Shown here: positions 1 through 64,000 of the stretch, piece by piece | Numbering within the stretch: position 1 is the stretch's first letter | How the letters are laid out: the number at the start of each line of letters is the position of its first letter | Assembly: GCA_021735655.1 (NCBI GenBank) | Contig: JAIPGM010000007.1 | Span: 1 to 64,000 of the forward strand | Direction of reading: 5' to 3' | DNA length: 64,000 nucleotides | Source: Candidatus Omnitrophota bacterium | GTDB lineage: Bacteria; Omnitrophota; Gorgyraeia; Duberdicusellales; 4484-171 | The notes under the pieces: generated by a model | The model's input: the letters and a program-made list of their open reading frames with translations, nothing else | Told to the model about the DNA's origin: nothing | Databases searched by the model: none | Translations under genes and position numbers: made by a program

Positions 1-117
1 TCCTTTACGGGGTCAATTAAGCCCCAGAAAAACAATACAACCTATAACCTATCTACTCTGTGACTATCTATTTATTCTACTGATAATCCAGAGTTTTCAC
101 CAACTATCATTGAACAA

Positions 118-1110
118 TTATCGTATCATCTCCTTATTTTGTTTCTTTTTTAGAATTTGCTGTTCGATCCACGGATAAGTCTTTTTTAAACCCTCTTCTA
201 ATCTAGTTGAGGGAGCCCAACCCAGTATTTTTTTAATTAAGGTGTTGTCGGAATTACGCCCTCTAACACCTTGAGGTTTTGAAATGTCATATTCTTTCAT
301 AATCTTCTTACCAGAAATTCTAATAACCATATCAGTTAACTCATCAATGGTAACCAATTCATCAGAACCAACATTCAAAGGGTGTATATAATCTGATTCC
401 ATTAGTCGGCAAACACCTTCTAAACAATCATCAATATAGCAAAAAGACCGCGTTTGCTTACCATCGCCCCAAATATCAATGGTGCCCAAATTTTCAGCCA
501 TGATGATTTTTCGACACAAAGCAGCCGGTGCCTTCTCTCTGCCACCATCCCAAGTTCCATAAGGGCCAAATATATTGTGGAATCGTACAACCCGCGTATC
601 CAGTTTATAATCTTTACGATAAGCTTCGCAAAGTATCTCGGAAAATAACTTCTCCCAGCCATAAAATTGATCAGGTTGAGCCGGGTAGGCGTCTTCTTCC
701 TTTAAAGCGGTAACTTTTGAATCGAGTTGTTTGTATTCCGGATAAATACAAGCTGAAGAACTAAACATGAAGCGTTCAATCTTATTCTCTACAGAAGCCT
801 GAAGCATATTTATATTAATTAAACCACTATTATGCATAATATCAGCACCAACAGTCCCGATATAGCCAATACCACCCATGTCAGCCGCAAAATTAAAAAC
901 ATACTCAATATCCTTAGTGGCCTTAAGGCAACTATCGAGATCCCTTAGATCCAAAGTTAATTTTTCTGAATAATACCTATCGGGCATATAATCATCCCAC
1001 TTAATATCAACTACTCTTACAAAGACACCTTCTTCGTAGAGACGCTTAGCTAGATGAGATCCAATAAACCCCCCAGCTCCGGTTACTAAGACTTTTTTAT
1101 TTTGCACCAC
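118..1110 (-). CDS. GDP-mannose 3,5-epimerase-like NAD-dependent sugar epimerase (SDR family)
   Basis: 330 aa with N-terminal Rossmann motif VLVTGAGGFIGSH. Several blocks match my recollection of GDP-mannose 3,5-epimerase: FNFAADMGG, SSACIYPEYKQL, RFHNIFGPYGTWDGGREKAPAALCRK, GDGKQTRSF, GVRGRNSDN. The start overlaps the upstream regulator gene by 14 nt. Confidence 0.7.
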   Translation of the reverse strand: MVQNKKVLVTGAGGFIGSHLAKRLYEEGVFVRVVDIKWDDYMPDRYYSEKLTLDLRDLDSCLKATKDIEYVFNFAADMGGIGYIGTVGADIMHNSGLININMLQASVENKIERFMFSSSACIYPEYKQLDSKVTALKEEDAYPAQPDQFYGWEKLFSEILCEAYRKDYKLDTRVVRFHNIFGPYGTWDGGREKAPAALCRKIIMAENLGTIDIWGDGKQTRSFCYIDDCLEGVCRLMESDYIHPLNVGSDELVTIDELTDMVIRISGKKIMKEYDISKPQGVRGRNSDNTLIKKILGWAPSTRLEEGLKKTYPWIEQQILKKKQNKEMIR

Positions 1111-1519
1111 TTTTTTCTCCTTTTACTTGATAGAATAACTCATTTTTATTTTCTAAATTAACTTCTGTTTTTTCGCCATTGTTTTTTAGTTGGTCTTGAA
1201 GTTCAACCCACTCATTTCGGATATGGTTATATTCAATTTCTTTTTTCTTTAGAAAATGATACATAAGGTGCACTTTTTCCTCTAGGCCTTTTTTAGTGAG
1301 GATATACCTTACCTTTCCTAACTTTCCGGGATTTTTGGAAAAGTTCATCGCTTTTATCAGATTTTTTTTGATCAGGGATTTTAAAAGATAATTGGTTTTA
1401 CCCAAAGAAATATCTAAATAAGAAGATACATCTCTCTGAGTCAAATTATCTCCTGAGGATAGAAGACGAAGGACATTGAAAATGTCCTCTTTCAAGGTGT
1501 GTTTATCTATCTTTTCCAT
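1097..1519 (-). CDS. MarR-family winged-helix transcriptional regulator, EPS-associated subtype
   Basis: 140 aa. HTH segment LTQRDVSSYLDISLGKTNYLLKSLIKKNLIK followed by wing KVRYILTKKGLEEK. The SLGKxNY signature matches the EPS-associated MarR subfamily. Its own promoter-operator module lies immediately upstream. Confidence 0.6.
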   Translation of the reverse strand: MEKIDKHTLKEDIFNVLRLLSSGDNLTQRDVSSYLDISLGKTNYLLKSLIKKNLIKAMNFSKNPGKLGKVRYILTKKGLEEKVHLMYHFLKKKEIEYNHIRNEWVELQDQLKNNGEKTEVNLENKNELFYQVKGEKSGAK

Positions 1520-1578
1520 TAATTATATAACCCGTTAAGAAAACTGAATAAGTATAAGTAAAACAGGACTTATTCTAT

Positions 1579-1623
1579 GTTCATCAATTGAACATATTAT
1601 AAACCTTGGCCTATATATGTCAA
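1579..1623 (-). promoter_or_regulatory. sigma70-like promoter (TTGACA-N16-TATAAT) with overlapping palindromic operator GTTCA-N5-TGAAC (copy 1)
   Basis: Minus-strand reading: GTTGACATATATAGGCCAAGGTTTATAATATGTTCAATTGATGAAC. The -35 is at 1623..1618, the -10 at 1601..1596 and the palindrome at 1593..1579. It is near-identical to a second copy at 5946..5991. Confidence 0.6.
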
Positions 1624-1743
1624 CAGCTTTTATGGGAATTGAATGACTAAAGATATCTGGGGCTTAGATGCATAAACCCTTGTCAATAAACTAGTTAGAT
1701 ATTTAAATTTAAATTAGCAAAATTACACTTGTCTATTTAAGGC

Positions 1744-3321
1744 TTAATTAGTCGTGTTGCTCTTAGCTTTTTTTCGATAAAGATAGCCTAAAGGACCACG
1801 GTCATGAAAGCGACTTTTAAAATGAAGGGCTGAAATAATCTTCGGTATTATTGTTTTTTCCAAATCAGAATTAAACTCATAAACTAACCGTGAAATCTTA
1901 GACAAAGCATATATCATCGTTCTTTTGATTCGCCCCGGAGAGGTAGATAGTAAATTACGCTTTCCAATTAGAAAAGCCATAGTACCTACTTTTTTCTTGT
2001 ACGCTCTAGTATAAGGGAAAAAAACTTCTTCCCAAATTAAGGTATCATCATAAAGCATACGTTGATAAAAAGTGCTATGTTTATAAGGATTATCGGCGTT
2101 CTGATGAATCTGTAAACCGTAGTTTTGATAGTCTTCTTTTAGCCACCAATCTTTAAAACCATATTGCTCTTTATAGGTCTCATAAATTATAGTGCCAGGA
2201 TAAGGTACGATAGCACCGGAAACCTGATAAATATGAACTTGATCAAAATGCCTTTTAATATATTTAATATTATTAACAACTGCCAATTCATCTTCCCAAG
2301 GAAAGCCAGTCATCAGATTGACATAAATACGAAATCCTAATTCAGCTGAACAATCAACTGCCTTATGGGCTTGCCCCAAAGTAATACCTTTACGAATTCT
2401 TTTTAAAGTTTCAGAATCTCCACTTTCAATCCCATAGCTAACCATATAACAACCAGCTTCCTTCATCGTTGATAACATTTCAGAATCAACGATATTGGCT
2501 CGAGTTGAACAACACCAAGCTATATCCAACTTGTTATCCTTTAAGGACTGGCAGAAATCTCGGACATATTTTTTATTAAAAGTAAAGGTATCATCAGCAA
2601 TAACAAAAGACTTAATATTATGAGCGTCTTTTCGATGTTTAATCTCTCTAATTACCTCATCGACCGGATGATACCTAATTTTTTGACCAAAGATAGCCCG
2701 ATCACAAAAAGTACAGCCGGCCGGACAACCCCTTGAACAATAAATACGATGAAAACCTTTTAGCAATCCCATGGAAGTACGAAAACGCTCTTGATCAAAA
2801 CAACTAAAATCCAATTTTGGTAAGTCGTTGAGATTAGCTATATACTCGCGTGAAGGATTATGCACTACACATCCTTTAGGATCTTTAAAACTAATTCCTT
2901 TTATTGATTCTAAAGATAGGCCTCTAGCCCCGCTCCAAAAATCACATAATTCTGAAAGGGTTATCTCGCCTTCGTTACGGACTACAATATCTACTCCATT
3001 ATCGAGTGCCTCATCAGGGCATGAAGTAGCATGCGGACCACCAGCAATTACAGTTAACCCTGGTTTCTTAATTCGTTTAATAGTTTTATAAACATCTGGG
3101 ACGCGATAAGTAGAAAGGTGAAAACCGACAAAGGTTGGTTGATAAACCTCAGTTGCCTCTGCCAAATCGTCCCATCCCAAAAAATTATTAAAAGAATTAA
3201 CAATAGCTTTGACCTCATAACCTTTTTCTTTCAGAACTGATGATAGGTAGGCAAAACCAGTTGGCATTTCCGAAATCGGATTGGGAAAAATTAAAATGAA
3301 CTTCTTAGCTTTAGTTAACAT
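1744..3321 (-). CDS. B12-binding domain radical SAM protein (class B radical SAM, methyltransferase-like)
   Basis: 525 aa. The N-terminal cobalamin-binding fold is glycine-rich (TVIAGGPHATSCPDEAL). The radical SAM cluster motif CPAGCTFC (CxxxCxxC) lies in RIYCSRGCPAGCTFCDRA. Confidence 0.75.
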   Translation of the reverse strand: MLTKAKKFILIFPNPISEMPTGFAYLSSVLKEKGYEVKAIVNSFNNFLGWDDLAEATEVYQPTFVGFHLSTYRVPDVYKTIKRIKKPGLTVIAGGPHATSCPDEALDNGVDIVVRNEGEITLSELCDFWSGARGLSLESIKGISFKDPKGCVVHNPSREYIANLNDLPKLDFSCFDQERFRTSMGLLKGFHRIYCSRGCPAGCTFCDRAIFGQKIRYHPVDEVIREIKHRKDAHNIKSFVIADDTFTFNKKYVRDFCQSLKDNKLDIAWCCSTRANIVDSEMLSTMKEAGCYMVSYGIESGDSETLKRIRKGITLGQAHKAVDCSAELGFRIYVNLMTGFPWEDELAVVNNIKYIKRHFDQVHIYQVSGAIVPYPGTIIYETYKEQYGFKDWWLKEDYQNYGLQIHQNADNPYKHSTFYQRMLYDDTLIWEEVFFPYTRAYKKKVGTMAFLIGKRNLLSTSPGRIKRTMIYALSKISRLVYEFNSDLEKTIIPKIISALHFKSRFHDRGPLGYLYRKKAKSNTTN

Positions 3322-3357
3322 ATATCTTTTCTCTCATTTAAAAGTTTATATTTTAAA

Positions 3358-3386
3358 ATCATAACAGGGCTGGTTCCAAAAGTCAA
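3358..3386 (-). promoter_or_regulatory. putative sigma70 promoter for the radical SAM gene (TTGACT-N17-TATGAT)
   Basis: Minus-strand reading: TTGACTTTTGGAACCAGCCCTGTTATGAT, about 40 nt upstream of the ATG at 3321. It carries no GTTCA-N5-TGAAC operator. Confidence 0.3.
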
Positions 3387-3518
3387 TTAGCTTTCTTAAG
3401 CGAAAGACTCACCCTCATCATTAATAAGTTTAAATATTTTTTGCCCTTAACTAAAATTGACCCTCATCTCAAAGTAGGATGCTTTTTACTTAATTGAGGC
3501 TGAAAAAATTATCCATAG

Positions 3519-3677
3519 GTTAAAACAAGGTATAAATAAAGGGCGTCACGGCTGAACTTTCAGTAAAAACAACTAAAACCCCTAATAATAGTAAGATAAT
3601 AACTATTGGCAGAAGCCACCACTTCTTACGAAGTCTTATAAAACTCCAAAACTCCTTTAAAATTGTCAACTTACTCA
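3519..3677 (-). CDS. SxtK-like / DUF5989-family small membrane protein (52 aa); not in ORF track
   Basis: Translation: MSKLTILKEFWSFIRLRKKWWLLPIVIILLLLGVLVVFTESSAVTPFIYTLF. The RBS AAGGAG lies 7 nt upstream of the ATG. The RKKWWLLPI and PFIYTLF signatures match the family that recurrently follows SxtJ and carbamoyltransferase genes. Confidence 0.65.
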
Positions 3678-3689
3678 TGTTTGTCTCCT

Positions 3690-4103
3690 TTAAAACTGAT
3701 TCTCATAGTATTTTTTATCTAAATCAGCCTCAGGCTTAAGAATCCAATAGCTATCTCTTTTTTGGTTAAATTCTGAATCCAAAAACTTTTTACCGAATAA
3801 TCGAGAAAAAACCGCAATCGGAGTAACCACCAAATAAAATAAAATAGATAAAATTAATCCGGTCAAAGCCCAACTGACAATAATGAATAGAGCTCTTAAA
3901 ATCTTATGTAATGGTTTCAAAGCTAAAGGAAAAATAAACGAGAATCCAAAAAGAAAAAACGAAACTACAAAAAACTGAGGGTAAAAAATTCCTTTGCGCC
4001 ATAAAAATAATAAACCCCACAAAATAAAAACTACGCTTAAAGTTAAGCCAAACCTAGCGAGTTCCCTTTTGTCGCTTTTTATGCCTTTTATTTCTTCAAT
4101 CAT
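3690..4103 (-). CDS. SxtJ-like small membrane protein
   Basis: 137 aa with several TM helices. The pattern RFGLTLSVVFILWGL...YLVVTPIAVFSRLFGKKFLD resembles SxtJ-family proteins. It sits 3 nt downstream of the carbamoyltransferase and upstream of the SxtK-like ORF, the same order as sxtI-J-K. Confidence 0.6.
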   Translation of the reverse strand: MIEEIKGIKSDKRELARFGLTLSVVFILWGLLFLWRKGIFYPQFFVVSFFLFGFSFIFPLALKPLHKILRALFIIVSWALTGLILSILFYLVVTPIAVFSRLFGKKFLDSEFNQKRDSYWILKPEADLDKKYYENQF

Positions 4104-4105
4104 AA

Positions 4106-5923
4106 TTAGTCCAACCCAAACTCTCTAAGCCAAGTAATATCTTTATCTAAAGGCTTTTGTTCTTTTTTCTCCAACAAATAGTTTCCGACAATAAGATAGT
4201 CCATATTAGTACACATAAAACACAAATAGGCATCTTCGGGGGTGCAAACTATCGGCTCACCACGCACATTAAAGGAAGTATTAATGATAACTGGACAACC
4301 ATACTTTTGATCCATTTTCCTTAATAACCGGTAATACAAAGGATTATCCTCCTCTTCCACGGTCTGAACCCTTGCTGAATAATCCACATGAGTAACTGCC
4401 GGAATTTCTGAACGCTCAATTTGCAATTGATCCAAACCAGAAAGACTCTCTTGCTCTTTAGTTATTGATTTTCGAACTCTCTGGCTAACCGGAGCAACCA
4501 AAAGCATATAGGGACTTTCGACTTCCAGCTCAAAGTAATCAGAAGCCTTCTCTTTAGTTACTGAAGGCGCAAAAGACCTAAAAGGCTCCCGAAACTTTAT
4601 TTTAAGGTTTATTATCTCCTGCATCTTGGCTGAACGAGCATCGCCAAGAATAGAGCGGTTGCCCAAAGCCCGGGGTCCAAACTCCATTCTCCCTTGAAAC
4701 CAACCGATTACTTTACCAGCGGCAATTAAATCAGCTACTTTTTCGGGAATTTCATCATCATTCAAAAAAGTGTAAGGGACATTATTGCTCTTTAAATACT
4801 CTTCAATACAATCCCTATCAAAGCTAGGCCCCAAATAAGAACCTTGCTGAAAGTCTTTTTTCCGATCAACTTCTCTTTTATTTCCTAGACATTGATACCA
4901 GGCAAACAAGGCTGCCCCCAAGGCGCCTCCGGCGTCTCCGGCAGCCGGCTGGATCCAAATATTTTTAAAGTTGCTTTCGCGTAAAATTCGACCGTTAGCA
5001 ACACAATTTAAAGCTACACCTCCGGCTAAACAAAGATTTTCCTGATTAGTCTGTTGATATAGATGATTGACCATGCGTAACATTACCTCTTCAGTTACCG
5101 CCTGAATAGATGCTGCTAAATCCATATGTTCTTGACTAAATTTAGACTCTGGTTTACGAGGCTCTTGGCCAAATAACCTATGAAAACGGCGGTTAGTCAT
5201 AGTCAAACCAAAGCAATAGTTAAAATAGTTCATATTTAATTTAAAGGAACCATCTTCCTTTAAATCGATCAATTCACGAAATATCAACTCCTTATATTTA
5301 GGCTCACCATAGGGAGCTAAGCCCATAAGTTTATACTCTCCGGAATTAACTTTAAACCCAAGATAGTAAGTAAAAGCTGAATAAAGTAATCCTAAAGAAT
5401 GCGGGAAATGAATTTCAGCTAAAATCTTTATCTGGTTATCTTTACCAACTCCATAACTAGCCGTAGCCCACTCACCTACCCCATCAATGGTTAAAAAAGC
5501 AGCTTTCGAAAAAGGTGAAGCGAAAAATGCCGAAGCAGCATGTGACTGATGATGTTCAGTAAAAATAATTTTTCCTTTATATTTAAGTTGACTACCGATA
5601 AAGTCCTTTATCCAAAGCTTTTGTTTTATCCATAAAGGCATTGCTTTTAAAAAAGAGCTAATCCCTCTCGGAGCATAGGCTAAGTAGGTTTCTAAAATAC
5701 GCTCAAATTTAATAAAAGGTTTATCGTAGAAAGCAACTAAATCTAATTCCTTAGAAGTAAGCCCACTATTCTCTAGGCAGTAATTAATGGCATTTTTAGG
5801 AAAGGAAGAATCATGTTTTTTGCGGCTGAATCTTTCTTCTTGGACAGCTGAAACTATTTGCCCGTCTTGGATGAGACAGGCGGCACTATCATGATAAAAG
5901 GCAGAAATTCCTAGAATATTCAT
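4106..5923 (-). CDS. NodU/CmcH-family carbamoyltransferase
   Basis: 605 aa. The N-terminal ILGISAFYHDSAACLIQDGQIVSAVQEERFSRKKHD is typical of the NodU/CmcH/SxtI family, and the protein has a C-terminal carbamoyltransferase domain. Confidence 0.85.
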   Translation of the reverse strand: MNILGISAFYHDSAACLIQDGQIVSAVQEERFSRKKHDSSFPKNAINYCLENSGLTSKELDLVAFYDKPFIKFERILETYLAYAPRGISSFLKAMPLWIKQKLWIKDFIGSQLKYKGKIIFTEHHQSHAASAFFASPFSKAAFLTIDGVGEWATASYGVGKDNQIKILAEIHFPHSLGLLYSAFTYYLGFKVNSGEYKLMGLAPYGEPKYKELIFRELIDLKEDGSFKLNMNYFNYCFGLTMTNRRFHRLFGQEPRKPESKFSQEHMDLAASIQAVTEEVMLRMVNHLYQQTNQENLCLAGGVALNCVANGRILRESNFKNIWIQPAAGDAGGALGAALFAWYQCLGNKREVDRKKDFQQGSYLGPSFDRDCIEEYLKSNNVPYTFLNDDEIPEKVADLIAAGKVIGWFQGRMEFGPRALGNRSILGDARSAKMQEIINLKIKFREPFRSFAPSVTKEKASDYFELEVESPYMLLVAPVSQRVRKSITKEQESLSGLDQLQIERSEIPAVTHVDYSARVQTVEEEDNPLYYRLLRKMDQKYGCPVIINTSFNVRGEPIVCTPEDAYLCFMCTNMDYLIVGNYLLEKKEQKPLDKDITWLREFGLD

Positions 5924-5945
5924 AAATAATTCATCTAGCGACTCT

Positions 5946-5991
5946 GTTCAATTGATGAACAATATTATAGATTCTTACCTATATATGTCAA
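5946..5991 (-). promoter_or_regulatory. sigma70-like promoter (TTGACA-N16-TATAAT) with overlapping palindromic operator GTTCA-N5-TGAAC (copy 2)
   Basis: Minus-strand reading: GGTTGACATATATAGGTAAGAATCTATAATATTGTTCATCAATTGAAC. The -35 is at 5991..5986, the -10 at 5969..5964 and the palindrome at 5960..5946. The carbamoyltransferase ATG is about 25 nt downstream. Confidence 0.6.
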
Positions 5992-6014
5992 CCCTTTTAA
6001 TAGCAGTTATAGAA

Positions 6015-6905
6015 TCAAAAACGAAGGGTTATTCCTGAGCCGAAATAGAGGTCTTGATGAGTTTTCTTGATTTGAATAAAATACTCTAACTCGTTTTCAG
6101 TAAACAGCTTATGATTAAAAGTAAGGGCTAAGCCCAATGATTTATCCTGAACGTCACGGAGACTAAAAACTAAATCCTTATTTTTAGCTATTTTAACCTT
6201 TGCTCCAAGATAGACTTTTTTTAACTGACCAGACCCATAGTCAACAATGAAGCTTAAACCCAATTTACGGCTAAAGTTCCAGCGGCCGTATAGACTAATA
6301 ATCTTTTCCCTTTTTAAATCACCCACCCCAATCCCTAAACGGTATTTTATGGCTCCCTTTTTAGGATAAATGTTAGGCGATTCAACCTGAACTTTAAAAT
6401 TAAAAACACTCCCTCGGCCTCCCGATAAAATATACTTAAGTCTATTACGTTCGTTAATCTGCCAAAATCCATCAAAAACAATAGACTCTTTTACCCTCTT
6501 TTTTGTCTTAAGTTTTGCCTTCTCATAAGAGTAAACTATTTTCTGCTGCTTGTTTAACTGCCAAATACCACCGAAAGTAAGCGTCTCGGGATTTCGCTTT
6601 CTTTTAACTTCAAAGCTAAGACGATTAAATTTATCAGCCCGCCACAAGCCCTTCAACTTCAAAAAAGAAACTATCTGCTTATTCTTCTCTGACTTGGTTT
6701 TAACTTCAAAGGTTATAAAATCAGCTCCGGCCTCAGTAATCTTTCCCTTTAGAGTTAGCTTATTATCTATGGAACTCTTATCTTCCTCGGCCTTAAAAAC
6801 TAATTCATGGTTTGAAGTTAGCTTCCAACGACCATCAAAAGCAGAATTTCCAATAAACAAAAGATTATCCTTATCTAAAGAAAGTTTTGATTTAGTTTTA
6901 CTCAT
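6015..6905 (-). CDS. hypothetical protein with five Trp-containing beta-type repeats
   Basis: 296 aa, lysine-rich, no obvious signal peptide. The motif G-x-W-x-[LI]-x4-[KR]-[LI]-x-[FY] recurs five times: DGRWKLTSNHELVF, KGLWRADKFNRLSF, GGIWQLNKQQKIVY, DGFWQINERNRLKY, YGRWNFSRKLGLSF. Confidence 0.4.
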   Translation of the reverse strand: MSKTKSKLSLDKDNLLFIGNSAFDGRWKLTSNHELVFKAEEDKSSIDNKLTLKGKITEAGADFITFEVKTKSEKNKQIVSFLKLKGLWRADKFNRLSFEVKRKRNPETLTFGGIWQLNKQQKIVYSYEKAKLKTKKRVKESIVFDGFWQINERNRLKYILSGGRGSVFNFKVQVESPNIYPKKGAIKYRLGIGVGDLKREKIISLYGRWNFSRKLGLSFIVDYGSGQLKKVYLGAKVKIAKNKDLVFSLRDVQDKSLGLALTFNHKLFTENELEYFIQIKKTHQDLYFGSGITLRF

Positions 6906-6961
6906 CTTAGCTAACTAAAATACCTTAATCTAACTAAATTTGGTTTGATTTAATTAATTGA

Positions 6962-7768
6962 CTATAACTTACTATTTTCCAATAGGTTATGTAAAAGGGT
7001 CCTATTGGAGGCGCAGATAAATCCGGGGTTTTTCAAGCTTTCCTTGTTGTAACTAAAAGGAGTCCCGTCTAGGTTAGCAACAACTGCTCCTGAAGCCTCA
7101 GCTATCGCTTGTCCAGCAGCCGTATCCCACTCCATAGTTGGACCACTACGCAAATATAAATCAGCTTGGCCTTCGGCAACTCGGCAAAATTTTAGTGAAC
7201 TTCCAGCATGAATAACAACAGGATTAGTAAATGAAGAAATCATTCTATCCTCTTCCTTGCTACTATGCGAACGGCTTCTAACCACGGTTATTTTATCAAG
7301 CAAAGGTTTCCTGGTTCTGATTGGTTTAGATTTACCGCCCTTATCTTGCCTAAAAGCTCCTTTGGATTTTAAGCCAAAATATAGTTGATCATAAGCCGGT
7401 AGAACAACTACCCCAAAAACAGGAATGGTTTTTTCAATTAAAGCAATATTAACCGTAAACTCGCCGTTTTTTTGGATAAACTCTTTAGTCCCGTCCAAAG
7501 GATCAACCAACCAAAAACTATCCCAACCGCTTCTTTGAGAAAAAGGTATTTCTTTAGCCTCTTCTGAAATAATCGGAATCTCAGGAAAAGCTTCTTTTAA
7601 ACCAGCGGCGATTACTTCTTGAGCTAGTCGGTCAGCTAAAGTTAAAGGGCTATTATCTTTTTTTAAATTAACTTCGAAATCTGAAGATTTGTATACTTCT
7701 ACTACTCTTTGTGAGGCAAGTGAGGCTATCTCGAGGATTTTTTCAATCTGAGAATCAGAAAAGTTCAT
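6962..7768 (-). CDS. cysQ: 3'(2'),5'-bisphosphate nucleotidase (inositol monophosphatase family)
   Basis: 268 aa with IMPase motifs WLVDPLDGTKEF and WDTAAG. It is adjacent to cysC and sat. Confidence 0.75.
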   Translation of the reverse strand: MNFSDSQIEKILEIASLASQRVVEVYKSSDFEVNLKKDNSPLTLADRLAQEVIAAGLKEAFPEIPIISEEAKEIPFSQRSGWDSFWLVDPLDGTKEFIQKNGEFTVNIALIEKTIPVFGVVVLPAYDQLYFGLKSKGAFRQDKGGKSKPIRTRKPLLDKITVVRSRSHSSKEEDRMISSFTNPVVIHAGSSLKFCRVAEGQADLYLRSGPTMEWDTAAGQAIAEASGAVVANLDGTPFSYNKESLKNPGFICASNRTLLHNLLENSKL

Positions 7769-7772
7769 GCTT

Positions 7773-8384
7773 TTAGATATAACCTTTTTGAGATAAATAA
7801 TTTAAAATGCTCTTTGCTGCTTCTTCCTTGGTTAGCTTACCAGTATCAATAACTATTTCAGCCTGCTCTGGTTCTTCATAGGGAGCAGAAACCCCGGTAA
7901 ACTGCTTAATTTCACCACTGCGAGCCTTTTTATAAAGCCCCTTAGGGTCTCTTTGTTCGCAAATTGCAAGATCAGCCTTAACAAAAACTTCAATAAAATC
8001 ACCTTGCTTCATAAGGCTCCGGGCCTTATCTCTGTCTTTTCTGTAAGGAGAAATAAAAGCAGTTATAGCTAAAGTTCCGGCTTCAGAAAATAATTTTGCC
8101 ACCTCACTAATTCTTCGAATATTTTCTTGGCGATCTTCCGGAGAAAAACCCAAGTTACTATTTAAGCCGTGGCGAACATTGTCACCATCTAGAAGATAAA
8201 CCTGGTGTTCCTTCTCAAAAAGCATTGCCTGAAGCTCAACAGCAACTGTAGATTTACCGCTTGAAGGTAAACCCGTAAACCAAATAACTGCCCCCTTGTG
8301 CTTATTGCGCTTTTCTCTGTCCTGTTTAGATATCCCTGATTCATGCCATGTAATATTTGTGCTCTTTCTTTGTTCTTGATTCAT
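7773..8384 (-). CDS. cysC: adenylyl-sulfate kinase
   Basis: 203 aa. Canonical P-loop [26 protein letters not shown] and FISPY motifs are all present. Confidence 0.85.
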
Positions 8385-8387
8385 TTT

Positions 8388-9665
8388 TTACCTCTTACTA
8401 TAATATTTAGCTAATATTTCAGAAACTGGTTTACGCATTACTCGCTCGTCAACTACTTCTTGATTTTGTAATTTTTTTCTTAATTCTTTTCCGGAAATTA
8501 AAATCTGTTTATATCCTTTACCTTTAGACTCTTCAACTAAACCAACTCGACCTAACTCTTGAAAGTAAGCAGCAAATCCAACCTTAATCGGCTCTATTAT
8601 CAGTGCTCCGTTTAGGTTGGAGAATTTCTCTTGGGCGTCGAAATCACCCCAAGCCGGAGCTCCATCATCGAAAGGAGCGTCAGCGTGCTTGCGACCAATA
8701 ATAATATTACTAAAGCCATAGTTCTGACGATAGATAGCATGCATTATTGCTTCTTTTGGTCCGGCATAAAACATCTTCATATCCAGACCAATCAGCATAA
8801 GTTGCTGACCTAAATCATAACCCTTGCTCTTCCAAAGTTCTGAATCCTTATCACCCTGGCCTAGAAGTTTATTCTCGATTAAAACCTCATAAGTTTTCAT
8901 TCTTATGTCCGCTGGAACATCATCAGATTTAGTAGCGCCAACCAAAGGATTCAAAACAACTCCGGTAAAAAACCCTTCTCGAGTAAGTTCCTCAGCTCCG
9001 TGGACCAAGGCATATTCGTGAGCCCGGTGTAAAGCATTCCTGGTTTGAAAAGCAACTATTTTTTGCCAGCCCTTCTTTTTAAATATTTCTCTGGTTTCAG
9101 AAGGAGTAAGCATGTATTTTCCATATTCAGGATGTAATTTCTGAGGTAAGGCTAAAATCTTGCCGCCTAAAAGATAATCACGCTGATCATCGCTAAATAT
9201 ACGCGGACCAGGATGATCAATGCGTTCAGTTCCATATACTGACTTATTGTAAGCGGTTTTGTCAAAAGGATAAATATCAGATATCTCTAGAGACCCAATT
9301 ATTTCCTGAGACTCATTCCTAACTACTACTGTCTCACCAACTTCTAAATTATCAGCCTCGGACTTAGATATTGCAAAAGCTAAAGGTATAGTCCAGGCAT
9401 AAGGCTTACCATTTCTTTCTATATATTCATCAGCTAAAACTTTATTGAACTCAAGCCTAGCCATCGGACCTTCAAGCGGAGATAGACCACCGTCAGCAAT
9501 TCGATAAAATATTGATAAATCAGCATTAGAAATATTATAAACTTTTAATCTAGATATCTTATCGAGAAAAACTTCTCTCTCTAATTTAGGAATAAATCGA
9601 TCAATTAAGCCGCAACCACCATGAGCTAAAATACTATTGCCATCCATTATTTTCTTCCCCCTCAA
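8388..9665 (-). CDS. sat: sulfate adenylyltransferase (ATP sulfurylase)
   Basis: 425 aa with QTRNALHRAHE and GRKHADAPFDDG motifs. The true start may be the internal Met at about 9647. Confidence 0.8.
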   Translation of the reverse strand: MRGKKIMDGNSILAHGGCGLIDRFIPKLEREVFLDKISRLKVYNISNADLSIFYRIADGGLSPLEGPMARLEFNKVLADEYIERNGKPYAWTIPLAFAISKSEADNLEVGETVVVRNESQEIIGSLEISDIYPFDKTAYNKSVYGTERIDHPGPRIFSDDQRDYLLGGKILALPQKLHPEYGKYMLTPSETREIFKKKGWQKIVAFQTRNALHRAHEYALVHGAEELTREGFFTGVVLNPLVGATKSDDVPADIRMKTYEVLIENKLLGQGDKDSELWKSKGYDLGQQLMLIGLDMKMFYAGPKEAIMHAIYRQNYGFSNIIIGRKHADAPFDDGAPAWGDFDAQEKFSNLNGALIIEPIKVGFAAYFQELGRVGLVEESKGKGYKQILISGKELRKKLQNQEVVDERVMRKPVSEILAKYYSKR

Positions 9666-9708
9666 TTCGCCTATTCTTTCTTAAGATATAGTCAAATTGG
9701 TTGTTCTT

Positions 9709-10437
9709 TTAACTTAAAAATTTATTAACTTCTAAATATTTTATTATTTTCTTTGCTGCTTCCTCAGGTGAAATATCTTTGGTGCTAAGAGTAATTTCGG
9801 GGTTTTGAGGCGGCTCATAAGGATCATCAATACCAGTAAAAAGTTTCAATAATCCCTGCCTTGCTTTTTTATAAAGACCGCGAGGATCTCTCTTTTCACA
9901 CTCCTCAAGCGGTGTATCAACATATACTTCAATAAAATTATTACACATTTTCCTCACAAAACTTCTTGATTCTTGATAAGGTGAAATAAAAGAAGCTATA
10001 ACAATAACTTTATTTTTCTCAAGCAAGCTAGCTAATAACCCTACTCGCTTGATATGTCTATCTCTCTCAGACTTAGTAAAACCGATCTTAGGAAATATTG
10101 CTCTGATTTTTTCACCGTCTAAGCGTTCAACATTAAAAGACTTAGCCGTAAGTATCCGATAAAGATTCTCAGCAATGGCTTTTTTCCCTGCGGCAGAAAG
10201 TCCGGTTAACCAAATCACACAAGGAATCGCCTCTCTACGACCAAAAGAAATTTTATCCCAAATTCGTTCATGAAAAAAATAAATCGCCATCTTGCTAACA
10301 AATTCCAAAAAACCAACCGTAAAGGCTAAACTTATTTTTCTTGTAAAAATAAATACAATGATTGATGTGGCTATAGTGCCGGCTGATCTCCAAGTAATAG
10401 CCTTAAGTATCGAACGTGCCTTTGTCTCTCTAAACAT
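9709..10437 (-). CDS. DUF2061-like N-terminal membrane domain fused to an APS-kinase-like domain with degenerate catalytic motifs
   Basis: 242 aa. Residues 1-65 contain RSILKAITWRSAGTIATS...FFHERIW (DUF2061-like, two TM helices). The C-terminal domain aligns with CysC, but the P-loop is GLSAAGKKA (canonical GLPSSGKST), DGDNVR is replaced by DGEKIR, and ENIRR by RHIKR. The FISPY and RDPRGLYKKAR blocks are retained. Confidence 0.6.
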   Translation of the reverse strand: MFRETKARSILKAITWRSAGTIATSIIVFIFTRKISLAFTVGFLEFVSKMAIYFFHERIWDKISFGRREAIPCVIWLTGLSAAGKKAIAENLYRILTAKSFNVERLDGEKIRAIFPKIGFTKSERDRHIKRVGLLASLLEKNKVIVIASFISPYQESRSFVRKMCNNFIEVYVDTPLEECEKRDPRGLYKKARQGLLKLFTGIDDPYEPPQNPEITLSTKDISPEEAAKKIIKYLEVNKFLS

Positions 10438-10440
10438 AAG

Positions 10441-11583
10441 TTATTTATTAAAAAACCTTCTAGTTGTTGATATTACATAGTTTATTTGCCGGTCAGTTAG
10501 CCAAGGATGGATCGGAAGGCTCAAAATTCTAGTAGCCATACTTTCGGCAACTTTAAGCTTACCACTTATCTTTACCCTCTTAAAAGCCTTCATCTTATGA
10601 AGACAAACCGGATAATAAATTCGTGAATGTATACCCTTGGAATTCAAGTAGTTAAGAAGTTTATCTCTTTTTGCCGAAATTCTCAAGGTATAAAGATGGT
10701 AAACATGTCTACAAGCCTTAGATTCACTGGGAATTTTAAGCTCTTTAATATCTTTAAAAGCATTGTTATATTTTTGAGCGACACTTCTTCTTAAATCATT
10801 AAACTTATTAATATGTTTTAACTTAGCTAAAAGTACTGCTGCCTGCATTGAATCAAGGCGCGAGTTATAGCCGATATAAGCAGCTCTATACTGGCTAGTT
10901 TGACCGTGATTGCGCAAGATAGTTAAAAAAGAAAACAACTTGCTATCATTAGTTGCAATCAAGCCACCGTCACCAAAAGCACCGAGATTTTTAGAAGGAA
11001 AAAAACTAAAAGCTCCACAATCGCCCAGAGAACCTGCTTGTTTGCCATTAAACTTTGCACCAAAACTTTGAGCCGTATCTTCAACCACAAATAAGCCACG
11101 GCTTTTCGCTAATTTTGTAATTTCGCTCATATTAGCTGCCAAACCATATAAATGCACCGGGATAATACCTACTGTATTCTTATTAATCGCTTTTTTTATT
11201 TTTAAAGGATCAATATTGTAACTTTCCGAATCAATATCAACAAATACCGGCGTGGCCCCTGAGTGTACAATACTTTCAGCAGTAGCAATAAATGTAAAAG
11301 GCGTAGTGATAATCTCGTCTTTCTTATCGAAATGCTCCTTACCTTTTATCTTTAAAGCCAAAGCCTTTAAAGATAAAATTAAAGCATCGGTTCCTGAAGC
11401 AACACCAAGGGCATGCTTTGTTCCTAAATAGTCTTCGGCCTTAGCTTCAAAATCCGAAACTGCCTTGCCTAAAATCCATTGCTGAGACTTAAGGCACTGT
11501 TTAATATTCTGATCAATCTCTTTTTTTAAAAAAGAATACTCTTTCTTTAAGTCTAGGAGTGGTATATTAAAATTTTTCTTCAT
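10441..11583 (-). CDS. DegT/DnrJ/EryC1/StrS-family PLP-dependent sugar aminotransferase
   Basis: 380 aa with typical family blocks GTDALILSLKAL, FSFFPSKNLGAFGDGG and the catalytic Lys region. Confidence 0.8.
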   Translation of the reverse strand: MKKNFNIPLLDLKKEYSFLKKEIDQNIKQCLKSQQWILGKAVSDFEAKAEDYLGTKHALGVASGTDALILSLKALALKIKGKEHFDKKDEIITTPFTFIATAESIVHSGATPVFVDIDSESYNIDPLKIKKAINKNTVGIIPVHLYGLAANMSEITKLAKSRGLFVVEDTAQSFGAKFNGKQAGSLGDCGAFSFFPSKNLGAFGDGGLIATNDSKLFSFLTILRNHGQTSQYRAAYIGYNSRLDSMQAAVLLAKLKHINKFNDLRRSVAQKYNNAFKDIKELKIPSESKACRHVYHLYTLRISAKRDKLLNYLNSKGIHSRIYYPVCLHKMKAFKRVKISGKLKVAESMATRILSLPIHPWLTDRQINYVISTTRRFFNK

Positions 11584-11591
11584 TTGCTATC

Positions 11592-14518
<2,927 letters not shown>

Positions 14519-14522
<4 letters not shown>

Positions 14523-15475
14523 TTATAAGCCTCCCTAAACCAATCTACTGTCTTCTTTAGACCTTGGGCAAAATCGACCTTTGGAGAAAACCCTAATAAT
14601 TCTTTTGCCTTTTGTATATCAGCATGGGTCTTCCTCACATCTCCAAGTCGAATAGGACAATAGTTAGGCTCTAACTTGCTTCCGATAATCTCCTTTAAAT
14701 TATTAAATAAATTATTCACCGAATTAGGTATTCCTAAGCCAACGTTAAATGCTTCCGAACCAACGTTATCCTTCTCAAGACACCGAATATTCATATCAAC
14801 CACATCGCTAATAAAAGTAAAGTCCCTCTCCTGATTTCCGTCTCCATATATCGGAGGACTCTTCCCTTCGAATAAACAATTTATGAACTTCGGAATAACA
14901 ACTGCGTATTCATCCTCTAGAGATTGACGCGGACCATATACATTAAAATACCTTAAATTTAAAATTTTCATATTATAAATTTTACTAAAAACATAGGAAT
15001 ATTGTTCAACGATCAACTTTGTGGCAGCGTAAGGTGAAATTGGTTTTGCAATCTCATTTTCTTTCTCTGGAAAATCATCCCTCTCTCCGTATATAGAGCT
15101 TGAAGAAGCACAAACTATCCTTTTTATACCAGCTTCTTTAGCCGCTAAAAAAAGATTTAAAGTTCCGCTAACATTAACTTTATGATAATCAAGTGGAGCC
15201 TCTACTGACTTCGGAACACTGCGTAAGGCTGCCTGGTGAGAAATAAGCTCTACTCCCGGTAAAACCTGATCCAATATTTTTTGATCGGCAAAGTCACTTT
15301 TAATAAACTTTATTTTACTAAAACTTTGTTCCAAATTGTCAAGATTACCAGTTATAAGGTTATCTACTACAGTGACCTCAGCGCCTAATTTTACAAGTTT
15401 ATCAACTATATGTGAACCAATAAAGCCAGCACCACCAGTAACTAAAACTTTTCTATCCTTAAGGCTATTAGACAT
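14519..15475 (-). CDS. NAD-dependent nucleotide-sugar 4-epimerase (WbpP/UDP-GlcNAc or UDP-GlcA 4-epimerase-like)
   Basis: 318 aa SDR enzyme with [13 protein letters not shown], catalytic YAATK and [11 protein letters not shown]. It is paired with a UDP-HexNAc dehydrogenase, as in WbpO/WbpP. Confidence 0.7.
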
Positions 15476-15477
15476 AT

Positions 15478-16779
15478 TTAAAGCACCTCCAAATTAAGAT
15501 ATTTTCTTTTATATACGTTGCGAGTATCAAAAACAAACTTTGAGTTCTTTCTAATAAGTTCATAGTCTAGATAAGAGTGATCAGTAACAATAACCACACA
15601 ATTATATTTTTGCAAATTACTCTTACTAAGAGCTACCGCTTTTAAATTAATTCCGTTTATCTTTAAGTATGGTATCAACGGATCATAAAAGCTCACCTTG
15701 GATTTTTTGCTTAGCTTTTCAATAATATCTAAAGCCGGAGACTCTCTTAAATCTTTAACATCTTTTTTATAAGTAACCCCAACAATCAAAATCTTAGCTT
15801 TTCTTAAAGAAACGCCCCTAATTTTAAGTGATTTCTCAAGCCGCTCAACTACATATCTAGGCATAAAGTGATCAATGTAAGCAGCTGAATCAATCATCTT
15901 GGTCTTAAAACCCATCTTTTTTGCCTTCCAGGAAAGATACATTGGATCAGCCGGAATGCAATGGCCGCCAACGCCTGGCCCAGGATAAAAAGGCATAAAA
16001 CCAAAAGGCTTTGTCTTTGCAGCCTCAATTACCTCCCAAATACTTATCCCTAGCTTATGAGCTACAATAGCAAACTCATTAACCAGGGCAATATTTACCA
16101 AACGAAAGGTATTTTCGAGAAGTTTTGCGCTTTCAGCTACCTCAGGACTAGATACTGAAAATACCTGTTTAATAATCTTAGAGTACAAAGCTTTGGCTAG
16201 ACTGGTCGATTTAGGGGATAACCCACCAACGACTTTTGGTATTTTTGCCAAAGTATGTTTTTTATCTCCCGGGTTTATTCTTTCAGGAGAAAAACAAAGA
16301 AAAAAATCTTTTTCGCTCTCCAAACCAGACTTCTCAAGAATTGGTAAAACTACCTCTCGAGTAGTTGTCGGATAAGAGGTGCTCTCCAAAACGATTAGCT
16401 GAGACTTCCGTAAATACTTCTTAATTAACTTACTAGCTGCAACTACATAAGAAATATCCGGTATCTTTACCTTACGCAAAGGCGTTGGCACGCAAATAAT
16501 TAAAATATCAGAATCAGCCAAAACTCGCCTTTCAGTGGTCGGTAAAAACTTCTTAGCTTTAATCAACGCTTTAATCGTCTTTGGGTCAATATCAACGATA
16601 TACTGCTTTGCCTCTTTCAATTTGTTTACCCGTAAAAGATTATTATCGAAACCGTAAACAAAAAAACCTCGCTTTGCAAAATCTACCGCCAAAGGTAAGC
16701 CAACATAGCCCAGGCCGATAATACAAATTTTAGCCTTTTTTTTAATTATTTTTTCTTTAAGTACCTGGTAGTTACTCAT
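15478..16779 (-). CDS. UDP-N-acetyl-D-glucosamine/mannosamine 6-dehydrogenase family (WbpO/Cap5O/TviB-like)
   Basis: Nucleotide-sugar dehydrogenase with IGLGYVGLPLAV, the catalytic Cys in GGHCIP and a C-terminal UDP-binding domain. The start is probably the ATG at 16779 (MSNYQVLKEK); the track's longer ORF begins at a TTG. Confidence 0.75.
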   Translation of the reverse strand: MSNYQVLKEKIIKKKAKICIIGLGYVGLPLAVDFAKRGFFVYGFDNNLLRVNKLKEAKQYIVDIDPKTIKALIKAKKFLPTTERRVLADSDILIICVPTPLRKVKIPDISYVVAASKLIKKYLRKSQLIVLESTSYPTTTREVVLPILEKSGLESEKDFFLCFSPERINPGDKKHTLAKIPKVVGGLSPKSTSLAKALYSKIIKQVFSVSSPEVAESAKLLENTFRLVNIALVNEFAIVAHKLGISIWEVIEAAKTKPFGFMPFYPGPGVGGHCIPADPMYLSWKAKKMGFKTKMIDSAAYIDHFMPRYVVERLEKSLKIRGVSLRKAKILIVGVTYKKDVKDLRESPALDIIEKLSKKSKVSFYDPLIPYLKINGINLKAVALSKSNLQKYNCVVIVTDHSYLDYELIRKNSKFVFDTRNVYKRKYLNLEVL

Positions 16780-16798
16780 CTTGATTTTAAAAAGCAAT

Positions 16799-18139
16799 CT
16801 ATCTTCCGATTCCGATATATTCAAATCCTAGGTCACGAACCTTATCGCGATCAAACATATTTCTTCCGTCAACGATCAACGGATAACGCATCAACTTCTT
16901 AATCTTTTTTAAATCTAGCTTCTTAAACTCTTCCCATTCGGTCAACAAGCAAAGACAATCACTGCCCTTTACGGCCGCATAAGGATCTTTAGCAAACTTT
17001 AACTTAGCTGTTTTAAAGATATCCTTTGCCTCAGAATAGGCTTGGGGATCATAGGCTGAAATTATTGCTCCTTGTTTTAAGAATGAATTTACGATATCAA
17101 CCGAGGGAGCAAAACGCATATCATCGGTATCGGGTTTAAACGATAAGCCTAAAATTGCAATTTTCTTATTTTTTATAATCCAAAGCCGATCTTTTACCTT
17201 CTCGATGAAATTATGACGTTGACCTTGATTAATATTTTTAATCTCTTTCAATAAATTAAATTCATAACCTAACTTCTTAGAAATATAAAAAAATGCTTCG
17301 ATATCCTTAGGGAAACAAAAACCACCATAGCCTAAGCCAGCATCCAGAAAGTCTCTACCAATTCTCTTATCCATACCCATGGCTTGGGCTATTTTTTCAA
17401 TATCGGCTCCGGCTAAATCGCAAACTCGCGAAACCGCATTAATAAACGATACCTTGGTAGCTAAAAATGAATTGCAGGCATGCTTTATTAGCTCAGCCGT
17501 ATTAATATCAGTAACTATAATCGGGACCTTAATTTTGGCATAGATATCTTTTAATATATTTTCAGCCTTCGTTGACTCAACCCCGATAACTATTCTGTCC
17601 GGAGAGAAAAAATCATAGATTGCCTTACCTTCCCTTAAAAATTCAGGGTTAGAGGCAATATCAAAGTCTCGGCTATTTTTTTTGTAGCGAGAAATAATAT
17701 CCTTTATCTTCTTTCCGGTCTGAACCGGAACAGTTGATTTTCCAACAATTAACTTATAAGAATTAAGATTATTAGCAACTACCCGAGCAACATTCTCTAT
17801 GGCGCTAAGATCAGCTGAACCATCTTTCTGCGGTGGAGTACCGACAGCAATAAAAATCACTTGGCTCTTTCTAATTGCCTCAGTTAACGAGGCTGAAAAA
17901 ACCAAGCCACCACTCTTAATACCTTTTTTAACCAAAGGCTCTAGATCCGGCTCAAAGAACGGTACTTTTTTGGCTTTTAAACTCTGGATTTTTTTCTTAT
18001 CTTTATCAACACAAATTACCTTATGCCCTAATTCACAAAAACAAGCTGCAGCGACTAAGCCAACGTGACCAGCCCCAACCACACAAAGATTATACTTTTT
18101 AACTGTTTTATTCTTTTGCTTGTTTGACTTTACTTTCAT
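16799..18139 (-). CDS. ugd: UDP-glucose 6-dehydrogenase
   Basis: Blocks VVGAGHVGLV, GGFCFPKD and GLSFKPDTDDMR are present. The likely start is MKVKSNKQ at about 18139; the track ORF extends to 18202. Confidence 0.8.
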   Translation of the reverse strand: MKVKSNKQKNKTVKKYNLCVVGAGHVGLVAAACFCELGHKVICVDKDKKKIQSLKAKKVPFFEPDLEPLVKKGIKSGGLVFSASLTEAIRKSQVIFIAVGTPPQKDGSADLSAIENVARVVANNLNSYKLIVGKSTVPVQTGKKIKDIISRYKKNSRDFDIASNPEFLREGKAIYDFFSPDRIVIGVESTKAENILKDIYAKIKVPIIVTDINTAELIKHACNSFLATKVSFINAVSRVCDLAGADIEKIAQAMGMDKRIGRDFLDAGLGYGGFCFPKDIEAFFYISKKLGYEFNLLKEIKNINQGQRHNFIEKVKDRLWIIKNKKIAILGLSFKPDTDDMRFAPSVDIVNSFLKQGAIISAYDPQAYSEAKDIFKTAKLKFAKDPYAAVKGSDCLCLLTEWEEFKKLDLKKIKKLMRYPLIVDGRNMFDRDKVRDLGFEYIGIGR

Positions 18140-18152
18140 TAATACCTTTCTT

Positions 18153-20561
18153 TTAATAAGTAGTATAATATTGAGATTTAGCCCCCTCATGCGTCTTATC
18201 AAAAGTTATGCTCAAACTGGGAAAGGCCTTTAAAACAAATTCAAACCAAACAGTATAGTTTTTTCCGCCAACTGAGGCCCTCTTAACATCTAAACCGAGG
18301 TCAAGCCACCAACAATGCAAATCAGTTCTTACTTTATATTGCTGTTCAAATAAGTCGCCACGATTATATTCATAACGCAAATAACTTCCTAACTTTACCT
18401 TCGGGGTTAACTGATAGGAAAAATCAAAAGTTCCCTGAGTGTCAGTTACCCGGGTATAGCGATGGCCATAGGTAAAAGAGTACCTTTCCTTCTCTACTTC
18501 TTCACCAGCTTCAAACACCTTATATTTACCTTTGGTAGTAAAATCAAGATTAAAAGAAGTTATTCTTCCTAGCTTGTTACCGTCTGAATTAGCATCATAA
18601 GTAACGTTAGAGGTAAGTGATAAGCCCTCCTTAGGATAGATCTCTAAATCAGCGGTTATAGTAGTAATTCGACTATTAGCACCTTCAGGATTAATCGTAT
18701 AGTTAAGAGCCGGGCTAAAATAAACAAAGTCCCACTTCTCATTTTCCTTATTTTTAACCTGCAACTTATTGCTTAGAACAAAACTAACTGTCTCGGACCG
18801 ACTTAAGCTATCAATTCCATCAAATTGAAAAACATTAGCGTTAGCTACAGTTGGCTCATGAGCGTAACTATAAGTTATCTCAGGAGTTATAAGGTGGCGC
18901 ACCTTATCTATCTCCTCGCCAAAAATATCCCAATCCACATCAAAAACCTTATAAAGTCTGCTACTTAAAGATGTTCCGCTGGTAAAGCCAATTCGCCAAA
19001 TATCCTCATCGCCAAAAGCATTCTTAGAGTAATATATTGAATTTAAACCAATGTTAGGTGAAATACTAAGCCACTTTATCTTATCCGAGTAGCTTAAGGT
19101 ATTTTTACCGTAAAATCTAAAAGCATCATCATCCAAATCAGAATTAGCATTCTTTTTAGCTAGATTAGATATCTTTTCACTAGAGTTAAAGTAAAGCTTA
19201 CTGTTTCCTAACTGTTGACTGAAAAAATCATAGCTAAGCTCTGGAAGGTACTCACTCATGCTTTCGTAACGATTAAACCTTTTCTGAGTTAATAAAGATA
19301 AAGAAGAATTCTGAAAAGGATAACGCATGAGAAGGTAACTCTTGGGGTTAGGGTTAAGCTCATACTCTTCCTCAAAGAAATCTTTAACAAAAAACTCATC
19401 GGAAAATTTATGAAACTCAGCAATTATCGATAAGTTCTTTATCGGTTCACCGTCATAAGATAATTCTGCCTTGTAGCGATCGTCTTCTAAATATTTATCA
19501 GCCTTTCCTGAGCGATCACCGTGAACTTTAAAAAGACTATTTCGCTTGCCGATTTGATAAAGCTTATCTTGAATCATATAGTAACGAGCCAAGGCTTTAC
19601 CCATTTTTTTGCTCTCCATCTTATGGGTTAAACCAAACCCCCAGCCTCTTTCCTCATACCAATCAATATTAAACCAATCCGTATGCTCTTCATTGAGTTG
19701 ATAGCGCCAGCGAGTCAGTAAAAAGTAACCCAGCTCATCATTGTGCCCCGGAACTATCTCAGCCGGAAAAGAGGTATCCTTTAAAGACTGGGAAAAATAA
19801 GGAATATAGAATACCGGAACTTTCCCCACCTTTAAAGTTACTTTTCTGGCTACTACTTTATCGCCGGGATAAATGGTTACCTCTTTTGACACCATCCGGT
19901 AGTGCGGCTCAGCTAAATCACAAGTTGTCATGTAGCCGTTTCTCATTACCAATTTGTTTTTACCTATTTTTTCTCCTTCCGGAGCCTCTCCATAAAAAGG
20001 AGTACTCTCAAAACGAATATTATTTATATCAGCATTATAAGTATTAAAATCATAAACTGCTGTTTCACCATAGAGAACTGTTCCCTCTCTGATTACTTTA
20101 ATATTTCCAGTAATATTAGCGATATTAGTATTAACGTCAAAGATTCCCTCGTCACAGTAAAGCTCAACATCTTTCTGGACCATCTTCACATTGCCTTTAG
20201 CATAAATTTTACCCACACCGCGCTGAAAATCTATTTCATCAGCATCAACAATTACCGGTATTTTTTCACTACCAGAAGTGGCTTTTTGATCAGGCTTAGA
20301 GCTATCATCGGTCTTTTTGTCAGTTTTAGCTTCTTTAGCTTTTTCATCTTGTTTAACTTCTTGAACTAGAGCCTTATCTTCTAAAGGAGATACCTTTTCC
20401 TCTCTAGTTAAAGAAACCGCATCAAGAGTAGACTTAACTGTAGTCAATTTACTAACCAATATCCCTTTGTTTTTGGAAGCAGAAGATAGCGGCGTGGTTT
20501 CACTATTAGAAAAAGCAACCAGCGGTAAGAAAAAAACAACCAGTACAATCAGTTTTTTCAT
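18153..20561 (-). CDS. lptD: LPS-assembly outer-membrane protein LptD (OstA family)
   Basis: About 800 aa. Signal peptide MKKLIVLVVFFLPLVAFS. The OstA-like N-domain is PVIVDADEIDFQRGVGKIYAKGNVKMVQKDVELYCDEG...GNIKVIREGTVLYGE. The large beta-rich C-terminal region ends in an aromatic residue. Confidence 0.6.
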   Translation of the reverse strand: MKKLIVLVVFFLPLVAFSNSETTPLSSASKNKGILVSKLTTVKSTLDAVSLTREEKVSPLEDKALVQEVKQDEKAKEAKTDKKTDDSSKPDQKATSGSEKIPVIVDADEIDFQRGVGKIYAKGNVKMVQKDVELYCDEGIFDVNTNIANITGNIKVIREGTVLYGETAVYDFNTYNADINNIRFESTPFYGEAPEGEKIGKNKLVMRNGYMTTCDLAEPHYRMVSKEVTIYPGDKVVARKVTLKVGKVPVFYIPYFSQSLKDTSFPAEIVPGHNDELGYFLLTRWRYQLNEEHTDWFNIDWYEERGWGFGLTHKMESKKMGKALARYYMIQDKLYQIGKRNSLFKVHGDRSGKADKYLEDDRYKAELSYDGEPIKNLSIIAEFHKFSDEFFVKDFFEEEYELNPNPKSYLLMRYPFQNSSLSLLTQKRFNRYESMSEYLPELSYDFFSQQLGNSKLYFNSSEKISNLAKKNANSDLDDDAFRFYGKNTLSYSDKIKWLSISPNIGLNSIYYSKNAFGDEDIWRIGFTSGTSLSSRLYKVFDVDWDIFGEEIDKVRHLITPEITYSYAHEPTVANANVFQFDGIDSLSRSETVSFVLSNKLQVKNKENEKWDFVYFSPALNYTINPEGANSRITTITADLEIYPKEGLSLTSNVTYDANSDGNKLGRITSFNLDFTTKGKYKVFEAGEEVEKERYSFTYGHRYTRVTDTQGTFDFSYQLTPKVKLGSYLRYEYNRGDLFEQQYKVRTDLHCWWLDLGLDVKRASVGGKNYTVWFEFVLKAFPSLSITFDKTHEGAKSQYYTTY

Positions 20562-20562
20562 A

Positions 20563-21471
20563 TTACTGTTTCTCAAGCTGCTCCTTAACCAGCAAGGCGG
20601 CTCCGACTATCCCCGGCTGTTTTAACTGAGCCTTGAGAACTTTTAAATTCTTCACTTGAGGCCACATGGCCTGTTGTCTTATCACCTGTAAAAGATATGG
20701 TCTAAACAAACCTAAGGCTCCAGACACCCCTCCACCTAGGATAATCGCCTCGGGGTTAAATACATTAACCATGCCCGATAAAAACTTACCTAAATTATAT
20801 GAAAATTCCTTCCAAAGCATAATAGCCTGTTTTTCACCTTTTAGGCCCCTTTGAAATATCTCACTTACTTCCTTAATCTTAGTTTTATTTCCTTTGAGTT
20901 GCCTATAGCGCTTTAAGAGATAACCATTACCAGTATAAGTCTCAATACAGCCTCTGGCTCCACAGCCACAAAGGTTTCCCTTTAAAGTTAAAGGTACATG
21001 ACCTAACTCAGCAGCGCTGGTTCTCCCAGTTAGAAGCTTGCCATCAATTAATACTGCTCCGCCTAAGCCAGTGCCGAGAGTTAAAAAAATAGCTTGTTTA
21101 AACCCCCGACCAGCACCACAGCGAGCCTCAGCAAGACCAAAAAGATTAGCATCATTACCTATAGCTACCGGAAGCTTGAGCTGTTTGATAAGCACCTCTT
21201 TTAAGGGAAAGTTCTTCCAACCAGGAATGTTGGGAAGATAATAGATGAATCCTTTTTTTGTATCGATTATGCCGGGGGCACCAATACCAAGGCCTTTAAT
21301 TGAAAAACCTTTAAAATCCTTTAATAAAGATTTAAGGTTCTGGATAAAAACGGTTTTTTTTCTTAAGTCAGCCGATTGGTAAATTCTTTCTTTAACTACT
21401 ACCCCCTTGGGGCTTACCAACCCAGCTTTTATATAAGTACCACCCCAATCAATGCCTAAAAAGACTGCCAC
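20563..21471 (-). CDS. ROK-family sugar kinase (glucokinase-like)
   Basis: 302 aa with LGIDWGGTYIKAGLV, the ROK signature region LGTGLGGAVLIDGKLLTG and the Cys motif CGCGARGC. Confidence 0.75.
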   Translation of the reverse strand: MAVFLGIDWGGTYIKAGLVSPKGVVVKERIYQSADLRKKTVFIQNLKSLLKDFKGFSIKGLGIGAPGIIDTKKGFIYYLPNIPGWKNFPLKEVLIKQLKLPVAIGNDANLFGLAEARCGAGRGFKQAIFLTLGTGLGGAVLIDGKLLTGRTSAAELGHVPLTLKGNLCGCGARGCIETYTGNGYLLKRYRQLKGNKTKIKEVSEIFQRGLKGEKQAIMLWKEFSYNLGKFLSGMVNVFNPEAIILGGGVSGALGLFRPYLLQVIRQQAMWPQVKNLKVLKAQLKQPGIVGAALLVKEQLEKQ

Positions 21472-21623
21472 TCCTACCTCTGATTTTTACTGATTTTATA
21501 TATAAATATTATTAAATTATTTATATACCTAGTATATACTATAGCTGTTATTTTTCAATCAAAAAATGCCTAATTAACAAGGAATTTAAGGGTTAGATTA
21601 ATTTTGAATGGGATTATTAAATA

Positions 21624-21701
21624 TGGTCGGGAGAGTGGGATTTGAACCCACGGCCTCAACGTCCCGAACGTTGCGCGCTAGCCAAGCTGCGCTACCTCCC
21701 G
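21624..21701 (-). tRNA. tRNA-Pro (anticodon CGG)
   Basis: The minus-strand sequence CGGGAGGTAGCGC...CAACG-TTCGGGA-CGTTG...GTGGGTTCAAATCCCAC-TCTCCCG-A-CCA folds as a cloverleaf with anticodon loop TTCGGGA. The T-loop is GTTCAAATC and the CCA end is encoded. Confidence 0.8.
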
Positions 21702-21705
21702 AATC

Positions 21706-22281
21706 TTAATTCTTATTTTGCTTAAGTAAATAATCAAACTCTACATTAAGTTGGGCTCCCGGTTTCTTATCCTGTAGAGTCGTATCACGATAAGTAAAAG
21801 GAATAATATCTAAAGTAAAATACTTTGGGTAGATCTTCTTTACAGTTAAAGAAATTCCCTCAACAGCAATAGAGCCATTTTCTAAAACTTTTGACTTAAA
21901 CCGGGATGGCAAATCTATCTCTACCTGCCAATAATCACCTTTTTTAATTATTCGTCTTAATTTTAGTTCGGTGTCGACATGACCTAAAACAAAATGACCA
22001 CCAAGTTTGTCTCCGGCTTTTAATGCTGGCTCCAAATTAACTAGATCACCTACTTTGAGACGCTTAAGATTAGTATTAGCCAAGGTTGAGGCAACAGCCT
22101 CAAAAAAAAGATCATTCTTAGATTTCTTAGTCAAAGTAAGACAAACTCCGTTAATTGCCATACTGTCAGAAACCTCAGCTTCCGAGGCTAATTTTTTTGA
22201 ACTAACCGCAATTACACTTAGCGAACTCTTTTTGCTAAATGCAGTAACCTTAACAACTTCTTTTATTATTCCAGTAAACAT
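21706..22281 (-). CDS. ribE: riboflavin synthase alpha subunit
   Basis: 191 aa. It shows duplicated lumazine-binding halves: MFTGII...INGVCLTL and GGHFVLGHVD...VEGISLTV. Confidence 0.85.
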   Translation of the reverse strand: MFTGIIKEVVKVTAFSKKSSLSVIAVSSKKLASEAEVSDSMAINGVCLTLTKKSKNDLFFEAVASTLANTNLKRLKVGDLVNLEPALKAGDKLGGHFVLGHVDTELKLRRIIKKGDYWQVEIDLPSRFKSKVLENGSIAVEGISLTVKKIYPKYFTLDIIPFTYRDTTLQDKKPGAQLNVEFDYLLKQNKN

Positions 22282-22443
22282 AATATTTTAGTTTAAATAT
22301 TTTTAAGTTAAAGCGATTATATCACATATTTTTAAGTTACCCAAAAGAGAAAATAACTTAGTCGGGCTTTAAAAAATAGCTTCTCTAACTACCTGCTATA
22401 TAGGCATTTATGAGTACAATCTTTGCAAAAAAATAACCCCGCG

Positions 22444-22478
22444 CCTATTGAAGCGCGGGGTCGAAATTTCATCGATGT
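22444..22478 (-). terminator. intrinsic terminator downstream of the lysine-rich micro-ORF
   Basis: The minus strand reads CCCCGCGC-TTCAATAG-GCGCGGGG followed by TTATTTTTTT: an 8-bp GC stem, an 8-nt loop and a T-run. Confidence 0.6.
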
Positions 22479-22527
22479 TTTTATTCGTAAGAAGTTAAAC
22501 AAAGGTTCTATTACCTTCGTCTATCAC

Positions 22528-22599
22528 TTATTTCTTTTTTTTCTTTGCTGCTTTTTTCTTTGCAGGTTTTTTCTTCTTTGCTGCTTTCTTCTTTGCCAT
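22528..22599 (-). CDS. 23-aa lysine/alanine-rich micro-ORF (MAKKKAAKKKKPAKKKAAKKKKK); not in ORF track
   Basis: ATG at 22599..22597 and TAA at 22530..22528. A strong RBS (GGGGGGTGA) lies 7-8 nt upstream. A putative promoter TTGACA-N17-TAAATT sits at 22684..22656 and an intrinsic terminator about 50 nt downstream. The plus-strand 71-aa track ORF over this region is its antisense artefact. Confidence 0.45.
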   Translation of the reverse strand: MAKKKAAKKKKPAKKKAAKKKKK

Positions 22600-22800
22600 G
22601 AAAATCACCCCCCTTTTTTATTCTCAACACTTTGTTAAGAAATACCTTATAATTCAATTTAACAAACTTATCACTCAATGTCAACACATTTTCGTGTTTT
22701 TTTTGATTTTTTAATGCGACTTAAATTTTTTGAAATTGCTATTCCGAAAAATTATTAGTTGAATTATTTTTCAAAGTCATTAAAAATGACTAAAAAAATA

Positions 22801-23190
22801 TTAGTGGGGTTTTTTAGGCTGGGCTTTTATCTTTCGAGGAATTTTAACGGTAACTTTTTTTGCTTTATCCCATAACCGTTCAAGATTGTAATATTCTCTA
22901 GCTTCATCGGTAAATATATGCAAGATGATATCGAAAAAATCAACCAAAACCCAATACGATGACTCATTAGCTTCAGAATGCTGAGCTCTCATATCACCTT
23001 CTTTGCAACTCCTGATAGTTTCTTCATGTATTGCCTTTACTTGCCGGGTTGAATCTCCGGAACAGATAATAAAATAATCACAAAGACCGCTAAAATTGTG
23101 CACATCTAGAATAACTATATCTTTAGCCTTTTTTTCACTAATAATTTCAACGATTCTAGCAAGCTTTTCTTTAATTTTTAAAGTAGTCAT
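22801..23190 (-). CDS. rsfS: ribosomal silencing factor RsfS (Iojap family)
   Basis: 129 aa. The sequence DIVILDVHNFSGLCDYFIICSGDSTRQVKAI is typical of RsfS. It has a basic C-terminal tail. Confidence 0.8.
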   Translation of the reverse strand: MTTLKIKEKLARIVEIISEKKAKDIVILDVHNFSGLCDYFIICSGDSTRQVKAIHEETIRSCKEGDMRAQHSEANESSYWVLVDFFDIILHIFTDEAREYYNLERLWDKAKKVTVKIPRKIKAQPKKPH

Positions 23191-23192
23191 AA

Positions 23193-24452
23193 CTAACTAA
23201 TCAGCCTCCTTATTTGACTATCTAAGCCTTCTTTGATATTGCCGACGCAAGAAACACAAACCCGATCAAAGCTAAATAAATCTTTAACTAGCTGCCTTAT
23301 TTGACTGGCACTAACAGCTTCAATCTTCTTTTTTAAAGCTAGAAAACTATCAATTTCTCCAAGATTAATATAACTCTGAGCAGCGTAGCCCATCCGCCCT
23401 TGCGACGTCTCAAGAGCCATGGCAATCTGGCCCAACAAATAATCTTTAGCTCGTGACAACTCTTTAGCCGGCACCTCTTTTTGCTTTAAACGATTAAGCT
23501 GGGCTAAAATCACTTTAATTGCTAACTCTACCTTACTGGCGTCTAGACCTAGATGAATTAAAAAACCACCACTATCCTTATAAGACCTAGCTTCAGTAGA
23601 AATATCGTAGCAAAGTGATCTTTTTTCACGTAATTCTTCAAACAAGCGACTACTCATGTTGGCACCTAAAATAACATTAAGCAAACGCAAAACCATCCGC
23701 TCCCGACTCATATAAGGAACCCCTCTAAAGCCCAAATAAAGATGAGCTTGCTCATAAGGTTTTTTCTCAATAGCAATGCGTACACCGCTTAAAGGCTTAG
23801 GTTTAGGGCTGGCTAAATTAACCTTAGCCTTTGAGCCCTTAGCTCTTGCCTTAATGATGTCTAAAACTTCCCGCCGGGGAAAAGCCCCAGAAAGCGATAT
23901 AACTGTATTACTCGGAGCATAGTATTTATTTCTAAAAGCCTTCAGATCGCTCTCTAGAACATTGTTAACTGTCTGGGTAGTACCAATAACATCTTCACCT
24001 AAAGCATGCCCCTTCCAAAGTAAACTTTCAACAAGCATCCCTGCTCGAGCCGAAGGAAGATCGTTATACATCTTTATCTCTTGTAAAATTACTTTTCGTT
24101 CTTTCTGAATATCAAAAGGCCTAAATAGTGGGTTTTGCACCATATCTAAAAGAATATCTAAGGTCTGAGTAAAGTTTTTCTTAAGAAAATTAGCATGATA
24201 AGCAGTTAACTCTTGGGAAGTAAAAGCATTCAGCAACCCGCCGCGACCCTCGATTTCCTGTTTTATCTTACGATGAGTATAGTTTTTAGTCCCCTTAAAA
24301 ACCATATGTTCTAGAAAGTGGGCAATACCTTTAAGCCTCTTTTCTTCAAAACGCGAACCAATACGTAAAAAAATCCCCAAAGATGCTGTCTCCATATTGT
24401 CTAAAGGGGAAAATACAAAGGTTAGGTTATTGACTGGAATTATTTCATACAT
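23193..24452 (-). CDS. M16-family zinc metallopeptidase (insulinase-like)
   Basis: 419 aa with an inverted zincin motif HFLEHMVFKGT (HxxEH) near the N-terminus. Confidence 0.8.
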   Translation of the reverse strand: MYEIIPVNNLTFVFSPLDNMETASLGIFLRIGSRFEEKRLKGIAHFLEHMVFKGTKNYTHRKIKQEIEGRGGLLNAFTSQELTAYHANFLKKNFTQTLDILLDMVQNPLFRPFDIQKERKVILQEIKMYNDLPSARAGMLVESLLWKGHALGEDVIGTTQTVNNVLESDLKAFRNKYYAPSNTVISLSGAFPRREVLDIIKARAKGSKAKVNLASPKPKPLSGVRIAIEKKPYEQAHLYLGFRGVPYMSRERMVLRLLNVILGANMSSRLFEELREKRSLCYDISTEARSYKDSGGFLIHLGLDASKVELAIKVILAQLNRLKQKEVPAKELSRAKDYLLGQIAMALETSQGRMGYAAQSYINLGEIDSFLALKKKIEAVSASQIRQLVKDLFSFDRVCVSCVGNIKEGLDSQIRRLIS

Positions 24453-25225
24453 AGGCTTGCTGTGTAACGCTCAAGACGCCTCAAAAAGTCTTTCTTGTCA
24501 TAGTTTCCTTCGATAAACTTAACTATACTACTGCCAACAATTGCTCCGTCTGAAAACTTATTAACTTCGGCAACCTGTTTTGCTGAATGTATCCCAAAAC
24601 CAACACAAACCGGCAAGTTTGACAATTTCTTTATGCCCTTTATCTGTTTAGTAATTGCACCATAAGCGATATCCTTAGGCCCGGTTATTCCAGTTATTGA
24701 AATATAATAAATAAATCCTTTAGTTGAACGAACTATTCTTTTTATCCGTTCTTTATCGGTCGTCGGGGTAATAAAAAAGATCGTATCGATATCATACTTC
24801 CTGGCTTGCTTTAGGTATTCATCCGACTCTTCAAGCGGTAAATCTACAACCAATACCGCTGAAACCTTATATTTTTTTAGTTGTTTAAAAAACTGACTTA
24901 TTCCGAACTTAAAAATAGGATTATAATAAGTCATAACCGCAACCGGTATGGTCAAAACCTTATCTAGACTTCCTAGGCAGCTAAAAAACTTATCGATATT
25001 TGCACCGTTAGCTAAAGCCTTAGTAGTTGCAGCCTGAATTATTGGGCCATCAGCCAAAGGATCAGAAAAAGGAATACCTAGCTCAATTACATCAGCACCA
25101 CCACGCTCCAAGCTAAGACAGATATTCTTGGTTGCCGAAGGATTAGGAAAACCGAAAGGGACATAAGCAATGAAAGCTCCCCGGTTTTCTTTTTTTAGTT
25201 GTTTAAATTTATCTTTTAGTCGCAT
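24440..25225 (-). CDS. trpA: tryptophan synthase alpha subunit
   Basis: 261 aa TIM-barrel with the blocks ELGIPFSDPLADGPIIQ and GFGI. Confidence 0.85.
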   Translation of the reverse strand: MRLKDKFKQLKKENRGAFIAYVPFGFPNPSATKNICLSLERGGADVIELGIPFSDPLADGPIIQAATTKALANGANIDKFFSCLGSLDKVLTIPVAVMTYYNPIFKFGISQFFKQLKKYKVSAVLVVDLPLEESDEYLKQARKYDIDTIFFITPTTDKERIKRIVRSTKGFIYYISITGITGPKDIAYGAITKQIKGIKKLSNLPVCVGFGIHSAKQVAEVNKFSDGAIVGSSIVKFIEGNYDKKDFLRRLERYTASLCMK

Positions 25226-26412
25226 TACTTGCGCTGCTTTTTTTGATTATATTCTTTAATAATATCTAAATCCTTATCGCCGCGGCCAGAAAGGCAAACA
25301 ATCACTGTTTTTCCCTTATTTTTTTTAGCCAAAGGCTTTAAGTAATAAATAGCATGTGCGCTTTCAAGAGCTGGGATTATCCCCTCTAGTTCAGAAAGAA
25401 ACCTAAAGCCCTCAACGGCCTGATCATCAGAAACAGCTTCATACTTAGCACGCTTACTTACCTTATAGTAAGAGTGCTCTGGGCCAACCCCGGGATAATC
25501 TAAACCAGGGGCTACTGAATGAGCATTTTTAATCTGGCCAAACTCATCTTGCAAGACATAAGAAAGTGACCCTTGAAAAACTCCCGGTTCACCTTTAACT
25601 AGTGATGCTGAATGATACCCCCCCAAGCCAAAGCCAGCAGCTTCAACGCCAATAAACTTAACCTGTTTATCAGCAAAAAAAGGATAGAAAAGTCCGATTG
25701 AGTTGCTACCGCCGCCAACACAGGCAAGCAGATAATCAGGAAGCCTACCCTCTTTTTTCAATATCTGGCTTCTAGCTTCAATACCAATCGGAGCCTGGAA
25801 ATCTCTAACCATCATCGGATAGGGATGTGGACCAACTGCTGAACCTAAGAGATAATAAGTTGTTCGCACATTAGTTACCCAATCACGAAAAGCTTCATTG
25901 CAGGCATCTTTTAAGGTCTTTGAGCCGCTTTCAACCGGAATAACATTTGCTCCCAAAACCTTCATCCTCAAAACATTCATCTGCTGTCGCTTAACATCCT
26001 CAGCGCCCATATAAATATCACAATCCAAAGATAAAAGCGAACAAACTGTAGCTACGGCAACGCCATGTTGACCAGCGCCAGTTTCAGCAATTACCCGATG
26101 CTTACCCATATGTTTTGCTAATAAAGCCTGACCGAGAGCATTATTAATCTTATGCGCTCCAGTATGTAAAAGATCCTCTCGTTTCAAATATACCTTAAGG
26201 CCCAGCTGTTTACTGATCCGCTGAGCAAAATATAAAGGCGTTGGTCTTCCGGCATATTCATTCAAGTAAAAGCTTAAGCTCTGCTTAAATTTGCTATCTC
26301 GCTTATAGCTATTGTAGGCATTCTCAAGTTCCTTTAAACAAACCGAAAGCGTCTCGGGAATATATTTTCCACCAAAAGCTCCAAAATATCCTTTCTTGTT
26401 CGGTAAGCTCAT
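25225..26412 (-). CDS. trpB: tryptophan synthase beta subunit
   Basis: 395 aa with the PLP-Lys region [18 protein letters not shown] and the block [10 protein letters not shown]. Confidence 0.9.
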
Positions 26413-27041
26413 CTTTTAACCTTCTCAATAAATTCTTTAATTAGCTGTTCATCCTTTTTACCAACCAACTTCTCAATGCCGCTAGCAACATCTATAGCAT
26501 AAGGTTTAAGTTTTTTTATTTTAATAACATTATTAACATTAAGGCCGCCGGAAATTATCACCGGTTCACCCCTTTTAATAAGCTTTGAAATGCCGGCTAA
26601 AATGCTTTCTGAAAGAAAGTTGACCCCACTCTTTTTTTGTTCATATTTTACATCAAACATATTAGCATCTACCTTATAGCCTGATATTTTCTTCAAGTCA
26701 GCTGAATTTTGCGGAAAAAATACCTTTACCAATTTAAACTTTTTAGCGAAAAAACGACAGTAACTGGCTGATTCTGAACCATGGAACTGTAAAACATCCA
26801 GATTAAGCTTAGTGGCAATATCAAAAACTGCTTTTGGTTCCTGATCAAGAAATACCCCAACCTTGGTTAAGAAAGGATCAAGTCGAGTTATAATCTTCTT
26901 TGCTGCTGACTCACTTATATAGCGTGGGCTTTTCTTAGAAAAAATAAACCCCAAAGCATCAGCTCCTAAACTTGAAGCCAACAGCGCATCTTCTAAATTA
27001 GTAATTCCGCAAATTTTTACTTTAACCATCTTCGGCGTCAA
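26409..27041 (-). CDS. trpF: phosphoribosylanthranilate isomerase
   Basis: 210 aa with VKICGIT and QFHGSE, typical of TrpF. Confidence 0.8.
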
Positions 27042-27810
27042 TATGCAGTTCTTTTAACTTCTCTTGGATATTTTCAGCACGCATTAAAGCTTCCCCAACC
27101 AAAACAGCATTAACCCCTAAGCCCTTAAGCACCAACATATCTTTTAAGGTTTTTATGCCGCTTTCACTAACCTTTACGATCCCTTCAGGAACAAACGGTA
27201 TGAGTTTTTTAGGCCGCTCAATATTAACTTCAAAAGTATGTAAGTTTCGACTATTTATTCCGATAATATCCACCCCTAGATTAAGGGCCTTCTTTAATTC
27301 TTTCTCGCTATGGACCTCAACTATAACATCCATATTCAGCTCTTTGGCTAAATCATACAGCTCTTTTACTTTCACCTCATCGAGAATCGCCATAATTAAT
27401 AAAATAGCGTCTGCACCGACTGTTCGTGACTCTAAAATCTGTACCTCTTCAATTATAAAATCTTTGCGCAAAATCGGCAGGCTAATTTGCTTTCTGATTT
27501 CTTCGATATAGTTGATCTTTCCCAAAAAGAAATCCTCTTCAGTAACTACTGAAAGCGCATTAGCACCCCCATCCTTAAATATCTTGGCTAGTTCTAAAGC
27601 TGAAAAGTCTTTACGCAATATTCCGGCTGAAGGAGAAGCTTGTTTGATTTCAGCAATAAACGAAACCTTATCTTTACGATTTATTGCATCTTTGAACGAT
27701 AGCGGCTGAGGAGCTTTTTTAATTAAAGACTCAAAAACCTCACGGTTTTTGCGTAAAACTTGGACCCTTCTTTTTTTGGCCTCTAAGATAAGTGATAATG
27801 TCTTATGCAT
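27022..27810 (-). CDS. trpC: indole-3-glycerol phosphate synthase
   Basis: 262 aa with FIAEIKQASPSAG, LSVVTEEDFF, IINEV-equivalent and GINSRNL blocks. Confidence 0.85.
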   Translation of the reverse strand: MHKTLSLILEAKKRRVQVLRKNREVFESLIKKAPQPLSFKDAINRKDKVSFIAEIKQASPSAGILRKDFSALELAKIFKDGGANALSVVTEEDFFLGKINYIEEIRKQISLPILRKDFIIEEVQILESRTVGADAILLIMAILDEVKVKELYDLAKELNMDVIVEVHSEKELKKALNLGVDIIGINSRNLHTFEVNIERPKKLIPFVPEGIVKVSESGIKTLKDMLVLKGLGVNAVLVGEALMRAENIQEKLKELHIDAEDG

Positions 27811-28846
27811 TGGTTTCTAAAAAATTCTTAAATTCAAGATATTTAGCCTTAGCTTTACCTTGATCTATCAATTGAGCAGCCTGGGCTACGCCCTGCTTAA
27901 AGTTATCTACCTTAGCTAAGATATAAAGACAAGCTGAAGCATTAGCTAAAACAATATCCCGAGAAGCCCCCTTTTTTCCAGCCAAAACATCCCTAATCAT
28001 TTGGGCTGAGATGTCAGGCCGATCAGCTAGAATATCAGAAACTCTGATCTTCTTTAAGCCAAAGCTAGCCGGTGATAAGGTTAATTTAGTTATTTTTTTA
28101 TTATTCAAAAAAGCACTTTCAGTTTTTCCGGTAAGCGATATCTCATCTTTTAAATCTTTACCATAAACTACCATTGCTCTTTTTGAACCCAACTGTCTCA
28201 ACACTTTAGCCAAAGGTACAACTAAATCCGGGCTGTAAACTCCGAGCAATTGATGGTTAGCTTGAGCCGGATTACAAAGCGGACCCAAAATGTTAAAAAT
28301 CGTCCGAATCCCCATTTCTCTTCTTATCTTAGCTACCTCACCTAGGGCCGGATGATATAAAGGTGCATACAAAAATGCAATTCCACATTTTTTTAAAGCC
28401 TGCTCCATCACTTCCGCTTTAGCAGAAATATTGATACCTAAGGCCTCTAGAACATCGGCACTGCCGCAAGATGAAGACATTGCCCTATTACCATGTTTAG
28501 CCACGATTGTGCCCGATGAAGCTATCACAAAGCTAACCGCAGTCGAAATATTAAACTTATTAAGGCCAGAGCCTCCAGTTCCACAAGTATCGATTATCGG
28601 CTGGCTATTTATGTCTTGGCCAATGAGATCTTTTCCGATATTTATCTTATTGGCATGACTTCGGACAACAGTCGCAGCTGCTGATATCTCCGATTCTTTC
28701 TCACCCTTTATCTTTAAGGCTGTTAAAAAAGCCGCTATCTGTGAGCTCTCAGCCTTATGGTTAAATATCTGCTCAAAAACAGCCTTGGTTTGATCAAAAC
28801 TTAAATCTTGGCCATTAACTAAAGCATTGATTGCTTCTTTAATCAT
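27803..28846 (-). CDS. trpD: anthranilate phosphoribosyltransferase
   Basis: 347 aa with IIDTCGTGGSG and AKHGNRA blocks. Confidence 0.85.
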   Translation of the reverse strand: MIKEAINALVNGQDLSFDQTKAVFEQIFNHKAESSQIAAFLTALKIKGEKESEISAAATVVRSHANKINIGKDLIGQDINSQPIIDTCGTGGSGLNKFNISTAVSFVIASSGTIVAKHGNRAMSSSCGSADVLEALGINISAKAEVMEQALKKCGIAFLYAPLYHPALGEVAKIRREMGIRTIFNILGPLCNPAQANHQLLGVYSPDLVVPLAKVLRQLGSKRAMVVYGKDLKDEISLTGKTESAFLNNKKITKLTLSPASFGLKKIRVSDILADRPDISAQMIRDVLAGKKGASRDIVLANASACLYILAKVDNFKQGVAQAAQLIDQGKAKAKYLEFKNFLETNA

Positions 28847-29409
28847 AGCTTTAAGAAGTTTTTAAGTATTTTTTTACCTTCTTTAGTTAAAATAGACTCA
28901 GGATGAAACTGAACTCCATAAAGAGGAAAATCATCCATCTTAACTCCCATTATTATACCATCTTTAGTTTGAGCGGTAATAGTTAAATTTTCTGGCAAAG
29001 TCTTTTTATCAATCAAAAGCGAATGATAACGAGTAGCTAAAAAGGGATTCTTAACTGCCTTAAAAATCCCCTTTTTGTTGTGATAAACTAATGAGGTTTT
29101 ACCATGCATTATTTTTCTAGCTCTGACTATCTTAGCACCAAAACAAGAACCAATACATTGATGCCCCAAGCAAACTCCTAAAATTGGCACTTTTTTATAA
29201 AAATAGCTAATTAATTCACAACTTATTCCGGCATCTTTGGGCTGGCCCGGACCGGGAGAAATAACTATTCGGTCGAATTTCAACCTTTTTAACTTTGACA
29301 AGCTAACAGCATCATTTCGAAACACCTGGGTATCAGCGCCAAGTTCTTGTAAATATTGAACCAAGTTATAGGTAAAAGAATCATAATTATCTATGATCAG
29401 CACTTTCAT
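28843..29409 (-). CDS. trpG: anthranilate synthase component II / class I glutamine amidotransferase (TrpG/PabA)
   Basis: 188 aa. Blocks IIDNYDSFTYNL, catalytic GVCLGHQ and the C-terminal HPES are present. Confidence 0.8.
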   Translation of the reverse strand: MKVLIIDNYDSFTYNLVQYLQELGADTQVFRNDAVSLSKLKRLKFDRIVISPGPGQPKDAGISCELISYFYKKVPILGVCLGHQCIGSCFGAKIVRARKIMHGKTSLVYHNKKGIFKAVKNPFLATRYHSLLIDKKTLPENLTITAQTKDGIIMGVKMDDFPLYGVQFHPESILTKEGKKILKNFLKL

Positions 29410-30668
29410 TGTTTTTCTCGCTTTATCTTTGCTCCAGCCTTTCTTAATTTATGCTCTATCTGCTCATAACCGCGATCAATATGATAAACTCTTGAAACTT
29501 CGGTCTTACCTTTGGCTGCTAAACCAGCAATTACCAAGGCTGCCGAAGCCCTTAAATCAGAAGCCATAATTTCTGCCCCGTAAAGGCTGCCTTTGCCTTC
29601 AATAATGGCATAAGGTCCACTCCGCTGGATCGCCGCACCCATCCGATTTAATTCAGCCACGTGCATAAATCGATCAGGATAAATCTTCTCATTGATTAAG
29701 GATGTTCCCTTGGCTAAGCAAAGACAAGCCATAAACTGAGCCTGAAGATCAGTGGGGAATCCCGGGTAAGCAAGGGTTGTTATATTTACCGGCTCTAGCC
29801 TTGCCTTAGGTTTAACCACTAGCGAAGAACCATCACAAATTGTAATCTGAGACCCAATACTTCTAGCTGTATCAATAACCGAAGTCAAATGAGTTGGGTT
29901 TACTCCCTCTATTTTAAGCTCAGAACCAGTTGCTAAGCTCGCAGCAATAAAAGTTCCAGCTTCAATTCTATCCGGAATAACTCTAAATTTACAGCCACCA
30001 AGCTCCTTAACTCCTTTTATTCTTATTAAAGGCGATCCTTCTCCTTTAATCTCTGCTCCCATTTTCCTTAAAAATGAAGCTAAGCACTCTATCTCTGGCT
30101 CGCAAGCCGCATACTCAATTATGGTTTCACCATCGGCCAAGGTAGCGGCCATTAATACATTTGCGGTAGCTAAAACTGAAGATCCAAAAGCTCCACCCAA
30201 ATAAATATGCTCACCGTTTAACTTCTTAGCCTTAGCCTGACAATAGCCCTGTTCAATAAAAATATCAGCCCCGAGCTGTTTTAATCCTTTTATATGTAAA
30301 TCTACCGGTCTTGGTCCAATAACGCAACCACCGGGCAAGGCTACTTTTGCCTTTTTGCGTTTAGCTAAAAGCGGCCCTAGACAACAAAAAGAAGCCCGCA
30401 TTGTCCGAACCAAACGATAAGGAGCCACAAAAGACTTATTCGGCTTAGCCTTAATAACTAAATTACTATTTTCAAAGCTTATTTTTTTGCCCAAGCCTTC
30501 AAGAATTCCAATCATGGTTCGAATATCCCGAAGCTCGGGCACATTCTCGATTAGGCAATCTTGATCGGTAAGAATAGTTGCGGCCATTATCGGCAAAGCT
30601 GCATTCTTGGAACCGCTCACCTTTATACTTCCTGAAAGTTGGGATTGATGAATTACAAACTTATCCAT
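29406..30668 (-). CDS. murA: UDP-N-acetylglucosamine 1-carboxyvinyltransferase
   Basis: 420 aa with SGSKNAALPIMAA and the active-site Cys region PGGCVIGPRPVDLH. Confidence 0.9.
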   Translation of the reverse strand: MDKFVIHQSQLSGSIKVSGSKNAALPIMAATILTDQDCLIENVPELRDIRTMIGILEGLGKKISFENSNLVIKAKPNKSFVAPYRLVRTMRASFCCLGPLLAKRKKAKVALPGGCVIGPRPVDLHIKGLKQLGADIFIEQGYCQAKAKKLNGEHIYLGGAFGSSVLATANVLMAATLADGETIIEYAACEPEIECLASFLRKMGAEIKGEGSPLIRIKGVKELGGCKFRVIPDRIEAGTFIAASLATGSELKIEGVNPTHLTSVIDTARSIGSQITICDGSSLVVKPKARLEPVNITTLAYPGFPTDLQAQFMACLCLAKGTSLINEKIYPDRFMHVAELNRMGAAIQRSGPYAIIEGKGSLYGAEIMASDLRASAALVIAGLAAKGKTEVSRVYHIDRGYEQIEHKLRKAGAKIKREKQ

Positions 30669-30682
30669 CGGTTATATTTTGA

Positions 30683-31471
30683 CTACCTATTCTTTAAAAC
30701 GATCCCTCGAAAATGACCAGAATAATCTTTGATTGATTCAACTATTTCGTATGAGTTAAGCCGGTTAATATACTCATCAAGAATATTCTTATGTTTATAA
30801 CCAATCTCAATGATCAGATAACCTTCATTCCTTAGGCAACCTTTAGCTTGCTTGAGAATCTTTTTAATAACCCCTAATCCGTCACTGCCGCCGGATAAAG
30901 CCGCACGAGGCTCATAGTTAAGTGTACCTCCTATGGCTTCATCTTCAACATAGGGAGGGTTGCTGACGATTAAATCAAAACTGTTTCGCTCAAAACCAGT
31001 TAATAAGTCTGTCTGAATGAAATTAATATTAACCTTATGCTTCTTAGCATTTAACTCGGCTACTTTAAGGGCCTCAAGGCTACAATCAGAAGCAACGATT
31101 GATAAATCCCTAGAAAGTGAATTCTTGATAGCTATTGCAATATTTCCCGAACCACAGCATAAATCTAGCACTGAGCTTAAATCTTGAGTATTAACTAATT
31201 CTATTGCCTTCTCAACAATTAGCTCAGTTTCCGGCCGAGGAATTAAAACATCCGGCGATATATCAAACTCATAGCCAAAAAACTCTTCTTTACCTAAAAT
31301 ATAAGCCAAGGGCATGCCTTGGGCGTAAGCCTTACATATTCTTTCCAATTCGGAATCATCTTTCCCCAAGCTATGCTTTAGGAGAAAGCGTAAGTCCCGA
31401 TCATTGAAATCAGCCCGATACTCTTTAAGCCAATCCTTTAGCTTCATAAATTTTTTTTCTTTCCTCAGCAA
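30683..31471 (-). CDS. prmC: release factor glutamine N5-methyltransferase PrmC (HemK)
   Basis: 262 aa with [12 protein letters not shown] and the NPPY motif (VSNPPYV). It lies downstream of prfA. Confidence 0.8.
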
Positions 31472-32495
31472 TTAAGCGATCAGTAACTTCATCGAGATTT
31501 CCCTCTAAGACAGCTTCAAGTTTATAAAGAGTAAAATTTATCCGATGATCAGTGACTCTTCTCTCAGGAAAATTATAAGTACGTATTTTTTCACTACGAT
31601 CACCAGTGCCAACTTGGGTACGACGAGCCTCGGTCATCTTATTAGTTTCATCACGCATCATCTTTTCCATTATTCGAGCCTTAATAACTCGCAAAGCTTT
31701 GGCTCGGTTTTTAATTTGCGATCGTTCATCCTGACAAGTTACTATAACTCCACTCGGAATATGGGTCATACGTACTGCTGAGTCAGTAACGTTTACGTGC
31801 TGACCGCCGGCACCAGAAGCCCGATAAGTATCTACTTTTAAATCTTCAGGGTTTATCTTCAACTCAACCTCTTTTGGCTCAACTAAAACTGCTACCGTAG
31901 CGGTTGAAGTATGGATTCTACCTCCGCTTTCAGTAGTTGGGACTCGCTGAACCCGATGTACGCCGCTTTCAAATTTAAGATGCTGCCAAGCTCCTTTTCC
32001 TTTTAGCGAAAAGTAAATTTCTTTAAGCCCGCCGATTCCGGTAAGATGCGAACTTAGAATCTCTTGTTTCCATCCTTTAGACTCAGCATACCTAGAATAC
32101 ATATTAAACAAAGTTGCGCCAAAAAGAGCAGCTTCATCTCCTCCAGCAGCCGAGCGTATCTCAATAATTACGTCACGGTCGGGCTGATCGGCTTCAAAAA
32201 TCTTATCTTCAATTTCCCGATCAAGCTCAACTAGCTTTTGCTTTAACTCTTTTAACTCTTCACTAGCCATAGCTCTCATCTCTTCAGATTCCGAACTATC
32301 AGAAGAAATCTGGGAAAGATGTTCCTTCTCTTTAAGATGCTTGTCTCGAGTTTCCGAAAGCTTGATGATTTTTTCTAGGTAGGAAAATCTCTTAGCCAAT
32401 TTAGTGTACTCTTCTCTCTTTTTCAGCAAATCCTGAGAAGAAAGTTCTTTAGCAATTTTCTTATGCTCTTCTTTTAATTTATCAAAGTTAATCAT
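31425..32495 (-). CDS. prfA: peptide chain release factor 1
   Basis: 356 aa. It has a PxT tripeptide region (VPTTES) and the GGQ motif in [23 protein letters not shown]. Confidence 0.9.
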
Positions 32496-32511
32496 TCGAA
32501 ATTTCGACGCC

Positions 32512-32715
32512 TTATTTCTTTTTACCGTATTTCTTCAAAAACTTATCGACTCTTCCTTCAGAATCAACAAACTTTTGCTTTCCGGTGAAAAAAGGATGGC
32601 AATTTGAACAAATCTCCACATTGATTGATTTCCTGGTCGAACGAGTATGCACCACATTGCCACAAGCGCACATTACCGTTGCCTGCTCATACTTAGGATG
32701 TGTCTTTTCCTTCAT
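32512..32715 (-). CDS. rpmE: 50S ribosomal protein L31
   Basis: 67 aa: [22 protein letters not shown]...[13 protein letters not shown], with the zinc-ribbon Cys. Confidence 0.9.
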
Positions 32716-32816
32716 TGCTTACCTCCGTTTTACTTAGATTTTACTTAAAATAATCACCATTTCAACCTCTCCTGGCCCCCTAAGGTCTTTGGGCTAAAAA
32801 GAGCTGTATTATATCA

Positions 32817-34118
32817 TTATTTATTAAGAGTCAACAGAAATTCCACGTTGTTCTGAGTTTTGGCTAATCTCTGAAGCAAAAGCTCAAGAGCCTCTACTGA
32901 GCTTAGCTCATTTAAGGCCTTTCTCAGTATCCATATCCTTGGCAACTCATCAGGATGTATCAAAAGCTCCTCTCTACGAGTATTGGAACGCTTAATGTCA
33001 ATTGCCGGATAAATTCTCTTCTGAAAGATGCTACGATCAAGGGTAATTTCCATATTACCAGTTCCCTTAAACTCTTCAAAAATTACATCATCCATTCGCG
33101 ATCCAGTATCAATAAGCGCTGTTGCAATTATAGTCAAAGAACCGCCCTCTTCCTGAGCCCGAGCTGCACCAAAAAATCTTTTCGGCTTATGCAAAGCTCC
33201 CGAATCAATACCTCCCGAAAGAATCCTTCCCGAATGAGGCTCAACAAGGTTATAAGCCCGAGCTAAACGAGTGATACTGTCTAGAAGTATAACCACGTCT
33301 TTCTTGTGCTCAACTAACTTCTTCGCCTTCTCGATAACCATCTCGGCGACTTGAACATGGCGCTGAGCCGGCTCATCAAAGGTCGAGCTAATAACCTCAC
33401 CCCTAACCATCTTTTTCATTTCAGTTACTTCTTCCGGTCGTTCATCAATAAGCAGAACCATCAAAATAACCTCTGGATAGTTCTTAGCAATAGAATTCGC
33501 TACCTTCTGAAGCAGGACTGTTTTTCCGCTGTAAGGCGGAGCAACAATCAAACCGCGCTGGCCCTTACCAATCGGACAAAGAATATCCAATATCCGAGTC
33601 GAAGGTTCCTTAGGTTCAGTCTCTAAAATAAATCTGTCCTTAGGGTAAATCGGGGTAAGGTTGTCAAAAAGAATTCTATTTCGTGACTCATCAGGATGCT
33701 CAAGATTAACTGCTTCAACCTTAAGCAAAGCAAAATACTTTTCATTATCCTTGGGCGGCCTAATTTGACCGCTAACCGTATCTCCGGTCCGAAGAGAAAA
33801 TTTTCTAATCTGAGAAGGAGAAACATAGATATCATCAGGTGAAGGTAAATAATTATAGTTTGTTGCCCTCAAGAACCCAAACCCTTCCGGCAGAACTTCT
33901 AATACTCCATCCCCAAACATTAACCCTTGTTTTTCAGCCTGAGCTTGCAGTATCTTAAAAATCAAATCCTGCTTTTTTACTCCACTCATGCCATTAACAT
34001 TAAGCTTTTTGGAAATTTTATTCAATTCAGAGACCTTCATCTCCTTAAGCGTGCCGATGTCAATGGTGCCATCTGTTTGAGCTTCTTTAGCCTTTACTTT
34101 TGTTTTAGGTTTTTCCAC
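32817..34118 (-). CDS. rho: transcription termination factor Rho
   Basis: 433 aa. It shows the N-terminal RNA-binding domain ([12 protein letters not shown]...QDLIFKIL), Walker [13 protein letters not shown] and ERPEEV. Confidence 0.95.
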
Positions 34119-34690
34119 AGTAAATCAACCTCCTTGGTTAATTCTTTAATCTTACCACTATTATCAATAACAAAATCTGCCCGTTTTATTTTTTCTCTCA
34201 AGGGGCAATAAAAAGACAACCGCTTGAGAGCTAACCCTTTAGAAAATCCATATATTTCATTAAGCCGCTTAAGACTGACTTTTAGTTTCAGTTTAACCAA
34301 AACAACTAAATCAAACCTGGCGGTTAGTTTTTTCTCGAAAAGAAGTGGGACTTCGGCGATGGCGATTTTCGACCTAGCCTGCCTACGACATTTCTTAATC
34401 CAATTAGTCAAATCTTTAATGACTAACGGATGAACCACTCTTTCAAGTTTTTTCAACTTAACAGGATCGGAAAAAACAATCTCAGAAAGCAACTTCCGAT
34501 TAATCCGGCCACGGCTTAAAACTTCCGGAAACAAAGCTACTAACTTTTTATAAACTAAACCTTTACGATTACGATAATACTTATGAATCTGTTGATCACA
34601 ATTAAAAGTAGGGGCTCCTTTAGCCTTGAGCAACTTAAGAACCGTTGTTTTTCCGCTTCCAATATTTCCGGTTAAACCAACAACTAGCAT
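34094..34690 (-). CDS. coaE: dephospho-CoA kinase
   Basis: 198 aa with the P-loop [14 protein letters not shown]. Confidence 0.85.
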
Positions 34691-34698
34691 AAACTTAA

Positions 34699-36078
34699 TT
34701 ATTGAGTCAATAAAGACTCATAAACCTCATAATAATGCTTAGCGGCTACTTCCCAGGAAAAATTATAGGTAACTATCTCATCTAAAATTTTCTGCCATTG
34801 ATCTTTATGATCAAATACCTTCTTAGCTCGATCTAAGGTTAAAAGTAAGTCCTCGGCAGCATAATTTTTAAAAACAAATCCGCCACCGCCGCAAGAAGCA
34901 TCGACAACCGTATCAACCAAGCCTCCAGTATGATTAACTATTGGTACAGTTGCATACTTATAACTGATCATCTGGGAAAGCCCGCAAGGCTCAAAACGTG
35001 AAGGCAATAAAAAAGCATCACAACCAGCATAAATTTTATGAGCTAAACTCTCATTAAAAGTTAAATTAAGCGAAAAAGAATTTTTGAATTGTTCACTCTT
35101 AGCCTTAAGCATCTGATGATACTGCTCATCACCTAAACCAAGAATAACCAGCTGATATTTACCAAGCATTTCATCTAAAGCCTGATGAAGAATATCAACT
35201 CCCTTTTGTTCGGCTAAACGGCTAACCATCCCAAGCAAAAAAATATCTTCATCAACCTTAAAACCAAGCTCTTTTTGGAGACCCTTCTTATTTATTTTCT
35301 TATCCGAAAGGGACTTTGGACTATATTTCTTATCGATAAGGTTATCTATTGCCGGGTCCCAAATATGATAATCAATAGCATTAAGAATACCAATTACCTT
35401 ATCGCCTCTTTCGGCTAGCACGCCCTCTAGGCCACAGCCAAATTCAGGAGTTTTAATCTGTTTAGCATAGGTAGGGCTTACCGTATTCACTAGGTCGGAA
35501 AAAATAATCCCCCCTTTAAGTAAATTGATCTTATCGTAAAACTCCAAGTATTCAGGACGAAAATATTTTTCAGCTATCCCTAAAAGAGAAAATTTATCCT
35601 TATCAAAAATACCCTGATAAGCAACATTATGAATTGTTAAAACCGTCTTGGTTTTAGCATAAAAAGGATCGTCGCCGTGTTTTAGCTTAAGCGCAATATT
35701 AACCCAAGAAGTCTGCCAATCATTGCAATTAATTATATCGGGCTGGAAATCTATTTCCTTTAGAACTTTCAATACTTGATTACTAAAAAAAGTAAACCGT
35801 TCTAAATTATCAGGATAGTCTCCAGAAGGAGTGCCATAGATTCCGGAACGAAGGTAAAATTCGTCATTCTTGATAAAGAAAAACTCTAACTTACCCTTTC
35901 GGCTAATCCCAAAACCATCACCCATTTGCTCAGGTTTTATGTTTTTATAAAGCGGTAGGAAAACTTTTACTTCACACCCAGACTCAACTAAGGCCGCCGG
36001 TAAAGCTGCAACGACATCAGCCAATCCACCAGTCTTAGCAAAAGGGAAAACCTCAGATGAACAAAAAGCTATTTTCAT
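34699..36078 (-). CDS. glgA: glycogen/starch synthase, ADP-glucose type (GT5)
   Basis: 459 aa. The N-terminal SSEVFPFAKTGGLADVVAALP is the KTGGL motif of bacterial GlgA. Confidence 0.8.
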   Translation of the reverse strand: MKIAFCSSEVFPFAKTGGLADVVAALPAALVESGCEVKVFLPLYKNIKPEQMGDGFGISRKGKLEFFFIKNDEFYLRSGIYGTPSGDYPDNLERFTFFSNQVLKVLKEIDFQPDIINCNDWQTSWVNIALKLKHGDDPFYAKTKTVLTIHNVAYQGIFDKDKFSLLGIAEKYFRPEYLEFYDKINLLKGGIIFSDLVNTVSPTYAKQIKTPEFGCGLEGVLAERGDKVIGILNAIDYHIWDPAIDNLIDKKYSPKSLSDKKINKKGLQKELGFKVDEDIFLLGMVSRLAEQKGVDILHQALDEMLGKYQLVILGLGDEQYHQMLKAKSEQFKNSFSLNLTFNESLAHKIYAGCDAFLLPSRFEPCGLSQMISYKYATVPIVNHTGGLVDTVVDASCGGGGFVFKNYAAEDLLLTLDRAKKVFDHKDQWQKILDEIVTYNFSWEVAAKHYYEVYESLLTQ

Positions 36079-38588
36079 TGAATATTCTCCAAATCACCCC
36101 AATTATTACCAGCCTTTAAGTTAACTTTAACCGGAATTTCTAAATCAACCGCTCCCTCCATCTGCTTTCGGACTAAAGCCGAAACCCGACTTAGTTCACT
36201 CTTAGGAAGATCAAAGATTAATTCATCATGAATTTGAATAGTAAGTTTTGCCTGTAATTTTTCCTGCTTTAATTGATTGTAAATTTTAATCATCGCGACC
36301 TTAATAATATCAGCGCAAGAGCCTTGAATCGGAGCATTAACTGCTTGACGAAGGGCAAACTCTCGTAACTTAAGATTAGGACTCTTTACCTCTGGTATCC
36401 TTCTTTGGCGACCCAAAATTGTCGTAACAAAGCCTTGTTTGTTGGCTTGAGCTTTAACCTCTTCTGAATAAGCCTTAACTCCGGGGTAACGCTTGAAATA
36501 ATCATCAATAAAATTTTGAGCTTCAATATTGCTAATTTTTAATTCACGAACTAGGCCGTATGAGCTCATACCATAAATAATCCCAAAATTTACTGTCTTG
36601 GCAACATTGCGTTCTAACTCCGAAACCTTATCATTCTTCTTACCAAAAAGTAATGACGCAGTATAAGTATGAATATCTAAGTTATCTCTAAAAGCCTTAA
36701 TTAGCTCTTTATCTTTAGAAAGATGAGCCAAAATCCGCAACTCAATTTGTGAATAGTCTCCAGAAAGAATACAACCATCAGGGCTCTTTGGAACAAAGGC
36801 TCTTCTCAAGGCATTTGAAAACTCGCCCTTAACCGGAATGCTTTGCAAGTTAGGTCCTGAGCTTGAAAGTCGGCCAGTTTGAGCCTTGGTTTGATGAAAT
36901 TGAGTATGTAACATTCCTTTATTGGCCTTAACTTCTTGAATCAACGGCATAATATAGGTATTTTTAAGCTTATTTAAATGCCGGTGCTCAATAATGTCCT
37001 TGGCTATTGAATGATCTAAAGAAAGTTTTTCTAAAACTTCTTCATTGGTTGAATACCCGGTCTTAGTTTTTTTTACTGGCGGTATGCCCAACTCCTGAAA
37101 AAGGACTAAACTCAGCTGTTTAGGAGAGTTTAAGTTAAACTCATGCCCAGCTGCTTTAAAAACCGCTGCCTGATGGGACATGACTTTTGCTTCAACCTCC
37201 TCTAATAACTTAGTTAACACCTTAGCCTGGACCTTAACTCCTTGAGCTTGCATCTGGCTTAAAACTTCAATTAGCGGCACTTCTACTTCAAAAAAAAGTT
37301 TATCCAAAGACTGTTTTTTTAATGTCTCTAAGAATAACTGATAAAGTTTATAGATAAAATAAGGTTTAAGCTCATCAGGTATTTGATTAGTATGCTCTCC
37401 TAAATAGTGATTAACAACTGCCTCTAGCTCATAATCAATGAGACTTGAATCTAAGAGATAAGCGGCTATTTTGGTATCAAACCAGACCCCTTGAAGTTTA
37501 CTGATCGCCGACGCAGAATCAGCCATCTTTTCCCTAAAACCATGAGATAACTTCTTAATTTTCTGATCAGTAAGAATATCTTCCGCTTCACTTAAAGCCA
37601 GTTTATAAATACAGTTTTTAAATTGATCAAAAATAAAAATATCATTACCGCTAACCACTAAAGGCAACGGCTCTTTAACCAAATTTTCTTTTGCCTTTTT
37701 ATCTAAACTAGTTTTTACCGCTAAATCTATTTCCAGCTTTGGCGCCGGAAGATCTTTTAAAAATGCCTTAAATTCAAATTCGCTAAACATATCATACAAA
37801 CCTTTAGTATCAATCTGATCTATTTTCAAATCATCACAACTCAATTCAAGCGCCGGCGTCTCTAGGGTCACCAACTCTTTGCTTAAGAAAACAGTTTCTT
37901 TACTTTCTTTCAATATAGTTTGCATTTTTGGTGAAACTTTATCTAAATTATTAAAAATATTCTCAACGGTTTTAAATTCTTTTACTAATTTGCTAGCGCC
38001 GACTTTTCCAATGCCTCTAGCCCCAGGAATATTGTCGCTGGCATCTCCGGCCAAAGCGAGATAGTCAATAATTTCTTCTGGCTTAAAACCATTTTCTTTA
38101 ATAAAATCGCTACGGTTAGTAAACTTGTCTTTGTGGTAACTATAAATACTTACCTCATCGTTCTCAAGAAGTTGATAAAGATCCTTATCAGAAGAAACAA
38201 TTACAACTTGTTTTTTACGACTGGTTGCCTGTTTACAAAGAGTAGCAATAACATCGTCGGCTTCAAAATTTTTCTTTTCGACTATTTTAATACCCAAATA
38301 AGAAATTAGTTTTTTCACCAAAGGGATTTGAGTCCCTAGGTCATCGGGCATCGGCGGACGCTGAATCTTATATTCTTTAAACTTATCCTGCCGAAAGGTT
38401 TTTCGGGAAACATCAAAACAAACTCCCAAATATGACGGATTATACTTTGAGATTATCTTTTTTAAAGTTTGATACACTCCGTATACTGAACCGGTAGGCA
38501 CTCCTTGTGAGTTTGAAAGTTTAATTGCAAAGAAAGAACGATAACATAAGGACGTCCCATCAACGAGATAAACTGTTTCCTTGGGCAT
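36075..38588 (-). CDS. polA: DNA polymerase I
   Basis: 837 aa. It has the 5'-3' exonuclease N-domain (VYLVDGTSLCYRSFFA) and a family A polymerase C-domain (RRAFVP, DYSQIELR, QIHDELIFD). The central 3'-5' exonuclease region appears reduced. Confidence 0.9.
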   Translation of the reverse strand: MPKETVYLVDGTSLCYRSFFAIKLSNSQGVPTGSVYGVYQTLKKIISKYNPSYLGVCFDVSRKTFRQDKFKEYKIQRPPMPDDLGTQIPLVKKLISYLGIKIVEKKNFEADDVIATLCKQATSRKKQVVIVSSDKDLYQLLENDEVSIYSYHKDKFTNRSDFIKENGFKPEEIIDYLALAGDASDNIPGARGIGKVGASKLVKEFKTVENIFNNLDKVSPKMQTILKESKETVFLSKELVTLETPALELSCDDLKIDQIDTKGLYDMFSEFEFKAFLKDLPAPKLEIDLAVKTSLDKKAKENLVKEPLPLVVSGNDIFIFDQFKNCIYKLALSEAEDILTDQKIKKLSHGFREKMADSASAISKLQGVWFDTKIAAYLLDSSLIDYELEAVVNHYLGEHTNQIPDELKPYFIYKLYQLFLETLKKQSLDKLFFEVEVPLIEVLSQMQAQGVKVQAKVLTKLLEEVEAKVMSHQAAVFKAAGHEFNLNSPKQLSLVLFQELGIPPVKKTKTGYSTNEEVLEKLSLDHSIAKDIIEHRHLNKLKNTYIMPLIQEVKANKGMLHTQFHQTKAQTGRLSSSGPNLQSIPVKGEFSNALRRAFVPKSPDGCILSGDYSQIELRILAHLSKDKELIKAFRDNLDIHTYTASLLFGKKNDKVSELERNVAKTVNFGIIYGMSSYGLVRELKISNIEAQNFIDDYFKRYPGVKAYSEEVKAQANKQGFVTTILGRQRRIPEVKSPNLKLREFALRQAVNAPIQGSCADIIKVAMIKIYNQLKQEKLQAKLTIQIHDELIFDLPKSELSRVSALVRKQMEGAVDLEIPVKVNLKAGNNWGDLENIQ

Positions 38589-38651
38589 TGAAGTTAGTTT
38601 CTTTTAATCGCTAAAGAGGTTAAACGGCTGGTACAATGAGCTTCTTATTCG

Positions 38652-39497
38652 TTACCGGGAAACACGAAAAACAGCGTCGAGAGCATCTTTGAGCCTCTCA
38701 CCTGCAGACAAATAATCATTATTCTTTATATACTCTAAAGCACTCTTGGTGTTATTTAAAGCTTCCTGTTCTAAATAAAGCCTCTCTGCTTGTTGATAAA
38801 GCTTACGAGCGTGCTCTTTTAACTCTTGATCAGGAGGATTCAAGGCAAGAACTGTCTTAAATTCTCCTAGGGCCACTTCGGCATTGCCTTCTTTTAAAGC
38901 TCGATTACCAATATCAAAGTGAAGTTTTGCTTCCTCAGTAAGCATCAAGCGTTCCTGCTCACGCTTATAGATAAACTCTCTCGATAGACGGGCAGCTTTT
39001 TCTTCTAATAGCTCCTTACGTACCTCAGGATAAGTTCCTAACTTAAGTAAGTGCTGTCGGGAAACTTCCCACCAATAGTCGCCTTGCTGACCTAAGGTAT
39101 ATCTTTTCTTCCAATAAGTAGTAGCATTCCTTATATCGCCTTTTTTCTCATAAAGAAATGCTAAATTAGTATAAGCCGCTAAGTAGCTCGGATCAATCTT
39201 CAATACTTCCTTATAAGCTAGTAGAGCCTGATCTTCTTCGCCGATAGCCTCATAAATTACACCCAGGTCATTTTGAACCTCAGCATAATGAGGATCCATC
39301 TGAGCAGCCTTCTGATAATACATAAGCGCCGACTTTAAATCCCCCATCGACTGTAACCGATAGCCCTCTTCTCGATAATTACGGGCCTCTTGGTTAAGCG
39401 CACCAATTTTATCAAGATTCTCGGCCTGGGAAGTAAATAAAGGGAAGAGTAATAAAAGAGTGACTAGAAAAATCTTCATCAGTTTTAACTTTAACAT
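38652..39497 (-). CDS. secreted tetratricopeptide-repeat protein
   Basis: 281 aa with a signal peptide. It carries multiple TPR-like AxxxYxxA motifs (ALMYYQKAAQMDP, ALLAYKEVLKIDP). Confidence 0.6.
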   Translation of the reverse strand: MLKLKLMKIFLVTLLLLFPLFTSQAENLDKIGALNQEARNYREEGYRLQSMGDLKSALMYYQKAAQMDPHYAEVQNDLGVIYEAIGEEDQALLAYKEVLKIDPSYLAAYTNLAFLYEKKGDIRNATTYWKKRYTLGQQGDYWWEVSRQHLLKLGTYPEVRKELLEEKAARLSREFIYKREQERLMLTEEAKLHFDIGNRALKEGNAEVALGEFKTVLALNPPDQELKEHARKLYQQAERLYLEQEALNNTKSALEYIKNNDYLSAGERLKDALDAVFRVSR

Positions 39498-39545
39498 AAA
39501 TAGATATATCTGTCAAGAAAATTCATACTCGGCTTTGTATTTTAG

Positions 39546-39896
39546 CTATTCCTTAGAAGCCAAAGGATCGGGAATTTCCTTAGAAGATGACTTAACAGGT
39601 TGATCTAGCTTCTCTTTATCCACGTCACCACCGCCTGCATTTTCTGTACTCTCTTGGGAAAATAAAGATTTCCCCTGCTGCTTGGAAATATAGGCTAAAG
39701 AAATTGAAGTAACAAAGAAAAGAATTGCTAAAACAACCGTCAGTTTAACAAAGAATGAACTGGTTTTTGTACCAAAAATAGACTCAACCCCACCTAAAGC
39801 CTCAACTAATCCGCCGCTTCTTCCCCGCTGGATAAGAATAGCTCCAATTAAACCAATCGCGATAATTACATGTAAAACTAATACTAAATTATACAT
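39546..39896 (-). CDS. secG: preprotein translocase subunit SecG
   Basis: 116 aa. The sequence MYNLVLVLHVIIAIGLIGAILIQRGRSGG is typical of SecG, and there is a second TM helix. Confidence 0.8.
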   Translation of the reverse strand: MYNLVLVLHVIIAIGLIGAILIQRGRSGGLVEALGGVESIFGTKTSSFFVKLTVVLAILFFVTSISLAYISKQQGKSLFSQESTENAGGGDVDKEKLDQPVKSSSKEIPDPLASKE

Positions 39897-39915
39897 TTTA
39901 CCTCACTCCGTTTAT

Positions 39916-40671
39916 TTATAGAGAATTCTTAACTATTTGGGCAAATGAACTACTATCTAAAGATGCTCCTCCGACCAAAGCTCCATCAATATCAGCTTCT
40001 TGCATCAGCTCTTTAATGTTTGATGGCTTAACGCTTCCTCCGTAAATAATTCTCAAATTAGCCGCTAGCTGATCAGAGTACTGTTTAGCTAACCAGTTCC
40101 GAATAAACTTATGGACTTCTTCAGCCTGTTGAGGGGTCGCTGTCTTTCCAGTGCCAATAGCCCATACTGGCTCATAAGCAAGAACTAACCTTTCGACACT
40201 TTCAGCTTCTAAGCCTTTAAGGCCTCCAGAAAGCTGCTCCTCGATCACCGAGATAGTCTTATTTGCTTCACGCTCCTCTAAGGTCTCACCAACACAAACA
40301 ATTGGAATTAGATTTTCAGCTTGTGTGGCCTTTATTCGTTTATTAACCATCTCATCGGTCTCAAAAAAATATTTCCTTCGCTCTGAGTGACCAATGATAG
40401 CATAAAAACAACCAGCATCTTTAAGCATTGCTGCTGAAATTTCGCCGGTGAAAGCTCCGGAATTTTCCCAATATACGTTTTGGGCCCCTAACTTAATATT
40501 AGAATTTTGCAAAATATCAGAAACTTCTGAAAGGGCTACGTAAGTCGGACATACTGCTACATCAATTGTGTCCACATCAACCAACTCCCGTTTTAAACTA
40601 TTAACTAATTCTAAAGCTTCGGGAATGGTTTTCTGCATTTTCCAGTTTCCGGCTATAAATGGCTTTCTCAT
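39916..40671 (-). CDS. tpiA: triosephosphate isomerase
   Basis: 251 aa with AGNWKM, IGHSERR and AYEPVWAIGTGKTAT. Confidence 0.95.
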   Translation of the reverse strand: MRKPFIAGNWKMQKTIPEALELVNSLKRELVDVDTIDVAVCPTYVALSEVSDILQNSNIKLGAQNVYWENSGAFTGEISAAMLKDAGCFYAIIGHSERRKYFFETDEMVNKRIKATQAENLIPIVCVGETLEEREANKTISVIEEQLSGGLKGLEAESVERLVLAYEPVWAIGTGKTATPQQAEEVHKFIRNWLAKQYSDQLAANLRIIYGGSVKPSNIKELMQEADIDGALVGGASLDSSSFAQIVKNSL

Positions 40672-40736
40672 AATTAAATCTCCTTAATGAAACTTAGCTT
40701 TTTTGAAACCAAAGGCTCAAAAAAGCATTAGTTGAA

Positions 40737-41933
40737 TTATTTATCACTTAAGGCGGCTATTCCCGGCAAAACCTTTCCTTCTAAATACTCTAAGGATGCT
40801 CCGCCTCCGGTTGAAATGTGAGACATCTTATCACTTAAATTAAATTTAGCCACAGCTGCAGCAGTATCTCCACCGCCAATAACTGAGGTAACTTGGCTCT
40901 CGGCCGTTGCCTTAGCTACTGCTAAAGCTAATTCTTTTGTGCCTTGAGCAAACTTTTCATTTTCAAAGATTCCTGCTGGACCATTCCAAACAACTGTTTT
41001 ACTTTGAGCTATTTTATCACAAAATAATTTAATTGTCTTTGGGCCGATATCAACACCGATCCAGCCTTCAGCTATTGTTTGATCAGCAGTAACCTTTACA
41101 TTTAAAGACTCTTTAATGTTGTCAGTAATTACGTGATCTAAGGGCAAGACTAATTCGACTTTACTTTCTTTTGCCTTAGCCAGTATCTTCTCAACAATCG
41201 GGATACTATCAAGCTCAACCCTTGAAGAACCAATTTCAACACCCTTTACCTTCATAAAGGTATAGGCCATGGCTCCGCCGATTATAATACAGTCAGCGCG
41301 TTCAAGCATATTCTCAATAACCGGGATCTTATCAGCAACCTTAGCCCCACCAAGAATGAACAAGAAAGGCTTCTCAGCTTGAGTTAAAACTTTCTGAAAA
41401 TACTCTATCTCTTTTTGCACTAAAAAGCCTGAAACTGATTCAAGGTAATGAGTTACCCCTTCCGTTGAGGCGTGAGCCCGATGACAAGTTCCAAAAGCAT
41501 CATTAACAAATACATCACCCAAAGAGGCTAACTGCTTAGCAAAATCAGGATCATTCAGTGTTTCTTGCTCATAGAATCTTAAATTTTCAAGCAAGACAAC
41601 TTCGCCGACAGCTAAACTTTTAACCTTGGCTTTTACATCCTCACCAATACAATCTGAAAGCATCTCAACTGGCTTAGCTAACAATTCACTAAGACGTTCA
41701 GCTACTGGTTTAAGGCTATACTCTGGTTTTTTCTGACCCTTTGGTCTTCCCAAGTGGCTCATTAAGACTAATTTTGCCTGCTTGGATAAACAATAGTTTA
41801 TTGTCTCAAGAGCTGCCTTAATTCTTGAATCGTCAGTGATCTTCTGATGCTCATCTAGCGGCACATTAAAGTCTACTCGCATCAAAACAGTCTTGCCCTC
41901 TAGATTAATATCGGTTACTGATTTCTTATTCAT
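40737..41933 (-). CDS. pgk: phosphoglycerate kinase
   Basis: 398 aa with RVDFNVP, SHLGRP and GGGASLE-like C-terminal blocks. Confidence 0.95.
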   Translation of the reverse strand: MNKKSVTDINLEGKTVLMRVDFNVPLDEHQKITDDSRIKAALETINYCLSKQAKLVLMSHLGRPKGQKKPEYSLKPVAERLSELLAKPVEMLSDCIGEDVKAKVKSLAVGEVVLLENLRFYEQETLNDPDFAKQLASLGDVFVNDAFGTCHRAHASTEGVTHYLESVSGFLVQKEIEYFQKVLTQAEKPFLFILGGAKVADKIPVIENMLERADCIIIGGAMAYTFMKVKGVEIGSSRVELDSIPIVEKILAKAKESKVELVLPLDHVITDNIKESLNVKVTADQTIAEGWIGVDIGPKTIKLFCDKIAQSKTVVWNGPAGIFENEKFAQGTKELALAVAKATAESQVTSVIGGGDTAAAVAKFNLSDKMSHISTGGGASLEYLEGKVLPGIAALSDK

Positions 41934-41955
41934 ATTTTCCTTTTAAGTTAACTTC

Positions 41956-42951
41956 TTACTTAATCATATAGGGAATTAGATCAACCACTCGACATGAATA
42001 TCCCCATTCATTGTCATACCAAGAAAGAAGCTTAAAAAATCCCTGACCTAACTTAATTATACTCAAAGAATCATAAACTGAAGAATGAGTATTCCCGATT
42101 ACGTCTGCTGAAACTATTGGATCTTGGCAATACTCTAAAATTCCCTTCATCGGGCCATCAGCGGCTTTTTTCATGGCACTGTTAACCTCTTCTATCGAAG
42201 GATCTTTAACTAGCTTTACAGTTAAATCAACAATCGAACCGGTTGGAACCGGAACTCGCATAGCCAGCCCATTAAGCTTTCCGTCTAATTCAGGAATTAC
42301 TAAGCCAACTGCCTTAGCTGCCCCGGTAGTAGTCGGAATAATTGAAAGACCGGCTGAACGAGCTCGTCTTAAATCCGAATGCGGAAAATCAAGAATTCTT
42401 TGATCATTAGTATAAGCATGTACGGTTGTCATCAAACCTTCGACGATTCCAAAATTATCCTGCAAAACTTTCGCTATTGGTGCAAGGCAATTAGTAGTAC
42501 AAGATGCATTAGAAACGATCAAATCTTCATCTTTTAAGCTTTCGGTATTAACACCCAAAACGATTGTGTTGTCAACTTTATCTTTAGCCGGCACCGTGAG
42601 GATAGCCTTTTTCGCTCCGGCTTCAATATGCATAGCAACCTGATCACGCTTTCTGAAAACTCCAGTTGATTCAACAACTAAATCTACCCCTAATTCTTTC
42701 CAAGGAAGATTCTTAGGATCTCTTTCAGAAAGTATCTTTATTTCCTTGCCATCAACTACAATTGCCCCTTCTTTTGCGCTCACTGATTTAGAAAACTTTC
42801 CATATACTGAGTCATACTTTAAAAGATGGGCTAAAGTTTTCGCATCAGTTAAATCATTGATAGCGACTACTTCAATATCTTTTCTTTCACTAATTACCTT
42901 AAAAACATTTCTACCAATTCTGCCAAAACCATTAATTGCTACTTTTACCAT
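41956..42951 (-). CDS. gap: glyceraldehyde-3-phosphate dehydrogenase
   Basis: 331 aa with INGFGRIGR and the catalytic ASCTTNCLAP. Confidence 0.95.
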   Translation of the reverse strand: MVKVAINGFGRIGRNVFKVISERKDIEVVAINDLTDAKTLAHLLKYDSVYGKFSKSVSAKEGAIVVDGKEIKILSERDPKNLPWKELGVDLVVESTGVFRKRDQVAMHIEAGAKKAILTVPAKDKVDNTIVLGVNTESLKDEDLIVSNASCTTNCLAPIAKVLQDNFGIVEGLMTTVHAYTNDQRILDFPHSDLRRARSAGLSIIPTTTGAAKAVGLVIPELDGKLNGLAMRVPVPTGSIVDLTVKLVKDPSIEEVNSAMKKAADGPMKGILEYCQDPIVSADVIGNTHSSVYDSLSIIKLGQGFFKLLSWYDNEWGYSCRVVDLIPYMIK

Positions 42952-43005
42952 CTCAAAACCTCCTTTAATGAGACTGCCCCTTTAGGGGTCTAGTCAAATT
43001 ACAAC

Positions 43006-44010
43006 TTATTTTATCTCTACTTTCTTCAAATAACTACTGGCTACCTCTGGCGAGGTAGGATTTATATAGAAACCAGTTCCCCATTCAAAACCAGCAATCT
43101 TACTCAATTTAGGCATAACTTCAACATGCCAATGATACCATTCTTGACTTTCAGCTTTGTCAACGGGGTTGGTATGAATAATAAAGTTATAGGGTGGATT
43201 CCCTAAAACTAGTTTAATTCTAGTAAGCACCTCTTTCAAAATACGGGCAAAATTATCTATGGCTGCTTCGGAAATATCGGTAAAATCAGCCTGATGCTGT
43301 TTAGGCATAATAACTATCTCAAAAGGAGAACGCGAGGCAAAAGGACAAAAAGCAATAAAATCTTTGTTCTCACAAACCTCCCGATGTCGATGTTCAATTT
43401 CCTGTAAGATCATATCGCAGAATATACAGCGCTCCTTATAGTCAAAGTGACGATGAGAGCATTTAAGTTCTTCATCTACCCTCCGGGGAACAATTGGCAA
43501 TGAAATAAGCTGAGTGTGGCTATGCTCAAGTGATGCTCCGGCGACTAGACCGTAATTTTTAAAAATAAGAACATATTTAAATCGCTCATCTTTACTTAGA
43601 GCAATGCTTCGACGCTTATAAACTCCGATTACTTTTTTAATCTGCTCAATAGTTAGGTCAGCTAACTGCTTAGAGTGATCAGTTCCCTCAATAATAACTT
43701 CATGCTTTCCTACGCCGTTCATCATATCAAAAATGCCTACGCCAGTTTTACCTAGGTTGTCTTCATCAGCTAAGGCCGGATATTTATTAGGTACGGTGCG
43801 TGTCTGCCAACCAGTAGTGTCGGGCTTGCTACCTTTCGGACGATCAGCGTCAACCTCAGGCGGAGTCATTTTTTCCTTTCCTTCACAAAAAGGACACATC
43901 CCTTCTTTAATATCAAGCTTCTCTACCTCATAATTATCAGGGCCAAAGTTCTTTTCGGTGCTGATAATAACCCAACGAGCCGTAATCGGATCTAATCTTA
44001 ATTCACCCAT
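43006..44010 (-). CDS. GalT-like HIT-superfamily nucleotidyltransferase/phosphorylase, catalytically intact paralog
   Basis: The probable start is MGELRLDPITARWVII at about 44010. Zn ligands are CPFCEG and HEVIIE. The active-site motif HSHTQ aligns with E. coli GalT HPHGQ. Confidence 0.6.
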   Translation of the reverse strand: MGELRLDPITARWVIISTEKNFGPDNYEVEKLDIKEGMCPFCEGKEKMTPPEVDADRPKGSKPDTTGWQTRTVPNKYPALADEDNLGKTGVGIFDMMNGVGKHEVIIEGTDHSKQLADLTIEQIKKVIGVYKRRSIALSKDERFKYVLIFKNYGLVAGASLEHSHTQLISLPIVPRRVDEELKCSHRHFDYKERCIFCDMILQEIEHRHREVCENKDFIAFCPFASRSPFEIVIMPKQHQADFTDISEAAIDNFARILKEVLTRIKLVLGNPPYNFIIHTNPVDKAESQEWYHWHVEVMPKLSKIAGFEWGTGFYINPTSPEVASSYLKKVEIK

Positions 44011-44011
44011 T

Positions 44012-45037
44012 TTAGAGTTTAACCTCGCGTAAAAATTTAGCAGCCTCCTCCGGAGAGGTAGGATTAATATAAAAACCGGTTCCCCATTCAAAGCCAGCGA
44101 CTTGAGTCAAACGAGGAATAATTTCAATGTGCCAATGGTAATCTTGTTCTATTGTACCCCAATAACCTACCTTAGCCCGTCGATAGGGTGCTATATGCAA
44201 CATATAGTTATAGGGCGGATCTGAAAGGGCAACCTTAATTCTATGTAAAACTTCCTTAAGTGTTTTCGCTAGGCTAGAAATATCTTTATCGCTTATTTTG
44301 CTAAAATCAGCACAATGCTCTTTAGGTAAAACCCAAGTCTCAAAAGGAAACCGTGAAGCATAGGGAGCAATTGCTACAAATCCGTCTTTATCTAAAATTA
44401 ACCTTTGTTTATCGTTAACTTCCTGAGCAATAATGTCACAATAAACGCACCGATCTTTGTAGTCAAAATAACGTTTAGCTCCTTCTAGCTCCCCCTTTAC
44501 GCTCTTGGGACAAGCCGGAAGAGCAATCAACTGACTGCGAGAATGTCCCGAGCCAATAGCACCAGCAGCAAGTTTATGATTTTTGAATATTAATACATAT
44601 TTAAAACGAGGATCTTTTTCAAGATCTAAAATCCTGGCCCGGTACATCTGTAAACTCTCAGCGATTTCATCCGGACTTAATTCATCTAAAGAACTTACAT
44701 GTCTTGGGCTCTCGACAATAACCTCATGAGCCCCAACTCCATTCATCATATCGTAAATGCCGTGTGGCCGCTTGTCTAGCTCTTCGGCACTGTGCAAAAG
44801 CGGTACAATACTTGGGATAACTCTTGACTGCCAACCAGGTTTATTTGGTTTACTATTTTTTTCTCTGCTAGCAGCTACTTCTTCAGGAGTATATTCTTCA
44901 TGGCCTTCACAAAAAGGACAACTCTCAGAAAAAGCATCAACTTGATCGTTAACCTTAAACTCTTTGGGACGTTTGGCTCGCTCGGTAGCAATAATAACCC
45001 AACGGCCGATGATCGGATCTTTTCTTAATTGAGGCAT
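44012..45037 (-). CDS. GalT-like HIT-superfamily paralog with the nucleophilic His replaced by Arg (HSRSQ)
   Basis: 341 aa and collinear with the downstream paralog. Blocks CPFCEG, HEVIVE, RFKYVLIFKN and GFEWGTGFYINPTSPE are conserved. The HxHxQ motif reads GHSRSQ. Confidence 0.6.
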   Translation of the reverse strand: MPQLRKDPIIGRWVIIATERAKRPKEFKVNDQVDAFSESCPFCEGHEEYTPEEVAASREKNSKPNKPGWQSRVIPSIVPLLHSAEELDKRPHGIYDMMNGVGAHEVIVESPRHVSSLDELSPDEIAESLQMYRARILDLEKDPRFKYVLIFKNHKLAAGAIGSGHSRSQLIALPACPKSVKGELEGAKRYFDYKDRCVYCDIIAQEVNDKQRLILDKDGFVAIAPYASRFPFETWVLPKEHCADFSKISDKDISSLAKTLKEVLHRIKVALSDPPYNYMLHIAPYRRAKVGYWGTIEQDYHWHIEIIPRLTQVAGFEWGTGFYINPTSPEEAAKFLREVKL

Positions 45038-45062
45038 AATTTTTAAACTTTACTTAATCTAA

Positions 45063-46262
45063 TTATAAAACAACCTTAAGAAACTTTTTCTTACCAACTT
45101 TTAAAATAAGCTCTGGAGAAGACATCTCTAAAATTTGCTCACTCAAAACATGGTGTTTTTTAGAATCAGCGCCATCAACAACAGAGATAGCTCCTTGCTG
45201 CAATAGACGACGAACTTCATTCTTAGAAACAATCAACCCACTTTTCTGTAAAACTTCGGCAATATCAATCTTTGAATCTTTAACTCTGTAGGTCGGTATC
45301 TCCTCCGGTAAGCCGCCTTTTGAAAAAACTTTTTCAAACCCTAAGCGGGCCTTCTTAGCCAAAGACTCTGAATGATAAAACGAAACAATCGACTCAGCCA
45401 GAGTTAACTTTGCTTCCTTGGGATGCATTACTTTTAAAGCCTCCCGATCACCATCATAAAGTAACTTTACATATTCAGCCATCAGCTCATCAGAGATGCT
45501 CATTACTTTTCCGAATATTGAATCAGGACTCTCGGTTATACCTATATAGTTACCTAAAGACTTAGACATCTTATTCTTACCGTCAGTACCAACTAAAAGC
45601 GGCATAGTTACTAAGCATTGAGGCGCCTGATTAAAATTTTCCTGAAGGTGCCGTCCAACGATTAAATTAAACTTCTGGTCAGTACCGCCAAATTCAATAT
45701 CAGCCTCTAGTTTATAAGAATCATAGCCTTGAATCAAGGGGTAGATTATCTCTAAAAGAGTTAGTGGCTTTCCTTGGCTCATTCTTTTTGAAAAATCATC
45801 CCGCTCAAGGACTCTAGCAATCGTATAGGACCCCAACAGTTCTAGAAACTTCGAAAGATCCATCTTCTTGTACCAAATACTATTATAAATTATAGTAGTT
45901 TTCTTCTTATCAAGAATCTTGAAAGCTTGCTTAGTATAAGTTAAAGCATTAATCTTAATCTGTTTATCAGTTAAAACTGGACGAGTGGTTGTTTTTCCAG
46001 AAGGATCGCCGATTTTTGCCGTAAAATCACCGATAATAAAATAAACCTGATGTCCTAAATCTTGTAATTTGCGAAGTTTTTTAAGTAAAACTGTGTGTCC
46101 TAGATGAATATCGCAAGCCGTAGGATCGAAACCAATTTTTAGTTTAAGCGGTTTATTTTCTTTGAGCGAATTTTTCAGCTTAGTAATCAGTTCACTTTCA
46201 GCAATTAGTTCAGCTGCGTTTTCCTTAATAATCTTGAGATGGTCTGATATGGTAGGATCCAC
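45063..46262 (-). CDS. tyrS: tyrosyl-tRNA synthetase
   Basis: 399 aa with HLGH (DIHLGH), KMSKS and a C-terminal S4 domain. Confidence 0.9.
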   Translation of the reverse strand: MDPTISDHLKIIKENAAELIAESELITKLKNSLKENKPLKLKIGFDPTACDIHLGHTVLLKKLRKLQDLGHQVYFIIGDFTAKIGDPSGKTTTRPVLTDKQIKINALTYTKQAFKILDKKKTTIIYNSIWYKKMDLSKFLELLGSYTIARVLERDDFSKRMSQGKPLTLLEIIYPLIQGYDSYKLEADIEFGGTDQKFNLIVGRHLQENFNQAPQCLVTMPLLVGTDGKNKMSKSLGNYIGITESPDSIFGKVMSISDELMAEYVKLLYDGDREALKVMHPKEAKLTLAESIVSFYHSESLAKKARLGFEKVFSKGGLPEEIPTYRVKDSKIDIAEVLQKSGLIVSKNEVRRLLQQGAISVVDGADSKKHHVLSEQILEMSSPELILKVGKKKFLKVVL

Positions 46263-46350
46263 TTAATTTATCCTCACTAATTAAACCTTCTGCTGCGCTC
46301 TCTGAGTTATCCACAAAGACAATCCTCCTGATACCCTTAAAGGAGGGGTC

Positions 46351-47910
46351 TTATTCCGCGGAGGGTTCTTCGGTATTAGCTGACAAACCAATCTTAGCTG
46401 CCCCGGGGTCAATCTTTATTATTTTAACTTTAAGCTTATCCCCAGCCTTTAGATTCGTCATCAAATCCTTGTCTACTTCGCCTGAAAAAACCAAACCTTC
46501 TAACTCTTCGTCTATCTTGACGAATACGCCAAAATTGGTCACTTTGACAACTTGGCCTTCAACTACCGTATCTACTGGAAACTTCTCAAGAATCTGAGGC
46601 CAAGGATCTTGCTCTAACTGCTTTAGACCCAAAATAACCTTTTTATTGCCGCGATCAATTCCTAAAATTTTCCACTCATAACCGTGTGAACGTTTTAGTA
46701 TTTCTTGAGCTCGAGATATCCTCTTAGTCCAAGAGATATCTTCGTTGTAAATCACCCCTTCTAGACCGTTCTCAAGCTCAACAAAGGCACAACCTTCGCC
46801 AAACCCGGAAACCTTACCTTTAATTGTATTATCAATTGTAATTAAGGTCTCAATATCTTCCCAAGGATCTTTCTCTAGCTGTTTAATACTCAAAGATATC
46901 TTTCTTTCGGCAGGATCAACACTTATTACCTTTATTTCTATTGCATCGCCATGAGCAAAAGTATCCTGTAGGTTAATGAAACGTCTAGTCCAAGAAACCT
47001 CACTTATGTGCACTAACCCCTCAATACCTTTCTCCAACTCAACAAATATTCCGTAGTTCTGGATATTGGTAATTCTTCCCTTAATTACCGAACCAGGAGG
47101 AAATTTTTTACCAATTTCCATCCAAGGGTCAGGTGTAGTCTGCTTTAACCCTAGAGAAATCTTACCTTTTTCTTTATCAAAACCGACAACCATAACTTGG
47201 ATATCGTCACCAACCGCCACAATCTCCGAAGGATGAGTAATCTTTTTCCAGCTCATATCAGCGATATGCAGCAATCCGTCAACTCCGCCAAGATCAATAA
47301 AAGCTCCGAAGTTAGTTATACTCTTAACTCTCCCCTTCATCATCGTGTTCTTTTTTATTGTTTCCCAAACTTTCTTTCGAGAAACTTCTCTCTCAGCTCT
47401 AAGTGCATCCCGACGCGAGATGATAAAGCTACTTTTAATCTTGTTCATCTTAACTATCTGGAATTTAAAAGTACCAGACATAACCTCATCTTCACTCGAA
47501 TTCCTAAAAGAAGATAAACTTTGAGGTAAAAATCCTTCGACGCCAAAAACATTCACTATGTAACCACCCTTTACCTTACGGATAACTCTACCTTCGACTA
47601 AATCGCCCTCTTTGTAACTATTAGCTAAGGTTAGCCAACCTCTGGCTTCACGAGCCCGCCGGTAAGAAAGTACAATCTTTCCATCTTCATCTTCTACGGT
47701 CTCAACATAGACATCAATCTCATCCTGTTCTTTGACATCCGAACCCTTAAACTCATCACTCAAAATTATCCCTTCAGACTTATAGCCAACATCAATGATT
47801 ACCTCACTAGGATTGATGCTGATAATCTTACCCTTGATAATCTCGCCTTCGGCTATCTCCTTAATAGAAGCATAATAGGCATTCGCCAATTCTGTTGTAT
47901 CAATAGTCAT
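46351..47910 (-). CDS. rpsA: 30S ribosomal protein S1
   Basis: It contains multiple S1 domains. The probable start is MTIDTTELANAYY at 47910, with RBS GGAGGA. The track ORF extends upstream to 48075, probably via a non-ATG start. Confidence 0.85.
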   Translation of the reverse strand: MTIDTTELANAYYASIKEIAEGEIIKGKIISINPSEVIIDVGYKSEGIILSDEFKGSDVKEQDEIDVYVETVEDEDGKIVLSYRRAREARGWLTLANSYKEGDLVEGRVIRKVKGGYIVNVFGVEGFLPQSLSSFRNSSEDEVMSGTFKFQIVKMNKIKSSFIISRRDALRAEREVSRKKVWETIKKNTMMKGRVKSITNFGAFIDLGGVDGLLHIADMSWKKITHPSEIVAVGDDIQVMVVGFDKEKGKISLGLKQTTPDPWMEIGKKFPPGSVIKGRITNIQNYGIFVELEKGIEGLVHISEVSWTRRFINLQDTFAHGDAIEIKVISVDPAERKISLSIKQLEKDPWEDIETLITIDNTIKGKVSGFGEGCAFVELENGLEGVIYNEDISWTKRISRAQEILKRSHGYEWKILGIDRGNKKVILGLKQLEQDPWPQILEKFPVDTVVEGQVVKVTNFGVFVKIDEELEGLVFSGEVDKDLMTNLKAGDKLKVKIIKIDPGAAKIGLSANTEEPSAE

Positions 47911-48101
47911 TTTTCTGGATCCTCCTTGAAAAAGCAGGCAATTTACGGCCTCCAAAAAGGCTATAAACTGTGTTCTGATATTCAGAACGTCTACAAATTT
48001 CTCGCAATTATCTCCTAAATCCCTATTTTTGTCAACAAAAAACAGACTAATTATCGAACGATAATAAACCGTCAATTAGCCCTAATCTCGACTATCTCAA
48101 T

Positions 48102-48671
48102 CTATAAACTTTCTATCGTAGCCATAACTTTTTGAGTAATGGCCTGATAGTCATCGCCTTCTTTTACGGTATTGACCTTTGCAAAAATAACCTTTATTTT
48201 GCCCCGACGAAAAAACTTTGCCCGCTTAGGAAGGACTTTGTCAGTTCCATAAATTCTTGCCGCAATTACCGGAACCTTTGCTTTTCTAGAAAGAAAACCA
48301 ACCCCTGAATTAGCTTCATTAAAACTGCGCCCTCGAGTTCCTTGAGGAAAAATAAGTAAGGCCTTAGTTTTAAGCGTCTTTAAGGCCAACCGCATAATCC
48401 TTATATCAGATTTTCCCCGTTTTATTGGAATTGCCCCTACGTCTTTTAAATACAAAGAAAGCAATTTATTAGTAAACAACTCCTCTTTAGCCATAAAAGC
48501 TATTCGCTTAGGACAAGAAACAGCCAAAACCGGCGGGTCTAAATTACTTAAATGGTTAGCAGCTAGAATGAAAGGTTGAGCGGCCGGGAAAACATCTTTT
48601 CCTTTTATCTCTAAAGCAAAAAATGTTTTAAAAAAACAACCAGCTAAAATAACTGAAACTCTATAGAGCAT
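48102..48671 (-). CDS. plsC: 1-acyl-sn-glycerol-3-phosphate acyltransferase
   Basis: 189 aa with the acyltransferase motif NHLSNLDPP (HxxxxD) and FPQGTR. Confidence 0.75.
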   Translation of the reverse strand: MLYRVSVILAGCFFKTFFALEIKGKDVFPAAQPFILAANHLSNLDPPVLAVSCPKRIAFMAKEELFTNKLLSLYLKDVGAIPIKRGKSDIRIMRLALKTLKTKALLIFPQGTRGRSFNEANSGVGFLSRKAKVPVIAARIYGTDKVLPKRAKFFRRGKIKVIFAKVNTVKEGDDYQAITQKVMATIESL

Positions 48672-50052
48672 AGATCATTTTTGTACCAAAACTCATCAGC
48701 TTGTCAGATTGTTTTTTACTTTTACTTTCAGCGTAAACTCTCACAATTGGTTCAGTACCTGACTTCCTGAACATAAGCCAACAGTCGCCGGCGATAAGTT
48801 TTATACCATCAAGAGTATTTACCCGTTCCACCTTCTTACCACAAATAGCCGTTGGCAACTTCATGTCGCTTAAACTTTTTTTAACGCTCTTTAAAGGAAT
48901 TGATGCTCGACTATAGTAATAATGTCCGTATTGAGCGTAGAACTTAGACAGAAGCGTGTTAAATTTTTTCTTTTCAACAGCGAGCATCTCTAAAAGTAAT
49001 AAAAAAGCTGCGGAGCCATCTCGCTCCGGGACGTATCCCTTGACGCCGATTCCACCGGCTTCCTCTCCGCCAATAGCAATAAGGTTCTGCTCGAATAAAC
49101 TAGATATATATTTAAATCCAACTGGAGTCTCATAGCAAGCTACCCCTAAAGAAACAGCTACTTTATCGATGACATTACTGCCAACAACAGTTTTCCCAAT
49201 TGCCCCTTGAGCTTTTCGGTTCTTGACCATATGTATCGCCAAAAGCGGTAAGATAACTTGAGCATTAATGTAATTACCGTGGCCGTCAAACATGGCAATT
49301 CTGTCAGCATCACCGTCAAGGACTAAACCCAAATCATACTTCCCTTTTTTCATTATCTTAGTCATTTCAACCAAATTACTCTCAATCGGCTCAGGGTTAA
49401 TTACGCCGAAAGAAGGATTATATTCATTATGTAAATAGTCTATCTTTATTTTACTCGGATCTAACACTTGTTCAGCGAAGGTACCGGCGGAACCATACAT
49501 ATTGTCGACTAAAACTTTTAGTTTGAGATTCCTGATCTTATTTAAACCTACAAATTTTTTCAAAAAAGCTATGCAGTCTTTAGTTAAGTCTTTTATCTCT
49601 AACAACTTATTTTTTCTAGCTATCGCTTCATCAAGAAAGCGTACCTTTTTCTTAAACATCAATCGCTCAACGCTATCGGTTAAAGACTTATCGGCTGAAC
49701 CGCCACGAGGTGTCTTTATTTTTAAACCATTAAACTTAGCCGGATTATGAGATGCCGTAATCATTATTCCTAAATCATATTTCTTATGTAGACAATGAAA
49801 ACTTACTACTGGAGTGGGCACATCTTTATCGGAAAGTACAACTTTTATCTTATTTGCCCCTAAAACTAAACCTACTGTTTTGGCAAATTCGGCTGAAAGA
49901 AATCTACGATCATAACCGATTACAACCTTTTTCTTGCCTTTTTTAGTTTTATTTAAATAGTCAGCTATTGCCTGTGAGACAACTTTTAGATTTTCAAAAG
50001 TAAAATCTTGGGCAATAACTGCTCTCCATCCATCGGTACCGAATTTAATCAT
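48661..50052 (-). CDS. phosphoglucomutase/phosphomannomutase family protein
   Basis: 463 aa. It shows the active-site Ser loop TASHNPAKFNG, the Mg loop DGDADR and the sugar-binding GGEEAGG. Confidence 0.85.
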   Translation of the reverse strand: MIKFGTDGWRAVIAQDFTFENLKVVSQAIADYLNKTKKGKKKVVIGYDRRFLSAEFAKTVGLVLGANKIKVVLSDKDVPTPVVSFHCLHKKYDLGIMITASHNPAKFNGLKIKTPRGGSADKSLTDSVERLMFKKKVRFLDEAIARKNKLLEIKDLTKDCIAFLKKFVGLNKIRNLKLKVLVDNMYGSAGTFAEQVLDPSKIKIDYLHNEYNPSFGVINPEPIESNLVEMTKIMKKGKYDLGLVLDGDADRIAMFDGHGNYINAQVILPLLAIHMVKNRKAQGAIGKTVVGSNVIDKVAVSLGVACYETPVGFKYISSLFEQNLIAIGGEEAGGIGVKGYVPERDGSAAFLLLLEMLAVEKKKFNTLLSKFYAQYGHYYYSRASIPLKSVKKSLSDMKLPTAICGKKVERVNTLDGIKLIAGDCWLMFRKSGTEPIVRVYAESKSKKQSDKLMSFGTKMIYAL

Positions 50053-50102
50053 TAGTTACTCCTTTTTCCTGAGACTTCCTCTAACATCTAAGATGTCTTA
50101 GG

Positions 50103-50669
50103 TCAGTCAAGTTGATATAAATTATGTTTTTTTATGTACTCAAACACTCTGTCTTTGACTAAATGCTCTATGCAGTGCCCCTCTTTAAATAGCTGTCTTA
50201 TCTGTGAAGAAGATATGTACAATTGAGCAATATCTAAAAGAATAAAATCGTCTTTTTCCTTTAAAGGATAGTTATTACGACAAGCAACCGCTATCTTTAT
50301 CAACTTTTTAACTTCTTGATAATCCTTCCAGCTGGAAAAATCATTAGCCAGGTCTGAGCCAATAATAAGATAAAACTGATCATCAGGATATTTATCTTTC
50401 AACTCTTTAATCGTATCTATGGTGTAGGAAGTGCCACCTCTTTTGATTTCACAATCTTCGATTTTAAAACGCTTATCTTGTGAGAAGGCTAAGCTTATCA
50501 TATCCAGACGCCTTGCAACTTCAACCTTATCGTTTTGTTTATGAGGAGCTATATTAGTTGGAACCAAAAGAACCTTGTCGAGCTTAAGCTGTTCCATAGC
50601 TTCGATAGCTAAAACACTATGCCCTAGATGCGGAGGATTAAATGTACCGCCAAGAATTCCTATTTTCAT
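50103..50669 (-). CDS. nadD: nicotinate-nucleotide adenylyltransferase
   Basis: 188 aa with GGTFNPPHLGH. Confidence 0.85.
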   Translation of the reverse strand: MKIGILGGTFNPPHLGHSVLAIEAMEQLKLDKVLLVPTNIAPHKQNDKVEVARRLDMISLAFSQDKRFKIEDCEIKRGGTSYTIDTIKELKDKYPDDQFYLIIGSDLANDFSSWKDYQEVKKLIKIAVACRNNYPLKEKDDFILLDIAQLYISSSQIRQLFKEGHCIEHLVKDRVFEYIKKHNLYQLD

Positions 50670-51916
50670 GTACGTATTTGCCCTGTACCTTTAACTATCC
50701 ATTTGTAGGTCGTTAGTTCCTCTAACCCCATTGGTCCGCGAGCATGTAACTTATCAGTCGAAATACCGATCTCAGCACCAAGACCAAACTGATAGCCATC
50801 GCTGAAACGGGTTGAGATATTTAAAAAACAACAAGCAGAATCAACTTCTTTCAGAAACTTATTAGCATTTACCTTATTTCTAGTAAGAATACTCTCAGTA
50901 TGTCGAGAACCATAGGTATTTATATGCTCAATCGCCTGGTCAACGCTCTTAACAACTTTTATTGCTACGATTAAATCTAGGTATTCAGCACTCCAGTCAC
51001 TCTTATTGGCCAGTTTTGAATTCTTAAGTAACTTATGCGTTTTATTATCTCCCCGAATCTGAACACCGTAGATATCGAATACTTTTTCAAGCAAAGGTAA
51101 GAATTTTGAAGCAACCTCTTCATGAACCAGAATAGTCTCAACAGCATTGCAAACTGAAGGCCGCTGGACTTTAGCATTAATACATATCTTTAATGCTTTT
51201 TTTAAATCTGCCGTGCTATCAACAAAAATATGGCATACCCCTTTATAATGTTTTATTACCGGAATAGTTGAGCTTTTTACTACCTTTCTGATTAAGGATT
51301 CTCCGCCACGCGGAATTACAATATCAATATAGGCATCTTGCTTTAGAAGTTCAGCTACTGTACGGTGGTCTAACTTGTCAACTAGAAAGAAAGGCTTAAA
51401 ATCAATACCACTGTCTCTTAAGGCCCGATAAAGAACAGTAGTAATTGCGCTATTTGAATTATAGGCGTCTCTGCCGCCACGTAAAATACCCAAGTTAGAA
51501 GTTTTAAACAGTAGGGCAATGCAATCACTGGTAACATTCGGCCGAGCCTCATAAACTATTAAAACAACCCCCAAAGGAACCCTTACCTTCTGGACCTTAG
51601 CTCCATTGGCCATAGTATTCTCATAAAAAACTCCACCAACTGGGTCAACTAATTGGGCTACCTGTTTTAAAGAGACACTCATTTCTTTAATCCGGGCGTC
51701 ATTAAGAGTAAGTCGATCAATAAAACTTTGCTTTTTGTTATTCTTTCTAGCTAAAAGAATATCTTTCTGATTCTCTTTCAAGATAAACTCACGTCCATCT
51801 AATAAAGCTTTGGCCATGGCTTTAAGTACCTTATTCTTTTGAACCGTGCTCAAATTAGCCAGCTTAAAACTGTTCTCTTTTGCCTGGGCTACTAGCTTTT
51901 TTACATAAACACTCAT
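50666..51916 (-). CDS. proA: gamma-glutamyl phosphate reductase
   Basis: 416 aa aldehyde dehydrogenase-like with catalytic Cys; it is paired with proB. Confidence 0.85.
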   Translation of the reverse strand: MSVYVKKLVAQAKENSFKLANLSTVQKNKVLKAMAKALLDGREFILKENQKDILLARKNNKKQSFIDRLTLNDARIKEMSVSLKQVAQLVDPVGGVFYENTMANGAKVQKVRVPLGVVLIVYEARPNVTSDCIALLFKTSNLGILRGGRDAYNSNSAITTVLYRALRDSGIDFKPFFLVDKLDHRTVAELLKQDAYIDIVIPRGGESLIRKVVKSSTIPVIKHYKGVCHIFVDSTADLKKALKICINAKVQRPSVCNAVETILVHEEVASKFLPLLEKVFDIYGVQIRGDNKTHKLLKNSKLANKSDWSAEYLDLIVAIKVVKSVDQAIEHINTYGSRHTESILTRNKVNANKFLKEVDSACCFLNISTRFSDGYQFGLGAEIGISTDKLHARGPMGLEELTTYKWIVKGTGQIRT

Positions 51917-51926
51917 AATTTATACT

Positions 51927-53015
51927 TTATTTATTAGGCTCAGAAGATATCGTACAGGAATGATAAGAAAAACCCTTAAGACTTTTAGTAAAATTGTCCC
52001 GATGAATTACTGCTTTGGCTAATTTCTTTTTTGTTTTATTCTTTAACTCCTCAATAGGATAATGAGTTAAACCGAAACCCAAAAGTTTGCCTTGTTCATC
52101 AACCACAGCTACCGCATCGTCCTTTTTAAAGCAACCCTCAACAGAAGCTATCCCTACATTTAAAAGACTCTTTCCTTTATTAAGCAAAGCATCTTTTGCT
52201 CCCTGATCAATAAAAATCTTGCCCCTTATTTTCTTGCTCACAATCCATTTCTTGCGTTCTCGCTCTGTGCTTTGAGAAGGACAAAATAGAGTGCCCAGAG
52301 TTTCACCGTTAATAATCTTTGAAATAACACTTTTAATCGAACCTTTAGCAATAATTGTCCTGATCCCCGAAGATGTTGCCATTTCGGCTGCCTGAAGCTT
52401 AGTAATCATTCCGCCGGAAGTATGAGTTTTATCCTCTTTCTTAGCCAAAGATGTAATATCAGAAGTAACCTGAGAAACTTCTTTTATAAGTTTAGTTTTA
52501 TCAAACAAGCCTTCGACATCTGAAAGCATAATTAACTTTTGAGCCCCAACCAATACTGCTACCCGAGCCGAAAGACTATCATTATCGCCAAACCTAATCT
52601 CCTCACAGGAAACTGCATCATTTTCATTAATTATCGGAACTATATCCATGGCTAGTAACTTATCAATAGTAGTTCGGATATTTACAAAGCGGGAACGTAT
52701 ATCAAAATCATCCCAACTAAGAAGAATCTGAGCACAACGTCGCTTATATTTTTTAAACTTACTGTTGAAAGTATCCATCAACACAATCTGGCCATATGAA
52801 GCTATGGCCATAAGCGAATGGATATCGGCAGGCTTGCGCTTCAAACCCAAAGCATTCACCCCAGAGGCAATTGCCCCTGAACTAACTAAGACAACCTTAT
52901 AGCCTAAACTTTCAGACTCAAGGATATCTCTAACAATTTGGTTGACTAAAGCTGGGTTCAACTTACCCTTGGGAGCTATGACGCTGCTTCCTATTTTTAC
53001 AACTATCTTTTTCAT
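51927..53015 (-). CDS. proB: glutamate 5-kinase with C-terminal PUA domain
   Basis: 362 aa with VVKIGSS, VLVSSGAIA and a PUA domain. Confidence 0.85.
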   Translation of the reverse strand: MKKIVVKIGSSVIAPKGKLNPALVNQIVRDILESESLGYKVVLVSSGAIASGVNALGLKRKPADIHSLMAIASYGQIVLMDTFNSKFKKYKRRCAQILLSWDDFDIRSRFVNIRTTIDKLLAMDIVPIINENDAVSCEEIRFGDNDSLSARVAVLVGAQKLIMLSDVEGLFDKTKLIKEVSQVTSDITSLAKKEDKTHTSGGMITKLQAAEMATSSGIRTIIAKGSIKSVISKIINGETLGTLFCPSQSTERERKKWIVSKKIRGKIFIDQGAKDALLNKGKSLLNVGIASVEGCFKKDDAVAVVDEQGKLLGFGLTHYPIEELKNKTKKKLAKAVIHRDNFTKSLKGFSYHSCTISSEPNK

Positions 53016-53044
53016 GATCGTTAAATTACTCTAATCTGTCTCAC

Positions 53045-53956
53045 TTAGAGGCTTTTTAGGATTATTTTCTTCAAAGCTTGGAGCTTTAACTTTTCTTTTG
53101 TTCCGATTAATAAGAATTCATCGTTGCCTGCTTTCTTATCTATTGTATCAATTTTAGCCAACAAGTAAAAAATTTTTTTTCCTTTTAATAATAACGAATC
53201 GTAACGCTCAACCTCTCGACGAATATCCTGAAAGTCGTTCTCATAATCACTTTGATTATCGCTTAAAAAAATAACTACCTTGCTACGCAGAATTTGTCCG
53301 AGGAAGTTATTTTTCGCCTCCTGACTAGGTTTCTCAATCCTAGTAAGCGGCGGCGTATCTAATACCGTAAAATAATCAAACTCATAATCGCAGGGCGCCC
53401 AAACGCAAGAAGTGGTAGTAAAAGGATAATCGGCAACTTTTTGATTTTGGCCGCACAAACTATTAAAAAGACTAGTTTTTCCGCAATTAGGAAATCCAAG
53501 GATTGCTACATCATGAGGAATTCGGTAGTCAAGGACCACCTCACGAACCTGACCTTCCTTGGCTTGAGTTATATAATTTCGTTTATGATTACCTAAGCCA
53601 CCGCTTCCTCCCCGGCATAATAAAATCTGATCATCTTCCTTAATCAAATCAAATACTACCTTGCCTTGCTCGATGACTCTCGTGCCAAGAGGTACTCCAA
53701 CTATTAAGTCTTCAGCATCCGGGCCTTTTTTATTTTTTTTTGATCCGGGTTCACCATTAAGAGCGCGAAACTTTTTATTGCCTTTAAAAGTTTTTAGATC
53801 ATAAAGATGGAGGTTAACCTTTAGGATAACACTTCCGCCTTTTCCACCATCGCCGCCAATGCCAACACTTTTGCCTGAAGAAAGTTTAATAACTCCTCGG
53901 CTTCCTTGGCCACCGGAACCTGATTGAAAAACTACTCTTGCTTTTGAAAAAATCAC
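53045..53956 (-). CDS. obg: GTPase Obg/CgtA
   Basis: 303 aa. The glycine-rich Obg fold is GSGGQGSRG...GGDGGKGGS. The G-domain has GFPNCGKTSLFNSL and DTPP. It is short and lacks the C-terminal OCT domain. Confidence 0.8.
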   Translation of the reverse strand: MIFSKARVVFQSGSGGQGSRGVIKLSSGKSVGIGGDGGKGGSVILKVNLHLYDLKTFKGNKKFRALNGEPGSKKNKKGPDAEDLIVGVPLGTRVIEQGKVVFDLIKEDDQILLCRGGSGGLGNHKRNYITQAKEGQVREVVLDYRIPHDVAILGFPNCGKTSLFNSLCGQNQKVADYPFTTTSCVWAPCDYEFDYFTVLDTPPLTRIEKPSQEAKNNFLGQILRSKVVIFLSDNQSDYENDFQDIRREVERYDSLLLKGKKIFYLLAKIDTIDKKAGNDEFLLIGTKEKLKLQALKKIILKSL

Positions 53957-54291
53957 TTTGCTGAGCTTTGGCTCTGTGAAGAAGTTGCAACAATGCGGGT
54001 AATAGTAAGATTGGTAAGGATTTGACGATGCCCTTGTTTTTTACGATATTTCTTTCGGCGTTTGCTCTTGTAAATGATAACCTTTTTGCTCTTTACTTCA
54101 GCATCAATCTGAGCCTCAACCTTTGCCTTATCTACATAGGGAGTGCCTACTTTAATCTTTTTATCATCAGCCAAAAGCAATATCTTATCAAAAACAATCT
54201 TGCCCTCTTTTTCCTTAAGGCGCTGGACCTTTATCCGATCCCCTTTTTTGACCAAATACTGCTTTTTGCTTATTTCTACTACTGCTAACAT
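53953..54291 (-). CDS. rplU: 50S ribosomal protein L21
   Basis: 112 aa: MLAVVEISKKQYLVKKGDRIKVQRL, with a basic C-terminus. Confidence 0.85.
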   Translation of the reverse strand: MLAVVEISKKQYLVKKGDRIKVQRLKEKEGKIVFDKILLLADDKKIKVGTPYVDKAKVEAQIDAEVKSKKVIIYKSKRRKKYRKKQGHRQILTNLTITRIVATSSQSQSSAK

Positions 54292-54346
54292 AGGCTAAAT
54301 ATTAACATAGGCCCTAAATTACGTCAAGCGAAAAAGAAATTACCCC

Positions 54347-54817
54347 TCAAATGGCTGATTTTTTTAAATGTGACGGGGTCAAGTCAATTACTTCGCCAAC
54401 CTTCATCTCAATAAGGTATTTAAACTTAGGAAAACGCGACTCAGGATGCAATGAAGAACCTTTATCTTTCTGAATATTCTTAACTACCCGCTTGGACATC
54501 CGATCAATTAATCGCTTCTCCCATTTCTTGATAACCGCTTCTTTTACATTTTTGCGTTCTACCATATAAGCAAGGCCTTTTAAAGCAAAACCAATAAATT
54601 GATGTTCGTCTATAGCGGTTATGGTTATGGTCGGGTTTTTTTCTAAATTAGAAAAAGTTTTCGCTTCGTATAGGTCAATCAAATATACCCTACTATGATC
54701 AACCCCGACGATTCCCTTGGCTGAAGAATGTATCTTATTATTTTGATCAAGAGTAGAGACAATAACAAAATCTTGATTATGGAAAAAATTAATTATCGAA
54801 TCTGATAGCTTTTCCAT
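54347..54817 (-). CDS. pyridoxamine 5'-phosphate oxidase-like FMN-binding split-barrel protein
   Basis: 156 aa. The pattern FVIVSTLDQNNKIHSSAKG...VYLIDL is consistent with the PNPOx-like fold. The specific function is unknown. Confidence 0.45.
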   Translation of the reverse strand: MEKLSDSIINFFHNQDFVIVSTLDQNNKIHSSAKGIVGVDHSRVYLIDLYEAKTFSNLEKNPTITITAIDEHQFIGFALKGLAYMVERKNVKEAVIKKWEKRLIDRMSKRVVKNIQKDKGSSLHPESRFPKFKYLIEMKVGEVIDLTPSHLKKSAI

Positions 54818-54819
54818 AG

Positions 54820-55728
54820 TTAATGAGTAGAAATATATTTAAAGGCCGAAAGACAAGCTTTTGAGCCCTCGCCACAAGCAATAATAATCTGCTTCTCAGG
54901 AACATCAGTTACATCTCCAGCAGCAAACACACCTTCGATATTAGTCTTATTATTCTGATCAACAATAATCTCACCTTTCTGATTTTTTTTCAAAATTCCG
55001 GCAAAGCCAACATTAGGCGCTAGCCCAACTTCAATGAATACTCCCTCTAACTCTAGATTAACTACCCTTCCCTGCTGCTCAAATTCGATCCCCTTAACAA
55101 AGGTTTCACCATATATTTTTTTCATCTGAGCATTATTATGAATCTCGACCAATTGAGACTGATCTAGCTTCTCAATCATTATTGGATCACCGGTAAGCTT
55201 TGGCCCAATATTAACTATGTGCACTTTTGGTGAAATTTTAATCATTTGTAAAGCTGCCTCTAGTGCTGAATTGCCACCACCGATTATGGCAACCGATTTA
55301 TCCTTAAAAACTGGGCCATCGCAAGTCGCACAATAGGTAACACCCTTATTCTTATACTCCTCTTCACCAGGAACATTAAGCATCCGTGGTTTTTTCCCGG
55401 TTGCAACAATGATCATTCTTGAGATATACTCCGCTTTATCAGTAATTACCCTTAGCCGATCTCCCTCTTTCTTTAAATCCTTTACCGTTTCAGGTATATT
55501 TGTCTTAGTACCGAATGATTCCATATGTTTTTGAAATTTTAAAGTGAGCTCCGGACCAGTAATAAATTGATAACCGGTGTAATTTTCGATATCCCCGCTC
55601 CAAGCAGTTTGGCCGCCAATATCAAAACTAATTATTAAAAAATTTAGGCGCTTTCTCACTGCGTAAACCGCTGCAGTTATCCCTGCTGGACCAGCACCAA
55701 GAATTATTAAATCGTAAATTTTACTCAC
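54820..55728 (-). CDS. trxB: thioredoxin reductase-like FAD/NAD(P)-dependent disulfide oxidoreductase
   Basis: 302 aa. It has FAD-binding ILGAGPAGITAA, the redox-active CATCDG, NAD(P)-binding IIGGGNSALE and AAGDVTD. Confidence 0.8.
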   Translation of the reverse strand: MSKIYDLIILGAGPAGITAAVYAVRKRLNFLIISFDIGGQTAWSGDIENYTGYQFITGPELTLKFQKHMESFGTKTNIPETVKDLKKEGDRLRVITDKAEYISRMIIVATGKKPRMLNVPGEEEYKNKGVTYCATCDGPVFKDKSVAIIGGGNSALEAALQMIKISPKVHIVNIGPKLTGDPIMIEKLDQSQLVEIHNNAQMKKIYGETFVKGIEFEQQGRVVNLELEGVFIEVGLAPNVGFAGILKKNQKGEIIVDQNNKTNIEGVFAAGDVTDVPEKQIIIACGEGSKACLSAFKYISTH

Positions 55729-55759
55729 TTTTTATCCAAAAAGGTATATTTAGGTATGT

Positions 55760-55984
55760 TTATAGGAAAGAATCAATCTTATCTTTATCAAAACCAATAA
55801 TAATTTTACCGTCGATAGAGATAACCGGAACTCCCATTTGCCCTGAAATCTTTACCATTTCTTCACGAGCAGCAGCATCTTGAGAAACATCAAAATTTTG
55901 GTAAGCTATGCTCTTGGAAGTCAGGTAATCTTTCACCATCACGCAATAGGGACAAGTTTTGGTAGAGTATACTTTTACTTCCAT
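55760..55984 (-). CDS. glutaredoxin-like protein (NrdH/YruB-type)
   Basis: 74 aa: VKVYSTKTCPYCVMVKDYL, with the CPYC active site. Confidence 0.8.
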   Translation of the reverse strand: MEVKVYSTKTCPYCVMVKDYLTSKSIAYQNFDVSQDAAAREEMVKISGQMGVPVISIDGKIIIGFDKDKIDSFL

Positions 55985-55990
55985 TGTAAT

Positions 55991-56473
55991 TCACTCCATC
56001 AGTTTCTTTTTAACAAGATTGAGTTTGGAAAGATGTTTCTTCTCATCGCCGACAATCTTATTAAAAATATCCAACTTTAAAGGTGTGATCTGATCTTTTA
56101 AAGTTGAATAGACCAGTATTACTTTAATCGTTATATATATCGCGAACTCAACCGCATCGAGATCCTTCTCAAATAACTCTCTGGTTTTTTTCTCAATCAT
56201 CTCCTGGGCATAAAGAAAACTTGGAATAATGTCTTTCAAGTAAGGATCATACTCTCCCGAAACAAGTTCATAAACCACATAACCCTCAGGGTCATCCCGC
56301 ATCTCACTAAGTACCTTGCTGTACATTAAATTGTCCTGTTCAAGATCAGCCCAAAGATCTCGTAATTCGCTATTTATTGTTTTCTGACCCAAAGCCTCAT
56401 AAAGTTTTGCTAAATTATATTTAACCTTAAAAGCTATTTCTAAAATTTTTTGAGGATTAAACTGTTCGGACAT
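55991..56473 (-). CDS. ferritin-like/rubrerythrin-like four-helix diiron-fold protein (paralog 1)
   Basis: 160 aa. Diiron-ligand spacing is degenerate (helix 2 has no H: LRDLWADLEQDNLMY). Helix 4 has EKKH. It is collinear with its neighbour paralog. Confidence 0.45.
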   Translation of the reverse strand: MSEQFNPQKILEIAFKVKYNLAKLYEALGQKTINSELRDLWADLEQDNLMYSKVLSEMRDDPEGYVVYELVSGEYDPYLKDIIPSFLYAQEMIEKKTRELFEKDLDAVEFAIYITIKVILVYSTLKDQITPLKLDIFNKIVGDEKKHLSKLNLVKKKLME

Positions 56474-56486
56474 GGAATTCTTAGTT

Positions 56487-56966
56487 CTAAGTAAGTATGT
56501 GTTTTAGGTTTTTCAACTGTACAAGATGCTTCTCTTCTTCCTTAATGATCTTATCTAAAACAGCCAGCTTATCTTTTTTTATATATTCTCTTAAGGCAGT
56601 ATAAGTAAGAATTGATATTTTTTCAACTGAGATGCCGAAGTCTATAGCCTGATTGCTGTTTTCAAAGCGCTGGCTAATAAACTTTTTAATTAAACCCTGG
56701 GTAAAAATATACTCAGAAGCAATCGCGCCAAGATAGGCTTGATGTTCTCCAGGAGAAAACTCAAATATTAAATAATCTTTCTGATTATCAAGCATCTTCT
56801 GAAATAGCTCTCGGTGAATCTCTTCCTGTTCTTTTAGATAAGACCAAAGCTGTTCAGTTTTTTCATCCTGGCTTTCTGAAGCCAAGGCTTCATACAAATC
56901 TTTACCGTTTTTTTCAACTTCAACGGCTATTTTTAAAATTTCACCAGGGCTATACTGCTGCAACAT
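56487..56966 (-). CDS. ferritin-like/rubrerythrin-like diiron protein (paralog 2)
   Basis: 159 aa. Helix 1 is EVEKNGKDLYEALA and helix 2 is EQEEIHREL (ExxH). Helix 3 is VEKISILTYTALREY and helix 4 is EEEKHL (ExxH). Confidence 0.55.
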   Translation of the reverse strand: MLQQYSPGEILKIAVEVEKNGKDLYEALASESQDEKTEQLWSYLKEQEEIHRELFQKMLDNQKDYLIFEFSPGEHQAYLGAIASEYIFTQGLIKKFISQRFENSNQAIDFGISVEKISILTYTALREYIKKDKLAVLDKIIKEEEKHLVQLKNLKHILT

Positions 56967-56969
56967 AGA

Positions 56970-58151
56970 TTAATCATCCTTTATTTTATCCAGTATTTTT
57001 GGAATTATTTCTGAAAGCGAAGCTAATTCTTTCTCATCAGGAATATATTGAAAATACTTACCTTCGGCTATTAATTCTATGCCCGAAGCCTTTAAGCCTT
57101 CTTCTAAATCCTTAAAGCCAGCCTTAGACCATCCGTAAGAACCGAAGCTAAAGCCAAACTTGGCTTTCGGCTTTAGCCCTTTTAAATAGGTAAATAAAGC
57201 CCCTAGCGAGGGAAGGATTCCATTGTTCAGTATCGGACTACCGACGATAACCGCCCTAGCAGAAAGAATATCGGCTACGACATCAGAAGTATCCTTTGTC
57301 TGCAAATTAACTAGATCCACCGGAACATTTTCTTTATCAATCAACTCATAAATTCTTCTCGCCATCTTCTCGGTAGAATGCCACATACTATCATAAATGA
57401 TAACTGCCCGTTCTTCGCTCTTGGCATTAGCCCACTTATCATAAAGATCTATAATCGTTTCGATATTCTGCTTTTGTCGCCAAATTAAACCATGAGAGGG
57501 GCAAATTGCCTCTAAATTTAAAGACTGTAAAGTCTCTAAGGCTTTTACCACTTGAACTCCATAAGGCATAACAATGTTGGCGTAATATTTAGCTGCTTCA
57601 CGAAAAATAATATCAGCACCTATCTCGTCGACAAACCGCTCACTGCTGGCATAATGTTGCCCAAAAGCATCGTTAGAAAACAATATCTGTTGATCTTTAA
57701 GGTAAGTGACCATAGAATCCGGCCAATGAACCATCGGAGTTAAGTGAAATTGCAAAGTCCGTTTGCCTATTGAAAGTTTATCCTGTGAGTCAACAACTTT
57801 GAATTTCCAATCTTTCTTATAATGCCGTCCAAGAGCCTCTTTTCCTTTAGGAGAACAAACTACTTCAGCTTGAGGACAAAAATCAAGCAGCTTATCGATT
57901 GAGCCTGAATGATCCATCTCAGCATGGTTTGAAATAATATACTGAATCTTAGACGGATGGATAATCTCCTTAATCCGGTTTAGCATGTCGTCCGATCCAT
58001 AATGTTTCACAGTATCGATTAAGGTTGGCTTTTCATCCACGATAAGATAAGCATTATAGGTAGATCCTTTTGGCGTTGAATAACCATGGAAATTCTTTAA
58101 ATCCCAATCAACATGACCAACCCAATAGATATCATCATTTATTTTAATCAT
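56970..58151 (-). CDS. flavodiiron protein (rubredoxin:oxygen/NO oxidoreductase, FprA/ROO family)
   Basis: 393 aa. The metallo-beta-lactamase-like diiron domain carries NHAEMDHSGS (HxExDH). A C-terminal flavodoxin-like domain follows. It is adjacent to rubredoxin. Confidence 0.85.
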   Translation of the reverse strand: MIKINDDIYWVGHVDWDLKNFHGYSTPKGSTYNAYLIVDEKPTLIDTVKHYGSDDMLNRIKEIIHPSKIQYIISNHAEMDHSGSIDKLLDFCPQAEVVCSPKGKEALGRHYKKDWKFKVVDSQDKLSIGKRTLQFHLTPMVHWPDSMVTYLKDQQILFSNDAFGQHYASSERFVDEIGADIIFREAAKYYANIVMPYGVQVVKALETLQSLNLEAICPSHGLIWRQKQNIETIIDLYDKWANAKSEERAVIIYDSMWHSTEKMARRIYELIDKENVPVDLVNLQTKDTSDVVADILSARAVIVGSPILNNGILPSLGALFTYLKGLKPKAKFGFSFGSYGWSKAGFKDLEEGLKASGIELIAEGKYFQYIPDEKELASLSEIIPKILDKIKDD

Positions 58152-58175
58152 AATTTAATTTATTAACCTCTCTTT

Positions 58176-58340
58176 TTAATCAGCAGCCTTCTCAAACTGA
58201 TCTTTACCTACACCACATTCAGGACACACCCAAGAATCAGGAAGTTGTTCAAAAGCAGTCCCCGGCTCTATCCCCGAACTAGGATCGCCGACTGCCGGAT
58301 CATAAATATAACCACAAACTACACATCGATATTTACTCAT
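58176..58340 (-). CDS. rubredoxin
   Basis: [15 protein letters not shown]...WVCPECG. The two CxxC pairs are present. The start is set at MSKY (RBS AAAGGAG); the track ORF is extended to 58394. Confidence 0.9.
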
Positions 58341-58591
58341 AGTTTCTCCTTTAGCTTCGATTTTACCACATTCATTACTCTTGTAAACCCTCAAAAACTA
58401 AGCCTTTAATATAATTAATCCACCCGTTAATTACAATCTAAAACAAACCAGCGAATATGAGAAAACAGGCACCAACAAGCAATAGAAGAGCCACTAAGCC
58501 TGATATTGATTCAAAACAAATCGGGCAAACGCTTTTAGTTAAAGCATGCACCTTACAGTGAAAAAGTCCTATTGTCTTCTCAATCTAAACC

Positions 58592-59014
58592 TTAGCACAC
58601 CGTTTGATTTTGTGAAAAATCAAAAATTAAACCCTTGAGCCTGTCACGCACCGTCCGAAAAGCCTCTAATTTTTCTTGATCGCCAACTACTGCAGCCGGG
58701 TCCTCTAACGACCAATGTATTTTTTTATAAACTCCCGGAAATACTGGACATTCTTTAGCAACATTATCACAAACCGTAATCAAATAGTCAAACTCCTGAC
58801 CAATGAATTCAGTTAAACTCTTTGAACGCTGGCTAGAGATATCAATGCCGATTTCGGCCAATACTTTAATTGCATAAGGATTTACCAATGATGGCTTAGA
58901 GCCGGCACTTTCTACTTTAAACCGTTCTTGAGCCATATGCCTAAAAAGACCCTCAGCCATTTGGCTACGAGCAGAATTCTGAGTGCACAAAACTAAAACT
59001 CTCTTTTTTTTCAT
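58592..59014 (-). CDS. arsC: arsenate reductase, thioredoxin-coupled LMW-PTP family (ArsC)
   Basis: It has the P-loop LCTQNSARSQMAEG and a second Cys pair in TVCDNVAKECP, as in ArsC Cys82/Cys89. The probable start is MKKKRVLVL. Confidence 0.7.
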   Translation of the reverse strand: MKKKRVLVLCTQNSARSQMAEGLFRHMAQERFKVESAGSKPSLVNPYAIKVLAEIGIDISSQRSKSLTEFIGQEFDYLITVCDNVAKECPVFPGVYKKIHWSLEDPAAVVGDQEKLEAFRTVRDRLKGLIFDFSQNQTVC

Positions 59015-59058
59015 TAAAAAATTAATTTTTAGCAGCAACCGCCACCTAAAGACTCCTT

Positions 59059-60189
59059 TTATTTTCTACACAACTCTTTTTCCTTAATGTCTATTGTTTG
59101 AAGCAACGAATCAAAAGAACCCTGAAAAGCAATAACTCCTTTTTCCAACAACTCTTGGCAAACCTGGTTTAAATCAATACCTAAACTTCCAAGACTGTCA
59201 ACGATAGACTTAGCTCCTAAGATATCACCGTCCAAAGAAATATTAGCTACCCCGTGGTCAAGAAAGGCTTGAAAGGTAGCCTCAGGCAAAGTGTTAACCG
59301 TATTTTTTCCAATCAATTCAGTAACATATTTGATGTCGCTGTAGGCTGGACTTTTTGTCGAGGTTGAAGCCCAAAGAACCCTTTGTAAATTTGCCCCTCT
59401 TTGCTTTAACGATTTAAACTGATTGGATGAAAAAATATCTAAATATTCCTTATAAATTAACTTTGAGTTTGAAACGGCGGCTTTCCCTTTTAATAATTCT
59501 AAATTAACTTTTTCTTGATCGGAACTATCAATTATCATCTCATCTAGAAACCGGTCAATTACGCTATCAATCCTACTTACGAAAACGCTGGCTACCGAAT
59601 GTAGATTTTTTAACTGACCGCCGATCTCTAGGAATCGCTTTAAACCATTCATATAAGAAGCAGCCGTTTTCTTATACTGCTCTAAAGAAAAAATTAGAGT
59701 CGCGTTAACATTCATGCCTTGAGCCAATATCTCCTCAATTGCCCTAAAGCCTTCTTCAGTCGCCGGAATCTTTAGCATTAAATTTGGCCGCTTAACCTTA
59801 GTCCAAAGCCGTTTAGCTTCTTCAATAGTCTCTTCTGTGTTATAAGCAAGCTGAGGATTAACCTCTAGACTAACATAGCCATCCTTACGGTTACTTTCAT
59901 TGTAGACTACGCTTAAAAGATCAGCGGCTTCCTGAATATCCTTTACCGTTAAATTATCATATATCTCAAATGTAGATAACCCTTGTGCTGCCGATTCTTT
60001 AATTTTCTGATCATAATCAGAACCTTTTGAAATAGCCTTATCAAATATTGTAGGATTGGAAGTAATTCCCTTTAATCCTAAGGCGATCATTTCCTCGAGC
60101 CCACCCTTTTCAATTAAAGGACGGCTGATCTGATCCAACCAGGCACTTTGGCCTGCATCATACAACTCAACAATTCTTGTCTTATCCAC
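59059..60189 (-). CDS. tal: transaldolase
   Basis: 376 aa with GQSAWLDQISR and ITSNPTIF, and a Lys Schiff-base region. Confidence 0.8.
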   Translation of the reverse strand: MDKTRIVELYDAGQSAWLDQISRPLIEKGGLEEMIALGLKGITSNPTIFDKAISKGSDYDQKIKESAAQGLSTFEIYDNLTVKDIQEAADLLSVVYNESNRKDGYVSLEVNPQLAYNTEETIEEAKRLWTKVKRPNLMLKIPATEEGFRAIEEILAQGMNVNATLIFSLEQYKKTAASYMNGLKRFLEIGGQLKNLHSVASVFVSRIDSVIDRFLDEMIIDSSDQEKVNLELLKGKAAVSNSKLIYKEYLDIFSSNQFKSLKQRGANLQRVLWASTSTKSPAYSDIKYVTELIGKNTVNTLPEATFQAFLDHGVANISLDGDILGAKSIVDSLGSLGIDLNQVCQELLEKGVIAFQGSFDSLLQTIDIKEKELCRK

Positions 60190-60344
60190 CGCTTACTCCT
60201 TTTTAGTTAGATAACTTACCTATCTAATATCATAATACATTCTTCCCAAACGCTCTGTAAATGACCCAAATATAAAACCCAAAGTTAACAACCAATTTAA
60301 GTATAATTACTGAAATCGTTTAGTCTATTAATCCCTAAAACCGA

Positions 60345-60884
60345 TTAATTAGAAATCCTGATCTTTAATGGTCCCTTATAAATTGATATCTTGGGCTTAA
60401 TTAACTCTTGATCTTCGGAAGTCCCTTTTTTCCCAGACAAAAATTCTTCAATGTCAACAAGGAAAACCGTTGTCAAATTATCTTCATCCATATTTTCGGC
60501 ATCCGAATCTTCATGAATAACTATTTTAATCGTATGCCAACTTCCTAATTTATGAGCTTCAACTCCCCCGACATAAGTTCCTTGCCCCAAATTATCAGCA
60601 AAAAAACTATAAGGAGACTTTCCAACTCCAGCCATTGCTGAACCCTTTAATAACCAAACAGTATACAAGCCACGAGGCTCTAAACCCTTTGCCTTGAACT
60701 CAATCCTATTCTTTCCACCGTAATAAATATTTTCGTTTAAAAAAACTTTCAACTCTGCTTTATGATGAACGCCCTGCCCCTTAGCTGTAATTTTAGACTC
60801 AGCAAAAACTCCAATCGATAAACCAAAAACAAAAATTAAGAATGCTACGATTTTAACCCAATGGCCATAAATTTTCATCTTCAA
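60345..60884 (-). CDS. exported hypothetical protein
   Basis: 179 aa. Signal peptide WVKIVAFLIFVFGLSIGVFA. The mature part is beta-rich and His-rich with an acidic stretch DSDAENMDEDN. I recognise no family. Confidence 0.4.
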   Translation of the reverse strand: MKMKIYGHWVKIVAFLIFVFGLSIGVFAESKITAKGQGVHHKAELKVFLNENIYYGGKNRIEFKAKGLEPRGLYTVWLLKGSAMAGVGKSPYSFFADNLGQGTYVGGVEAHKLGSWHTIKIVIHEDSDAENMDEDNLTTVFLVDIEEFLSGKKGTSEDQELIKPKISIYKGPLKIRISN

Positions 60885-60898
60885 ATCTCCTTTGACTA

Positions 60899-62065
60899 TT
60901 AAAATATTAGATTAGCAATAAATCCTAAAACAATTACCTGGGGAACAGTTACGATCGGAAGCCAAATAGCAACTCTCCGACCAACGTTATGCCAAAGAAG
61001 CCCAATCTCAGTATAGTCAATAACTACCCCGGCCATAAGAAAAACAAAACTGTTTCCCAAAGCTCCGGTTTGTTTAAATATTTCAAAGGCTAAGGGAGCT
61101 GACCCCTCAGAACATACCTCAATTACGGTGGCAACAGCCAAAGTGACTAAAAGCCCCAAAACCGTTGGGCCCATATAGTTACTAAAAATACTTGAAGGAA
61201 TATAGGCTCCGGCTAAGCTAGCTAATCCAGTACCGATTAGAATCCACCAAAGAACCATATTGCTTAGAGAAATGGCTCCTTTGTATATACCTTTTAAATC
61301 CGACTTGAAAATAGCAAAAGAAAATTTTCGTCGCTTAATCCGCAGCTTTAAATCTTTAATTACCGAAAAATCTTCTGCAACATTTACAGTATTAGTATTA
61401 CTCTCAATCAACCCCTGATTTTCTAGAAATTGAAAAATAAATCCGGTGATTATCGCAATGATAATCGCTGAAATAATTATAAATAGGGCTTTTAAACCAA
61501 AAAGCCCTATTAACATTATGGTTAAAACCATATTCGCCCAGGGACTCGCCAAGAGAAAAGCTACAACCGCTGGGTTTGAAGCTCCTTTTTTATGTAACTG
61601 GATTGAAATAGCAAGGATTCCGTGCGAACAAACACTCATTAAAAAACCGAGAAAAACCGAATAAAAAATTGTTCGCTTTCTAGGACGGGAAAGAAGCAAT
61701 GAAATATAGTGACGAGGTATATAGTGCTCGATAACTCCTCCAACTAAAAGACCTAAAGCTATGGCCCACCAGAGGATTTTAAAATAATTAAATAAAGTTT
61801 TTCTAAATGGTTCAAGCAGAGGAATAAAATAGGAAGCTAAACTCAAAATAGCCATGGCCAAGGCAACAATGAATGTTTTATTTTTATAAAAAGGGTTTTT
61901 TGCTACCGTTAGGCAACTCTTAAGTTTTAATTGAGGTATTTTATTGTCTTGAGCGAACTTTTCTAAACAGCTCTGGCTACAAAAAAAGAAAGTCTCACTC
62001 TCGTGATCAATCTGTAAGCTCTTTTTTTCGTTAACCTTCATTCCGCAAATAGGATCTTGAGCCAC
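60899..62065 (-). CDS. DUF318/COG0701-family permease with N-terminal YHS (TRASH-like) metal-binding domain
   Basis: 388 aa. The N-terminal DPICGMKVNEKKSLQIDHESETFFFCSQSCLEKF matches the YHS pattern (CGM...FCSxxC). The body has 8 or more TM helices. The CS-type repeats SVCSHGILA and EVCSEGSAPLA resemble the CSCSxxPL signature of DUF318/ArsP-type permeases. Confidence 0.5.
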   Translation of the reverse strand: MAQDPICGMKVNEKKSLQIDHESETFFFCSQSCLEKFAQDNKIPQLKLKSCLTVAKNPFYKNKTFIVALAMAILSLASYFIPLLEPFRKTLFNYFKILWWAIALGLLVGGVIEHYIPRHYISLLLSRPRKRTIFYSVFLGFLMSVCSHGILAISIQLHKKGASNPAVVAFLLASPWANMVLTIMLIGLFGLKALFIIISAIIIAIITGFIFQFLENQGLIESNTNTVNVAEDFSVIKDLKLRIKRRKFSFAIFKSDLKGIYKGAISLSNMVLWWILIGTGLASLAGAYIPSSIFSNYMGPTVLGLLVTLAVATVIEVCSEGSAPLAFEIFKQTGALGNSFVFLMAGVVIDYTEIGLLWHNVGRRVAIWLPIVTVPQVIVLGFIANLIF

Positions 62066-62075
62066 TGGGAGTCTC

Positions 62076-62513
62076 CTACTTTAAAAAATCAATATAAACA
62101 GCCAGTAATAATGCTAACCCGGAAAAAATAAAGATAAAAAAATAATTAATTTTATCCTTTTTTGAACTCAATTGACAAAGTAATGTTCCCAAAAGTTCAT
62201 AGTCATGATCGGACAGTTCTTGCTTTGAAAGCAGCTTAGGAGTAAGCTGAGAATCCTTTAACTGACGATGCATCAAATTATGACGTCTGAATTTATAGAT
62301 AAAAAATAAGGTAAACCCGCTTATTCCAACATACCAAAATATCTTTGCCAGCATCGGATTAAAATCCAAAACTAAATTAACCGCCCTGACTGATATTGTT
62401 GCGATCAAAGCTATAGTAAAAAACACCCAAGCAATCGGTGATTCTTTGCAAGTTTTTAATCTGATACAGTCCTGGCAGATGAACTTTTTATCTTTCTTAA
62501 GTGATTTCGACAT
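62076..62513 (-). CDS. hypothetical membrane protein with N-terminal Cys cluster (CQDCIRLKTC)
   Basis: 145 aa. It has a cytoplasmic Cys-x2-C-x6-C segment followed by 3-4 TM helices. I recognise no family. Confidence 0.4.
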   Translation of the reverse strand: MSKSLKKDKKFICQDCIRLKTCKESPIAWVFFTIALIATISVRAVNLVLDFNPMLAKIFWYVGISGFTLFFIYKFRRHNLMHRQLKDSQLTPKLLSKQELSDHDYELLGTLLCQLSSKKDKINYFFIFIFSGLALLLAVYIDFLK

Positions 62514-62515
62514 TA

Positions 62516-63016
62516 CTACCTAATAGACTTTAATAAATCTTGAAGCAAGCCCCTATGATTTTTCTCTTCACTGATAATTCTATCTAATTCTTTTTTAACT
62601 TTCTCAGCAGAAACTGAATTTTTGCAAAATTCATAGAAGGCAACTGTCTTACTCTCAATGACAACAGCTAACTCTATTGCTTTTTTGGTATCAGTAATAA
62701 TCTTTTCTAGTTCTTCTTGTCTTTTAAGACCCTGGAAAATTCCAAAATCAATACTGCTTAATAAATCATTATCTTCGGAAATATCTTCGCCGTTCTTTCT
62801 TACTTCGCTTAGAAGATATTCAAAAATTCTCAAGTGTCGAACTTCCTCAGAAACTAAAAGCTCCAAGGTACTTTTAACCTGCAGCTCAACTACTTTGGCA
62901 GCTAATCTTTTATAAAAATCCACGCCATCTTTCTCAATTTTTTCAGCTATTCGATAAGCTTCAAATTCTGTAAAATCGGTAATTACCAGTTTATCATTTT
63001 TTTCTTCTATTTTCAT
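62516..63016 (-). CDS. ferritin-like/rubrerythrin-like diiron protein (paralog 3)
   Basis: 166 aa: FEAYRIAEKIEKDGVDFYKRLA, SEEVRHLRIF (ExxH), AIELAVVIESKTVAFY, SEEKNHRGLL (ExxH). The RBS is GGAGGG. Confidence 0.55.
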   Translation of the reverse strand: MKIEEKNDKLVITDFTEFEAYRIAEKIEKDGVDFYKRLAAKVVELQVKSTLELLVSEEVRHLRIFEYLLSEVRKNGEDISEDNDLLSSIDFGIFQGLKRQEELEKIITDTKKAIELAVVIESKTVAFYEFCKNSVSAEKVKKELDRIISEEKNHRGLLQDLLKSIR

Positions 63017-63135
63017 AACCAGCCCTCCATTTGATCAATTATTCTAGCTATTATAAAATCATTATCAGTAAACCCCACGGAAACTAACAACTCTAAAAAA
63101 GGAAAAGGGCTTTCCTGAAATACCACCTTTCGCAT
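63013..63135 (-). CDS. possible 40-aa micro-ORF (MRKVVFQESPFPFLELLVSVGFTDNDFIIARIIDQMEGWL); not in ORF track
   Basis: The RBS GAAGGAG lies 7 nt upstream of the ATG at 63135. Its TGA stop overlaps the ATG of the downstream ferritin-like gene (ATGA). Support is weak: coupling and RBS only. Confidence 0.25.
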   Translation of the reverse strand: MRKVVFQESPFPFLELLVSVGFTDNDFIIARIIDQMEGWL

Positions 63136-63154
63136 AGCAATGCTCCTTCAGAAA

Positions 63155-63289
63155 TTAAAGATTCCAACTTCCTTTTTCTTTAGTCGTCATCGTCTTATTA
63201 CAACATTTTATCTTTTTGGTTGATTTTTTACCCTTGCCACAAATAACACAAAGGTAAGCTTTTTTTTTATTAGTCTTTCTTTTCGCCAT
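63155..63289 (-). CDS. 44-aa Lys/Cys-rich zinc-ribbon-like micro-protein (MAKRKTNKKKAYLCVICGKGKKSTKKIKCCNKTMTTKEKGSWNL); not in ORF track
   Basis: Its ATG overlaps the stop of the upstream CxxCP membrane protein (TAATG). The RBS AGGAGA lies 5 nt upstream. CxxC plus CC could form a 4-Cys metal site. Confidence 0.4.
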   Translation of the reverse strand: MAKRKTNKKKAYLCVICGKGKKSTKKIKCCNKTMTTKEKGSWNL

Positions 63290-63729
63290 TATTTTCTCCT
63301 ATTCAATAATCTAATTTTCGTCTGTAATGTCCCCATCGGACAAACCGCACACCAAGTGCGAGCCTGAAAAGGAATCCCGATGAAAATTGCAATCAAGGTA
63401 GTTACTAGGCACATTCTTACAAAAACAAAACCTAGCGAATAAACATTTCTCTCGACCACAAAAAGTTGACTAGCAAAAAAAATCATAAAGATCGCAAATA
63501 CCCCCCAACGAAACTTCTGGCTAGCAAAAATTCTTGGAAGCTGAGCTTTACGACTAACTCTGCTTAAAGCCAAATCCAAAAATGCTCCCCGCGGGCAAAG
63601 ATGTGAGCACCAAAACCTCCCCTTAAAATAGGATAAACTTAAAAGAAAAATCATCATCAATAACACCAAGTAGCCTAAAAGAGGAAAAAATAACCCACCG
63701 ACGATGATTAAAGGTAAAAACCAAACCAT
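63289..63729 (-). CDS. membrane protein with two CxxCP motifs (NapH/polyferredoxin-like Fe-S-binding family)
   Basis: It has four TM helices, with FWCSHLCPRGAF and TWCAVCPMGTLQ on loops. The track ORF begins at a TTG at 63762 that would overlap the upstream gene. The ATG at about 63729 (IMVWF) is more plausible. Confidence 0.5.
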   Translation of the reverse strand: MVWFLPLIIVGGLFFPLLGYLVLLMMIFLLSLSYFKGRFWCSHLCPRGAFLDLALSRVSRKAQLPRIFASQKFRWGVFAIFMIFFASQLFVVERNVYSLGFVFVRMCLVTTLIAIFIGIPFQARTWCAVCPMGTLQTKIRLLNRRK

Positions 63730-63746
63730 TATCAACTGACTAAGTT

Positions 63747-64000
63747 TTACTTTTTTTCCCAAAACTCTTCAGCCTCCTCTTCCATTTTTTCTAGCCGATC
63801 ATAATAATCAGGAAATTCATTAAGATGGGCCAAGGCAATTTTTCCGGTAGTTAAGGGATCATCGTTGCTAACATTGGTCTTTGAGTCTACCAAACCATGC
63901 TCTAACTCTACATCCATACCTGTCCTAAACTGATCAAGATCAAATTTATCCCATTTAATTCCTAATTGCTTGCCGATAGCTTTTGCTTCATCTGAGGTAA
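63747..64000 (-). CDS. partial CDS (C-terminal 84 aa; N-terminus beyond window end), hypothetical
   Basis: An open frame runs from the window edge to TAA at 63749..63747. It translates as ...KAIGKQLGIKWDKFDLDQFRTGMDVELEHGLVDSKTNVSNDDPLTTGKIALAHLNEFPDYYDRLEKMEEEAEEFWEKK. The family is not recognised. Confidence 0.4.
   Translation of the reverse strand, partial: TSDEAKAIGKQLGIKWDKFDLDQFRTGMDVELEHGLVDSKTNVSNDDPLTTGKIALAHLNEFPDYYDRLEKMEEEAEEFWEKK

What the first reader, a model, noticed from the sequence alone, without database searches (positions are those of the whole stretch)
118..18139. Precursor-only glycan locus: nucleotide-sugar toolkit plus PAPS synthesis, carbamoylation and B12-radical SAM, with no glycosyltransferase, flippase or sulfotransferase in view
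Over 18 kb the window encodes Ugd, UXS, a WbpO/WbpP-like dehydrogenase/epimerase pair, a DegT aminotransferase, Gmd, Fcl and a GDP-mannose 3,5-epimerase-like enzyme (GDP-L-Gal or GDP-L-Gul). It also encodes a complete sulfate-activation set (Sat, CysC, CysQ plus an extra APS-kinase-like protein), a carbamoyltransferase and a B12-radical SAM enzyme. Together these suggest a heavily decorated (sulfated, carbamoylated, possibly C-methylated) acidic polysaccharide. No glycosyltransferase, Wzx/Wzy, ABC exporter or sulfotransferase is present between coordinates 118 and 20561. Either those genes lie beyond the window start, or PAPS is consumed by an unrecognised enzyme here (candidates: the Trp-repeat hypothetical at 6015..6905 or the DUF2061-APSK-like protein).
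Basis: inference. Interest (0 to 1): 0.65.

Follow-up and report, generated by a model that had tools for sequence, protein, structure and literature searches.

The report
Front end of Omnitrophota surface-sugar locus
This is the sugar-building-block and sulfate-activation front section of a very long cell-surface polysaccharide gene cluster of an uncultured Omnitrophota bacterium; the "missing" assembly genes most likely lie further downstream, so it is largely ordinary, with a few new details.

Summary
The window comes from an uncultured Omnitrophota bacterium.

The order lptD, Ugd, a second sugar dehydrogenase, SDR enzymes and DegT recurs in several Omnitrophota. In some it continues with an optional PAPS cassette, an all-beta "BetaRep" protein and a MarR_EPS regulator, then tens of kb of further sugar genes.

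"Precursor-only" is mostly a window-edge effect. Relatives carry glycosyltransferases, an ABC exporter, Wzx and, in one case, a recognisable sulfotransferase on the same strand. This organism's downstream genes are seen for only 9 kb, in an independent assembly that diverges from the window below coordinate 129.

Both proposed hidden sulfotransferases are unlikely:
- BetaRep (6015..6905) mostly occurs without PAPS genes and models as an all-beta fold with no match among solved structures.
- The DUF2061-APS-kinase belongs to a large family of membrane-anchored kinases. Its Omnitrophota clade has lost catalytic residues and sits beside an intact CysC, so it is probably a non-catalytic paralogue.

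New: a promoter-plus-palindrome operator precedes MarR_EPS across the phylum and is duplicated here before the carbamoyltransferase cassette.

The parts
18153..20576 (-). LptD-like outer-membrane LPS-assembly protein; first gene of the conserved block
   Evidence: OstA_2 and a weak LptD hit. The 52%-identical orthologue in L007 hits PF04453 LptD. The RibE-ROK-LptD-Ugd order is shared with L006, L007 and L010.
16799..18202 (-). UDP-glucose 6-dehydrogenase (Ugd/TuaD-like)
   Evidence: Three UDPG_MGDP_dh domains. TIGR03026 scores 467 bits against a cutoff of 190, and TuaD is the best named match.
15478..16824 (-). UDP-N-acetylhexosamine 6-dehydrogenase-like (TviB/WecC/WbpO type)
14519..15475 (-). 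SDR 4-epimerase-like (TviC/GalE/WbpP type)
12518..14522 (-). Gmd (13479..14522) and Fcl-like GDP-fucose synthase (12518..13576). This pair is an insertion specific to this genome; the relatives go straight from the epimerase to UXS.
   Evidence: Gmd TIGR01472 scores 496 bits against a cutoff of 415. Fcl scores 305 bits, below its cutoff. The pair is absent at this site in L004, L006, L007, L010 and L011.
11592..12521 (-). UDP-glucuronate decarboxylase (UXS)
   Evidence: 374 bits to human UXS1 structures over the full length.
10441..11583 (-). DegT-family sugar aminotransferase; last gene of the conserved block before the PAPS cassette
   Evidence: Pfam 390 bits. After an unnamed-substrate entry (7b0d), the closest solved relatives are QdtB and WbpE.
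9709..10437 (-). DUF2061 two-helix membrane anchor fused to an APS-kinase-like domain with degenerate catalytic motifs (GLSAAGKK instead of GxxxxGKS/T; LDGEK instead of LDGDN). Probably a non-catalytic paralogue.
   Evidence: D87A and D89A each abolish APS kinase activity in human PAPSS1 (PMC8528679).
8388..9665 (-). ATP sulfurylase (Sat), a divergent clade carrying GRKHAD
   Evidence: PUA_2 + ATP-sulfurylase domains. It aligns end to end with solved ATP sulfurylases. It scores below the NCBIfam cutoff. The motif is shared with L006 and L011.
7773..8384 (-). Canonical APS kinase CysC ([16 protein letters not shown])
   Evidence: TIGR00455 scores 275 bits against a cutoff of 139. Motifs seen in the alignment.
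6962..7768 (-). CysQ 3'(2'),5'-bisphosphate nucleotidase (removes PAP)
   Evidence: TIGR01331 scores 290 bits against a cutoff of 229.
6015..6905 (-). "BetaRep": an Omnitrophota-restricted, cytoplasmic, all-beta Trp-repeat protein with no solved-structure match. It is the last gene before the MarR_EPS-type promoter.
5945..5991 (-). Promoter-operator copy 1: TTGACA-16-TATAAT followed by the palindrome TGTTCA-N5-TGAACA, upstream of the carbamoyltransferase cassette
1744..5923 (-). Decoration cassette: NodU/CmcH-type O-carbamoyltransferase (4106..5923), a 137-aa membrane protein (3690..4103), a 52-aa DUF5989 protein (3520..3678) and a B12-binding radical SAM enzyme (1744..3321)
   Evidence: Gene sizes and order match sxtI-sxtJ-sxtK (PMC2679770). 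Carbamoyltransferase-DUF5989 adjacency recurs in L017 and L094.
1578..1623 (-). Promoter-operator copy 2, upstream of MarR_EPS; conserved across Omnitrophota
1097..1519 (-). MarR-family EPS-associated regulator (TIGR04176); first gene of the downstream operon
   Evidence: 94.7 bits against a cutoff of 88. Homologues sit at the same place in L004-L011, L019, L020, L027 and L029.
118..1110 (-). GDP-mannose 3,5-epimerase-like SDR. Its last 9 nt fall in the stretch where the window diverges from the independent assembly.
   Evidence: 376 bits to plant GME structures. The breakpoint is at window 128/129.

Best explanation
Window 118..20576 is the promoter-proximal, precursor-supplying part of a very long, single-strand cell-envelope glycan supercluster, probably LPS-type, of an uncultured Omnitrophota bacterium.

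Layout:
- A conserved first unit runs lptD, Ugd, HexNAc dehydrogenase, 4-epimerase, UXS, DegT.
- An accessory PAPS cassette is inserted at a fixed site after DegT: a membrane-anchored pseudo-APS-kinase, then Sat, CysC and CysQ.
- The BetaRep protein closes that unit.
- Two copies of a strong promoter with a TGTTCA-N5-TGAACA operator follow. One drives the carbamoyltransferase / SxtJ-K-like / B12-radical-SAM decoration cassette. The other drives MarR_EPS and a long downstream operon.

Inferred steps:
- Glycosyltransferases, export genes and the sulfotransferase lie in that downstream, strain-variable part or elsewhere in the genome.
- Sat and CysC make PAPS, a conventional sulfotransferase uses it, and CysQ removes the PAP by-product.
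- The DUF2061-APSK paralogue no longer phosphorylates APS. It probably binds APS/PAPS or partners with CysC at the membrane.
- MarR_EPS binds the palindrome and co-regulates both units.
For: Shown:
- Gene identities.
- Housekeeping genes fill the rest of the window upstream of ROK and tRNA-Pro.
- The same gene order occurs in L004, L006/L008, L007, L010 and L011.
- The PAPS cassette sits at the same site in the window, L006/L008, L007 and L011 as Sat+CysC, and in L013, L014 and L018 as CysDN. It is absent at that site in L004/L009, L010, L034, L041 and L044.
- L013 carries a 192-aa Sulfotransfer_3/_1 protein two genes after BetaRep. L136, from another lineage, has a Sulfotransfer_1 gene next to CysNC, DUF2061-APSK and CysD.
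- Relatives have assembly genes on the same strand: GT9 directly after BetaRep in L011; a TIGR04440 glycosyltransferase and an ABC exporter 8-13 kb after MarR_EPS in L134; Wzx and two GT2 before BetaRep, and Wzx plus a GT4 fusion after it, in L005.
- An independent assembly of this organism continues after the GME-like gene with RmlA, RmlC, RmlB, Fcl, a split transketolase, an SDR, a B12-rSAM and a GHMP kinase. About 65 kb of that contig remain unread.
- 105 of the 120 best DUF2061-APSK hits keep LDGD. In the alignment, 16 of 122 sequences are degenerate at the P-loop Ser/Thr or either Asp. They are each other's nearest neighbours, with within-group identity of 59% against 63% for canonical members.
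- Degenerate copies sit beside a canonical CysC in six assemblies (five distinct sequences; L006 and L008 are identical). The one Omnitrophota cassette without a separate CysC (L014) has intact motifs.
- The palindrome occurs exactly twice in 64 kb against 0.13 expected by chance. It lies directly upstream of the MarR_EPS homologue in 12 of 13 loci that carry one.
Against: - No glycosyltransferase, flippase or sulfotransferase has been seen for this organism itself, neither in the window nor in the 9 kb beyond it.
- The window and the independent assembly diverge at window 128/129, so the true continuation of the window's record is unknown.
- Only one of the Omnitrophota PAPS-positive loci shows a sulfotransferase within reach.
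- A canonical-motif DUF2061-APSK also co-occurs with a CysNC fusion in L136, so co-occurrence alone does not force degeneration.
- Asp to Glu in the window's copy is conservative and might keep some activity.
- The LPS assignment rests on lptD adjacency, GT9 and heptose genes in relatives, not on chemistry.
- Regulator-operator binding is inferred.
Confidence: 0.6

Rival explanations
1. PAPS is consumed by an unrecognised enzyme encoded within the window. Either the DUF2061-APSK-like protein has become a membrane-bound sulfotransferase or PAPS-delivering protein, or BetaRep is a new kind of sulfotransferase.
For: No recognisable sulfotransferase occurs in the window, in the 9 kb beyond it, or near the cassette in L006/L134, L007 and L011. 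The DUF2061-APSK is the invariable first gene of the cassette and keeps the [13 protein letters not shown] and FTG motifs shared with canonical APS kinases while losing kinase motifs. The clade stays under purifying selection. BetaRep follows CysQ directly in six loci.
Against: BetaRep occurs in 46 species representatives, and most have no PAPS genes within 10 kb. Its neighbours there are radical SAM enzymes, SDRs, GAPDH, TyrRS or Wzx. It models as an all-beta fold with no sulfotransferase similarity. In the DUF2061-APSK clade the altered catalytic positions vary (K/T/S/R/A/V and E/G/S/K/T), which looks like relaxation rather than a new active site. Most family members are ordinary kinases. 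L013 and L136 use conventional sulfotransferases alongside a DUF2061-APSK.
Confidence: 0.12
2. The Sat-CysC-CysQ genes serve ordinary assimilatory sulfate reduction and merely sit among sugar genes.
For: PAPS is the assimilatory intermediate in many bacteria. The rest of the genome was not seen, so cysH and sir could lie elsewhere.
Against: No cysH or sir gene is seen in 64 kb plus 9 kb or in relatives' cassettes; the PAPS_reduct-domain genes there are CysD. The cassette is optional among close relatives and always occupies the same slot inside the glycan operon, in two non-orthologous sulfurylase versions. A sulfotransferase is adjacent in L013 and L136.
Confidence: 0.1
3. The region feeds two separate products. 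The conserved lptD-to-DegT block, with PAPS, would modify lipid A or the LPS core. The MarR_EPS-led operon would make an independent, strain-variable O-antigen or capsule. On this reading the precursors do not all end up in one heavily decorated polymer.
For: A strong promoter-operator separates the blocks. The first block is conserved while the part after MarR_EPS differs between relatives: sialic-acid-type genes in L004, phosphonate genes in L005, heptose genes in L007. The window diverges from the other assembly just after the first gene of the second block. A preprint reports hyper-variable polysaccharide cassettes in Omnitrophota (10.64898/2026.05.20.726742).
Against: No lipid A or core transferase is identified in the first block. 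Everything lies on one strand with short gaps, so read-through is possible.
Confidence: 0.3

Closest known systems
O-antigen, capsule and EPS biosynthesis clusters with dedicated sulfate activation, such as rhizobial NodPQ plus NodH/LpsS and cyanobacterial sulfated-EPS clusters (from general knowledge, not tested here)
   Same: Nucleotide-sugar genes are co-located with ATP sulfurylase, APS kinase and a PAP phosphatase. A relative (L013) has a small PAPS-type sulfotransferase in the cluster.
   Different: No sulfotransferase, glycosyltransferase or exporter has yet been seen for this organism. The cassette carries an extra membrane-anchored, catalytically degenerate APS-kinase paralogue. The cluster starts at lptD and has a phylum-specific layout.
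APS-kinase-like, non-catalytic domain at the C-terminus of fungal ATP sulfurylase (chains 1i2d and 1m8p appear as weaker matches; its role as an allosteric PAPS-binding domain is from general knowledge)
   Same: An APS-kinase fold retained without kinase catalytic residues, encoded next to an active sulfurylase and kinase.
   Different: Here it is a separate protein with an N-terminal DUF2061 membrane hairpin rather than a fusion to the sulfurylase. Its ligand binding and role are untested.
sxtI-sxtJ-sxtK carbamoylation module of saxitoxin clusters (PMC2679770)
   Same: A carbamoyltransferase of about 610 aa is followed by genes of about 135 aa and about 54 aa. Here they are 605 aa, 137 aa and a 52-aa DUF5989 protein, in the same order.
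   Different: It sits in a glycan locus, not an alkaloid cluster. Homology of the 137-aa protein to SxtJ was not demonstrated.
MarR family EPS-associated regulators (TIGR04176)
   Same: Scores above the family cutoff and heads a polysaccharide operon.
   Different: A specific conserved promoter plus TGTTCA-N5-TGAACA operator is defined here for the Omnitrophota members and is duplicated in this window. Two literature searches on this regulator family returned nothing relevant.

Membership tests
Complete surface-polysaccharide (O-antigen/EPS) assembly cluster | Nucleotide-sugar precursor genes | tested here: met
Complete surface-polysaccharide (O-antigen/EPS) assembly cluster | Glycosyltransferases plus a flippase/polymerase or ABC exporter in the same cluster | tested here: not met
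   None in window 118..20576 or in the 9 kb beyond it in L001. They are present in syntenic relatives L005, L011 and L134. About 65 kb of this organism's Logan contig could not be read.
PAPS synthesis module | ATP sulfurylase domain | tested here: met
   PF01747 + PF14306 and full-length alignment to solved enzymes. It scores below the TIGR00339 cutoff and has a GRKHAD variant.
PAPS synthesis module | APS kinase with an intact P-loop and DGDN motif | tested here: met
   7773..8384: TIGR00455 scores 275 against a cutoff of 139; GLPSSGKST and LDGDNVR are present.
PAPS synthesis module | PAP phosphatase CysQ | tested here: met
   TIGR01331 scores 290 against a cutoff of 229.
Catalytically active APS kinase (for 9709..10437) | Domain-level similarity to APS kinase | tested here: met
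   TIGR00455 scores 193 against a cutoff of 139; 159 bits to the solved SAT/APS kinase 2gks.
Catalytically active APS kinase (for 9709..10437) | Walker A GxxxxGK[S/T] and both Asp residues of DGDN | tested here: not met
   GLSAAGKK and LDGEK. D87A and D89A each abolish activity in human PAPSS1 (PMC8528679). The Asp to Glu change here is conservative, so residual activity is not excluded.
PAPS-dependent sulfotransferase (for BetaRep 6015..6905) | Sulfotransferase domain, or an alpha/beta fold with a PAPS-binding loop | tested here: not met
PAPS-dependent sulfotransferase (for BetaRep 6015..6905) | Co-occurrence with PAPS synthesis genes | tested here: not met
   Only about 7 of about 50 loci have PAPS genes within 10 kb.
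MarR_EPS regulator (TIGR04176) | Score above the curated cutoff, located in a polysaccharide locus | tested here: met
   94.7 against 88; synteny.
MarR_EPS regulator (TIGR04176) | Binds a palindromic operator at its own promoter | not testable with these tools
   A conserved TGTTCA-N5-TGAACA lies just after the -10 box. Binding itself is inferred.
SxtI/J/K-type carbamoylation module | Carbamoyltransferase N and C domains plus a small DUF5989 protein | tested here: met
SxtI/J/K-type carbamoylation module | SxtJ homologue | tested here: inconclusive
   The 137-aa membrane ORF has the right size and position but no family hit. No SxtJ sequence was available for comparison.
GDP-mannose 3,5-epimerase | Full-length similarity to characterised GME | tested here: met
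   376 bits to 2c59 and 8sg0, against 104 bits to the next family, Fcl. Catalytic residues were not checked.

The most novel reading that the evidence does not exclude
The Omnitrophota clade of DUF2061-APS-kinase-like proteins, including 9709..10437, is a conserved membrane-anchored pseudokinase. It would bind APS or PAPS, or pair with CysC, to hand activated sulfate to an envelope glycan or lipid acceptor at the inner membrane, possibly together with the novel-fold BetaRep protein. Omnitrophota would then make a sulfated LPS-type glycan by a route that includes a component not described before.
Probability: 0.15. Interest if true: 0.65.

Novelty: new member of a known kind. Interest (0 to 1): 0.35.

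Why it matters
Omnitrophota are uncultured, often ultra-small and possibly host-dependent bacteria, and nothing is known of their surface chemistry. This locus gives a phylum-wide template for their envelope-glycan cluster: where it starts, what is conserved, and where accessory cassettes plug in. It predicts that a subset of species sulfate and carbamoylate their surface. It also yields three testable items: a conserved promoter-operator for MarR_EPS regulators, an apparent APS-kinase pseudoenzyme, and a phylum-specific all-beta protein with no match among solved structures. The central claim of the finding, a locus that makes precursors but has no assembly genes, is mainly a consequence of where the window and the source contig end.

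Tried and rejected
- Exact-protein look-up of the GME-like gene failed. The window differs from the public assembly in the gene's last codons.
- The first AlphaFold run on the window's BetaRep, with 43 sequences, was too poor to use (pLDDT 56). It was replaced by a 120-sequence run on the full-length homologue P0009.
- The afdb50 fold library was unavailable.
It did not recover the L006 contig or any PAPS-positive locus.
- I first misread the orientation of L001 and assumed only 4.5 kb of contig remained downstream. I therefore spent the last protein search on a relative. In fact about 74 kb of Logan contig _3401 lie beyond the window start.
- phmmer with two sulfotransferases from related loci found nothing in the window or the other loci.
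- Rfam found only a tRNA.
- Literature searches on DUF2061, Omnitrophota sulfotransferases and TIGR04176 returned nothing relevant.
- Early on I considered a Leptospira rfb locus (one strand, low GC, MarR). I rejected it once homologues named the phylum.

Full report
**Observation**

Every ORF of 100 aa or more that matters in the 64-kb window lies on the minus strand, at 35-40% GC.
- Ugd
- a TviB/WbpO-like dehydrogenase
- a TviC/GalE-like epimerase
- Gmd (above its equivalog cutoff)
- an Fcl-like reductase
- UXS (374 bits to human UXS1)
- a DegT aminotransferase whose closest solved named relatives are QdtB and WbpE
- DUF2061 + APS_kinase
- ATP sulfurylase
- CysC
- CysQ (above cutoff)
- a hypothetical protein without any family hit
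- a NodU/CmcH-type carbamoyltransferase
- a B12-binding radical SAM enzyme
- a protein scoring 376 bits against plant GDP-mannose 3,5-epimerase

No glycosyltransferase, flippase, exporter or sulfotransferase domain is found between 118 and 20576.

**Organism and surroundings**

Named homologues of the hypothetical protein are Candidatus Omnitrophica/Omnitrophota MAGs, and the identical protein carries NCBI locus tag K9L86_06075. Upstream of the region lie tRNA-Pro (21624..21701), ROK and RibE. Beyond them the window holds only housekeeping genes: the trp operon, rho, prfA, polA, glycogen synthase, glycolysis and oxidative-stress genes. No cysH or sir gene appears.

**What lies beyond the window start**

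An independent assembly of sample SRR12088349 (Logan contig _3401) is base-for-base identical to the window from 11519 down to 129. It is unrelated to window 1..128, and those 128 bases match nothing else fetched. The break lies 9 nt before the stop of the GME-like gene.

I infer that the window starts at the end of its source contig, at an assembly-graph branch, meaning a strain-variable junction. In the Logan path the next genes are RmlA, RmlC, an RmlB with a roughly 320-aa insertion, a second Fcl, a split transketolase, an SDR, another B12-radical SAM enzyme and a GHMP kinase. These are all still precursor genes.

By the record coordinates, this contig runs about 74 kb past the window start. 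Only 9 kb could be read.

**Comparative anatomy**

Several Omnitrophota contigs share the same order:

RibE, ROK, LptD, Ugd, HexNAc dehydrogenase, epimerase, UXS, DegT, [DUF2061-APSK, Sat, CysC, CysQ], BetaRep, MarR_EPS, SDR, and so on.

- Gmd and Fcl are an insertion specific to this genome.
- The carbamoyltransferase cassette is an insertion between BetaRep and MarR_EPS.
- The PAPS cassette is optional. It is present in the window, L006/L008, L007 and L011 as Sat + CysC, fused in L006 and L007.
- In L013, L014 and L018 it is present as CysD + CysN, confirmed above NCBIfam cutoffs.
- It is absent at the same junction in L004/L009, L010, L034, L041 and L044.
- Two non-orthologous sulfurylase types in the same slot, always with CysQ nearby and never with cysH, argue for PAPS made as a sulfuryl donor rather than for assimilation.

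**Where the assembly genes are in relatives**

- L011 has a GT9 heptosyltransferase-family gene directly after BetaRep.
- The continuation of the closest long contig (L134) has a TIGR04440 glycosyltransferase, a Glf-NeuB fusion and an ABC exporter 8-13 kb after MarR_EPS.
- L005 has Wzx and two GT2 genes before BetaRep, and Wzx plus a methyltransferase-GT4 fusion after it.
- L013 has a 192-aa sulfotransferase (Sulfotransfer_3/_1, with an SGLPRSGTS loop) two genes after BetaRep.
- A preprint describes hyper-variable polysaccharide cassettes in Omnitrophota (10.64898/2026.05.20.726742).

It is supported by analogy only and is not shown for this organism.

**Candidate 1 for a hidden sulfotransferase: BetaRep (6015..6905)**

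- The family has 126 close homologues, 46 loci in species representatives and 472 clusters at 50% identity. The listed ones are about 330 aa or shorter fragments, with no added domains.
- It has no signal peptide. The window's copy lacks one roughly 38-aa repeat that the homologues have.
- It sits in glycan loci, but with varied neighbours: B12-radical SAM (9 loci), SDRs, CysQ (6), GAPDH, TyrRS and Wzx upstream; MarR_EPS, RmlA, a papain-like protease and GT9 downstream.
- Most loci have no PAPS genes within 10 kb.
- A 120-sequence AlphaFold model of homologue P0009 is confident (pLDDT 86, pTM 0.79) and all-beta.
- Foldseek against the PDB gives no match with E below 1e-3 and TM of about 0.1.

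This is not a sulfotransferase-like fold. Its function remains unknown. Its constant position just before the MarR_EPS promoter suggests a regulatory or operon-boundary role, which is speculation.

**Candidate 2: DUF2061-APSK (9709..10437)**

- The fusion is very common across phyla, with 7558 hits.
- 105 of the best 120 hits keep LDGD, and 98 keep GK-ST.
- In an alignment of 122 sequences, 16 are degenerate at the P-loop Ser/Thr or at either Asp of DGD. These include the window's copy (GLSAAGKK, LDGEK). They are each other's nearest neighbours.
- They remain 59% identical to one another, against 63% among canonical members. The protein is therefore conserved while its catalytic positions drift.
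- Each Asp of DGDN is required for APS kinase activity in human PAPSS1 (PMC8528679).
- In six Omnitrophota assemblies the degenerate copy sits beside a canonical CysC (five distinct sequences; L006 and L008 are identical). In L014, which has no separate CysC, the DUF2061 copy has intact motifs. This is a small sample.
- In L136, from another lineage, an intact copy co-occurs with a CysNC fusion and a Sulfotransfer_1 gene.

I conclude it is probably a non-catalytic, membrane-anchored paralogue that binds APS/PAPS or tethers CysC. It is not a sulfotransferase, although that cannot be excluded.

**Regulatory element (new)**

Two perfect sigma-70 consensus promoters (TTGACA-16-TATAAT) lie on the minus strand at 5991..5964 and 1623..1596. 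Each is followed at once by TGTTCA-N5-TGAACA. The palindrome occurs only at these two places in 64 kb, against 0.13 expected.

Across the fetched loci it lies directly upstream of the MarR_EPS homologue in 12 of the 13 loci that carry one. In L007 it lies upstream of a NusG-like / methyltransferase / MarR block.

It is most simply read as the MarR_EPS operator. Its second copy places the carbamoyltransferase / DUF5989 / radical SAM cassette in the same regulon. That cassette has the gene sizes and order of sxtI-sxtJ-sxtK (PMC2679770), and carbamoyltransferase-DUF5989 adjacency recurs in L017 and L094.

**Verdict**

The region is the precursor and PAPS front end of an Omnitrophota envelope-glycan supercluster, a new member of a known kind. 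The "precursor-only" appearance is best explained by window and contig truncation at a variable junction. The pseudo-APS-kinase, the novel-fold BetaRep family and the conserved operator are the parts worth following up.

Noticed in passing
window 5945..5991 and 1578..1623 (minus strand): Twin perfect sigma-70 promoters, each followed by the palindrome TGTTCA-N5-TGAACA. The same element precedes MarR_EPS homologues across Omnitrophota loci, so it is a probable operator.
   Followed up: yes
window 1..128: The first 128 bases are unrelated to an otherwise identical independent assembly (Logan SRR12088349_3401). The break is 9 nt before the stop of the GME-like gene. It looks like a contig end at a strain-variable branch point.
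   Followed up: partly
window 21624..21701 (minus strand): tRNA-Pro (CGG) lies between RibE and ROK, just upstream of the glycan block. It is the only Rfam or ARAGORN hit in the window.
   Followed up: no
L001 12984..14951 (9 kb beyond the window start in the Logan assembly): The dTDP-glucose 4,6-dehydratase is 655 aa. The RmlB match is split into residues 1-92 and 416-649, so a roughly 320-aa insertion, possibly an intein, interrupts it.
   Followed up: no
L017 11406..13415 (also L026): A 669-aa GDP-mannose 4,6-dehydratase carries a LAGLIDADG_3 domain in its middle. This may be another intein or homing endonuclease inside a sugar dehydratase of an Omnitrophota glycan locus.
   Followed up: no
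window 8388..9665: The ATP sulfurylase has GRKHAD where the aligned solved ATP sulfurylase has GRDHAG, and it scores below the NCBIfam cutoff. The variant is shared with L006 and L011, so it is a clade feature rather than an error.
   Followed up: partly
L005, L016, L017, L021, L023, L029, L036, L039, L045 (gene just upstream of BetaRep): In nine loci a roughly 500-aa B12-binding radical SAM gene directly precedes BetaRep. In L005 the two genes share the boundary base at 10001, hinting at a functional link between them.
   Followed up: partly
L007 12633..14308: In this relative a NusG-like paralogue and a methyltransferase sit between the operator and MarR_EPS, where BetaRep and CysQ lie in other loci. 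This could be an operon-specific antiterminator for the long glycan operon.
   Followed up: no
whole window: All genes over 64 kb are on one strand, with uniformly negative GC skew (-0.14 to -0.26).
   Followed up: no
window 43006..45037: Two tandem GalT-like genes (DUF4921/DUF4931, GalP_UDP_transf domains) lie in the housekeeping part of the window.
   Followed up: no

Follow-up and report, generated by a model that had tools for sequence, protein, structure and literature searches.

Comparative sequence analysis indicates that MarR_EPS, a small winged-helix regulator, probably acts as a dimer that represses its own promoter through the palindrome TGTTCA-N5-TGAACA and, in the 64-kb window studied here (the whole stretch of DNA that was analysed, from the MAG of an uncultured organism), also represses the promoter of a captured cassette of glycan-modification genes. 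The palindrome lies at two promoters of the window, immediately downstream of identical consensus boxes, and accompanies the genes of MarR_EPS proteins in most of the relatives sampled, which belong mainly to the uncultured phylum Omnitrophota.

Anatomy of the duplicated promoter-operator module

The features of the locus to which we refer throughout are the following:

118-1110, minus strand: gene of the NAD-dependent epimerase/dehydratase family; overlaps the stop codon of marR
1097-1519, minus strand: MarR_EPS regulator (NCBIfam TIGR04176), 140 aa, winged helix with recognition helix SLGKTNYL
1520-1577, minus strand: marR leader, clade-conserved, about 70 nt from predicted start to ATG, with a 4-codon mini-ORF and the motif AACGGGTTATATA
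1578-1594, read on the minus strand as TGTTCA-ATTGA-TGAACA: copy 1 palindrome, predicted MarR_EPS operator over the predicted transcription start
1596-1601, minus strand: copy 1 -10 box TATAAT, with a 16-nt spacer from the -35 box; 12/12 consensus
1610-1624, minus strand: copy 1 15-mer GTTGACATATATAGG, containing the -35 box TTGACA at 1618-1623
1645-5941, minus strand: lineage-specific insertion of about 4.3 kb (carbamoyltransferase, SxtJ, DUF5989, radical SAM)
1744-3321, minus strand: B12-binding radical SAM enzyme, within the inserted block
3520-3678, minus strand: DUF5989 (SxtK-like) small protein, 52 aa
3690-4103, minus strand: SxtJ-like membrane protein, 137 aa
4106-5923, minus strand: carbamoyltransferase, 605 aa, first gene downstream of copy 2
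5945-5961, read on the minus strand as TGTTCA-TCAAT-TGAACA: copy 2 palindrome, a 17-bp duplex identical to that of copy 1 but inverted
5964-5969, minus strand: copy 2 -10 box TATAAT, with a 16-nt spacer; 12/12 consensus
5978-5992, minus strand: copy 2 15-mer GTTGACATATATAGG, containing the -35 box TTGACA at 5986-5991

The duplicated minus-strand element described in the initial annotation is real: at 1578-1624 and again at 5945-5992, TTGACA-16 nt-TATAAT is followed by TGTTCA-N5-TGAACA. The exact shared 15-mer with its consensus -35 box, the 16-nt spacer and the consensus TATAAT are present in both copies as reported, and the separation given as about 4.3 kb is 4368 nt from start to start. Some details had to be adjusted: the end of copy 1 had been placed 1 nt short of 1624, where the 15-mer ends, and the inverted repeat, which is indeed perfect, has arms of 6 nt rather than 5 and lies closer to the -10 box than had been thought, starting 1 nt after it in copy 1 and 2 nt after it in copy 2. 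The 17-mer of one copy is the exact reverse complement of the other: copy 1 has TGTTCATCAATTGAACA on its plus strand, copy 2 on its minus strand. Their centres are therefore reverse-complementary, as had been claimed; this had been expected of a symmetric dimer site, but it is not a functional requirement, as the centre varies across the family. In the 17-bp dyad the half-site centres are 11 bp apart, a spacing that fits a 16-20-bp dyad with half-sites one helical turn apart.

Two exact palindromes in 64 kb compare with 0.01 expected, and none of 100 shuffles reached two, so that chance can be excluded; the same two copies are the only 12/12 sigma-70 consensus promoters of the window. A third copy of the 15-mer does not occur in the window, where the closest match has 2 mismatches, and the 9 kb of additional contig beyond it contain no further copy of the module. 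Transcription is predicted to start at about 1588-1590 in copy 1, inside the palindrome, and at about 5955-5957 in copy 2. The window's copies are thus not leaderless: the corresponding ATGs lie about 70 and 35 nt past the predicted starts, that of the carbamoyltransferase being 21 nt from the 3' end of the copy 2 palindrome. Identity between the two copies is confined to the functional boxes, while 5 of the 8 spacer positions differ; since the spacer has diverged and the boxes have not, selection on both copies is favoured over a fresh duplication.

The palindrome and its regulator across the MarR_EPS family

We have studied the occurrence of the palindrome in 80 metagenome loci chosen by MarR_EPS protein similarity alone. 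A perfect copy was present in 71 of them, and in 66 it fell within -200 to +30 of the gene start, with 8 more loci having one mismatch; overall, 379,840 nt contained 74 perfect sites, where base composition predicts 0.036. The ORF beginning at palindrome positions 7-9 is that of the MarR_EPS protein in 56 loci. Among the in-palindrome-ATG sites with sufficient upstream sequence (53), a -10-like hexamer could be recognized 7-9 nt before the ATG in 48 and a -35 box in 45. As in the window, the palindrome of 48/53 family promoters begins 1-2 nt past the -10 box. Judging from this geometry, MarR_EPS genes with the ATG inside the palindrome look leaderless. A reverse scan of 185,579 species genomes with TATAAT-N1-2-palindrome returned 123 matches, 57 of which directly precede a MarR_EPS-like gene; these are mainly in Omnitrophota, but also in Gammaproteobacteria, Burkholderiaceae, Nitrospinota and Auribacterota. 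The palindrome travels with the MarR_EPS gene. Conservation of the right arm in leaderless members could derive in part from coding constraint on codons 2-4; the left arm, however, does not code for protein, and both arms persist in clades that have a leader. The centre is unconstrained in the family, apart from usually containing the regulator's ATG. Since the palindrome marks the start of the regulator gene in most sampled relatives, it is very probably the binding site, so far undescribed, of MarR_EPS itself.

The assignment of the regulator to the MarR-EPS family holds, the product of 1097-1519 scoring 94.7 bits against TIGR04176 (cutoff 88). Its recognition helix, SLGKTNYL, is invariant in an alignment of 27 diverse members. 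An AF2 model (pLDDT 80.8) consists of one N-terminal helix, a winged HTH and one long C-terminal helix; the top 50 Foldseek matches to this model are all MarR-family or MarR-like winged-helix regulators (E ~4e-5, TM ~0.5), the closest being MepR, AdcR, MexR and ZitR, and on the strength of the model we assign the regulator to the MarR-type winged-helix fold. No relative with a solved structure was detectable by sequence (best E 0.08), and the protein has no evident ligand-binding feature, redox sensor or cysteine.

It might be argued that some other, unlinked factor binds the palindrome and controls MarR_EPS and some glycan genes, while MarR_EPS recognizes something else: the comparative data show only an association of site and promoter, and do not separate MarR_EPS from a factor that always controls MarR_EPS genes. 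We consider this unlikely, because site and gene occur together in several phyla and in very different neighbourhoods, as expected if a cis site and its trans factor are co-inherited. Furthermore, the invariant arms are paired with an invariant recognition helix, and there is no second conserved regulator gene beside the sites examined.

Orthologous loci and the inserted cassette

The same module precedes marR in all three orthologous Omnitrophota loci (L002, L005, L008), whose regulators are 74-77% identical to that of the window. The -35 15-mer, the -10 box and both arms are kept exactly in these promoters, whereas the four loci differ in the spacer (8 nt) and in the centre (5 nt: ATTGA, ATTAA, ATCGG, ATTGG). 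The 15-mer is specific to the window's clade, the palindrome common to the whole MarR_EPS family.

By synteny, the carbamoyltransferase-SxtJ-DUF5989-radical SAM block is absent from all three orthologous loci. Alignment of the flanks shows the block bordered by duplicated promoter-operator segments of about 70 bp (~1575-1645 and ~5942-6012), and together with the orthology of the flanking genes these observations identify the duplication of the module as the footprint of a cassette insertion of about 4.3 kb into the ancestral marR upstream region. The previous labels of the first three genes of the cassette stand: 4106-5923 is a carbamoyltransferase; 3690-4103, which has no direct Pfam match, is 47% identical to the PF19588 SxtJ protein of another locus (L211); and 3520-3678, labelled SxtK, is a DUF5989 protein (PF19451, 84 bits). 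The radical SAM gene has a weaker promoter-like site of its own at 3358-3386.

On the other side of marR, the gene at 118-1110 had been called a GDP-mannose 3,5-epimerase, an identity we could not confirm, as it is assignable only to the NAD-dependent epimerase/dehydratase family. It is 58% identical to its orthologue in L005, and the overlap with the marR stop codon recurs in all three orthologous loci; it is probably co-transcribed with marR. Next after it, beyond the window start, come rmlA and rmlC, so that the unit attributed to copy 1, originally limited to marR and the epimerase gene, probably includes the rml genes as well. The neighbourhood of marR as a whole is a surface-glycan/exopolysaccharide cluster, with PAPS-synthesis genes, a DegT aminotransferase, epimerases, rmlA/rmlC and the carbamoyltransferase.

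In an independent Omnitrophota MAG (L212) a non-homologous promoter with the same palindrome precedes the carbamoyltransferase gene, in a locus that ends before any marR gene. The carbamoyltransferases of L211 and L213 have no palindrome, which implies that this control of the carbamoyltransferase cassette is not universal. Other glycan genes found directly behind a complete module are an epimerase operon (L043), gmd (L192) and cysC (L200). The original suggestion, that a repressor operator overlaps the starts of both consensus promoters and so controls the regulator as well as the carbamoylation genes, is therefore backed by the exact boxes and arms of the orthologues, by the 71 of 80 family loci and by the promoter in L212.

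These data bear on two further explanations. Copy 2 could be a structural by-product of the insertion, perhaps active as a promoter but with an unselected operator, in which case there would be no real two-operon regulon. The position of the two copies at the flanks of a lineage-specific insertion is compatible with this idea, as is the fact that duplicated modules elsewhere bracket unrelated cargo (HEPN/nucleotidyltransferase pairs, IS200/IS605 genes, ATPases). It is nevertheless somewhat less plausible than the unlinked factor: the spacer and flanks of copy 2 have diverged, yet its -35 box, -10 box and both arms are perfect; relic copies off promoters do decay (L162, L192); and the promoter in L212 has the same palindrome although it is non-homologous. 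Still less credible, and in our estimate very unlikely, is that the palindrome serves mainly as a recombination or gene-capture site, an att-like core for which the promoter context is secondary. Repeated modules do bracket heterogeneous cargo in several MAGs, and the centre is flipped between the window's copies, as it would be after recombination between inverted arms. However, no conserved recombinase gene lies beside the sites in the window or in its three orthologues, the duplicated segment of about 70 bp spans the whole promoter rather than being bounded by the palindrome, in most loci the palindrome occurs only once, at a constant distance from the -10 box, and tyrosine-recombinase cores do not usually have a 5-bp centre. 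An integron-like attachment site was rejected on similar grounds, as none of the neighbouring genes encodes a recombinase and the duplicated segment extends well past the palindrome.

Proposed circuit and comparison with known systems

According to the reading that we favour, the two SLGKTNYL recognition helices of a MarR_EPS dimer would sit in half-sites 11 bp apart. Since the site directly follows the -10 box and covers the predicted start, a bound dimer would shut the promoter off, a case of negative autoregulation; repression is thus expected rather than activation, and an inducing signal presumably exists. In most family members the palindrome also holds the start codon (TGTTCA ATG NNT GAA CA), with the consequence that mRNAs would be leaderless or nearly so and that the operator would fix the first residues as M-x-E-H/Q. 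In the window's clade the in-palindrome ATG would have been lost and a leader of about 70 nt gained, with the arms kept. In the window the block of carbamoyltransferase, SxtJ, DUF5989 and B12-radical SAM genes was inserted upstream of marR with duplication of the promoter-operator segment: copy 2, in the ancestral position, would now drive the cassette, and copy 1 marR, the epimerase gene and probably the downstream rml genes. As each unit stands behind a copy of the module, both would answer to the same repressor.

That the inverted repeat acts instead as a 5' RNA hairpin controlling stability or translation is highly improbable. Were transcription to begin ahead of the repeat, a hairpin of as many as 8 bp would be possible (-12.9 kcal/mol for the longer RNA), but the left arm starts 1-2 nt beyond the -10 box, upstream of any start from that promoter, and is outside the mRNA in leaderless members; the predicted transcripts fold unremarkably (z = +0.34 and +1.31), and the marR leader shows no significant structure by folding and no Rfam match. 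A generic MITE-like repeat without regulatory meaning, which the exact 15-mer and 17-mer of both copies might suggest, has a negligible chance of being correct, given two copies in 64 kb and none in 9 kb of further contig, the lack of terminal-repeat or target-duplication features, a similarity limited to promoter boxes and arms, and copies at orthologous positions across species.

A broader extension of the favoured reading, possible but improbable in our judgement, is that the MarR_EPS module is a portable capture-and-control platform of Omnitrophota surface-glycan loci. Incoming genes would be repeatedly inserted just downstream of the module, which would be regenerated each time, the palindrome possibly promoting the duplications. 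The cargo found behind modules includes the carbamoyltransferase cassette of the window, gmd, cysC, toxin-antitoxin pairs, IS elements and ATPases. If this were true, each cargo gene would come under the control of the same repressor as soon as it arrived, in an integrase-free analogue of the integron expression platform.

Among known sites, the LexA 'Cheo box' of Gram-positive bacteria, GAAC-N4-GTTC, usually found before lexA/recA-type genes, shares with the palindrome the GAAC/GTTC tetranucleotides and a position over promoters. The two are not the same, as the half-sites have here the opposite order and another spacing (GTTC-N7-GAAC), and the site is associated with marR and glycan genes rather than with lexA. 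The repressor operator of B. subtilis DeoR (SorC family), ATTGAACAAAATTTCAAT, contains TTGAACA near a sugar-related promoter (PMC11229326). It differs in that the DeoR palindrome is TTGAA...TTCAA, bound by a SorC-family tetramer at -60 to -21, and in that the protein family is unrelated to MarR_EPS.

The cI gene of phage lambda, transcribed from PRM, is a leaderless autoregulated repressor gene. Most MarR_EPS start codons similarly lie at the predicted start or within about 2 nt of it, and the presumed operator overlaps the promoter; in MarR_EPS, however, the start codon is inside the palindrome itself, so that the operator would dictate codons 1-4, and the window's two copies differ from cI in having leaders of about 70 and 35 nt.

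The closest parallel is with autoregulated MarR-family repressors (E. coli MarR/marO, S. aureus MepR, P. aeruginosa MexR, OhrR, ZitR/AdcR), in which a palindromic operator of 16-20 bp covers the -10/+1 region of the repressor's own promoter and of a target operon. MarR_EPS shares with these a small winged-helix protein and a palindrome just behind the -10 box of its own promoter and of that of a target operon; its dimer, its operator and the overlap with the transcription start are predicted. It differs in being shorter, with one N-terminal helix, the winged HTH and one long C-terminal helix, and in that its predicted targets are glycan-modification genes instead of efflux or stress genes. No description of the half-site TGTTCA or of the 6-5-6 geometry was found in the literature searched. 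The module represents an addition to the classical autoregulated repressor-operator kind.

Promoter-palindrome copies and their genes

Two copies of a promoter followed by a palindrome are found on the minus strand of the window, copy 1 in front of marR, the gene for the regulator MarR_EPS, and copy 2 in front of a carbamoyltransferase gene. Their elements are the following:

1610-1624, minus: copy 1 15-mer GTTGACATATATAGG, with the -35 box at 1618-1623 (sequence scan)
1596-1601, minus: copy 1 -10 box TATAAT, separated from the -35 by a 16-nt spacer
1578-1594, minus: copy 1 palindrome TGTTCAATTGATGAACA, starting one base after TATAAT
5978-5992, minus: copy 2 15-mer GTTGACATATATAGG, identical to the copy 1 15-mer
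5964-5969, minus: copy 2 -10 box TATAAT (sequence scan)
5945-5961, minus: copy 2 palindrome TGTTCATCAATTGAACA, starting two bases after TATAAT

Reading and scanning the window bore out the module anatomy of the initial annotation apart from one coordinate, which was off by 1 nt. The palindrome arms, which it had put at 5 nt, are 6 nt long (TGTTCA-N5-TGAACA); its description of the two centres as reverse-complementary holds, as the 17-mers of copies 1 and 2 are one and the same 17-bp duplex, flipped between the copies. Throughout the 64 kb, promoters that match the sigma-70 consensus at 12 of 12 positions occur only at copies 1 and 2, and so do GTTC-N7-GAAC dyads; the two exact palindromes compare with 0.01 expected by dinucleotide shuffling, and none of 100 shuffles reached two.

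All ORFs of at least 100 aa in the window's gene series (67 of 67) are on the minus strand. The gene behind copy 1 encodes a protein of 140 aa that matches TIGR04176, 'MarR family EPS-associated transcriptional regulator', with 94.7 bits (curated cutoff 88); its stop codon is overlapped by an NAD-dependent epimerase/dehydratase gene, after which rmlA, rmlC and more sugar-nucleotide genes come on the parent contig (90 kb, from a Candidatus Omnitrophica MAG). Behind copy 2 are the genes for the carbamoyltransferase, a 137-aa membrane protein with 47% identity to a PF19588 SxtJ protein, and a DUF5989 protein; a B12-binding radical SAM gene follows after a 198-nt gap (3322-3519, minus), in which no terminator is predicted. 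Within this gap, at 3358-3386, is a promoter-like site whose -10 is extended (TTGACT-17-TATGAT), and the radical SAM gene may be driven either from there or from copy 2. The first gene upstream of copy 2 encodes a conserved protein of 296 aa (6015-6905, minus) with no Pfam or NCBIfam match, and then come the PAPS-synthesis genes cysQ, cysC and sat. The 296-aa protein has internal repeats, and in related Omnitrophota it occupies the same position beside PAPS-synthesis genes with 66% identity, a sulfated-glycan context.

Orthologous loci and the origin of the two copies

Three orthologous Omnitrophota loci from other assemblies (L002, L005, L008) encode regulators with 74-77% identity to the window MarR_EPS, in the gene order sat/cysC-(cysQ)-unknown protein-(about 140 nt)-marR-epimerase-rml genes. 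With 66% and 58% identity, the genes on either side are true orthologues, and carbamoyltransferase, SxtJ, DUF5989 and radical SAM genes are absent at that position in all three loci. Their marR upstream regions are identical in CATAAAAAGTGTTGACATATATAGG, TATAAT and both palindrome arms, and differ in the 8-nt spacer and in the palindrome centre (ATTAA, ATCGG or ATTGG). In the alignment, homology links the flank upstream of copy 2 to that of the relatives, and the leader downstream of copy 1 to theirs; a segment of ~70 bp, which begins roughly 20 nt before the -35 and ends 3 nt beyond the palindrome, occurs twice. The flanks align in this manner and the relatives are without the block; the window therefore has an insertion of ~4.3 kb in the ancestral marR promoter region, with a copy of the duplicated promoter-operator at each end. 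As to which copy is the original, it is the flanks alone that are informative, the ancestral ones being those upstream of copy 2 and downstream of copy 1. Homologues of the carbamoyltransferase are all 74-77% identical across many phyla, and therefore no donor of the cassette can be named.

The marR leader (window 1520-1588, minus) is conserved in the clade, with its counterpart at about 9930-10000 in the three orthologous loci. It contains a mini-ORF of 4 codons, (A/G)TG AAC A(G/T)A G(A/T)A TAA, which begins within the right arm of the palindrome and is possibly a relic of the ancestral leaderless start ATG-AAT-GAA-CA. Just before the marR ATG, the motif AACGGGTTATATA occurs once in the window and in L002, and as a tandem pair in L005 and L008.

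The palindrome in other loci and genomes

With an alignment of 27 MarR_EPS proteins as the query for protein similarity, we fetched 80 metagenome loci, a choice in which the motif was not used. A perfect palindrome is found within -200 to +30 of the gene start in 66 of these loci, and one with a single mismatch in 8 more; perfect sites total 74 in 379,840 nt, versus 0.036 expected from base composition, with at least one site in 71 of the 80 loci. In 56 loci the regulator ORF begins at palindrome positions 7-9 (TGTTCA ATG NNT GAA CA); at the sites with enough upstream sequence, a -10-like hexamer is present 7-9 nt before that ATG in 48 of 53 cases, and a -35 in 45 of 53. Since the ORF starts inside the palindrome at this distance from the -10, most MarR_EPS genes appear to have no leader or almost none, their start codon lying within the palindrome, and hence the characteristic N-termini of the family, MNEH, MIEQ, MDEH and MFEQ. 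Clades without an ATG in the centre, among them the window's clade and the L140/L144 group, keep both arms beside the -10; the arms are thus conserved for a reason at the DNA level, not merely as codons. In three of the comparison loci (L173 about 1406-1470, L174 about 4880-4945, and L106) there are two tandem palindromes about 47 nt apart, TGTTCAATGAATGAACA...TTTTGTTCAATGA, a local duplication of the leaderless gene start.

The pattern TATAAT-N1-2-TGTTCA-N5-TGAACA was compared with one genome per species for 185,579 species and occurs at least 123 times, in at least 120 stretches. Among the 123 matches listed, 57 have directly behind them a gene encoding a match to the window regulator; these belong overwhelmingly to Omnitrophota or to MAGs labelled Planctomycetia, and also include Gammaproteobacteria, Burkholderiaceae, Nitrospinota and Auribacterota. 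The listed matches with no regulator gene behind them are mostly from AT-rich or unrelated taxa and mostly without a -35, as would be expected of chance occurrences. In three Bacteroidia MAGs (L015 1802, L082, L093), TATAAT-N2-TGTTCATAC(G/A/C)(A/T)TGAACA lies over the start of a conserved protein of ~203 aa, not MarR-like, with the pattern MNNKG.PDT..DP..; the dyad may serve an unrelated purpose there.

The module is also found before other genes. In an independent Omnitrophota MAG (L212), TTGACA-17-TATAAT-GT-TGTTCAATAGTTGAACA ends 25 nt before carbamoyltransferase-SxtJ genes, in a promoter sequence otherwise unrelated to that of the window; of further glycan genes, complete modules precede a two-epimerase operon with a longer MarR_EPS-like regulator last (L043), gmd followed by marR (L192), and cysC-x-marR (L200). 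The palindrome is absent at the carbamoyltransferase of L211 and L213. Beside another Omnitrophota carbamoyltransferase-SxtJ-DUF5989 cassette (L211 2950-3000) there is a 206-aa HTH_24 protein; in front of its gene are TTGACA-N17-ATAAAA and, a few nucleotides further down, a variant dyad CGTTCA-TTTTT-AGAACG, with the same GTTC-N7-GAAC core and different outer bases. A second, longer winged-helix family of about 190-200 aa, which starts MPKDTLNEREFELINIIG..NQRDLS, has the recognition helix LSLGMTN and shares 38% identity with the window regulator over 76 aa, comes with the same promoter-palindrome module (L013, L026, L048, L056, L060, L065, L075, L084, L086, L096, L099; a reverse-oriented member is at 5024-5614 of L043), and probably shares the candidate operator TGTTCA-N5-TGAACA. 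Contig JBDRMR010000012.1 of one Omnitrophota MAG carries at least 5 near-identical MarR_EPS paralogues and four perfect modules in about 12 kb (L091 6847; L061 5299 and 6928; L090 821). Between them lie HEPN/nucleotidyltransferase pairs, IS200/IS605-like genes and AAA ATPases, and the region behind the module looks like an insertion/duplication hotspot; L164, L208 and L023 are further loci of this kind.

The regulator, its predicted action and known systems

The MarR_EPS alignment has an invariant stretch, S-x-G-K-T-N-Y-L, which in the AlphaFold model (pLDDT 80.8) is the third helix of the winged helix-turn-helix, the recognition helices being at residues 39-51; the rest of the model consists of a single helix at the N-terminus, a long one at the C-terminus and a disordered tail. 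A PDB sequence search with the family profile gave no significant relative, and the best fold matches are the MarR-family repressors MepR, AdcR, MexR, ZitR and FabT. The regulator lacks cysteines, and no ligand pocket is evident in it. Loci with degenerate palindromes (L162, L169, L192, L200, L206, L208) all retain SLGKTNYL; recognition helix and half-site show no signal of co-evolution, because in the loci inspected (L162, L192, L200) marR is no longer behind its own promoter.

We infer MarR_EPS as the binding protein, repression as its effect, and the position of the transcription start, predicted at about 1588-1590 for copy 1 and 5955-5957 for copy 2, and at the A of the start codon in leaderless members. 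In this model, which is the best-supported one, a MarR_EPS dimer would bind the palindrome directly behind the -10, where it would cover the start site of a promoter otherwise of maximal strength and thereby repress it; the ancestral arrangement would provide negative autoregulation of marR and the co-transcribed genes, and in the window genome the duplicated module would extend this control to the carbamoylation cassette, a new acquisition. According to one rival explanation, a different factor binds the palindrome. In MarR-DNA complexes a symmetric dimer occupies successive major grooves, and the invariant recognition helix, together with invariant half-sites centred 11 bp from each other, fits such a dimer. 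On another reading, copy 2 is a neutral relic of the junction. Against this, only the functional boxes are identical between the two copies, the spacer differing at 5 of 8 positions and the centre being inverted, a pattern to be expected if both are under selection, and relic palindromes no longer behind a promoter decay. A further explanation makes the palindrome a site of recombination or capture; several MAGs have repeated modules and marR paralogues, with HEPN/nucleotidyltransferase pairs, IS200/IS605 genes and ATPases in between. Action of the inverted repeat as an RNA hairpin is opposed by the position of the left arm outside the predicted transcripts, by predicted 5' UTRs that fold no better than shuffled sequences, and by the lack of Rfam matches in 1-7000 even at E <= 1; a known RNA element is rejected on the latter two grounds. 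A generic repeat is rejected, the module being present in two copies only in the 64 kb.

Many exopolysaccharide loci have an annotated MarR_EPS (TIGR04176) regulator. In the literature searched on TIGR04176, 'EPS-associated MarR' and TGTTCA/TGAACA operators we found no operator, target or structure for MarR_EPS; the Geobacter papers matched in the search mention PEP-CTERM proteins only. To our knowledge, gene regulation in the uncultured phylum Omnitrophota is essentially unstudied. Repression by MarR_EPS would now have a precise, highly conserved candidate operator, TGTTCA-N5-TGAACA, with a defined promoter architecture and first candidate targets (carbamoyltransferase/SxtJ/DUF5989, epimerases, gmd, cysC), and the circuit is directly testable in E. 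coli because the promoters match the sigma-70 consensus. The window also illustrates a route of regulon growth, in which insertion of a cassette duplicates the promoter-operator, and the family an example of a DNA site that sets codons 1-4 of the very protein predicted to bind it. The mechanism itself is not surprising; the regulon prediction, for an uncultured phylum, is solid and directly testable.

Among known systems, the Cheo box and the DeoR operator were rejected, as their geometry differs from that of the window palindrome. The module, as predicted here, would functionally be the same arrangement as a classical autoregulated MarR-type repressor-operator, and the leaderless MarR_EPS members recall lambda cI at PRM.

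Follow-up and report, generated by a model that had tools for sequence, protein, structure and literature searches.

The locus examined here raises the question of why the gene for an O-carbamoyltransferase should be followed by genes for two small membrane proteins, in the sxtI-sxtJ-sxtK order of cyanobacterial saxitoxin clusters, in the genome of a Candidatus Omnitrophota bacterium and amid nucleotide-sugar and PAPS genes. In the saxitoxin literature from 2009 to 2025, SxtJ and SxtK are given as ‘unknown’ or ‘regulatory’ partners of the carbamoyltransferase, in agreement with the initial annotation of this DNA, which had called the roles of the two small partners undescribed. We analyzed the locus within a contiguous stretch of 64,000 nucleotides (64 kb), referred to below as the window, whose relevant features are the following.

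1097..1519, minus strand: MarR-family EPS-associated transcriptional regulator, 140 aa, candidate repressor (TIGR04176)
1578..1623, minus strand: second promoter core (TTGACATATATAGG-N8-TATAATAT) with the 17-bp operator in reverse complement, upstream of the MarR gene
3520..3678, minus strand: DUF5989 (SxtK-like) single-pass membrane protein, 52 aa (PF19451; GenBank MCF7908415.1; AAGGAG upstream)
3690..4103, minus strand: divergent SxtJ-family membrane protein, 137 aa (relatives in PF19588; three long hydrophobic helices; charged C-terminal tail)
4106..5923, minus strand: class III (TobZ/NovN/GdmN-type) ATP-dependent O-carbamoyltransferase, 605 aa (Pfam, structure matches, aligned residues)
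5945..5961, no strand: candidate operator (TGTTCA-N5-TGAACA, a 17-bp inverted repeat), beginning 2 nt past the -10 hexamer
5964..5991, minus strand: sigma-70-type promoter core TTGACA-16 nt-TATAAT (12/12 consensus positions)

The three ORFs of the trio are co-directional, and the gaps between them (2 and 11 nt) fit co-translation. The first gap, previously put at 3 nt, comprises 2 nt between the transferase stop codon and the SxtJ-like ATG (TAA-TT-ATG), and the 52-aa ORF with its stop codon occupies 3520-3678 rather than 3519-3677. The proposed correspondence to sxtI-sxtJ-sxtK holds in both order and size, the published gene lengths being 399-441 nt for sxtJ and 162-165 nt for sxtK.

[quoted passage not shown] The protein also closely matched the solved NovN, GdmN, and TobZ structures (E 1e-98 to 6e-79). 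In alignment, the Fe ligands H124, H128, D147, and D330 correspond to H133, H137, D156, and D333 of GdmN, and the base H11 to H27 (roles of the GdmN residues as metal ligands and catalytic His from PMC9633730). Judged by homology, the window enzyme is a complete class III carbamoyltransferase with all catalytic residues kept. Relative to GdmN and NovN, it carries an insertion of ~18-30 residues around positions 470-500 and is missing their C-terminal dimerization domain.

The middle gene, encoding 137 aa, is the member of the trio left ‘hypothetical’ in GenBank, because its product fails the Pfam SxtJ model: no match to PF19588 (gathering score 24.4 bits) was found even at E <= 10, and an NCBIfam search of the protein also gave none. 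The HMM searches proposed as a check in the initial annotation were thus productive for the carbamoyltransferase and DUF5989 and returned no direct Pfam or NCBIfam match for the SxtJ-like protein; nor did NCBIfam hold a model matching the relatives of SxtJ or DUF5989. Membership in the SxtJ family is instead only transitive, via relatives. The protein is 49% identical over 100% coverage (E 6e-34) to one relative, P0003, which itself scores 40.1 bits on PF19588, and 91 of the 94 aligned relatives match that model. When near-invariant SxtJ positions were compared (F18, G19, P59, L62, W69, M70, G77, P95, Y119, W120, and Q136), 8 of the 11 were kept in the window protein and three were changed (W69L, M70R, and G77S), and we regard it as divergent but apparently intact. 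Its AF2 model has a mean pLDDT of 88.7, with helices at 12-35, 41-57, and 59-102. The topology signals conflict, in that the positive-inside rule mildly favors a cytoplasmic C-terminus, whereas two natural transferase-SxtJ fusions (P0095 and L105 3971-5962) favor a cytoplasmic N-terminus. Both fusions are single metagenomic instances, each without part of one partner, and could have arisen as artefacts of deletion.

Upstream of the 52-aa ORF, at a spacing of 6 nt, stands AAGGAG, and the peptide quoted in the initial annotation, which had noted a good ribosome-binding site, was recovered exactly. It matches PF19451 (DUF5989) with 84.3 bits (E 6e-24, profile positions 2-49 of 49; gathering score 27 bits). 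Conservation at the protein level in 62 of 68 related loci shows that the gene is real. The description of this gene as unannotated does not stand, as GenBank lists it as ‘DUF5989 family protein’ and it is also called in the Logan assembly; its omission from the ORF track then in use probably reflects a length threshold only. The N-terminus of the protein is basic and leads into a single transmembrane helix, and the motifs RKKWWL.PI and APFIYTLF-COOH are near-invariant in the 62 loci. From its size and its position 3′ of the sxtJ-like gene, it is presumed to be the SxtK equivalent. PDB sequence and Foldseek searches with the SxtJ-like and 52-aa proteins gave only chance-level matches and no solved homologue, and a literature search on DUF5989, and on carbamoyltransferases with lipopolysaccharide or O-antigen, returned nothing relevant.

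The trio is not confined to this genome. The SxtJ family comprises ~16,600 cluster representatives, and in species genomes from many phyla a transferase lies within 6 kb in 67 of 68 SxtJ loci, nearly always adjacent, with DUF5989 present in 62 of the 68. These counts answer the question of co-occurrence posed at the outset, and searching outward from the transferase gave a similar picture, with SxtJ in 46 and DUF5989 in 38 of 48 evaluable metagenome loci. Most of the loci come from metagenome-assembled genomes; one is a Hoeflea sp. AS16 record, and others are Ignavibacterium and Rhodoferax assemblies. The genes are kept together in two orders, transferase-J-K and J-K-transferase, and identity within the transferase clade stays at 58-77% from phylum to phylum. 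The two natural fusions, in which transferase and SxtJ are joined, speak for the same partnership. Over many phyla, SxtJ-like and DUF5989 proteins are therefore near-obligate companions of these transferases; the window trio is real, one copy of a very common and strongly conserved bacterial gene trio, and an ordinary member of a known but uncharacterized module. In the related loci, the neighbors include GT9, GT2, GT4, Wzy_C, and epimerase genes. The usual setting of the module is the cell-surface sugar locus, and a location outside a toxin cluster, presented earlier as special, is the rule.

Within the window, the nucleotide-sugar and PAPS surroundings described in the initial annotation are evident, with nucleotide-sugar enzymes making up nearly all of the locus. 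Genes for a glycosyltransferase, flippase, or polymerase were not found within 10 kb of the triad, nor was a GDSL/SGNH (sxtL-like) homologue in the 64 kb. PAPS genes were absent from all 68 related loci, making the PAPS association specific to this genome. More generally, homologues of the window MarR, the PAPS genes, and a 296-aa protein were sought beside the triad elsewhere and none was found, so the links of these genes to the triad are local.

In terms of regulation, the promoter core lies 41 nt upstream of the carbamoyltransferase ATG and is the best site in the region. The earlier proposal that the unit has its own operator-controlled promoter is strengthened by a second exact copy of the arrangement before the gene for the MarR-type EPS regulator, which lies 4.4 kb downstream (TIGR04176 MarR_EPS, 94.7 bits against a curated cut-off of 88). 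The candidate operator, TGTTCATCAATTGAACA, recurs as an exact reverse-complement copy at 1578-1594; these 2 matches compare with 0.13 expected, and 0 of 100 shuffles reached 2. The 22 specified bases of TTGACATATATAGG-N8-TATAATAT likewise have exactly two occurrences in the 64 kb, against an expectation of 0.00. No third operator copy was found in the window with up to 3 mismatches allowed, and among 74 loci searched the operator occurs only in this genome. The two copies of the shared site suggest that the MarR regulator may act at both operators.

Taken together, these observations lead us to favor, with about an even chance of its being right as a whole, a reading in which the class III carbamoyltransferase, SxtJ-like, and DUF5989 genes form a single operon for a membrane-docked carbamoyltransferase that acts on a membrane-proximal glycan and is repressed by the MarR-type EPS regulator. 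Specifically, carbamoyl phosphate and ATP would be converted to carbamoyl-AMP in the YrdC-like domain, from which the Kae1-like domain, which binds iron, would transfer carbamoyl to a hydroxyl on the acceptor. The two small proteins, with three hydrophobic helices in J and one in K, may assemble into a small complex in the cytoplasmic membrane and tether the soluble enzyme to it. The enzyme could then carbamoylate a membrane-proximal acceptor, most likely a lipid-linked sugar unit of a surface glycan whose nucleotide-sugar precursors would come from the products of the flanking genes. Transcription would begin at the consensus sigma-70 promoter, and the MarR-type regulator would bind the 17-bp repeat at its own and the triad promoters, repressing both; through this proposed shared operator, carbamoylation would be co-regulated with the dTDP-sugar operon. 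Carbamoylation of a glycan, which the initial annotation had taken to be implied (for a glycan or another acceptor), is plausible from the locus context, although as an inference it had been put too strongly.

Several features sit less easily with this model. A simple anchor does not explain the near-invariant outward C-terminus of K (APFIYTLF), and the level of transferase identity across phyla is surprising if glycan acceptors vary. The conflicting topology signals of J are a further difficulty. For the window copy in particular, the absence of glycosyltransferase, flippase, and polymerase genes near the triad and the three changes at near-invariant positions of its J both count against the model.

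An alternative that we consider unlikely is a trans-envelope relay. Here, carbamoyl would be activated by the transferase in the cytoplasm and moved through the membrane by SxtJ and SxtK, either as such or on a carrier, after which an outward-facing, membrane-anchored SGNH/GDSL protein would add it to, or trim it from, a glycan that had already been exported. In 36 of the 68 loci a GDSL/SGNH protein is encoded within 6 kb, and in 20 of the 48 within 4 kb, its gene sometimes sitting between those for the transferase and J, or between J and K. In 50 of 51 of these neighboring proteins, a basic N-terminus is followed by one transmembrane anchor, so the GDSL/SGNH domain is predicted to face outward. 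Such a scheme would parallel polysaccharide O-acetylation by MBOAT/AT3 and SGNH proteins, and would suit both the joint retention of sxtI-J-K-L in cyanobacterial clusters and the conserved outward end of K. It fits poorly, however, with the size of J and K, whose combined total of about four helices is well below that of known acyl-translocating proteins, and with carbamoyl-AMP, which is labile and has no known carrier. About half of all loci, moreover, have no GDSL gene nearby, and the window trio, having no such homologue in 64 kb, must work without one. Another idea is that SxtJ and SxtK are a small exporter or protection device for the carbamoylated product with no catalytic role. The tight linkage of membrane proteins to the enzyme would accord with this, but in sequence and fold searches the four helices bear no likeness to SMR, GtrA, or other small transporters, and sxt clusters have separate dedicated exporters in sxtF and sxtM; we rate it very improbable.

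Saxitoxin reviews label SxtJ and SxtK ‘regulatory’, and the two could indeed be accessory or regulatory factors (for stability, folding, or activity control) of a transferase whose acceptor is soluble, for example a nucleotide sugar, their membrane location being incidental to the choice of substrate. Consistent with this, decarbamoyl-saxitoxin is a small, soluble acceptor for which sxtJ and sxtK are nevertheless kept, and the window locus has nearly only nucleotide-sugar enzymes and no nearby glycosyltransferase. Against it, TobZ, NovN, and GdmN work alone on soluble acceptors, which suggests that SxtJ and SxtK mark something particular to this clade, and the strong conservation in transmembrane and extracytoplasmic parts would be unexpected for a mere stabilizer. 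We hold this reading to be unlikely. Finally, the shared sxtI-J-K gene order might suggest that the triad belongs to, or is left over from, a secondary-metabolite cluster, for a saxitoxin-like alkaloid or another product. Pfam annotation covered ~1-22 kb and 14-54 kb of the 64-kb window, including 10 kb to either side of the triad. Among the genes annotated there, we found no SxtA (polyketide synthase-like), amidinotransferase, or ring-hydroxylating oxygenase and none of the core sxtA, sxtG, sxtB, sxtD, sxtS, sxtU, and sxtH/T; sugar, PAPS, and housekeeping functions account for all the others, and the module, in ~16,600 protein clusters, extends far beyond toxin producers. We reject a saxitoxin cluster for want of any other sxt gene in the annotated stretches, and the secondary-metabolite reading as a whole is barely credible. 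The membrane-docked carbamoyltransferase remains the reading that we prefer.

The wider significance is that the trio is no toxin peculiarity. It is a surface-glycan module of many phyla that occurs very often, is tightly linked and conserved to an unusual degree, and in many cases has an outward SGNH protein beside it. The results also point to a largely unstudied glycan modification, O-carbamoylation. Because the trio is so widespread beyond toxin producers, work on the function of SxtJ and SxtK can turn from slow-growing cyanobacteria to other carriers. A bolder proposal, which we put forward tentatively and think improbable, is that transferase-SxtJ-SxtK, in many cases together with an SGNH protein anchored in the membrane, constitutes a multi-phylum envelope-modification system that has so far gone unrecognized. 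It would bring carbamoyl to a single conserved acceptor in the envelope, perhaps by crossing the membrane, and the saxitoxin and suomilide sxtI-J-K-L genes would be co-opted copies of this housekeeping-like module. The window itself gains little, namely an improved name for one hypothetical protein and a candidate MarR-operator pair.

Among known systems, the closest in layout are the sxtI-J-K (plus sxtL) genes of saxitoxin clusters and the Nostoc suomilide block, which have the same order of a ~605-640 aa transferase, a ~135 aa membrane protein, and a ~54 aa peptide, and in which the roles of J and K are likewise undescribed. The Pfam family of the relatives of the window J is named after saxitoxin SxtJ, although the window protein is too divergent for that model. 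The window also differs in having no other sxt genes in its annotated stretches and no sxtL-like GDSL/SGNH gene, and its context is surface-glycan precursor and PAPS synthesis rather than alkaloid or peptide synthesis.

TobZ, NovN, and GdmN share with the window transferase the Kae1-like and YrdC-like domains, the Fe ligands, the catalytic His, and the nucleotide and carbamoyl-phosphate motifs, but tailor soluble antibiotics and have no SxtJ/K partners. NodU, of the same superfamily, is the Nod-factor 6-O-carbamoyltransferase, and its glycan is made alongside sulfation (NodPQ/NodH) and methylation functions, a combination that resembles the PAPS, radical-SAM, and transferase mix of the window. 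The window transferase is nonetheless not a NodU orthologue, because it scores 138.9 bits on the NodU equivalog NF041651 against a cut-off of 1000. Compared with the MBOAT/AT3 and SGNH systems for O-acetylation (AlgI/J/F/X, PatA/B, and OafA), the trio has very small membrane parts (3 + 1 helices) where those systems have polytopic ones, its group is carbamoyl instead of acetyl, and the window copy, having no SGNH partner, does not count as such a system. The likeness lies in the related loci, about half of which pair an outward membrane-anchored SGNH protein with a cytoplasmic group-activating enzyme and membrane parts.

Three closely spaced ORFs on the minus strand, spanning 3520-5923, make up the triad, and all three are already present in GenBank:

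4106-5923, minus strand: carbamoyltransferase (CT), 605 aa, MCF7908417.1 ("carbamoyltransferase")
3690-4103, minus strand: SxtJ-like protein (J), 137 aa, MCF7908416.1 ("hypothetical protein")
3520-3678, minus strand: 52-aa protein (K), MCF7908415.1 ("DUF5989 family protein")

These ORFs confirm the triad proposed in the initial annotation, whose 52-aa peptide sequence is an exact match to the K ORF, although its positions were off by one and the CT–J gap, given as 3 nt, is in reality 2 nt between the CT stop and the J ATG. The K ORF lies 11 nt beyond J and is preceded by AAGGAG. Since GenBank lists all three genes, the claim that the 52-aa gene lacks annotation does not hold; the nameless member of the triad is the middle gene, J.

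With respect to the two small proteins, K is a clear member of DUF5989, the presumed SxtK family (84.3 bits against a cut-off of 27), which in related loci is near-invariant at RKKWWL.PI and at the C-terminal APFIYTLF. J matched no Pfam or NCBIfam model even at E <= 10, but its relatives support SxtJ membership: it shares 49% identity along its entire length (E 6e-34) with proteins matching PF19588 (SxtJ), and 91 of 94 aligned relatives match that model. Most near-invariant residues are kept, with L69, R70 and S77 replacing the family W, M and G, and we place J, by transitive homology, in the SxtJ family as a putative, divergent member. A confident AlphaFold model of J (94 input sequences; mean pLDDT 88.7) predicts helices at 12-35 and 41-57 and a long helix at 59-102, beyond which the chain forms an extended charged tail. 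Neither sequence nor fold searches returned a solved relative of J or K. As to the topology of J, mean counts of basic residues are 4.7 (N-terminal part), 1.5 (loop 1), 2.0 (loop 2) and 8.4 (C-terminal tail), a distribution that mildly favours a C-terminus-in orientation.

CT gives full-length matches to both Pfam carbamoyltransferase domains (E 1e-111 and 3e-73) and also matches the solved enzymes NovN, GdmN and TobZ (E 1e-98 to 6e-79). The GdmN iron ligands H133, H137, D156 and D333 correspond to H124, H128, D147 and D330 of CT, and H27, the proposed general base of GdmN, aligns with H11 (residue roles from PMC9633730). Given these full-length domains and aligned residues, CT is a complete class III O-carbamoyltransferase, and catalytic competence is to be expected. 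Assignment as a NodU orthologue was rejected (138.9 bits; cut-off 1000). CT is 74-77% identical to proteins source-labelled Elusimicrobia, Planctomycetota, Nitrospinae and Nitrospirae, and identity across 50 complete trios is 58-74%. Its conservation across phyla is unusually high, which hints at a single conserved acceptor.

J and K, both membrane proteins, are near-obligate genomic partners of this ATP-dependent enzyme in both search directions. A SxtJ-like profile matched 16,577 cluster representatives (clustered at 50% identity) with E <= 0.001, 9,806 of them with E <= 1e-10. Among 68 SxtJ-seeded loci from species-representative genomes, drawn from Omnitrophota, Ignavibacteria, Bacteroidota, Nitrospirota, Planctomycetota, Patescibacteria, Zixibacteria, Acidobacteriota, Desulfobacterota and Alpha- and Betaproteobacteria, among others, 67 contain a CT homologue, nearly always adjoining (full-length copies E 1e-220 or lower), and 62 contain DUF5989. 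Conversely, 80 metagenome loci were seeded with CT (58-75% identity to the window CT); in the 48 flanked by 700 nt or more on each side, SxtJ occurs in 46 and DUF5989 in 38. The gene order is either CT-J-K (window and sxt clusters) or J-K-CT, with the trio intact in each. One Candidatus Brocadia locus (L075, 9977-12563; contig JAMXDF010000006.1) carries a DUF2281/PIN toxin–antitoxin pair between CT and SxtJ and a GDSL gene between SxtJ and DUF5989, every part being retained.

Two in-frame fusions suggest physical association of CT with SxtJ. The metagenomic protein P0095 joins an N-terminal CT domain to a full SxtJ and lacks the YrdC-like domain, and a fusion in locus L105 (3971-5962), with no DUF5989 gene nearby, joins a full CT to the last SxtJ helix and tail only. 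Both imply that the J N-terminus is inside; each was found once, in metagenomic data, and could have arisen by deletion.

The genomic context of the trio is glycan-type. One flank holds CysQ, two APS kinases, ATP sulfurylase, a DegT aminotransferase and epimerases, and the other a B12-radical SAM enzyme, a MarR regulator, and RmlA/RmlC-type and further epimerase genes; housekeeping genes predominate from about 21 kb on. Individual neighbours are as follows:

1744-3321, minus strand: B12-binding radical SAM enzyme (525 aa), located 198 nt downstream of K
6015-6905, minus strand: 296-aa protein, immediately upstream of the triad promoter
7773-8384 and 9709-10437, minus strand: two APS kinase paralogues, either side of ATP sulfurylase
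18153-20576, minus strand: 802-807-aa protein at the sugar-locus edge, no Pfam match recorded

The radical SAM enzyme, which has its own promoter-like site at 3386-3358, scores 185 bits against its top NCBIfam model, HpnJ, far under the cut-off of 577.6, which leaves it in an unassigned subfamily. It could be part of one glycan-tailoring set with the trio; a homologue occurs in a single related locus, also from Omnitrophota. The 296-aa protein matches no Pfam or NCBIfam model and contains about five internal repeats with a G.W....N.L.F-type motif. One APS kinase carries a DUF2061 membrane domain as an N-terminal fusion. A CysQ-type phosphatase follows this group, and the protein at 18153-20576 has one homologue close to the trio in a Planctomycetia locus. 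Genes for a glycosyltransferase, flippase or sulfotransferase are missing within 10 kb of the trio, and in the 68 related loci no trio-adjacent counterpart exists for the PAPS genes, the MarR gene or the 296-aa protein.

The proposal of an operator-controlled promoter gains support from a repeated arrangement:

5991-5964, minus strand: TTGACA-16-TATAAT promoter, 12/12 match, 41 nt upstream of the CT ATG
5945-5961: 17-bp inverted repeat TGTTCATCAATTGAACA, starting two bases past the -10 hexamer
1623-1594: second, identical promoter core TTGACATATATAGG-N8-TATAATAT, directly before the second 17-mer
1578-1594: second copy of the 17-mer, reverse-complement orientation

The second promoter precedes a gene (1097-1519, minus strand) that matches the MarR-family EPS-associated regulator model at 94.7 bits (curated cut-off 88). 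By chance, 0.13 copies of the inverted repeat and 0.00 of the promoter core would be expected. The window contains no third copy with up to 3 mismatches, and the site was not found in 73 other collected loci. Conservation of its non-palindromic centre argues for a specific protein site, and the MarR protein may autoregulate and also repress the trio.

Beyond the trio, the commonest recurrent neighbour in related loci is a GDSL/SGNH-family protein, found within 6 kb in 36 of 68 loci and within 4 kb in 20 of 48, at times placed inside the trio, at the CT–J or the J–K junction; the 64-kb window has no GDSL homologue. Since 50 of 51 such proteins carry a basic stretch and single hydrophobic anchor at the N-terminus, their catalytic domain should face outward. 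A motif at the end of the anchor helix, L-E-x-G/A-L-R-x-F, is conserved in trio-linked GDSL proteins (L003-L153, e.g. L028 4862-5977) and points to a membrane interaction specific to the family. Nucleotide-sugar epimerases/dehydratases, glycosyltransferases (GT2, GT4, GT9) and Wzy_C proteins are likewise frequent neighbours.

Taken together, we infer that J and K dock CT at the membrane, where it would carbamoylate a membrane-proximal, probably lipid-linked, sugar, with MarR repressing the operon. Three features go beyond this simple anchor model: the outward end of K is nearly invariant, CT is very highly conserved across phyla, and an outward-facing SGNH partner is frequent. All three would allow a bolder, less likely reading, by analogy with MBOAT/AT3-SGNH O-acetylation, in which a relay would modify an exported glycan. 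No known translocating component is nearly as small as J and K, and the SGNH part is absent from the window.

In terms of known systems, the window trio equals sxtI-J-K in gene order and size. The earlier interpretation is partly supported: this part of it stands alongside the operator idea, whereas the gene's unannotated status and the significance of a position outside a toxin cluster do not. Pfam families are available for both small proteins, and GenBank names the smaller. The reviews consulted, up to 2025, still label SxtJ and SxtK "unknown" or "regulatory"; our literature search found no paper presenting the trio as a general glycan-locus module, and nothing for DUF5989. The window locus is a somewhat divergent example of a known, uncharacterised module, the local novelty being the putative reassignment of J from hypothetical protein and the shared candidate MarR operator. 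The main value lies in the family-wide picture, through which SxtJ/SxtK function becomes testable in other bacteria. The GDSL/SGNH gene beside related trios mirrors saxitoxin clusters, where sxtL adjoins sxtK, and the Nostoc suomilide cluster, which combines sxtI/J/K with two SGNH genes.

Follow-up and report, generated by a model that had tools for sequence, protein, structure and literature searches.

Results

The window analyzed here, the whole 64,000-nucleotide stretch of DNA, encodes upstream of sat, cysC and a cysQ-like gene a protein in which a DUF2061 hairpin is fused to an APS-kinase-like domain with degenerate catalytic motifs (Table 1). Comparison with other APS kinases suggests that this protein is probably an inactive or severely impaired membrane-anchored paralog, which would serve the PAPS-synthesis module encoded downstream of it as a subunit without catalysis of its own. 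Degenerate fusions of this type recur across phyla, nearly always beside a working copy, so that the window protein is probably a non-catalytic helper. The comparative evidence supports and extends the core reading of the first-pass annotation, which had described a membrane-tethered paralog that keeps the binding scaffold and probably lacks kinase activity.

Table 1. Coordinates of the fusion gene, the segments of its product and the genes around it.
Feature	Position in window	Strand	Basis or remark
DUF2061-APS_kinase fusion, catalytic motifs degenerate	9709..10437	-	ATG start, 242 aa plus stop
DUF2061 two-helix hairpin, predicted membrane anchor, residues 6-62	10252..10422	-	Pfam, AF2 helices, hydropathy, conservation
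Linker, residues 63-72	10222..10251	-	low model confidence, pLDDT about 57
APS-kinase-like domain, residues 73-242, fold complete	9712..10221	-	PF01583, PDB phmmer, Foldseek
P-loop GLSAAGKKA, residues 79-87	10177..10203	-	alignment to structures and clade
DGEKIR, residues 107-112	10102..10119	-	alignment to structures and clade
Lid segment RDPRGLYKKA, residues 183-192	9862..9891	-	alignment, residue roles from PMC4373884
DegT-family aminotransferase	10441..11583	-	stop codon 3 nt upstream of the fusion's ATG
sat, ATP sulfurylase (PUA_2 + ATP-sulfurylase), without kinase domain	8388..9665	-	immediately downstream, same operon
Canonical cysC	7773..8384	-	PF01583 236.9 bits; NF003013 293 bits, cutoff 163
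cysQ-like PAP phosphatase (Inositol_P family)	6962..7768	-	conserved in operon

Domain architecture of the fusion protein

ORF calling and translation confirm that the open reading frame is real and encodes the peptides first quoted from it. The product is identical (100%) to P0001, which is annotated 'adenylyl-sulfate kinase' in an Omnitrophica MAG at NCBI. Both of its domains exceed their Pfam cutoffs: DUF2061 (PF09834) scores 61.6 bits over residues 10-61 (cutoff 23.1), covering profile positions 1-52 of 52, and APS_kinase (PF01583) matches residues 72-217 with 181.8 bits against a cutoff of 21.1 (E = 1e-53). The protein also scores 193.3 bits against TIGR00455 (apsK; cutoff 138.7), and its APS-kinase-like domain matches 2gks in a phmmer search of the PDB (E = 1e-45). 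In the AlphaFold model (pLDDT 86), the N-terminal DUF2061 region forms the two helices that had been proposed (residues 6-32 and 35-62, pLDDT 80-90), and the kinase domain superimposes on 5cb8 in Foldseek with an rmsd of 1.5 Å and a target-normalised TM-score of 0.94.

The hairpin reaches a maximum hydropathy of 1.89 (Kyte-Doolittle, 19-residue window), is flanked by segments rich in positive residues, and carries the conserved DUF2061 residues R8, S9, K12, W16, R17, T24, G42, E45, K49, H56-E57-R58 and W60. In another protein, P0124, CysN, DUF2061 and the APS kinase form a single chain with DUF2061 between two cytoplasmic domains. This internal placement implies that both ends of the hairpin are cytoplasmic (in-in topology), and the chain itself ties the DUF2061-APS kinase module to the sulfate-activating complex. 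We infer that the hairpin inserts in the membrane with both ends on the cytoplasmic side, although the conserved charged residues E45 and K49 within its helices speak against the predicted insertion.

Operon and genomic neighborhood

The canonical cysC, described earlier as lying next door, is indeed in the same operon as the fusion but is not directly adjacent to it, since sat intervenes; it is presumably the active APS kinase of the operon. The fusion and sat are separate ORFs divided by a gap of 43 nt, and their synteny is found also at loci L001-L006 and L091. The DegT-family aminotransferase is a conserved upstream neighbor of the fusion in the Omnitrophota clade, and the operon as a whole sits in a nucleotide-sugar/LPS-polysaccharide locus, among sugar-modification genes.

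A membrane sulfotransferase, suggested at first as a possible partner, finds no local support, none having been found within about 35 kb. None of the 26 window ORFs spanning positions 118-30668 matched a Sulfotransfer Pfam family, and no sulfotransferase was found in the 10 kb of source contig that adjoin the window on its left or in the recurrent neighbor families of degenerate loci; a regular-expression search for the 5'-PSB motif, a crude test in which absence is not proof, also gave no match. Nor was a conserved membrane partner found near the degenerate fusions. One conserved neighbor that matches no Pfam family (6015-6905) was considered as the missing transferase and rejected: its model is an all-beta repeat (pLDDT 68) without a PDB fold match at E < 0.02, and the fold is not sulfotransferase-like.

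Active-site residues lost and kept

The roles of the active-site residues are known from Mtb CysC, in which the Walker-A hydroxyl of Ser457 is a direct Mg2+ ligand, Asp478 contacts a Mg-water, and Asp480 lies beside the 3'-OH/2'-OH of APS, 3.6 Å from O3'; in the lid, Lys562 touches the γ-phosphate and the ribose 2'-OH, and Arg559 stacks on the ATP adenine, while APS is contacted by Arg483, Arg497, Phe492, Phe576 and Ile523/Ser524 (PMC4373884). Alignment of the window protein to CysC structures shows that the Mg-ligand Ser, the Asp next to the 3'-OH and the lid Lys are all replaced. The Walker A motif, GLSAAGKKA, retains G84 and K85 and carries K86 in place of the Ser457 equivalent, in agreement with the early observation that a lysine replaces the Mg2+-coordinating Ser/Thr; this position is S/T in at least 95% of canonical fusions and in every aligned solved APS kinase. 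The following residue, position 87, is Ala in place of Ser/Thr. The reported change from DGDNVR to DGEKIR is likewise borne out: D107 is retained, and E109 substitutes for the Asp480 equivalent, a position that is Asp in 100% of 105 canonical fusions. In the lid, R183 (the Arg559 equivalent) is present and R186 replaces Lys562, a conservative change.

In contrast to these catalytic residues, the APS/PAPS-binding scaffold is kept, as first proposed from FISPY (residues 150-154) and RDPRGLYKKAR (residues 183-193), both of which are present. The APS contacts are intact, comprising the phosphosulfate arginines R112 and R125, the adenine sandwich F120 and F200, and I151-S152-P153; all are conserved at or near 100% in the clade of the window protein.

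Two further features proved uninformative about loss of activity. The replacement of ENIRR by RHIKR had been counted as degeneracy, but RHIKR is the normal motif of the family, with H128 invariant and R131 99% conserved in the 105 canonical-motif fusions; the arginines that bind APS, R112 and R125, are both present. At this position the motif is RHLKR in A. pernix 2yvu and MHNRV in M. thermolithotrophicus 8a8h, a structure deposited under the name APS kinase. The T87A change alone is not diagnostic either, because GKSA together with DGD is found in ordinary non-fusion APS kinases.

These data bear on whether the protein could be a working membrane-bound isozyme, with E109 serving for Asp, R186 for the lid Lys, and K86 compensating for or replacing the Mg2+ contact, which would leave the cell with two APS kinases, one soluble and the other at the membrane. 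We consider this unlikely. In its favor, the fold is complete, the TIGR00455 cutoff is exceeded and all APS contacts are retained. K85, D107 and R183 are retained as well, the D-to-E and K-to-R changes are conservative, and a Glu might act near the 3'-OH; these last points also weigh against inactivity. Nevertheless, the direct Mg2+ ligand of Walker A is now Lys, and in human PAPSS1 changing either Asp of the DGD motif to Ala (D87A or D89A) is enough to kill APS-kinase activity (PMC8528679).

Selection on the degenerate Omnitrophota clade

The clade of the window protein, 13 Omnitrophota members, was compared with the set of 105 canonical fusions. Within the clade the DGD position varies widely (DGE, DGG, HGS, HGK, NGE, YGD, QGS), Walker position 86 is A, K, R, S, T or V, and Walker variants include GK-AE/VA/RT; in the lid, R183 is replaced by H, N, Q or Y and K186 by R or T. 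Two members retain GKST and differ by DGE alone, a further point against inactivity. Relaxation is restricted to positions 81, 82, 86, 87, 107, 109, 183, 186, 196, 219 and a handful more: about eighty of the remaining positions are at least 90% conserved, including all APS contacts and the DUF2061 motif residues, the P-loop Gly-Lys is conserved as well, and 69 alignment columns are invariant across the clade. The relaxation of the catalytic positions is therefore position-specific. Motifs as divergent as HGS, HGK, NGE, QGS, DGG and GK-AE/VA/RT imply that the conserved function of the clade is independent of these residues, which argues against an isozyme, as does the relaxation of the adenine-stacking Arg183 and of position 219.

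Purifying selection acts on the degenerate fusion. Relative to its closest relative, dN/dS is 0.11 for the whole protein, close to the value of the neighboring sat; taken separately, DUF2061 gives 0.06 and the kinase domain 0.12. A global acceleration of rate in the degenerate clade was rejected, since its branch lengths are the same as those of canonical fusions (root-to-tip distance 0.651 versus 0.643), and most relatives (55-77% identity) have kept the full ORF of 242 aa. We therefore regard it as very improbable that the gene is a redundant duplicate decaying to a pseudogene with no function of its own. The canonical cysC in the same operon does make kinase activity dispensable, yet the intact ORFs, the low dN/dS, the invariant columns, the unaccelerated branches and an operon position conserved across phyla largely refute this explanation.

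Selection for a new activity deserves separate consideration. A neofunctionalised enzyme would act at the membrane on another ligand or by a Mg-independent reaction (for example on PAP/PAPS, another nucleotide or a lipid-linked sugar), and the location of the gene among sugar-modification genes would suit it. So would two substitutions: G143K is fixed in 13/13 clade members, where 97% of canonical fusions have Gly, and Lys86 recurs independently in the window protein, P0053, P0126 and, as GKK[A/E/V], in 10/10 members of a Desulfuromonadales-type group, so that it looks selected and not random. However, K143 in one clade and K86 in another are the only new invariant polar or catalytic residues in the active site, and the positions that once served catalysis vary and have not become fixed again. 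Exactly the APS-specific contacts (two Arg, two Phe and the ISP backbone) are kept, which argues for a nucleotide of the adenosine 5'-phosphosulfate type as the ligand even now. We judge a new enzymatic function to be quite improbable.

Co-occurrence with a canonical APS kinase

Fusions of DUF2061 with an APS kinase are common and usually canonical (GKST, DGD). A search for this architecture in other genomes yielded 59 non-redundant loci, 23 degenerate and 36 canonical, which differ clearly in their surroundings: a canonical APS_kinase domain is encoded in the same operon at 17/23 degenerate loci but at only 1/36 canonical ones (Fisher p = 5.7e-9). Among the six degenerate exceptions without an operon partner, three lie at contig ends and one is merely GKSA; no APS kinase was found within 5-10 kb of the degenerate loci L048 and L060. 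The partner of a degenerate fusion appears in several arrangements (sat-cysC, a sat::cysC fusion, cysD-cysNC, cysD-cysN-cysC), and in the relatives L001 and L003 it is a canonical kinase domain, and not a degenerate one, that is joined to Sat. The degenerate fusion keeps its place in the operon in different phyla and with either type of sulfurylase.

A canonical fusion, by comparison, is the sole APS kinase of a cysN(no kinase)-cysQ-fusion-cysD operon. Decay of the motifs thus follows redundancy, and the protein is still retained. This tight linkage between motif loss and the presence of a canonical kinase is a further argument against the isozyme. In its favor, canonical fusions evidently do work as kinases, since their operons have no other, and locus L008, with a canonical fusion together with CysNC, indicates that two active copies can coexist.

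Degenerate forms make up 16/48 fusion representatives and 0/98 non-fusion APS kinases, a comparison biased by the ranking of representatives with a profile of the degenerate clade. They occur in at least four places in the tree, including the cultured genera Geothermobacter and Deferribacter; the tree is a neighbor-joining tree without bootstrap, so that independent losses can be counted only approximately. Two cultured hosts of a degenerate fusion are Geothermobacter hydrogeniphilus HR-1, with its locus on NZ_PPFX01000018.1, and Deferribacter thermophilus BMA, with its locus on NZ_JAPNXM010000010.1.

Discussion

Proposed role of the fusion

Our preferred reading remains the non-catalytic subunit. 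The DUF2061 hairpin would hold the paralog to the inner membrane on its cytoplasmic side, where, with its pocket and P-loop Gly-Lys intact, it could bind APS or PAPS, and soluble CysC would carry out the phosphorylation. The paralog may then sense APS/PAPS or organise the sulfate-activating enzymes (the products of sat, cysC and cysQ) at the membrane, its precise role presumably being that of sensor, scaffold or hand-off.

A heterodimer with soluble CysC was considered as the means of tethering and found no support: interface helices α2/α3 are only 20-25% identical to those of the window CysC, against 42% over the whole domain. These helices are as conserved as in canonical fusions, which favors a homodimer. 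A CysC heterodimer might form nonetheless, because dead and live APS-kinase domains occur in tandem inside single CysN fusion proteins (P0137, P0163).

We propose tentatively, as a wider possibility, that DUF2061-APS-kinase pseudoenzymes are widespread, repeatedly evolved bacterial membrane receptors or adaptors for APS and PAPS. Whenever the host also has a soluble APS kinase, its membrane-anchored one would shed catalysis yet persist as a Mg-independent PAPS/APS-binding subunit, with Lys86 substituting for the metal. Such a subunit could either gate sulfate activation, acting in trans as a membrane-bound counterpart of the PAPS allosteric domain of fungi, or dock the Sat/CysDN-CysC machinery where glycans are assembled.

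Significance

A search of the accessible literature found nothing on DUF2061-APS kinase fusions, nor on membrane-bound or inactive bacterial APS kinases, and databases name all these fusions 'adenylyl-sulfate kinase'. About one third of sequence-diverse DUF2061 fusions are without the catalytic DGD triad, so that reconstructed pathways contain too many APS kinases and overlook a distinct component. Should the degenerate fusion prove to be a membrane subunit that binds APS/PAPS without catalysis, it would offer a functional handle on DUF2061, a domain of unknown function, and a bacterial parallel to the fungal PAPS-allosteric domain; bacterial PAPS synthesis for glycan/LPS sulfation would then seem to be organised in space, or sensed by feedback, at the membrane. 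The receptor or adaptor proposal, if true, would provide the first nucleotide-kinase pseudoenzyme organising bacterial sulfation. The complementarity between canonical fusions, each a sole kinase, and degenerate fusions, nearly always by a live kinase, is in itself a natural experiment in pseudoenzyme evolution.

Comparison with known systems

It is instructive to compare the window protein with its closest counterparts. Soluble CysC (E. coli; Mtb 4bzp; Synechocystis 5cb6; A. thaliana 3uie) is similar in fold and sequence (rmsd 1.3-2.6 Å, 36-46% identity) and has the same APS-binding residues, but it has no membrane hairpin and retains the Walker-A Ser, the second Asp of DGD and the lid Lys. 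Canonical fusions (from Gemmatimonadota, Acidobacteriota, Bacteroidota and some Omnitrophota) share both domains at about 55-60% identity, with DUF2061 motifs and interface helices equally conserved; they keep GK[S/T][S/T], DGD and the lid Lys, which the window clade has lost, and they are the sole APS kinase in 35/36 loci, while the window clade sits with a canonical APS kinase.

Dead-paralog ('prozyme'-type) pseudoenzymes partner active enzymes. The window protein resembles them in having lost catalytic residues, in being under purifying selection and in being encoded alongside an active paralog; it differs in that interaction with or activation of CysC is only hypothetical. The interface helices are only 20-25% identical to the window CysC.

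The closest functional precedent may be found in filamentous fungi, where the APS-kinase-like domain of ATP sulfurylase is a PAPS-binding allosteric module (PMC3779200). To judge from its residues, the window protein is like this C-terminal domain (Penicillium chrysogenum 1i2d/1m8p; yeast MET3) in combining an APS-kinase fold with the absence of catalytic residues; the two match by sequence (E = 5.5e-28) as well as by fold, and each coexists with a separate canonical or active APS kinase. The fungal domain, which has no kinase activity, is soluble and covalently C-terminal to ATP sulfurylase, whereas the window protein is bacterial, is encoded by a separate gene upstream of sat, and carries an N-terminal DUF2061 hairpin, predicted to be in the membrane. 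Also unlike the fungal domain, degenerate fusions in other phyla pair with the non-homologous CysDN-type sulfurylase as well.

Results

The predicted fusion gene proved correct in coordinates, strand, start codon and length (see the table), and both of its proposed domains were matched by Pfam: DUF2061 (residues 10-61, 61.6 bits) and APS_kinase (residues 72-217, 181.8 bits). Its TIGR00455 (NCBIfam) score exceeds the cutoff, and a 'Candidatus Omnitrophica bacterium' MAG protein at NCBI, annotated 'adenylyl-sulfate kinase', is 100% identical to it. An AlphaFold model built from 45 homologues (mean pLDDT 86) has two long helices (6-32 and 35-62) separated by a turn of two residues, a low-confidence linker (~63-72), and a complete alpha/beta domain of APS-kinase type, on which solved APS kinases superpose at 1.3-1.6 A (target-normalised TM up to 0.95). 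The hydropathy maximum (Kyte-Doolittle 1.89, 19-residue span) falls in the hairpin, which is flanked by positive charges.

We mapped the active site by motif register and HMMER alignments to five solved enzymes. In Mtb CysC (target residues in brackets), P-loop Lys456 (K85) contacts phosphates, Ser457 (K86) directly ligands Mg2+, and Ser458 (A87) hydrogen-bonds the beta-phosphate; Asp478 (D107) holds a Mg-bound water, Asp480 (E109) lies 3.6 A from APS O3' and also binds the 2'-OH, lid Lys562 (R186) touches the gamma-phosphate and 2'-OH, and Arg559 (R183) stacks the ATP adenine (PMC4373884). The phosphosulfate is bound by Arg483 and Arg497 (R112, R125) and by the Ile523/Ser524 backbone (I151/S152), and the APS adenine lies between Phe492 and Phe576 (F120, F200) (PMC4373884). 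The target thus differs at three catalytic or Mg/ATP residues (S-to-K86, D-to-E109 and K-to-R186), including the Walker-A Ser-to-Lys and DGD-to-DGE changes of the first-pass annotation. Every APS contact is present in the alignment: the proposed APS/PAPS-binding scaffold is kept in sequence. In the DGDN motif of human PAPSS1, D87A or D89A abolishes APS-kinase activity, these being changes to Ala, not D-to-E (PMC8528679). RHIKR, also read as degenerate, is normal: H128 never varies in canonical-motif fusions, where R131 reaches 99% conservation, and solved enzymes have RHLKR or MHNRV. T87A alone was rejected as a mark of inactivity because ordinary APS kinases show GKSA with intact DGD.

The fusion is common in other genomes, mostly with canonical motifs: all 120 best database matches share the architecture, and about 100 carry GLSG[S/A]GKST and DGDxxR. 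The exceptions are the target's nearest relatives, 13 of which make up a single clade nested among canonical Omnitrophota fusions in an NJ tree, without overall rate acceleration (root-to-tip 0.651 vs 0.643). Among columns with 90% or higher conservation in 105 canonical fusions, relaxation in the clade clusters in the P-loop (81, 82, 86, 87) and DGD (107, 109), and also affects ATP-adenine Arg183, the lid at 186, and positions 196 and 219. Clade members differ in the DGD triad (DGE, DGG, HGS, HGK, NGE, YGD, QGS) and in the residue that follows the P-loop Lys (A, K, R, S, T or V). Invariant or nearly so are G84, K85, R112, F120, R125, S152-P153-Y154, R158, D184, Y189, F200-T201-G202 and all DUF2061 motif residues; G143K is fixed clade-wide. 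Compared with the nearest relative (77% identical; DNA of locus L091), dN/dS is 0.11 overall, 0.06 for DUF2061, 0.12 for the kinase domain and 0.06 for adjacent sat, all rough values because dS is near saturation. Judged from sequence, the pattern is that of a putative pseudoenzyme keeping its ligand pocket, not of a decaying gene; the selection data largely refute a decaying duplicate, which we consider very improbable. A membrane isozyme that is still active would fit the partly conservative nature of the target's own changes, but both the drift across the clade and a Lys in place of the Mg ligand make it unlikely.

The tree has degenerate forms in at least four places. GLPASGKK[A/E/V] is near-invariant in a Desulfuromonadales-type group, so Lys at the Mg-ligand position arose more than once. 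Searching 1.84 billion representatives exhaustively with an HMM gave 48 fusions among the top 150 matches; DGD is absent in 16/48 fusions vs 0/98 non-fusion APS kinases, a ranking biased because the query profile was the degenerate clade.

A second, larger degenerate group (loci L051, L058, L035, L041, L047, L049, L052, L054 and L057) has the signature GLPASGKK[A/E/V], DS[L/H/R/K] for DGD, FPG for FTG and 'GHY' for 'GLY', each fusion opening a cysD-cysN(C)-cysQ operon. Two members come from cultured strains, which makes them accessible to experiment.

A species-representative genome scan added 80 loci. After removal of redundancy, 59 fusion loci were typed by their P-loop and DGD columns in the alignment, and flanks of up to 10 kb were HMM-searched. 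Canonical fusions have no second APS-kinase domain within these flanks in 35/36 cases, whereas degenerate fusions share an operon with a canonical APS kinase in 17/23 (Fisher p = 5.7e-9). The six exceptions comprise three at contig ends, one with GKSA only, which behaves like a canonical fusion, and two genuine cases (L048, L060). Canonical fusions typically occupy a cysN(no kinase domain)-[cysQ]-fusion-cysD operon (Gemmatimonadota, Acidobacteriota, some Omnitrophota) or stand alone in EPS loci with Wza and Wzc on either side. Degenerate fusions are arranged as fusion-sat-cysC or fusion-sat::cysC; fusion-cysD-cysNC-cysQ (Desulfuromonadales, including cultured Geothermobacter hydrogeniphilus); fusion-cysD-cysN-cysC-cysQ-wzx (cultured Deferribacter thermophilus); or cysC-fusion-cysD-cysN (Ignavibacteriae). 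The degenerate module is therefore associated with PAPS synthesis whatever the sulfurylase type. Every clade locus looked up keeps one gene order: LptD-like, two UGDH, epimerase, UXS-like, DegT, degenerate fusion, Sat, then CysQ and a no-Pfam protein. Sat either bears a canonical APS-kinase domain in the same chain or has a separate cysC behind it.

One Bacteroidales locus (L008) alone combines a canonical-motif fusion with a CysN bearing an APS-kinase domain, which is cut short where the contig stops; this locus may show a redundant state preceding decay.

In the window, the target belongs to an extended series of genes read in one direction: LptD-like, two UDP-glucose dehydrogenase paralogs, epimerase, GDP-mannose dehydratase, GDP-fucose-synthase-like, UXS-like, DegT aminotransferase, target, sat, canonical cysC, cysQ, a conserved no-Pfam protein, carbamoyltransferase and a B12/radical-SAM enzyme. 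The canonical cysC is thus present, two genes away and not next door as first described. The minus strand holds 63/65 ORFs of at least 110 aa and both plus-strand ORFs overlap minus-strand genes, so the whole 64-kb window is essentially co-directional. The sugar genes adjoin an 807-aa LptD/OstA-like protein, are syntenic in all Omnitrophota relatives examined, and presumably resemble a UDP-glucuronate-derived amino-sugar pathway (Ara4N-like). The call for the GDP-fucose-synthase-like gene, which starts at TTG, probably reaches too far, a later Met (MDKSKQF...) being likelier. The no-Pfam protein downstream of cysQ belongs to a family of about 126 members, nearly all Omnitrophota 'hypothetical proteins' of typically about 335 aa, with internal ~45-aa repeats and invariant G..W; its all-beta AF2 model (pLDDT 68) found no PDB fold match. 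The genes from the carbamoyltransferase to the radical-SAM enzyme are possible glycan-tailoring genes.

Coordinates of the fusion genes and neighbouring features
Source	Position	Strand	Feature
Window	1744-3321		B12-binding radical-SAM enzyme, next after DUF5989 ORF
Window	3690-5923	minus	Carbamoyltransferase, 605 aa
Source contig (L090)	9219-9802		137-aa no-Pfam protein, then 52-aa DUF5989 ORF, after carbamoyltransferase
Window	6015-6905	minus	No-Pfam protein, 296 aa, immediately downstream of cysQ
L003	13465-14478		No-Pfam protein, position kept in Omnitrophota degenerate-fusion locus
L005	12192-13223		As for L003
Window	9709-10437	minus	Target, ATG start, 242 aa
Window	10441-20576	minus	Two tandem UDP-glucose/GDP-mannose dehydrogenase paralogs, epimerase, UXS-like decarboxylase/epimerase, DegT aminotransferase
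Window	12518-13576; 13479-14522	minus	Mechanically called ORFs sharing 98 nt
L008	7992-11640		Bacteroidales MAG locus
L051	10001-10780		Second-group fusion, Geothermobacter hydrogeniphilus HR-1
L058	10001-10729		Second-group fusion, Deferribacter thermophilus BMA

Discussion

We conclude that the target is probably a non-catalytic, membrane-anchored APS/PAPS-binding paralog, which would serve the co-encoded Sat/CysC/CysQ module in sensing or regulation, or by giving it a membrane scaffold. A neofunctionalised binder or enzyme with another ligand is distinctly less probable, at perhaps an outside chance. Proteins of the representative library provide clues to mechanism. P0124 joins CysN, DUF2061 and APS_kinase in one chain, which makes the module a physical component of the sulfate-activating complex; its hairpin, between two cytoplasmic enzyme domains, would have both ends in the cytoplasm. 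In P0137 and P0163, CysN is followed first by a degenerate APS-kinase-like domain and next by a canonical domain; dead and live domains are therefore paired in cis too. Another unusual fusion, P0173, is CysN-CysQ(Inositol_P)-APSK.

The APS-kinase dimer interface is formed by helices alpha2 and alpha3, whose conservation is 0.75 in both the degenerate clade and canonical fusions. The simplest expectation is that the target forms a homodimer, whose hairpins would make a bundle of four helices in the membrane. A target-CysC heterodimer may also form but receives no support: alpha2/alpha3 identity to the window's CysC is only 20-25%, vs 42% domain-wide.

Neither the membrane sulfotransferase suggested at first pass nor any conserved membrane partner was found in the window, in degenerate loci, or in the next 10 kb of the source contig past the window. 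Genes for nucleotide-sugar enzymes recur nearby, as do those for a GT2 glycosyltransferase and a Wzx flippase, so PAPS is plausibly used for glycan or LPS sulfation.

The finding is readily testable. Pfam and the databases already contain the architecture, annotated as an ordinary kinase; in the searchable literature we found no description of a DUF2061-APS kinase fusion, nor of inactive or membrane-bound bacterial APS kinases. Fungal non-catalytic APS-kinase-like domains are already known, and the closest functional analogue of the target is the PAPS-binding one of fungal ATP sulfurylase (PMC3779200). What is new here is a free-standing, recurrent bacterial type that is predicted to be membrane-anchored and for which pairing with a live kinase is obligatory.
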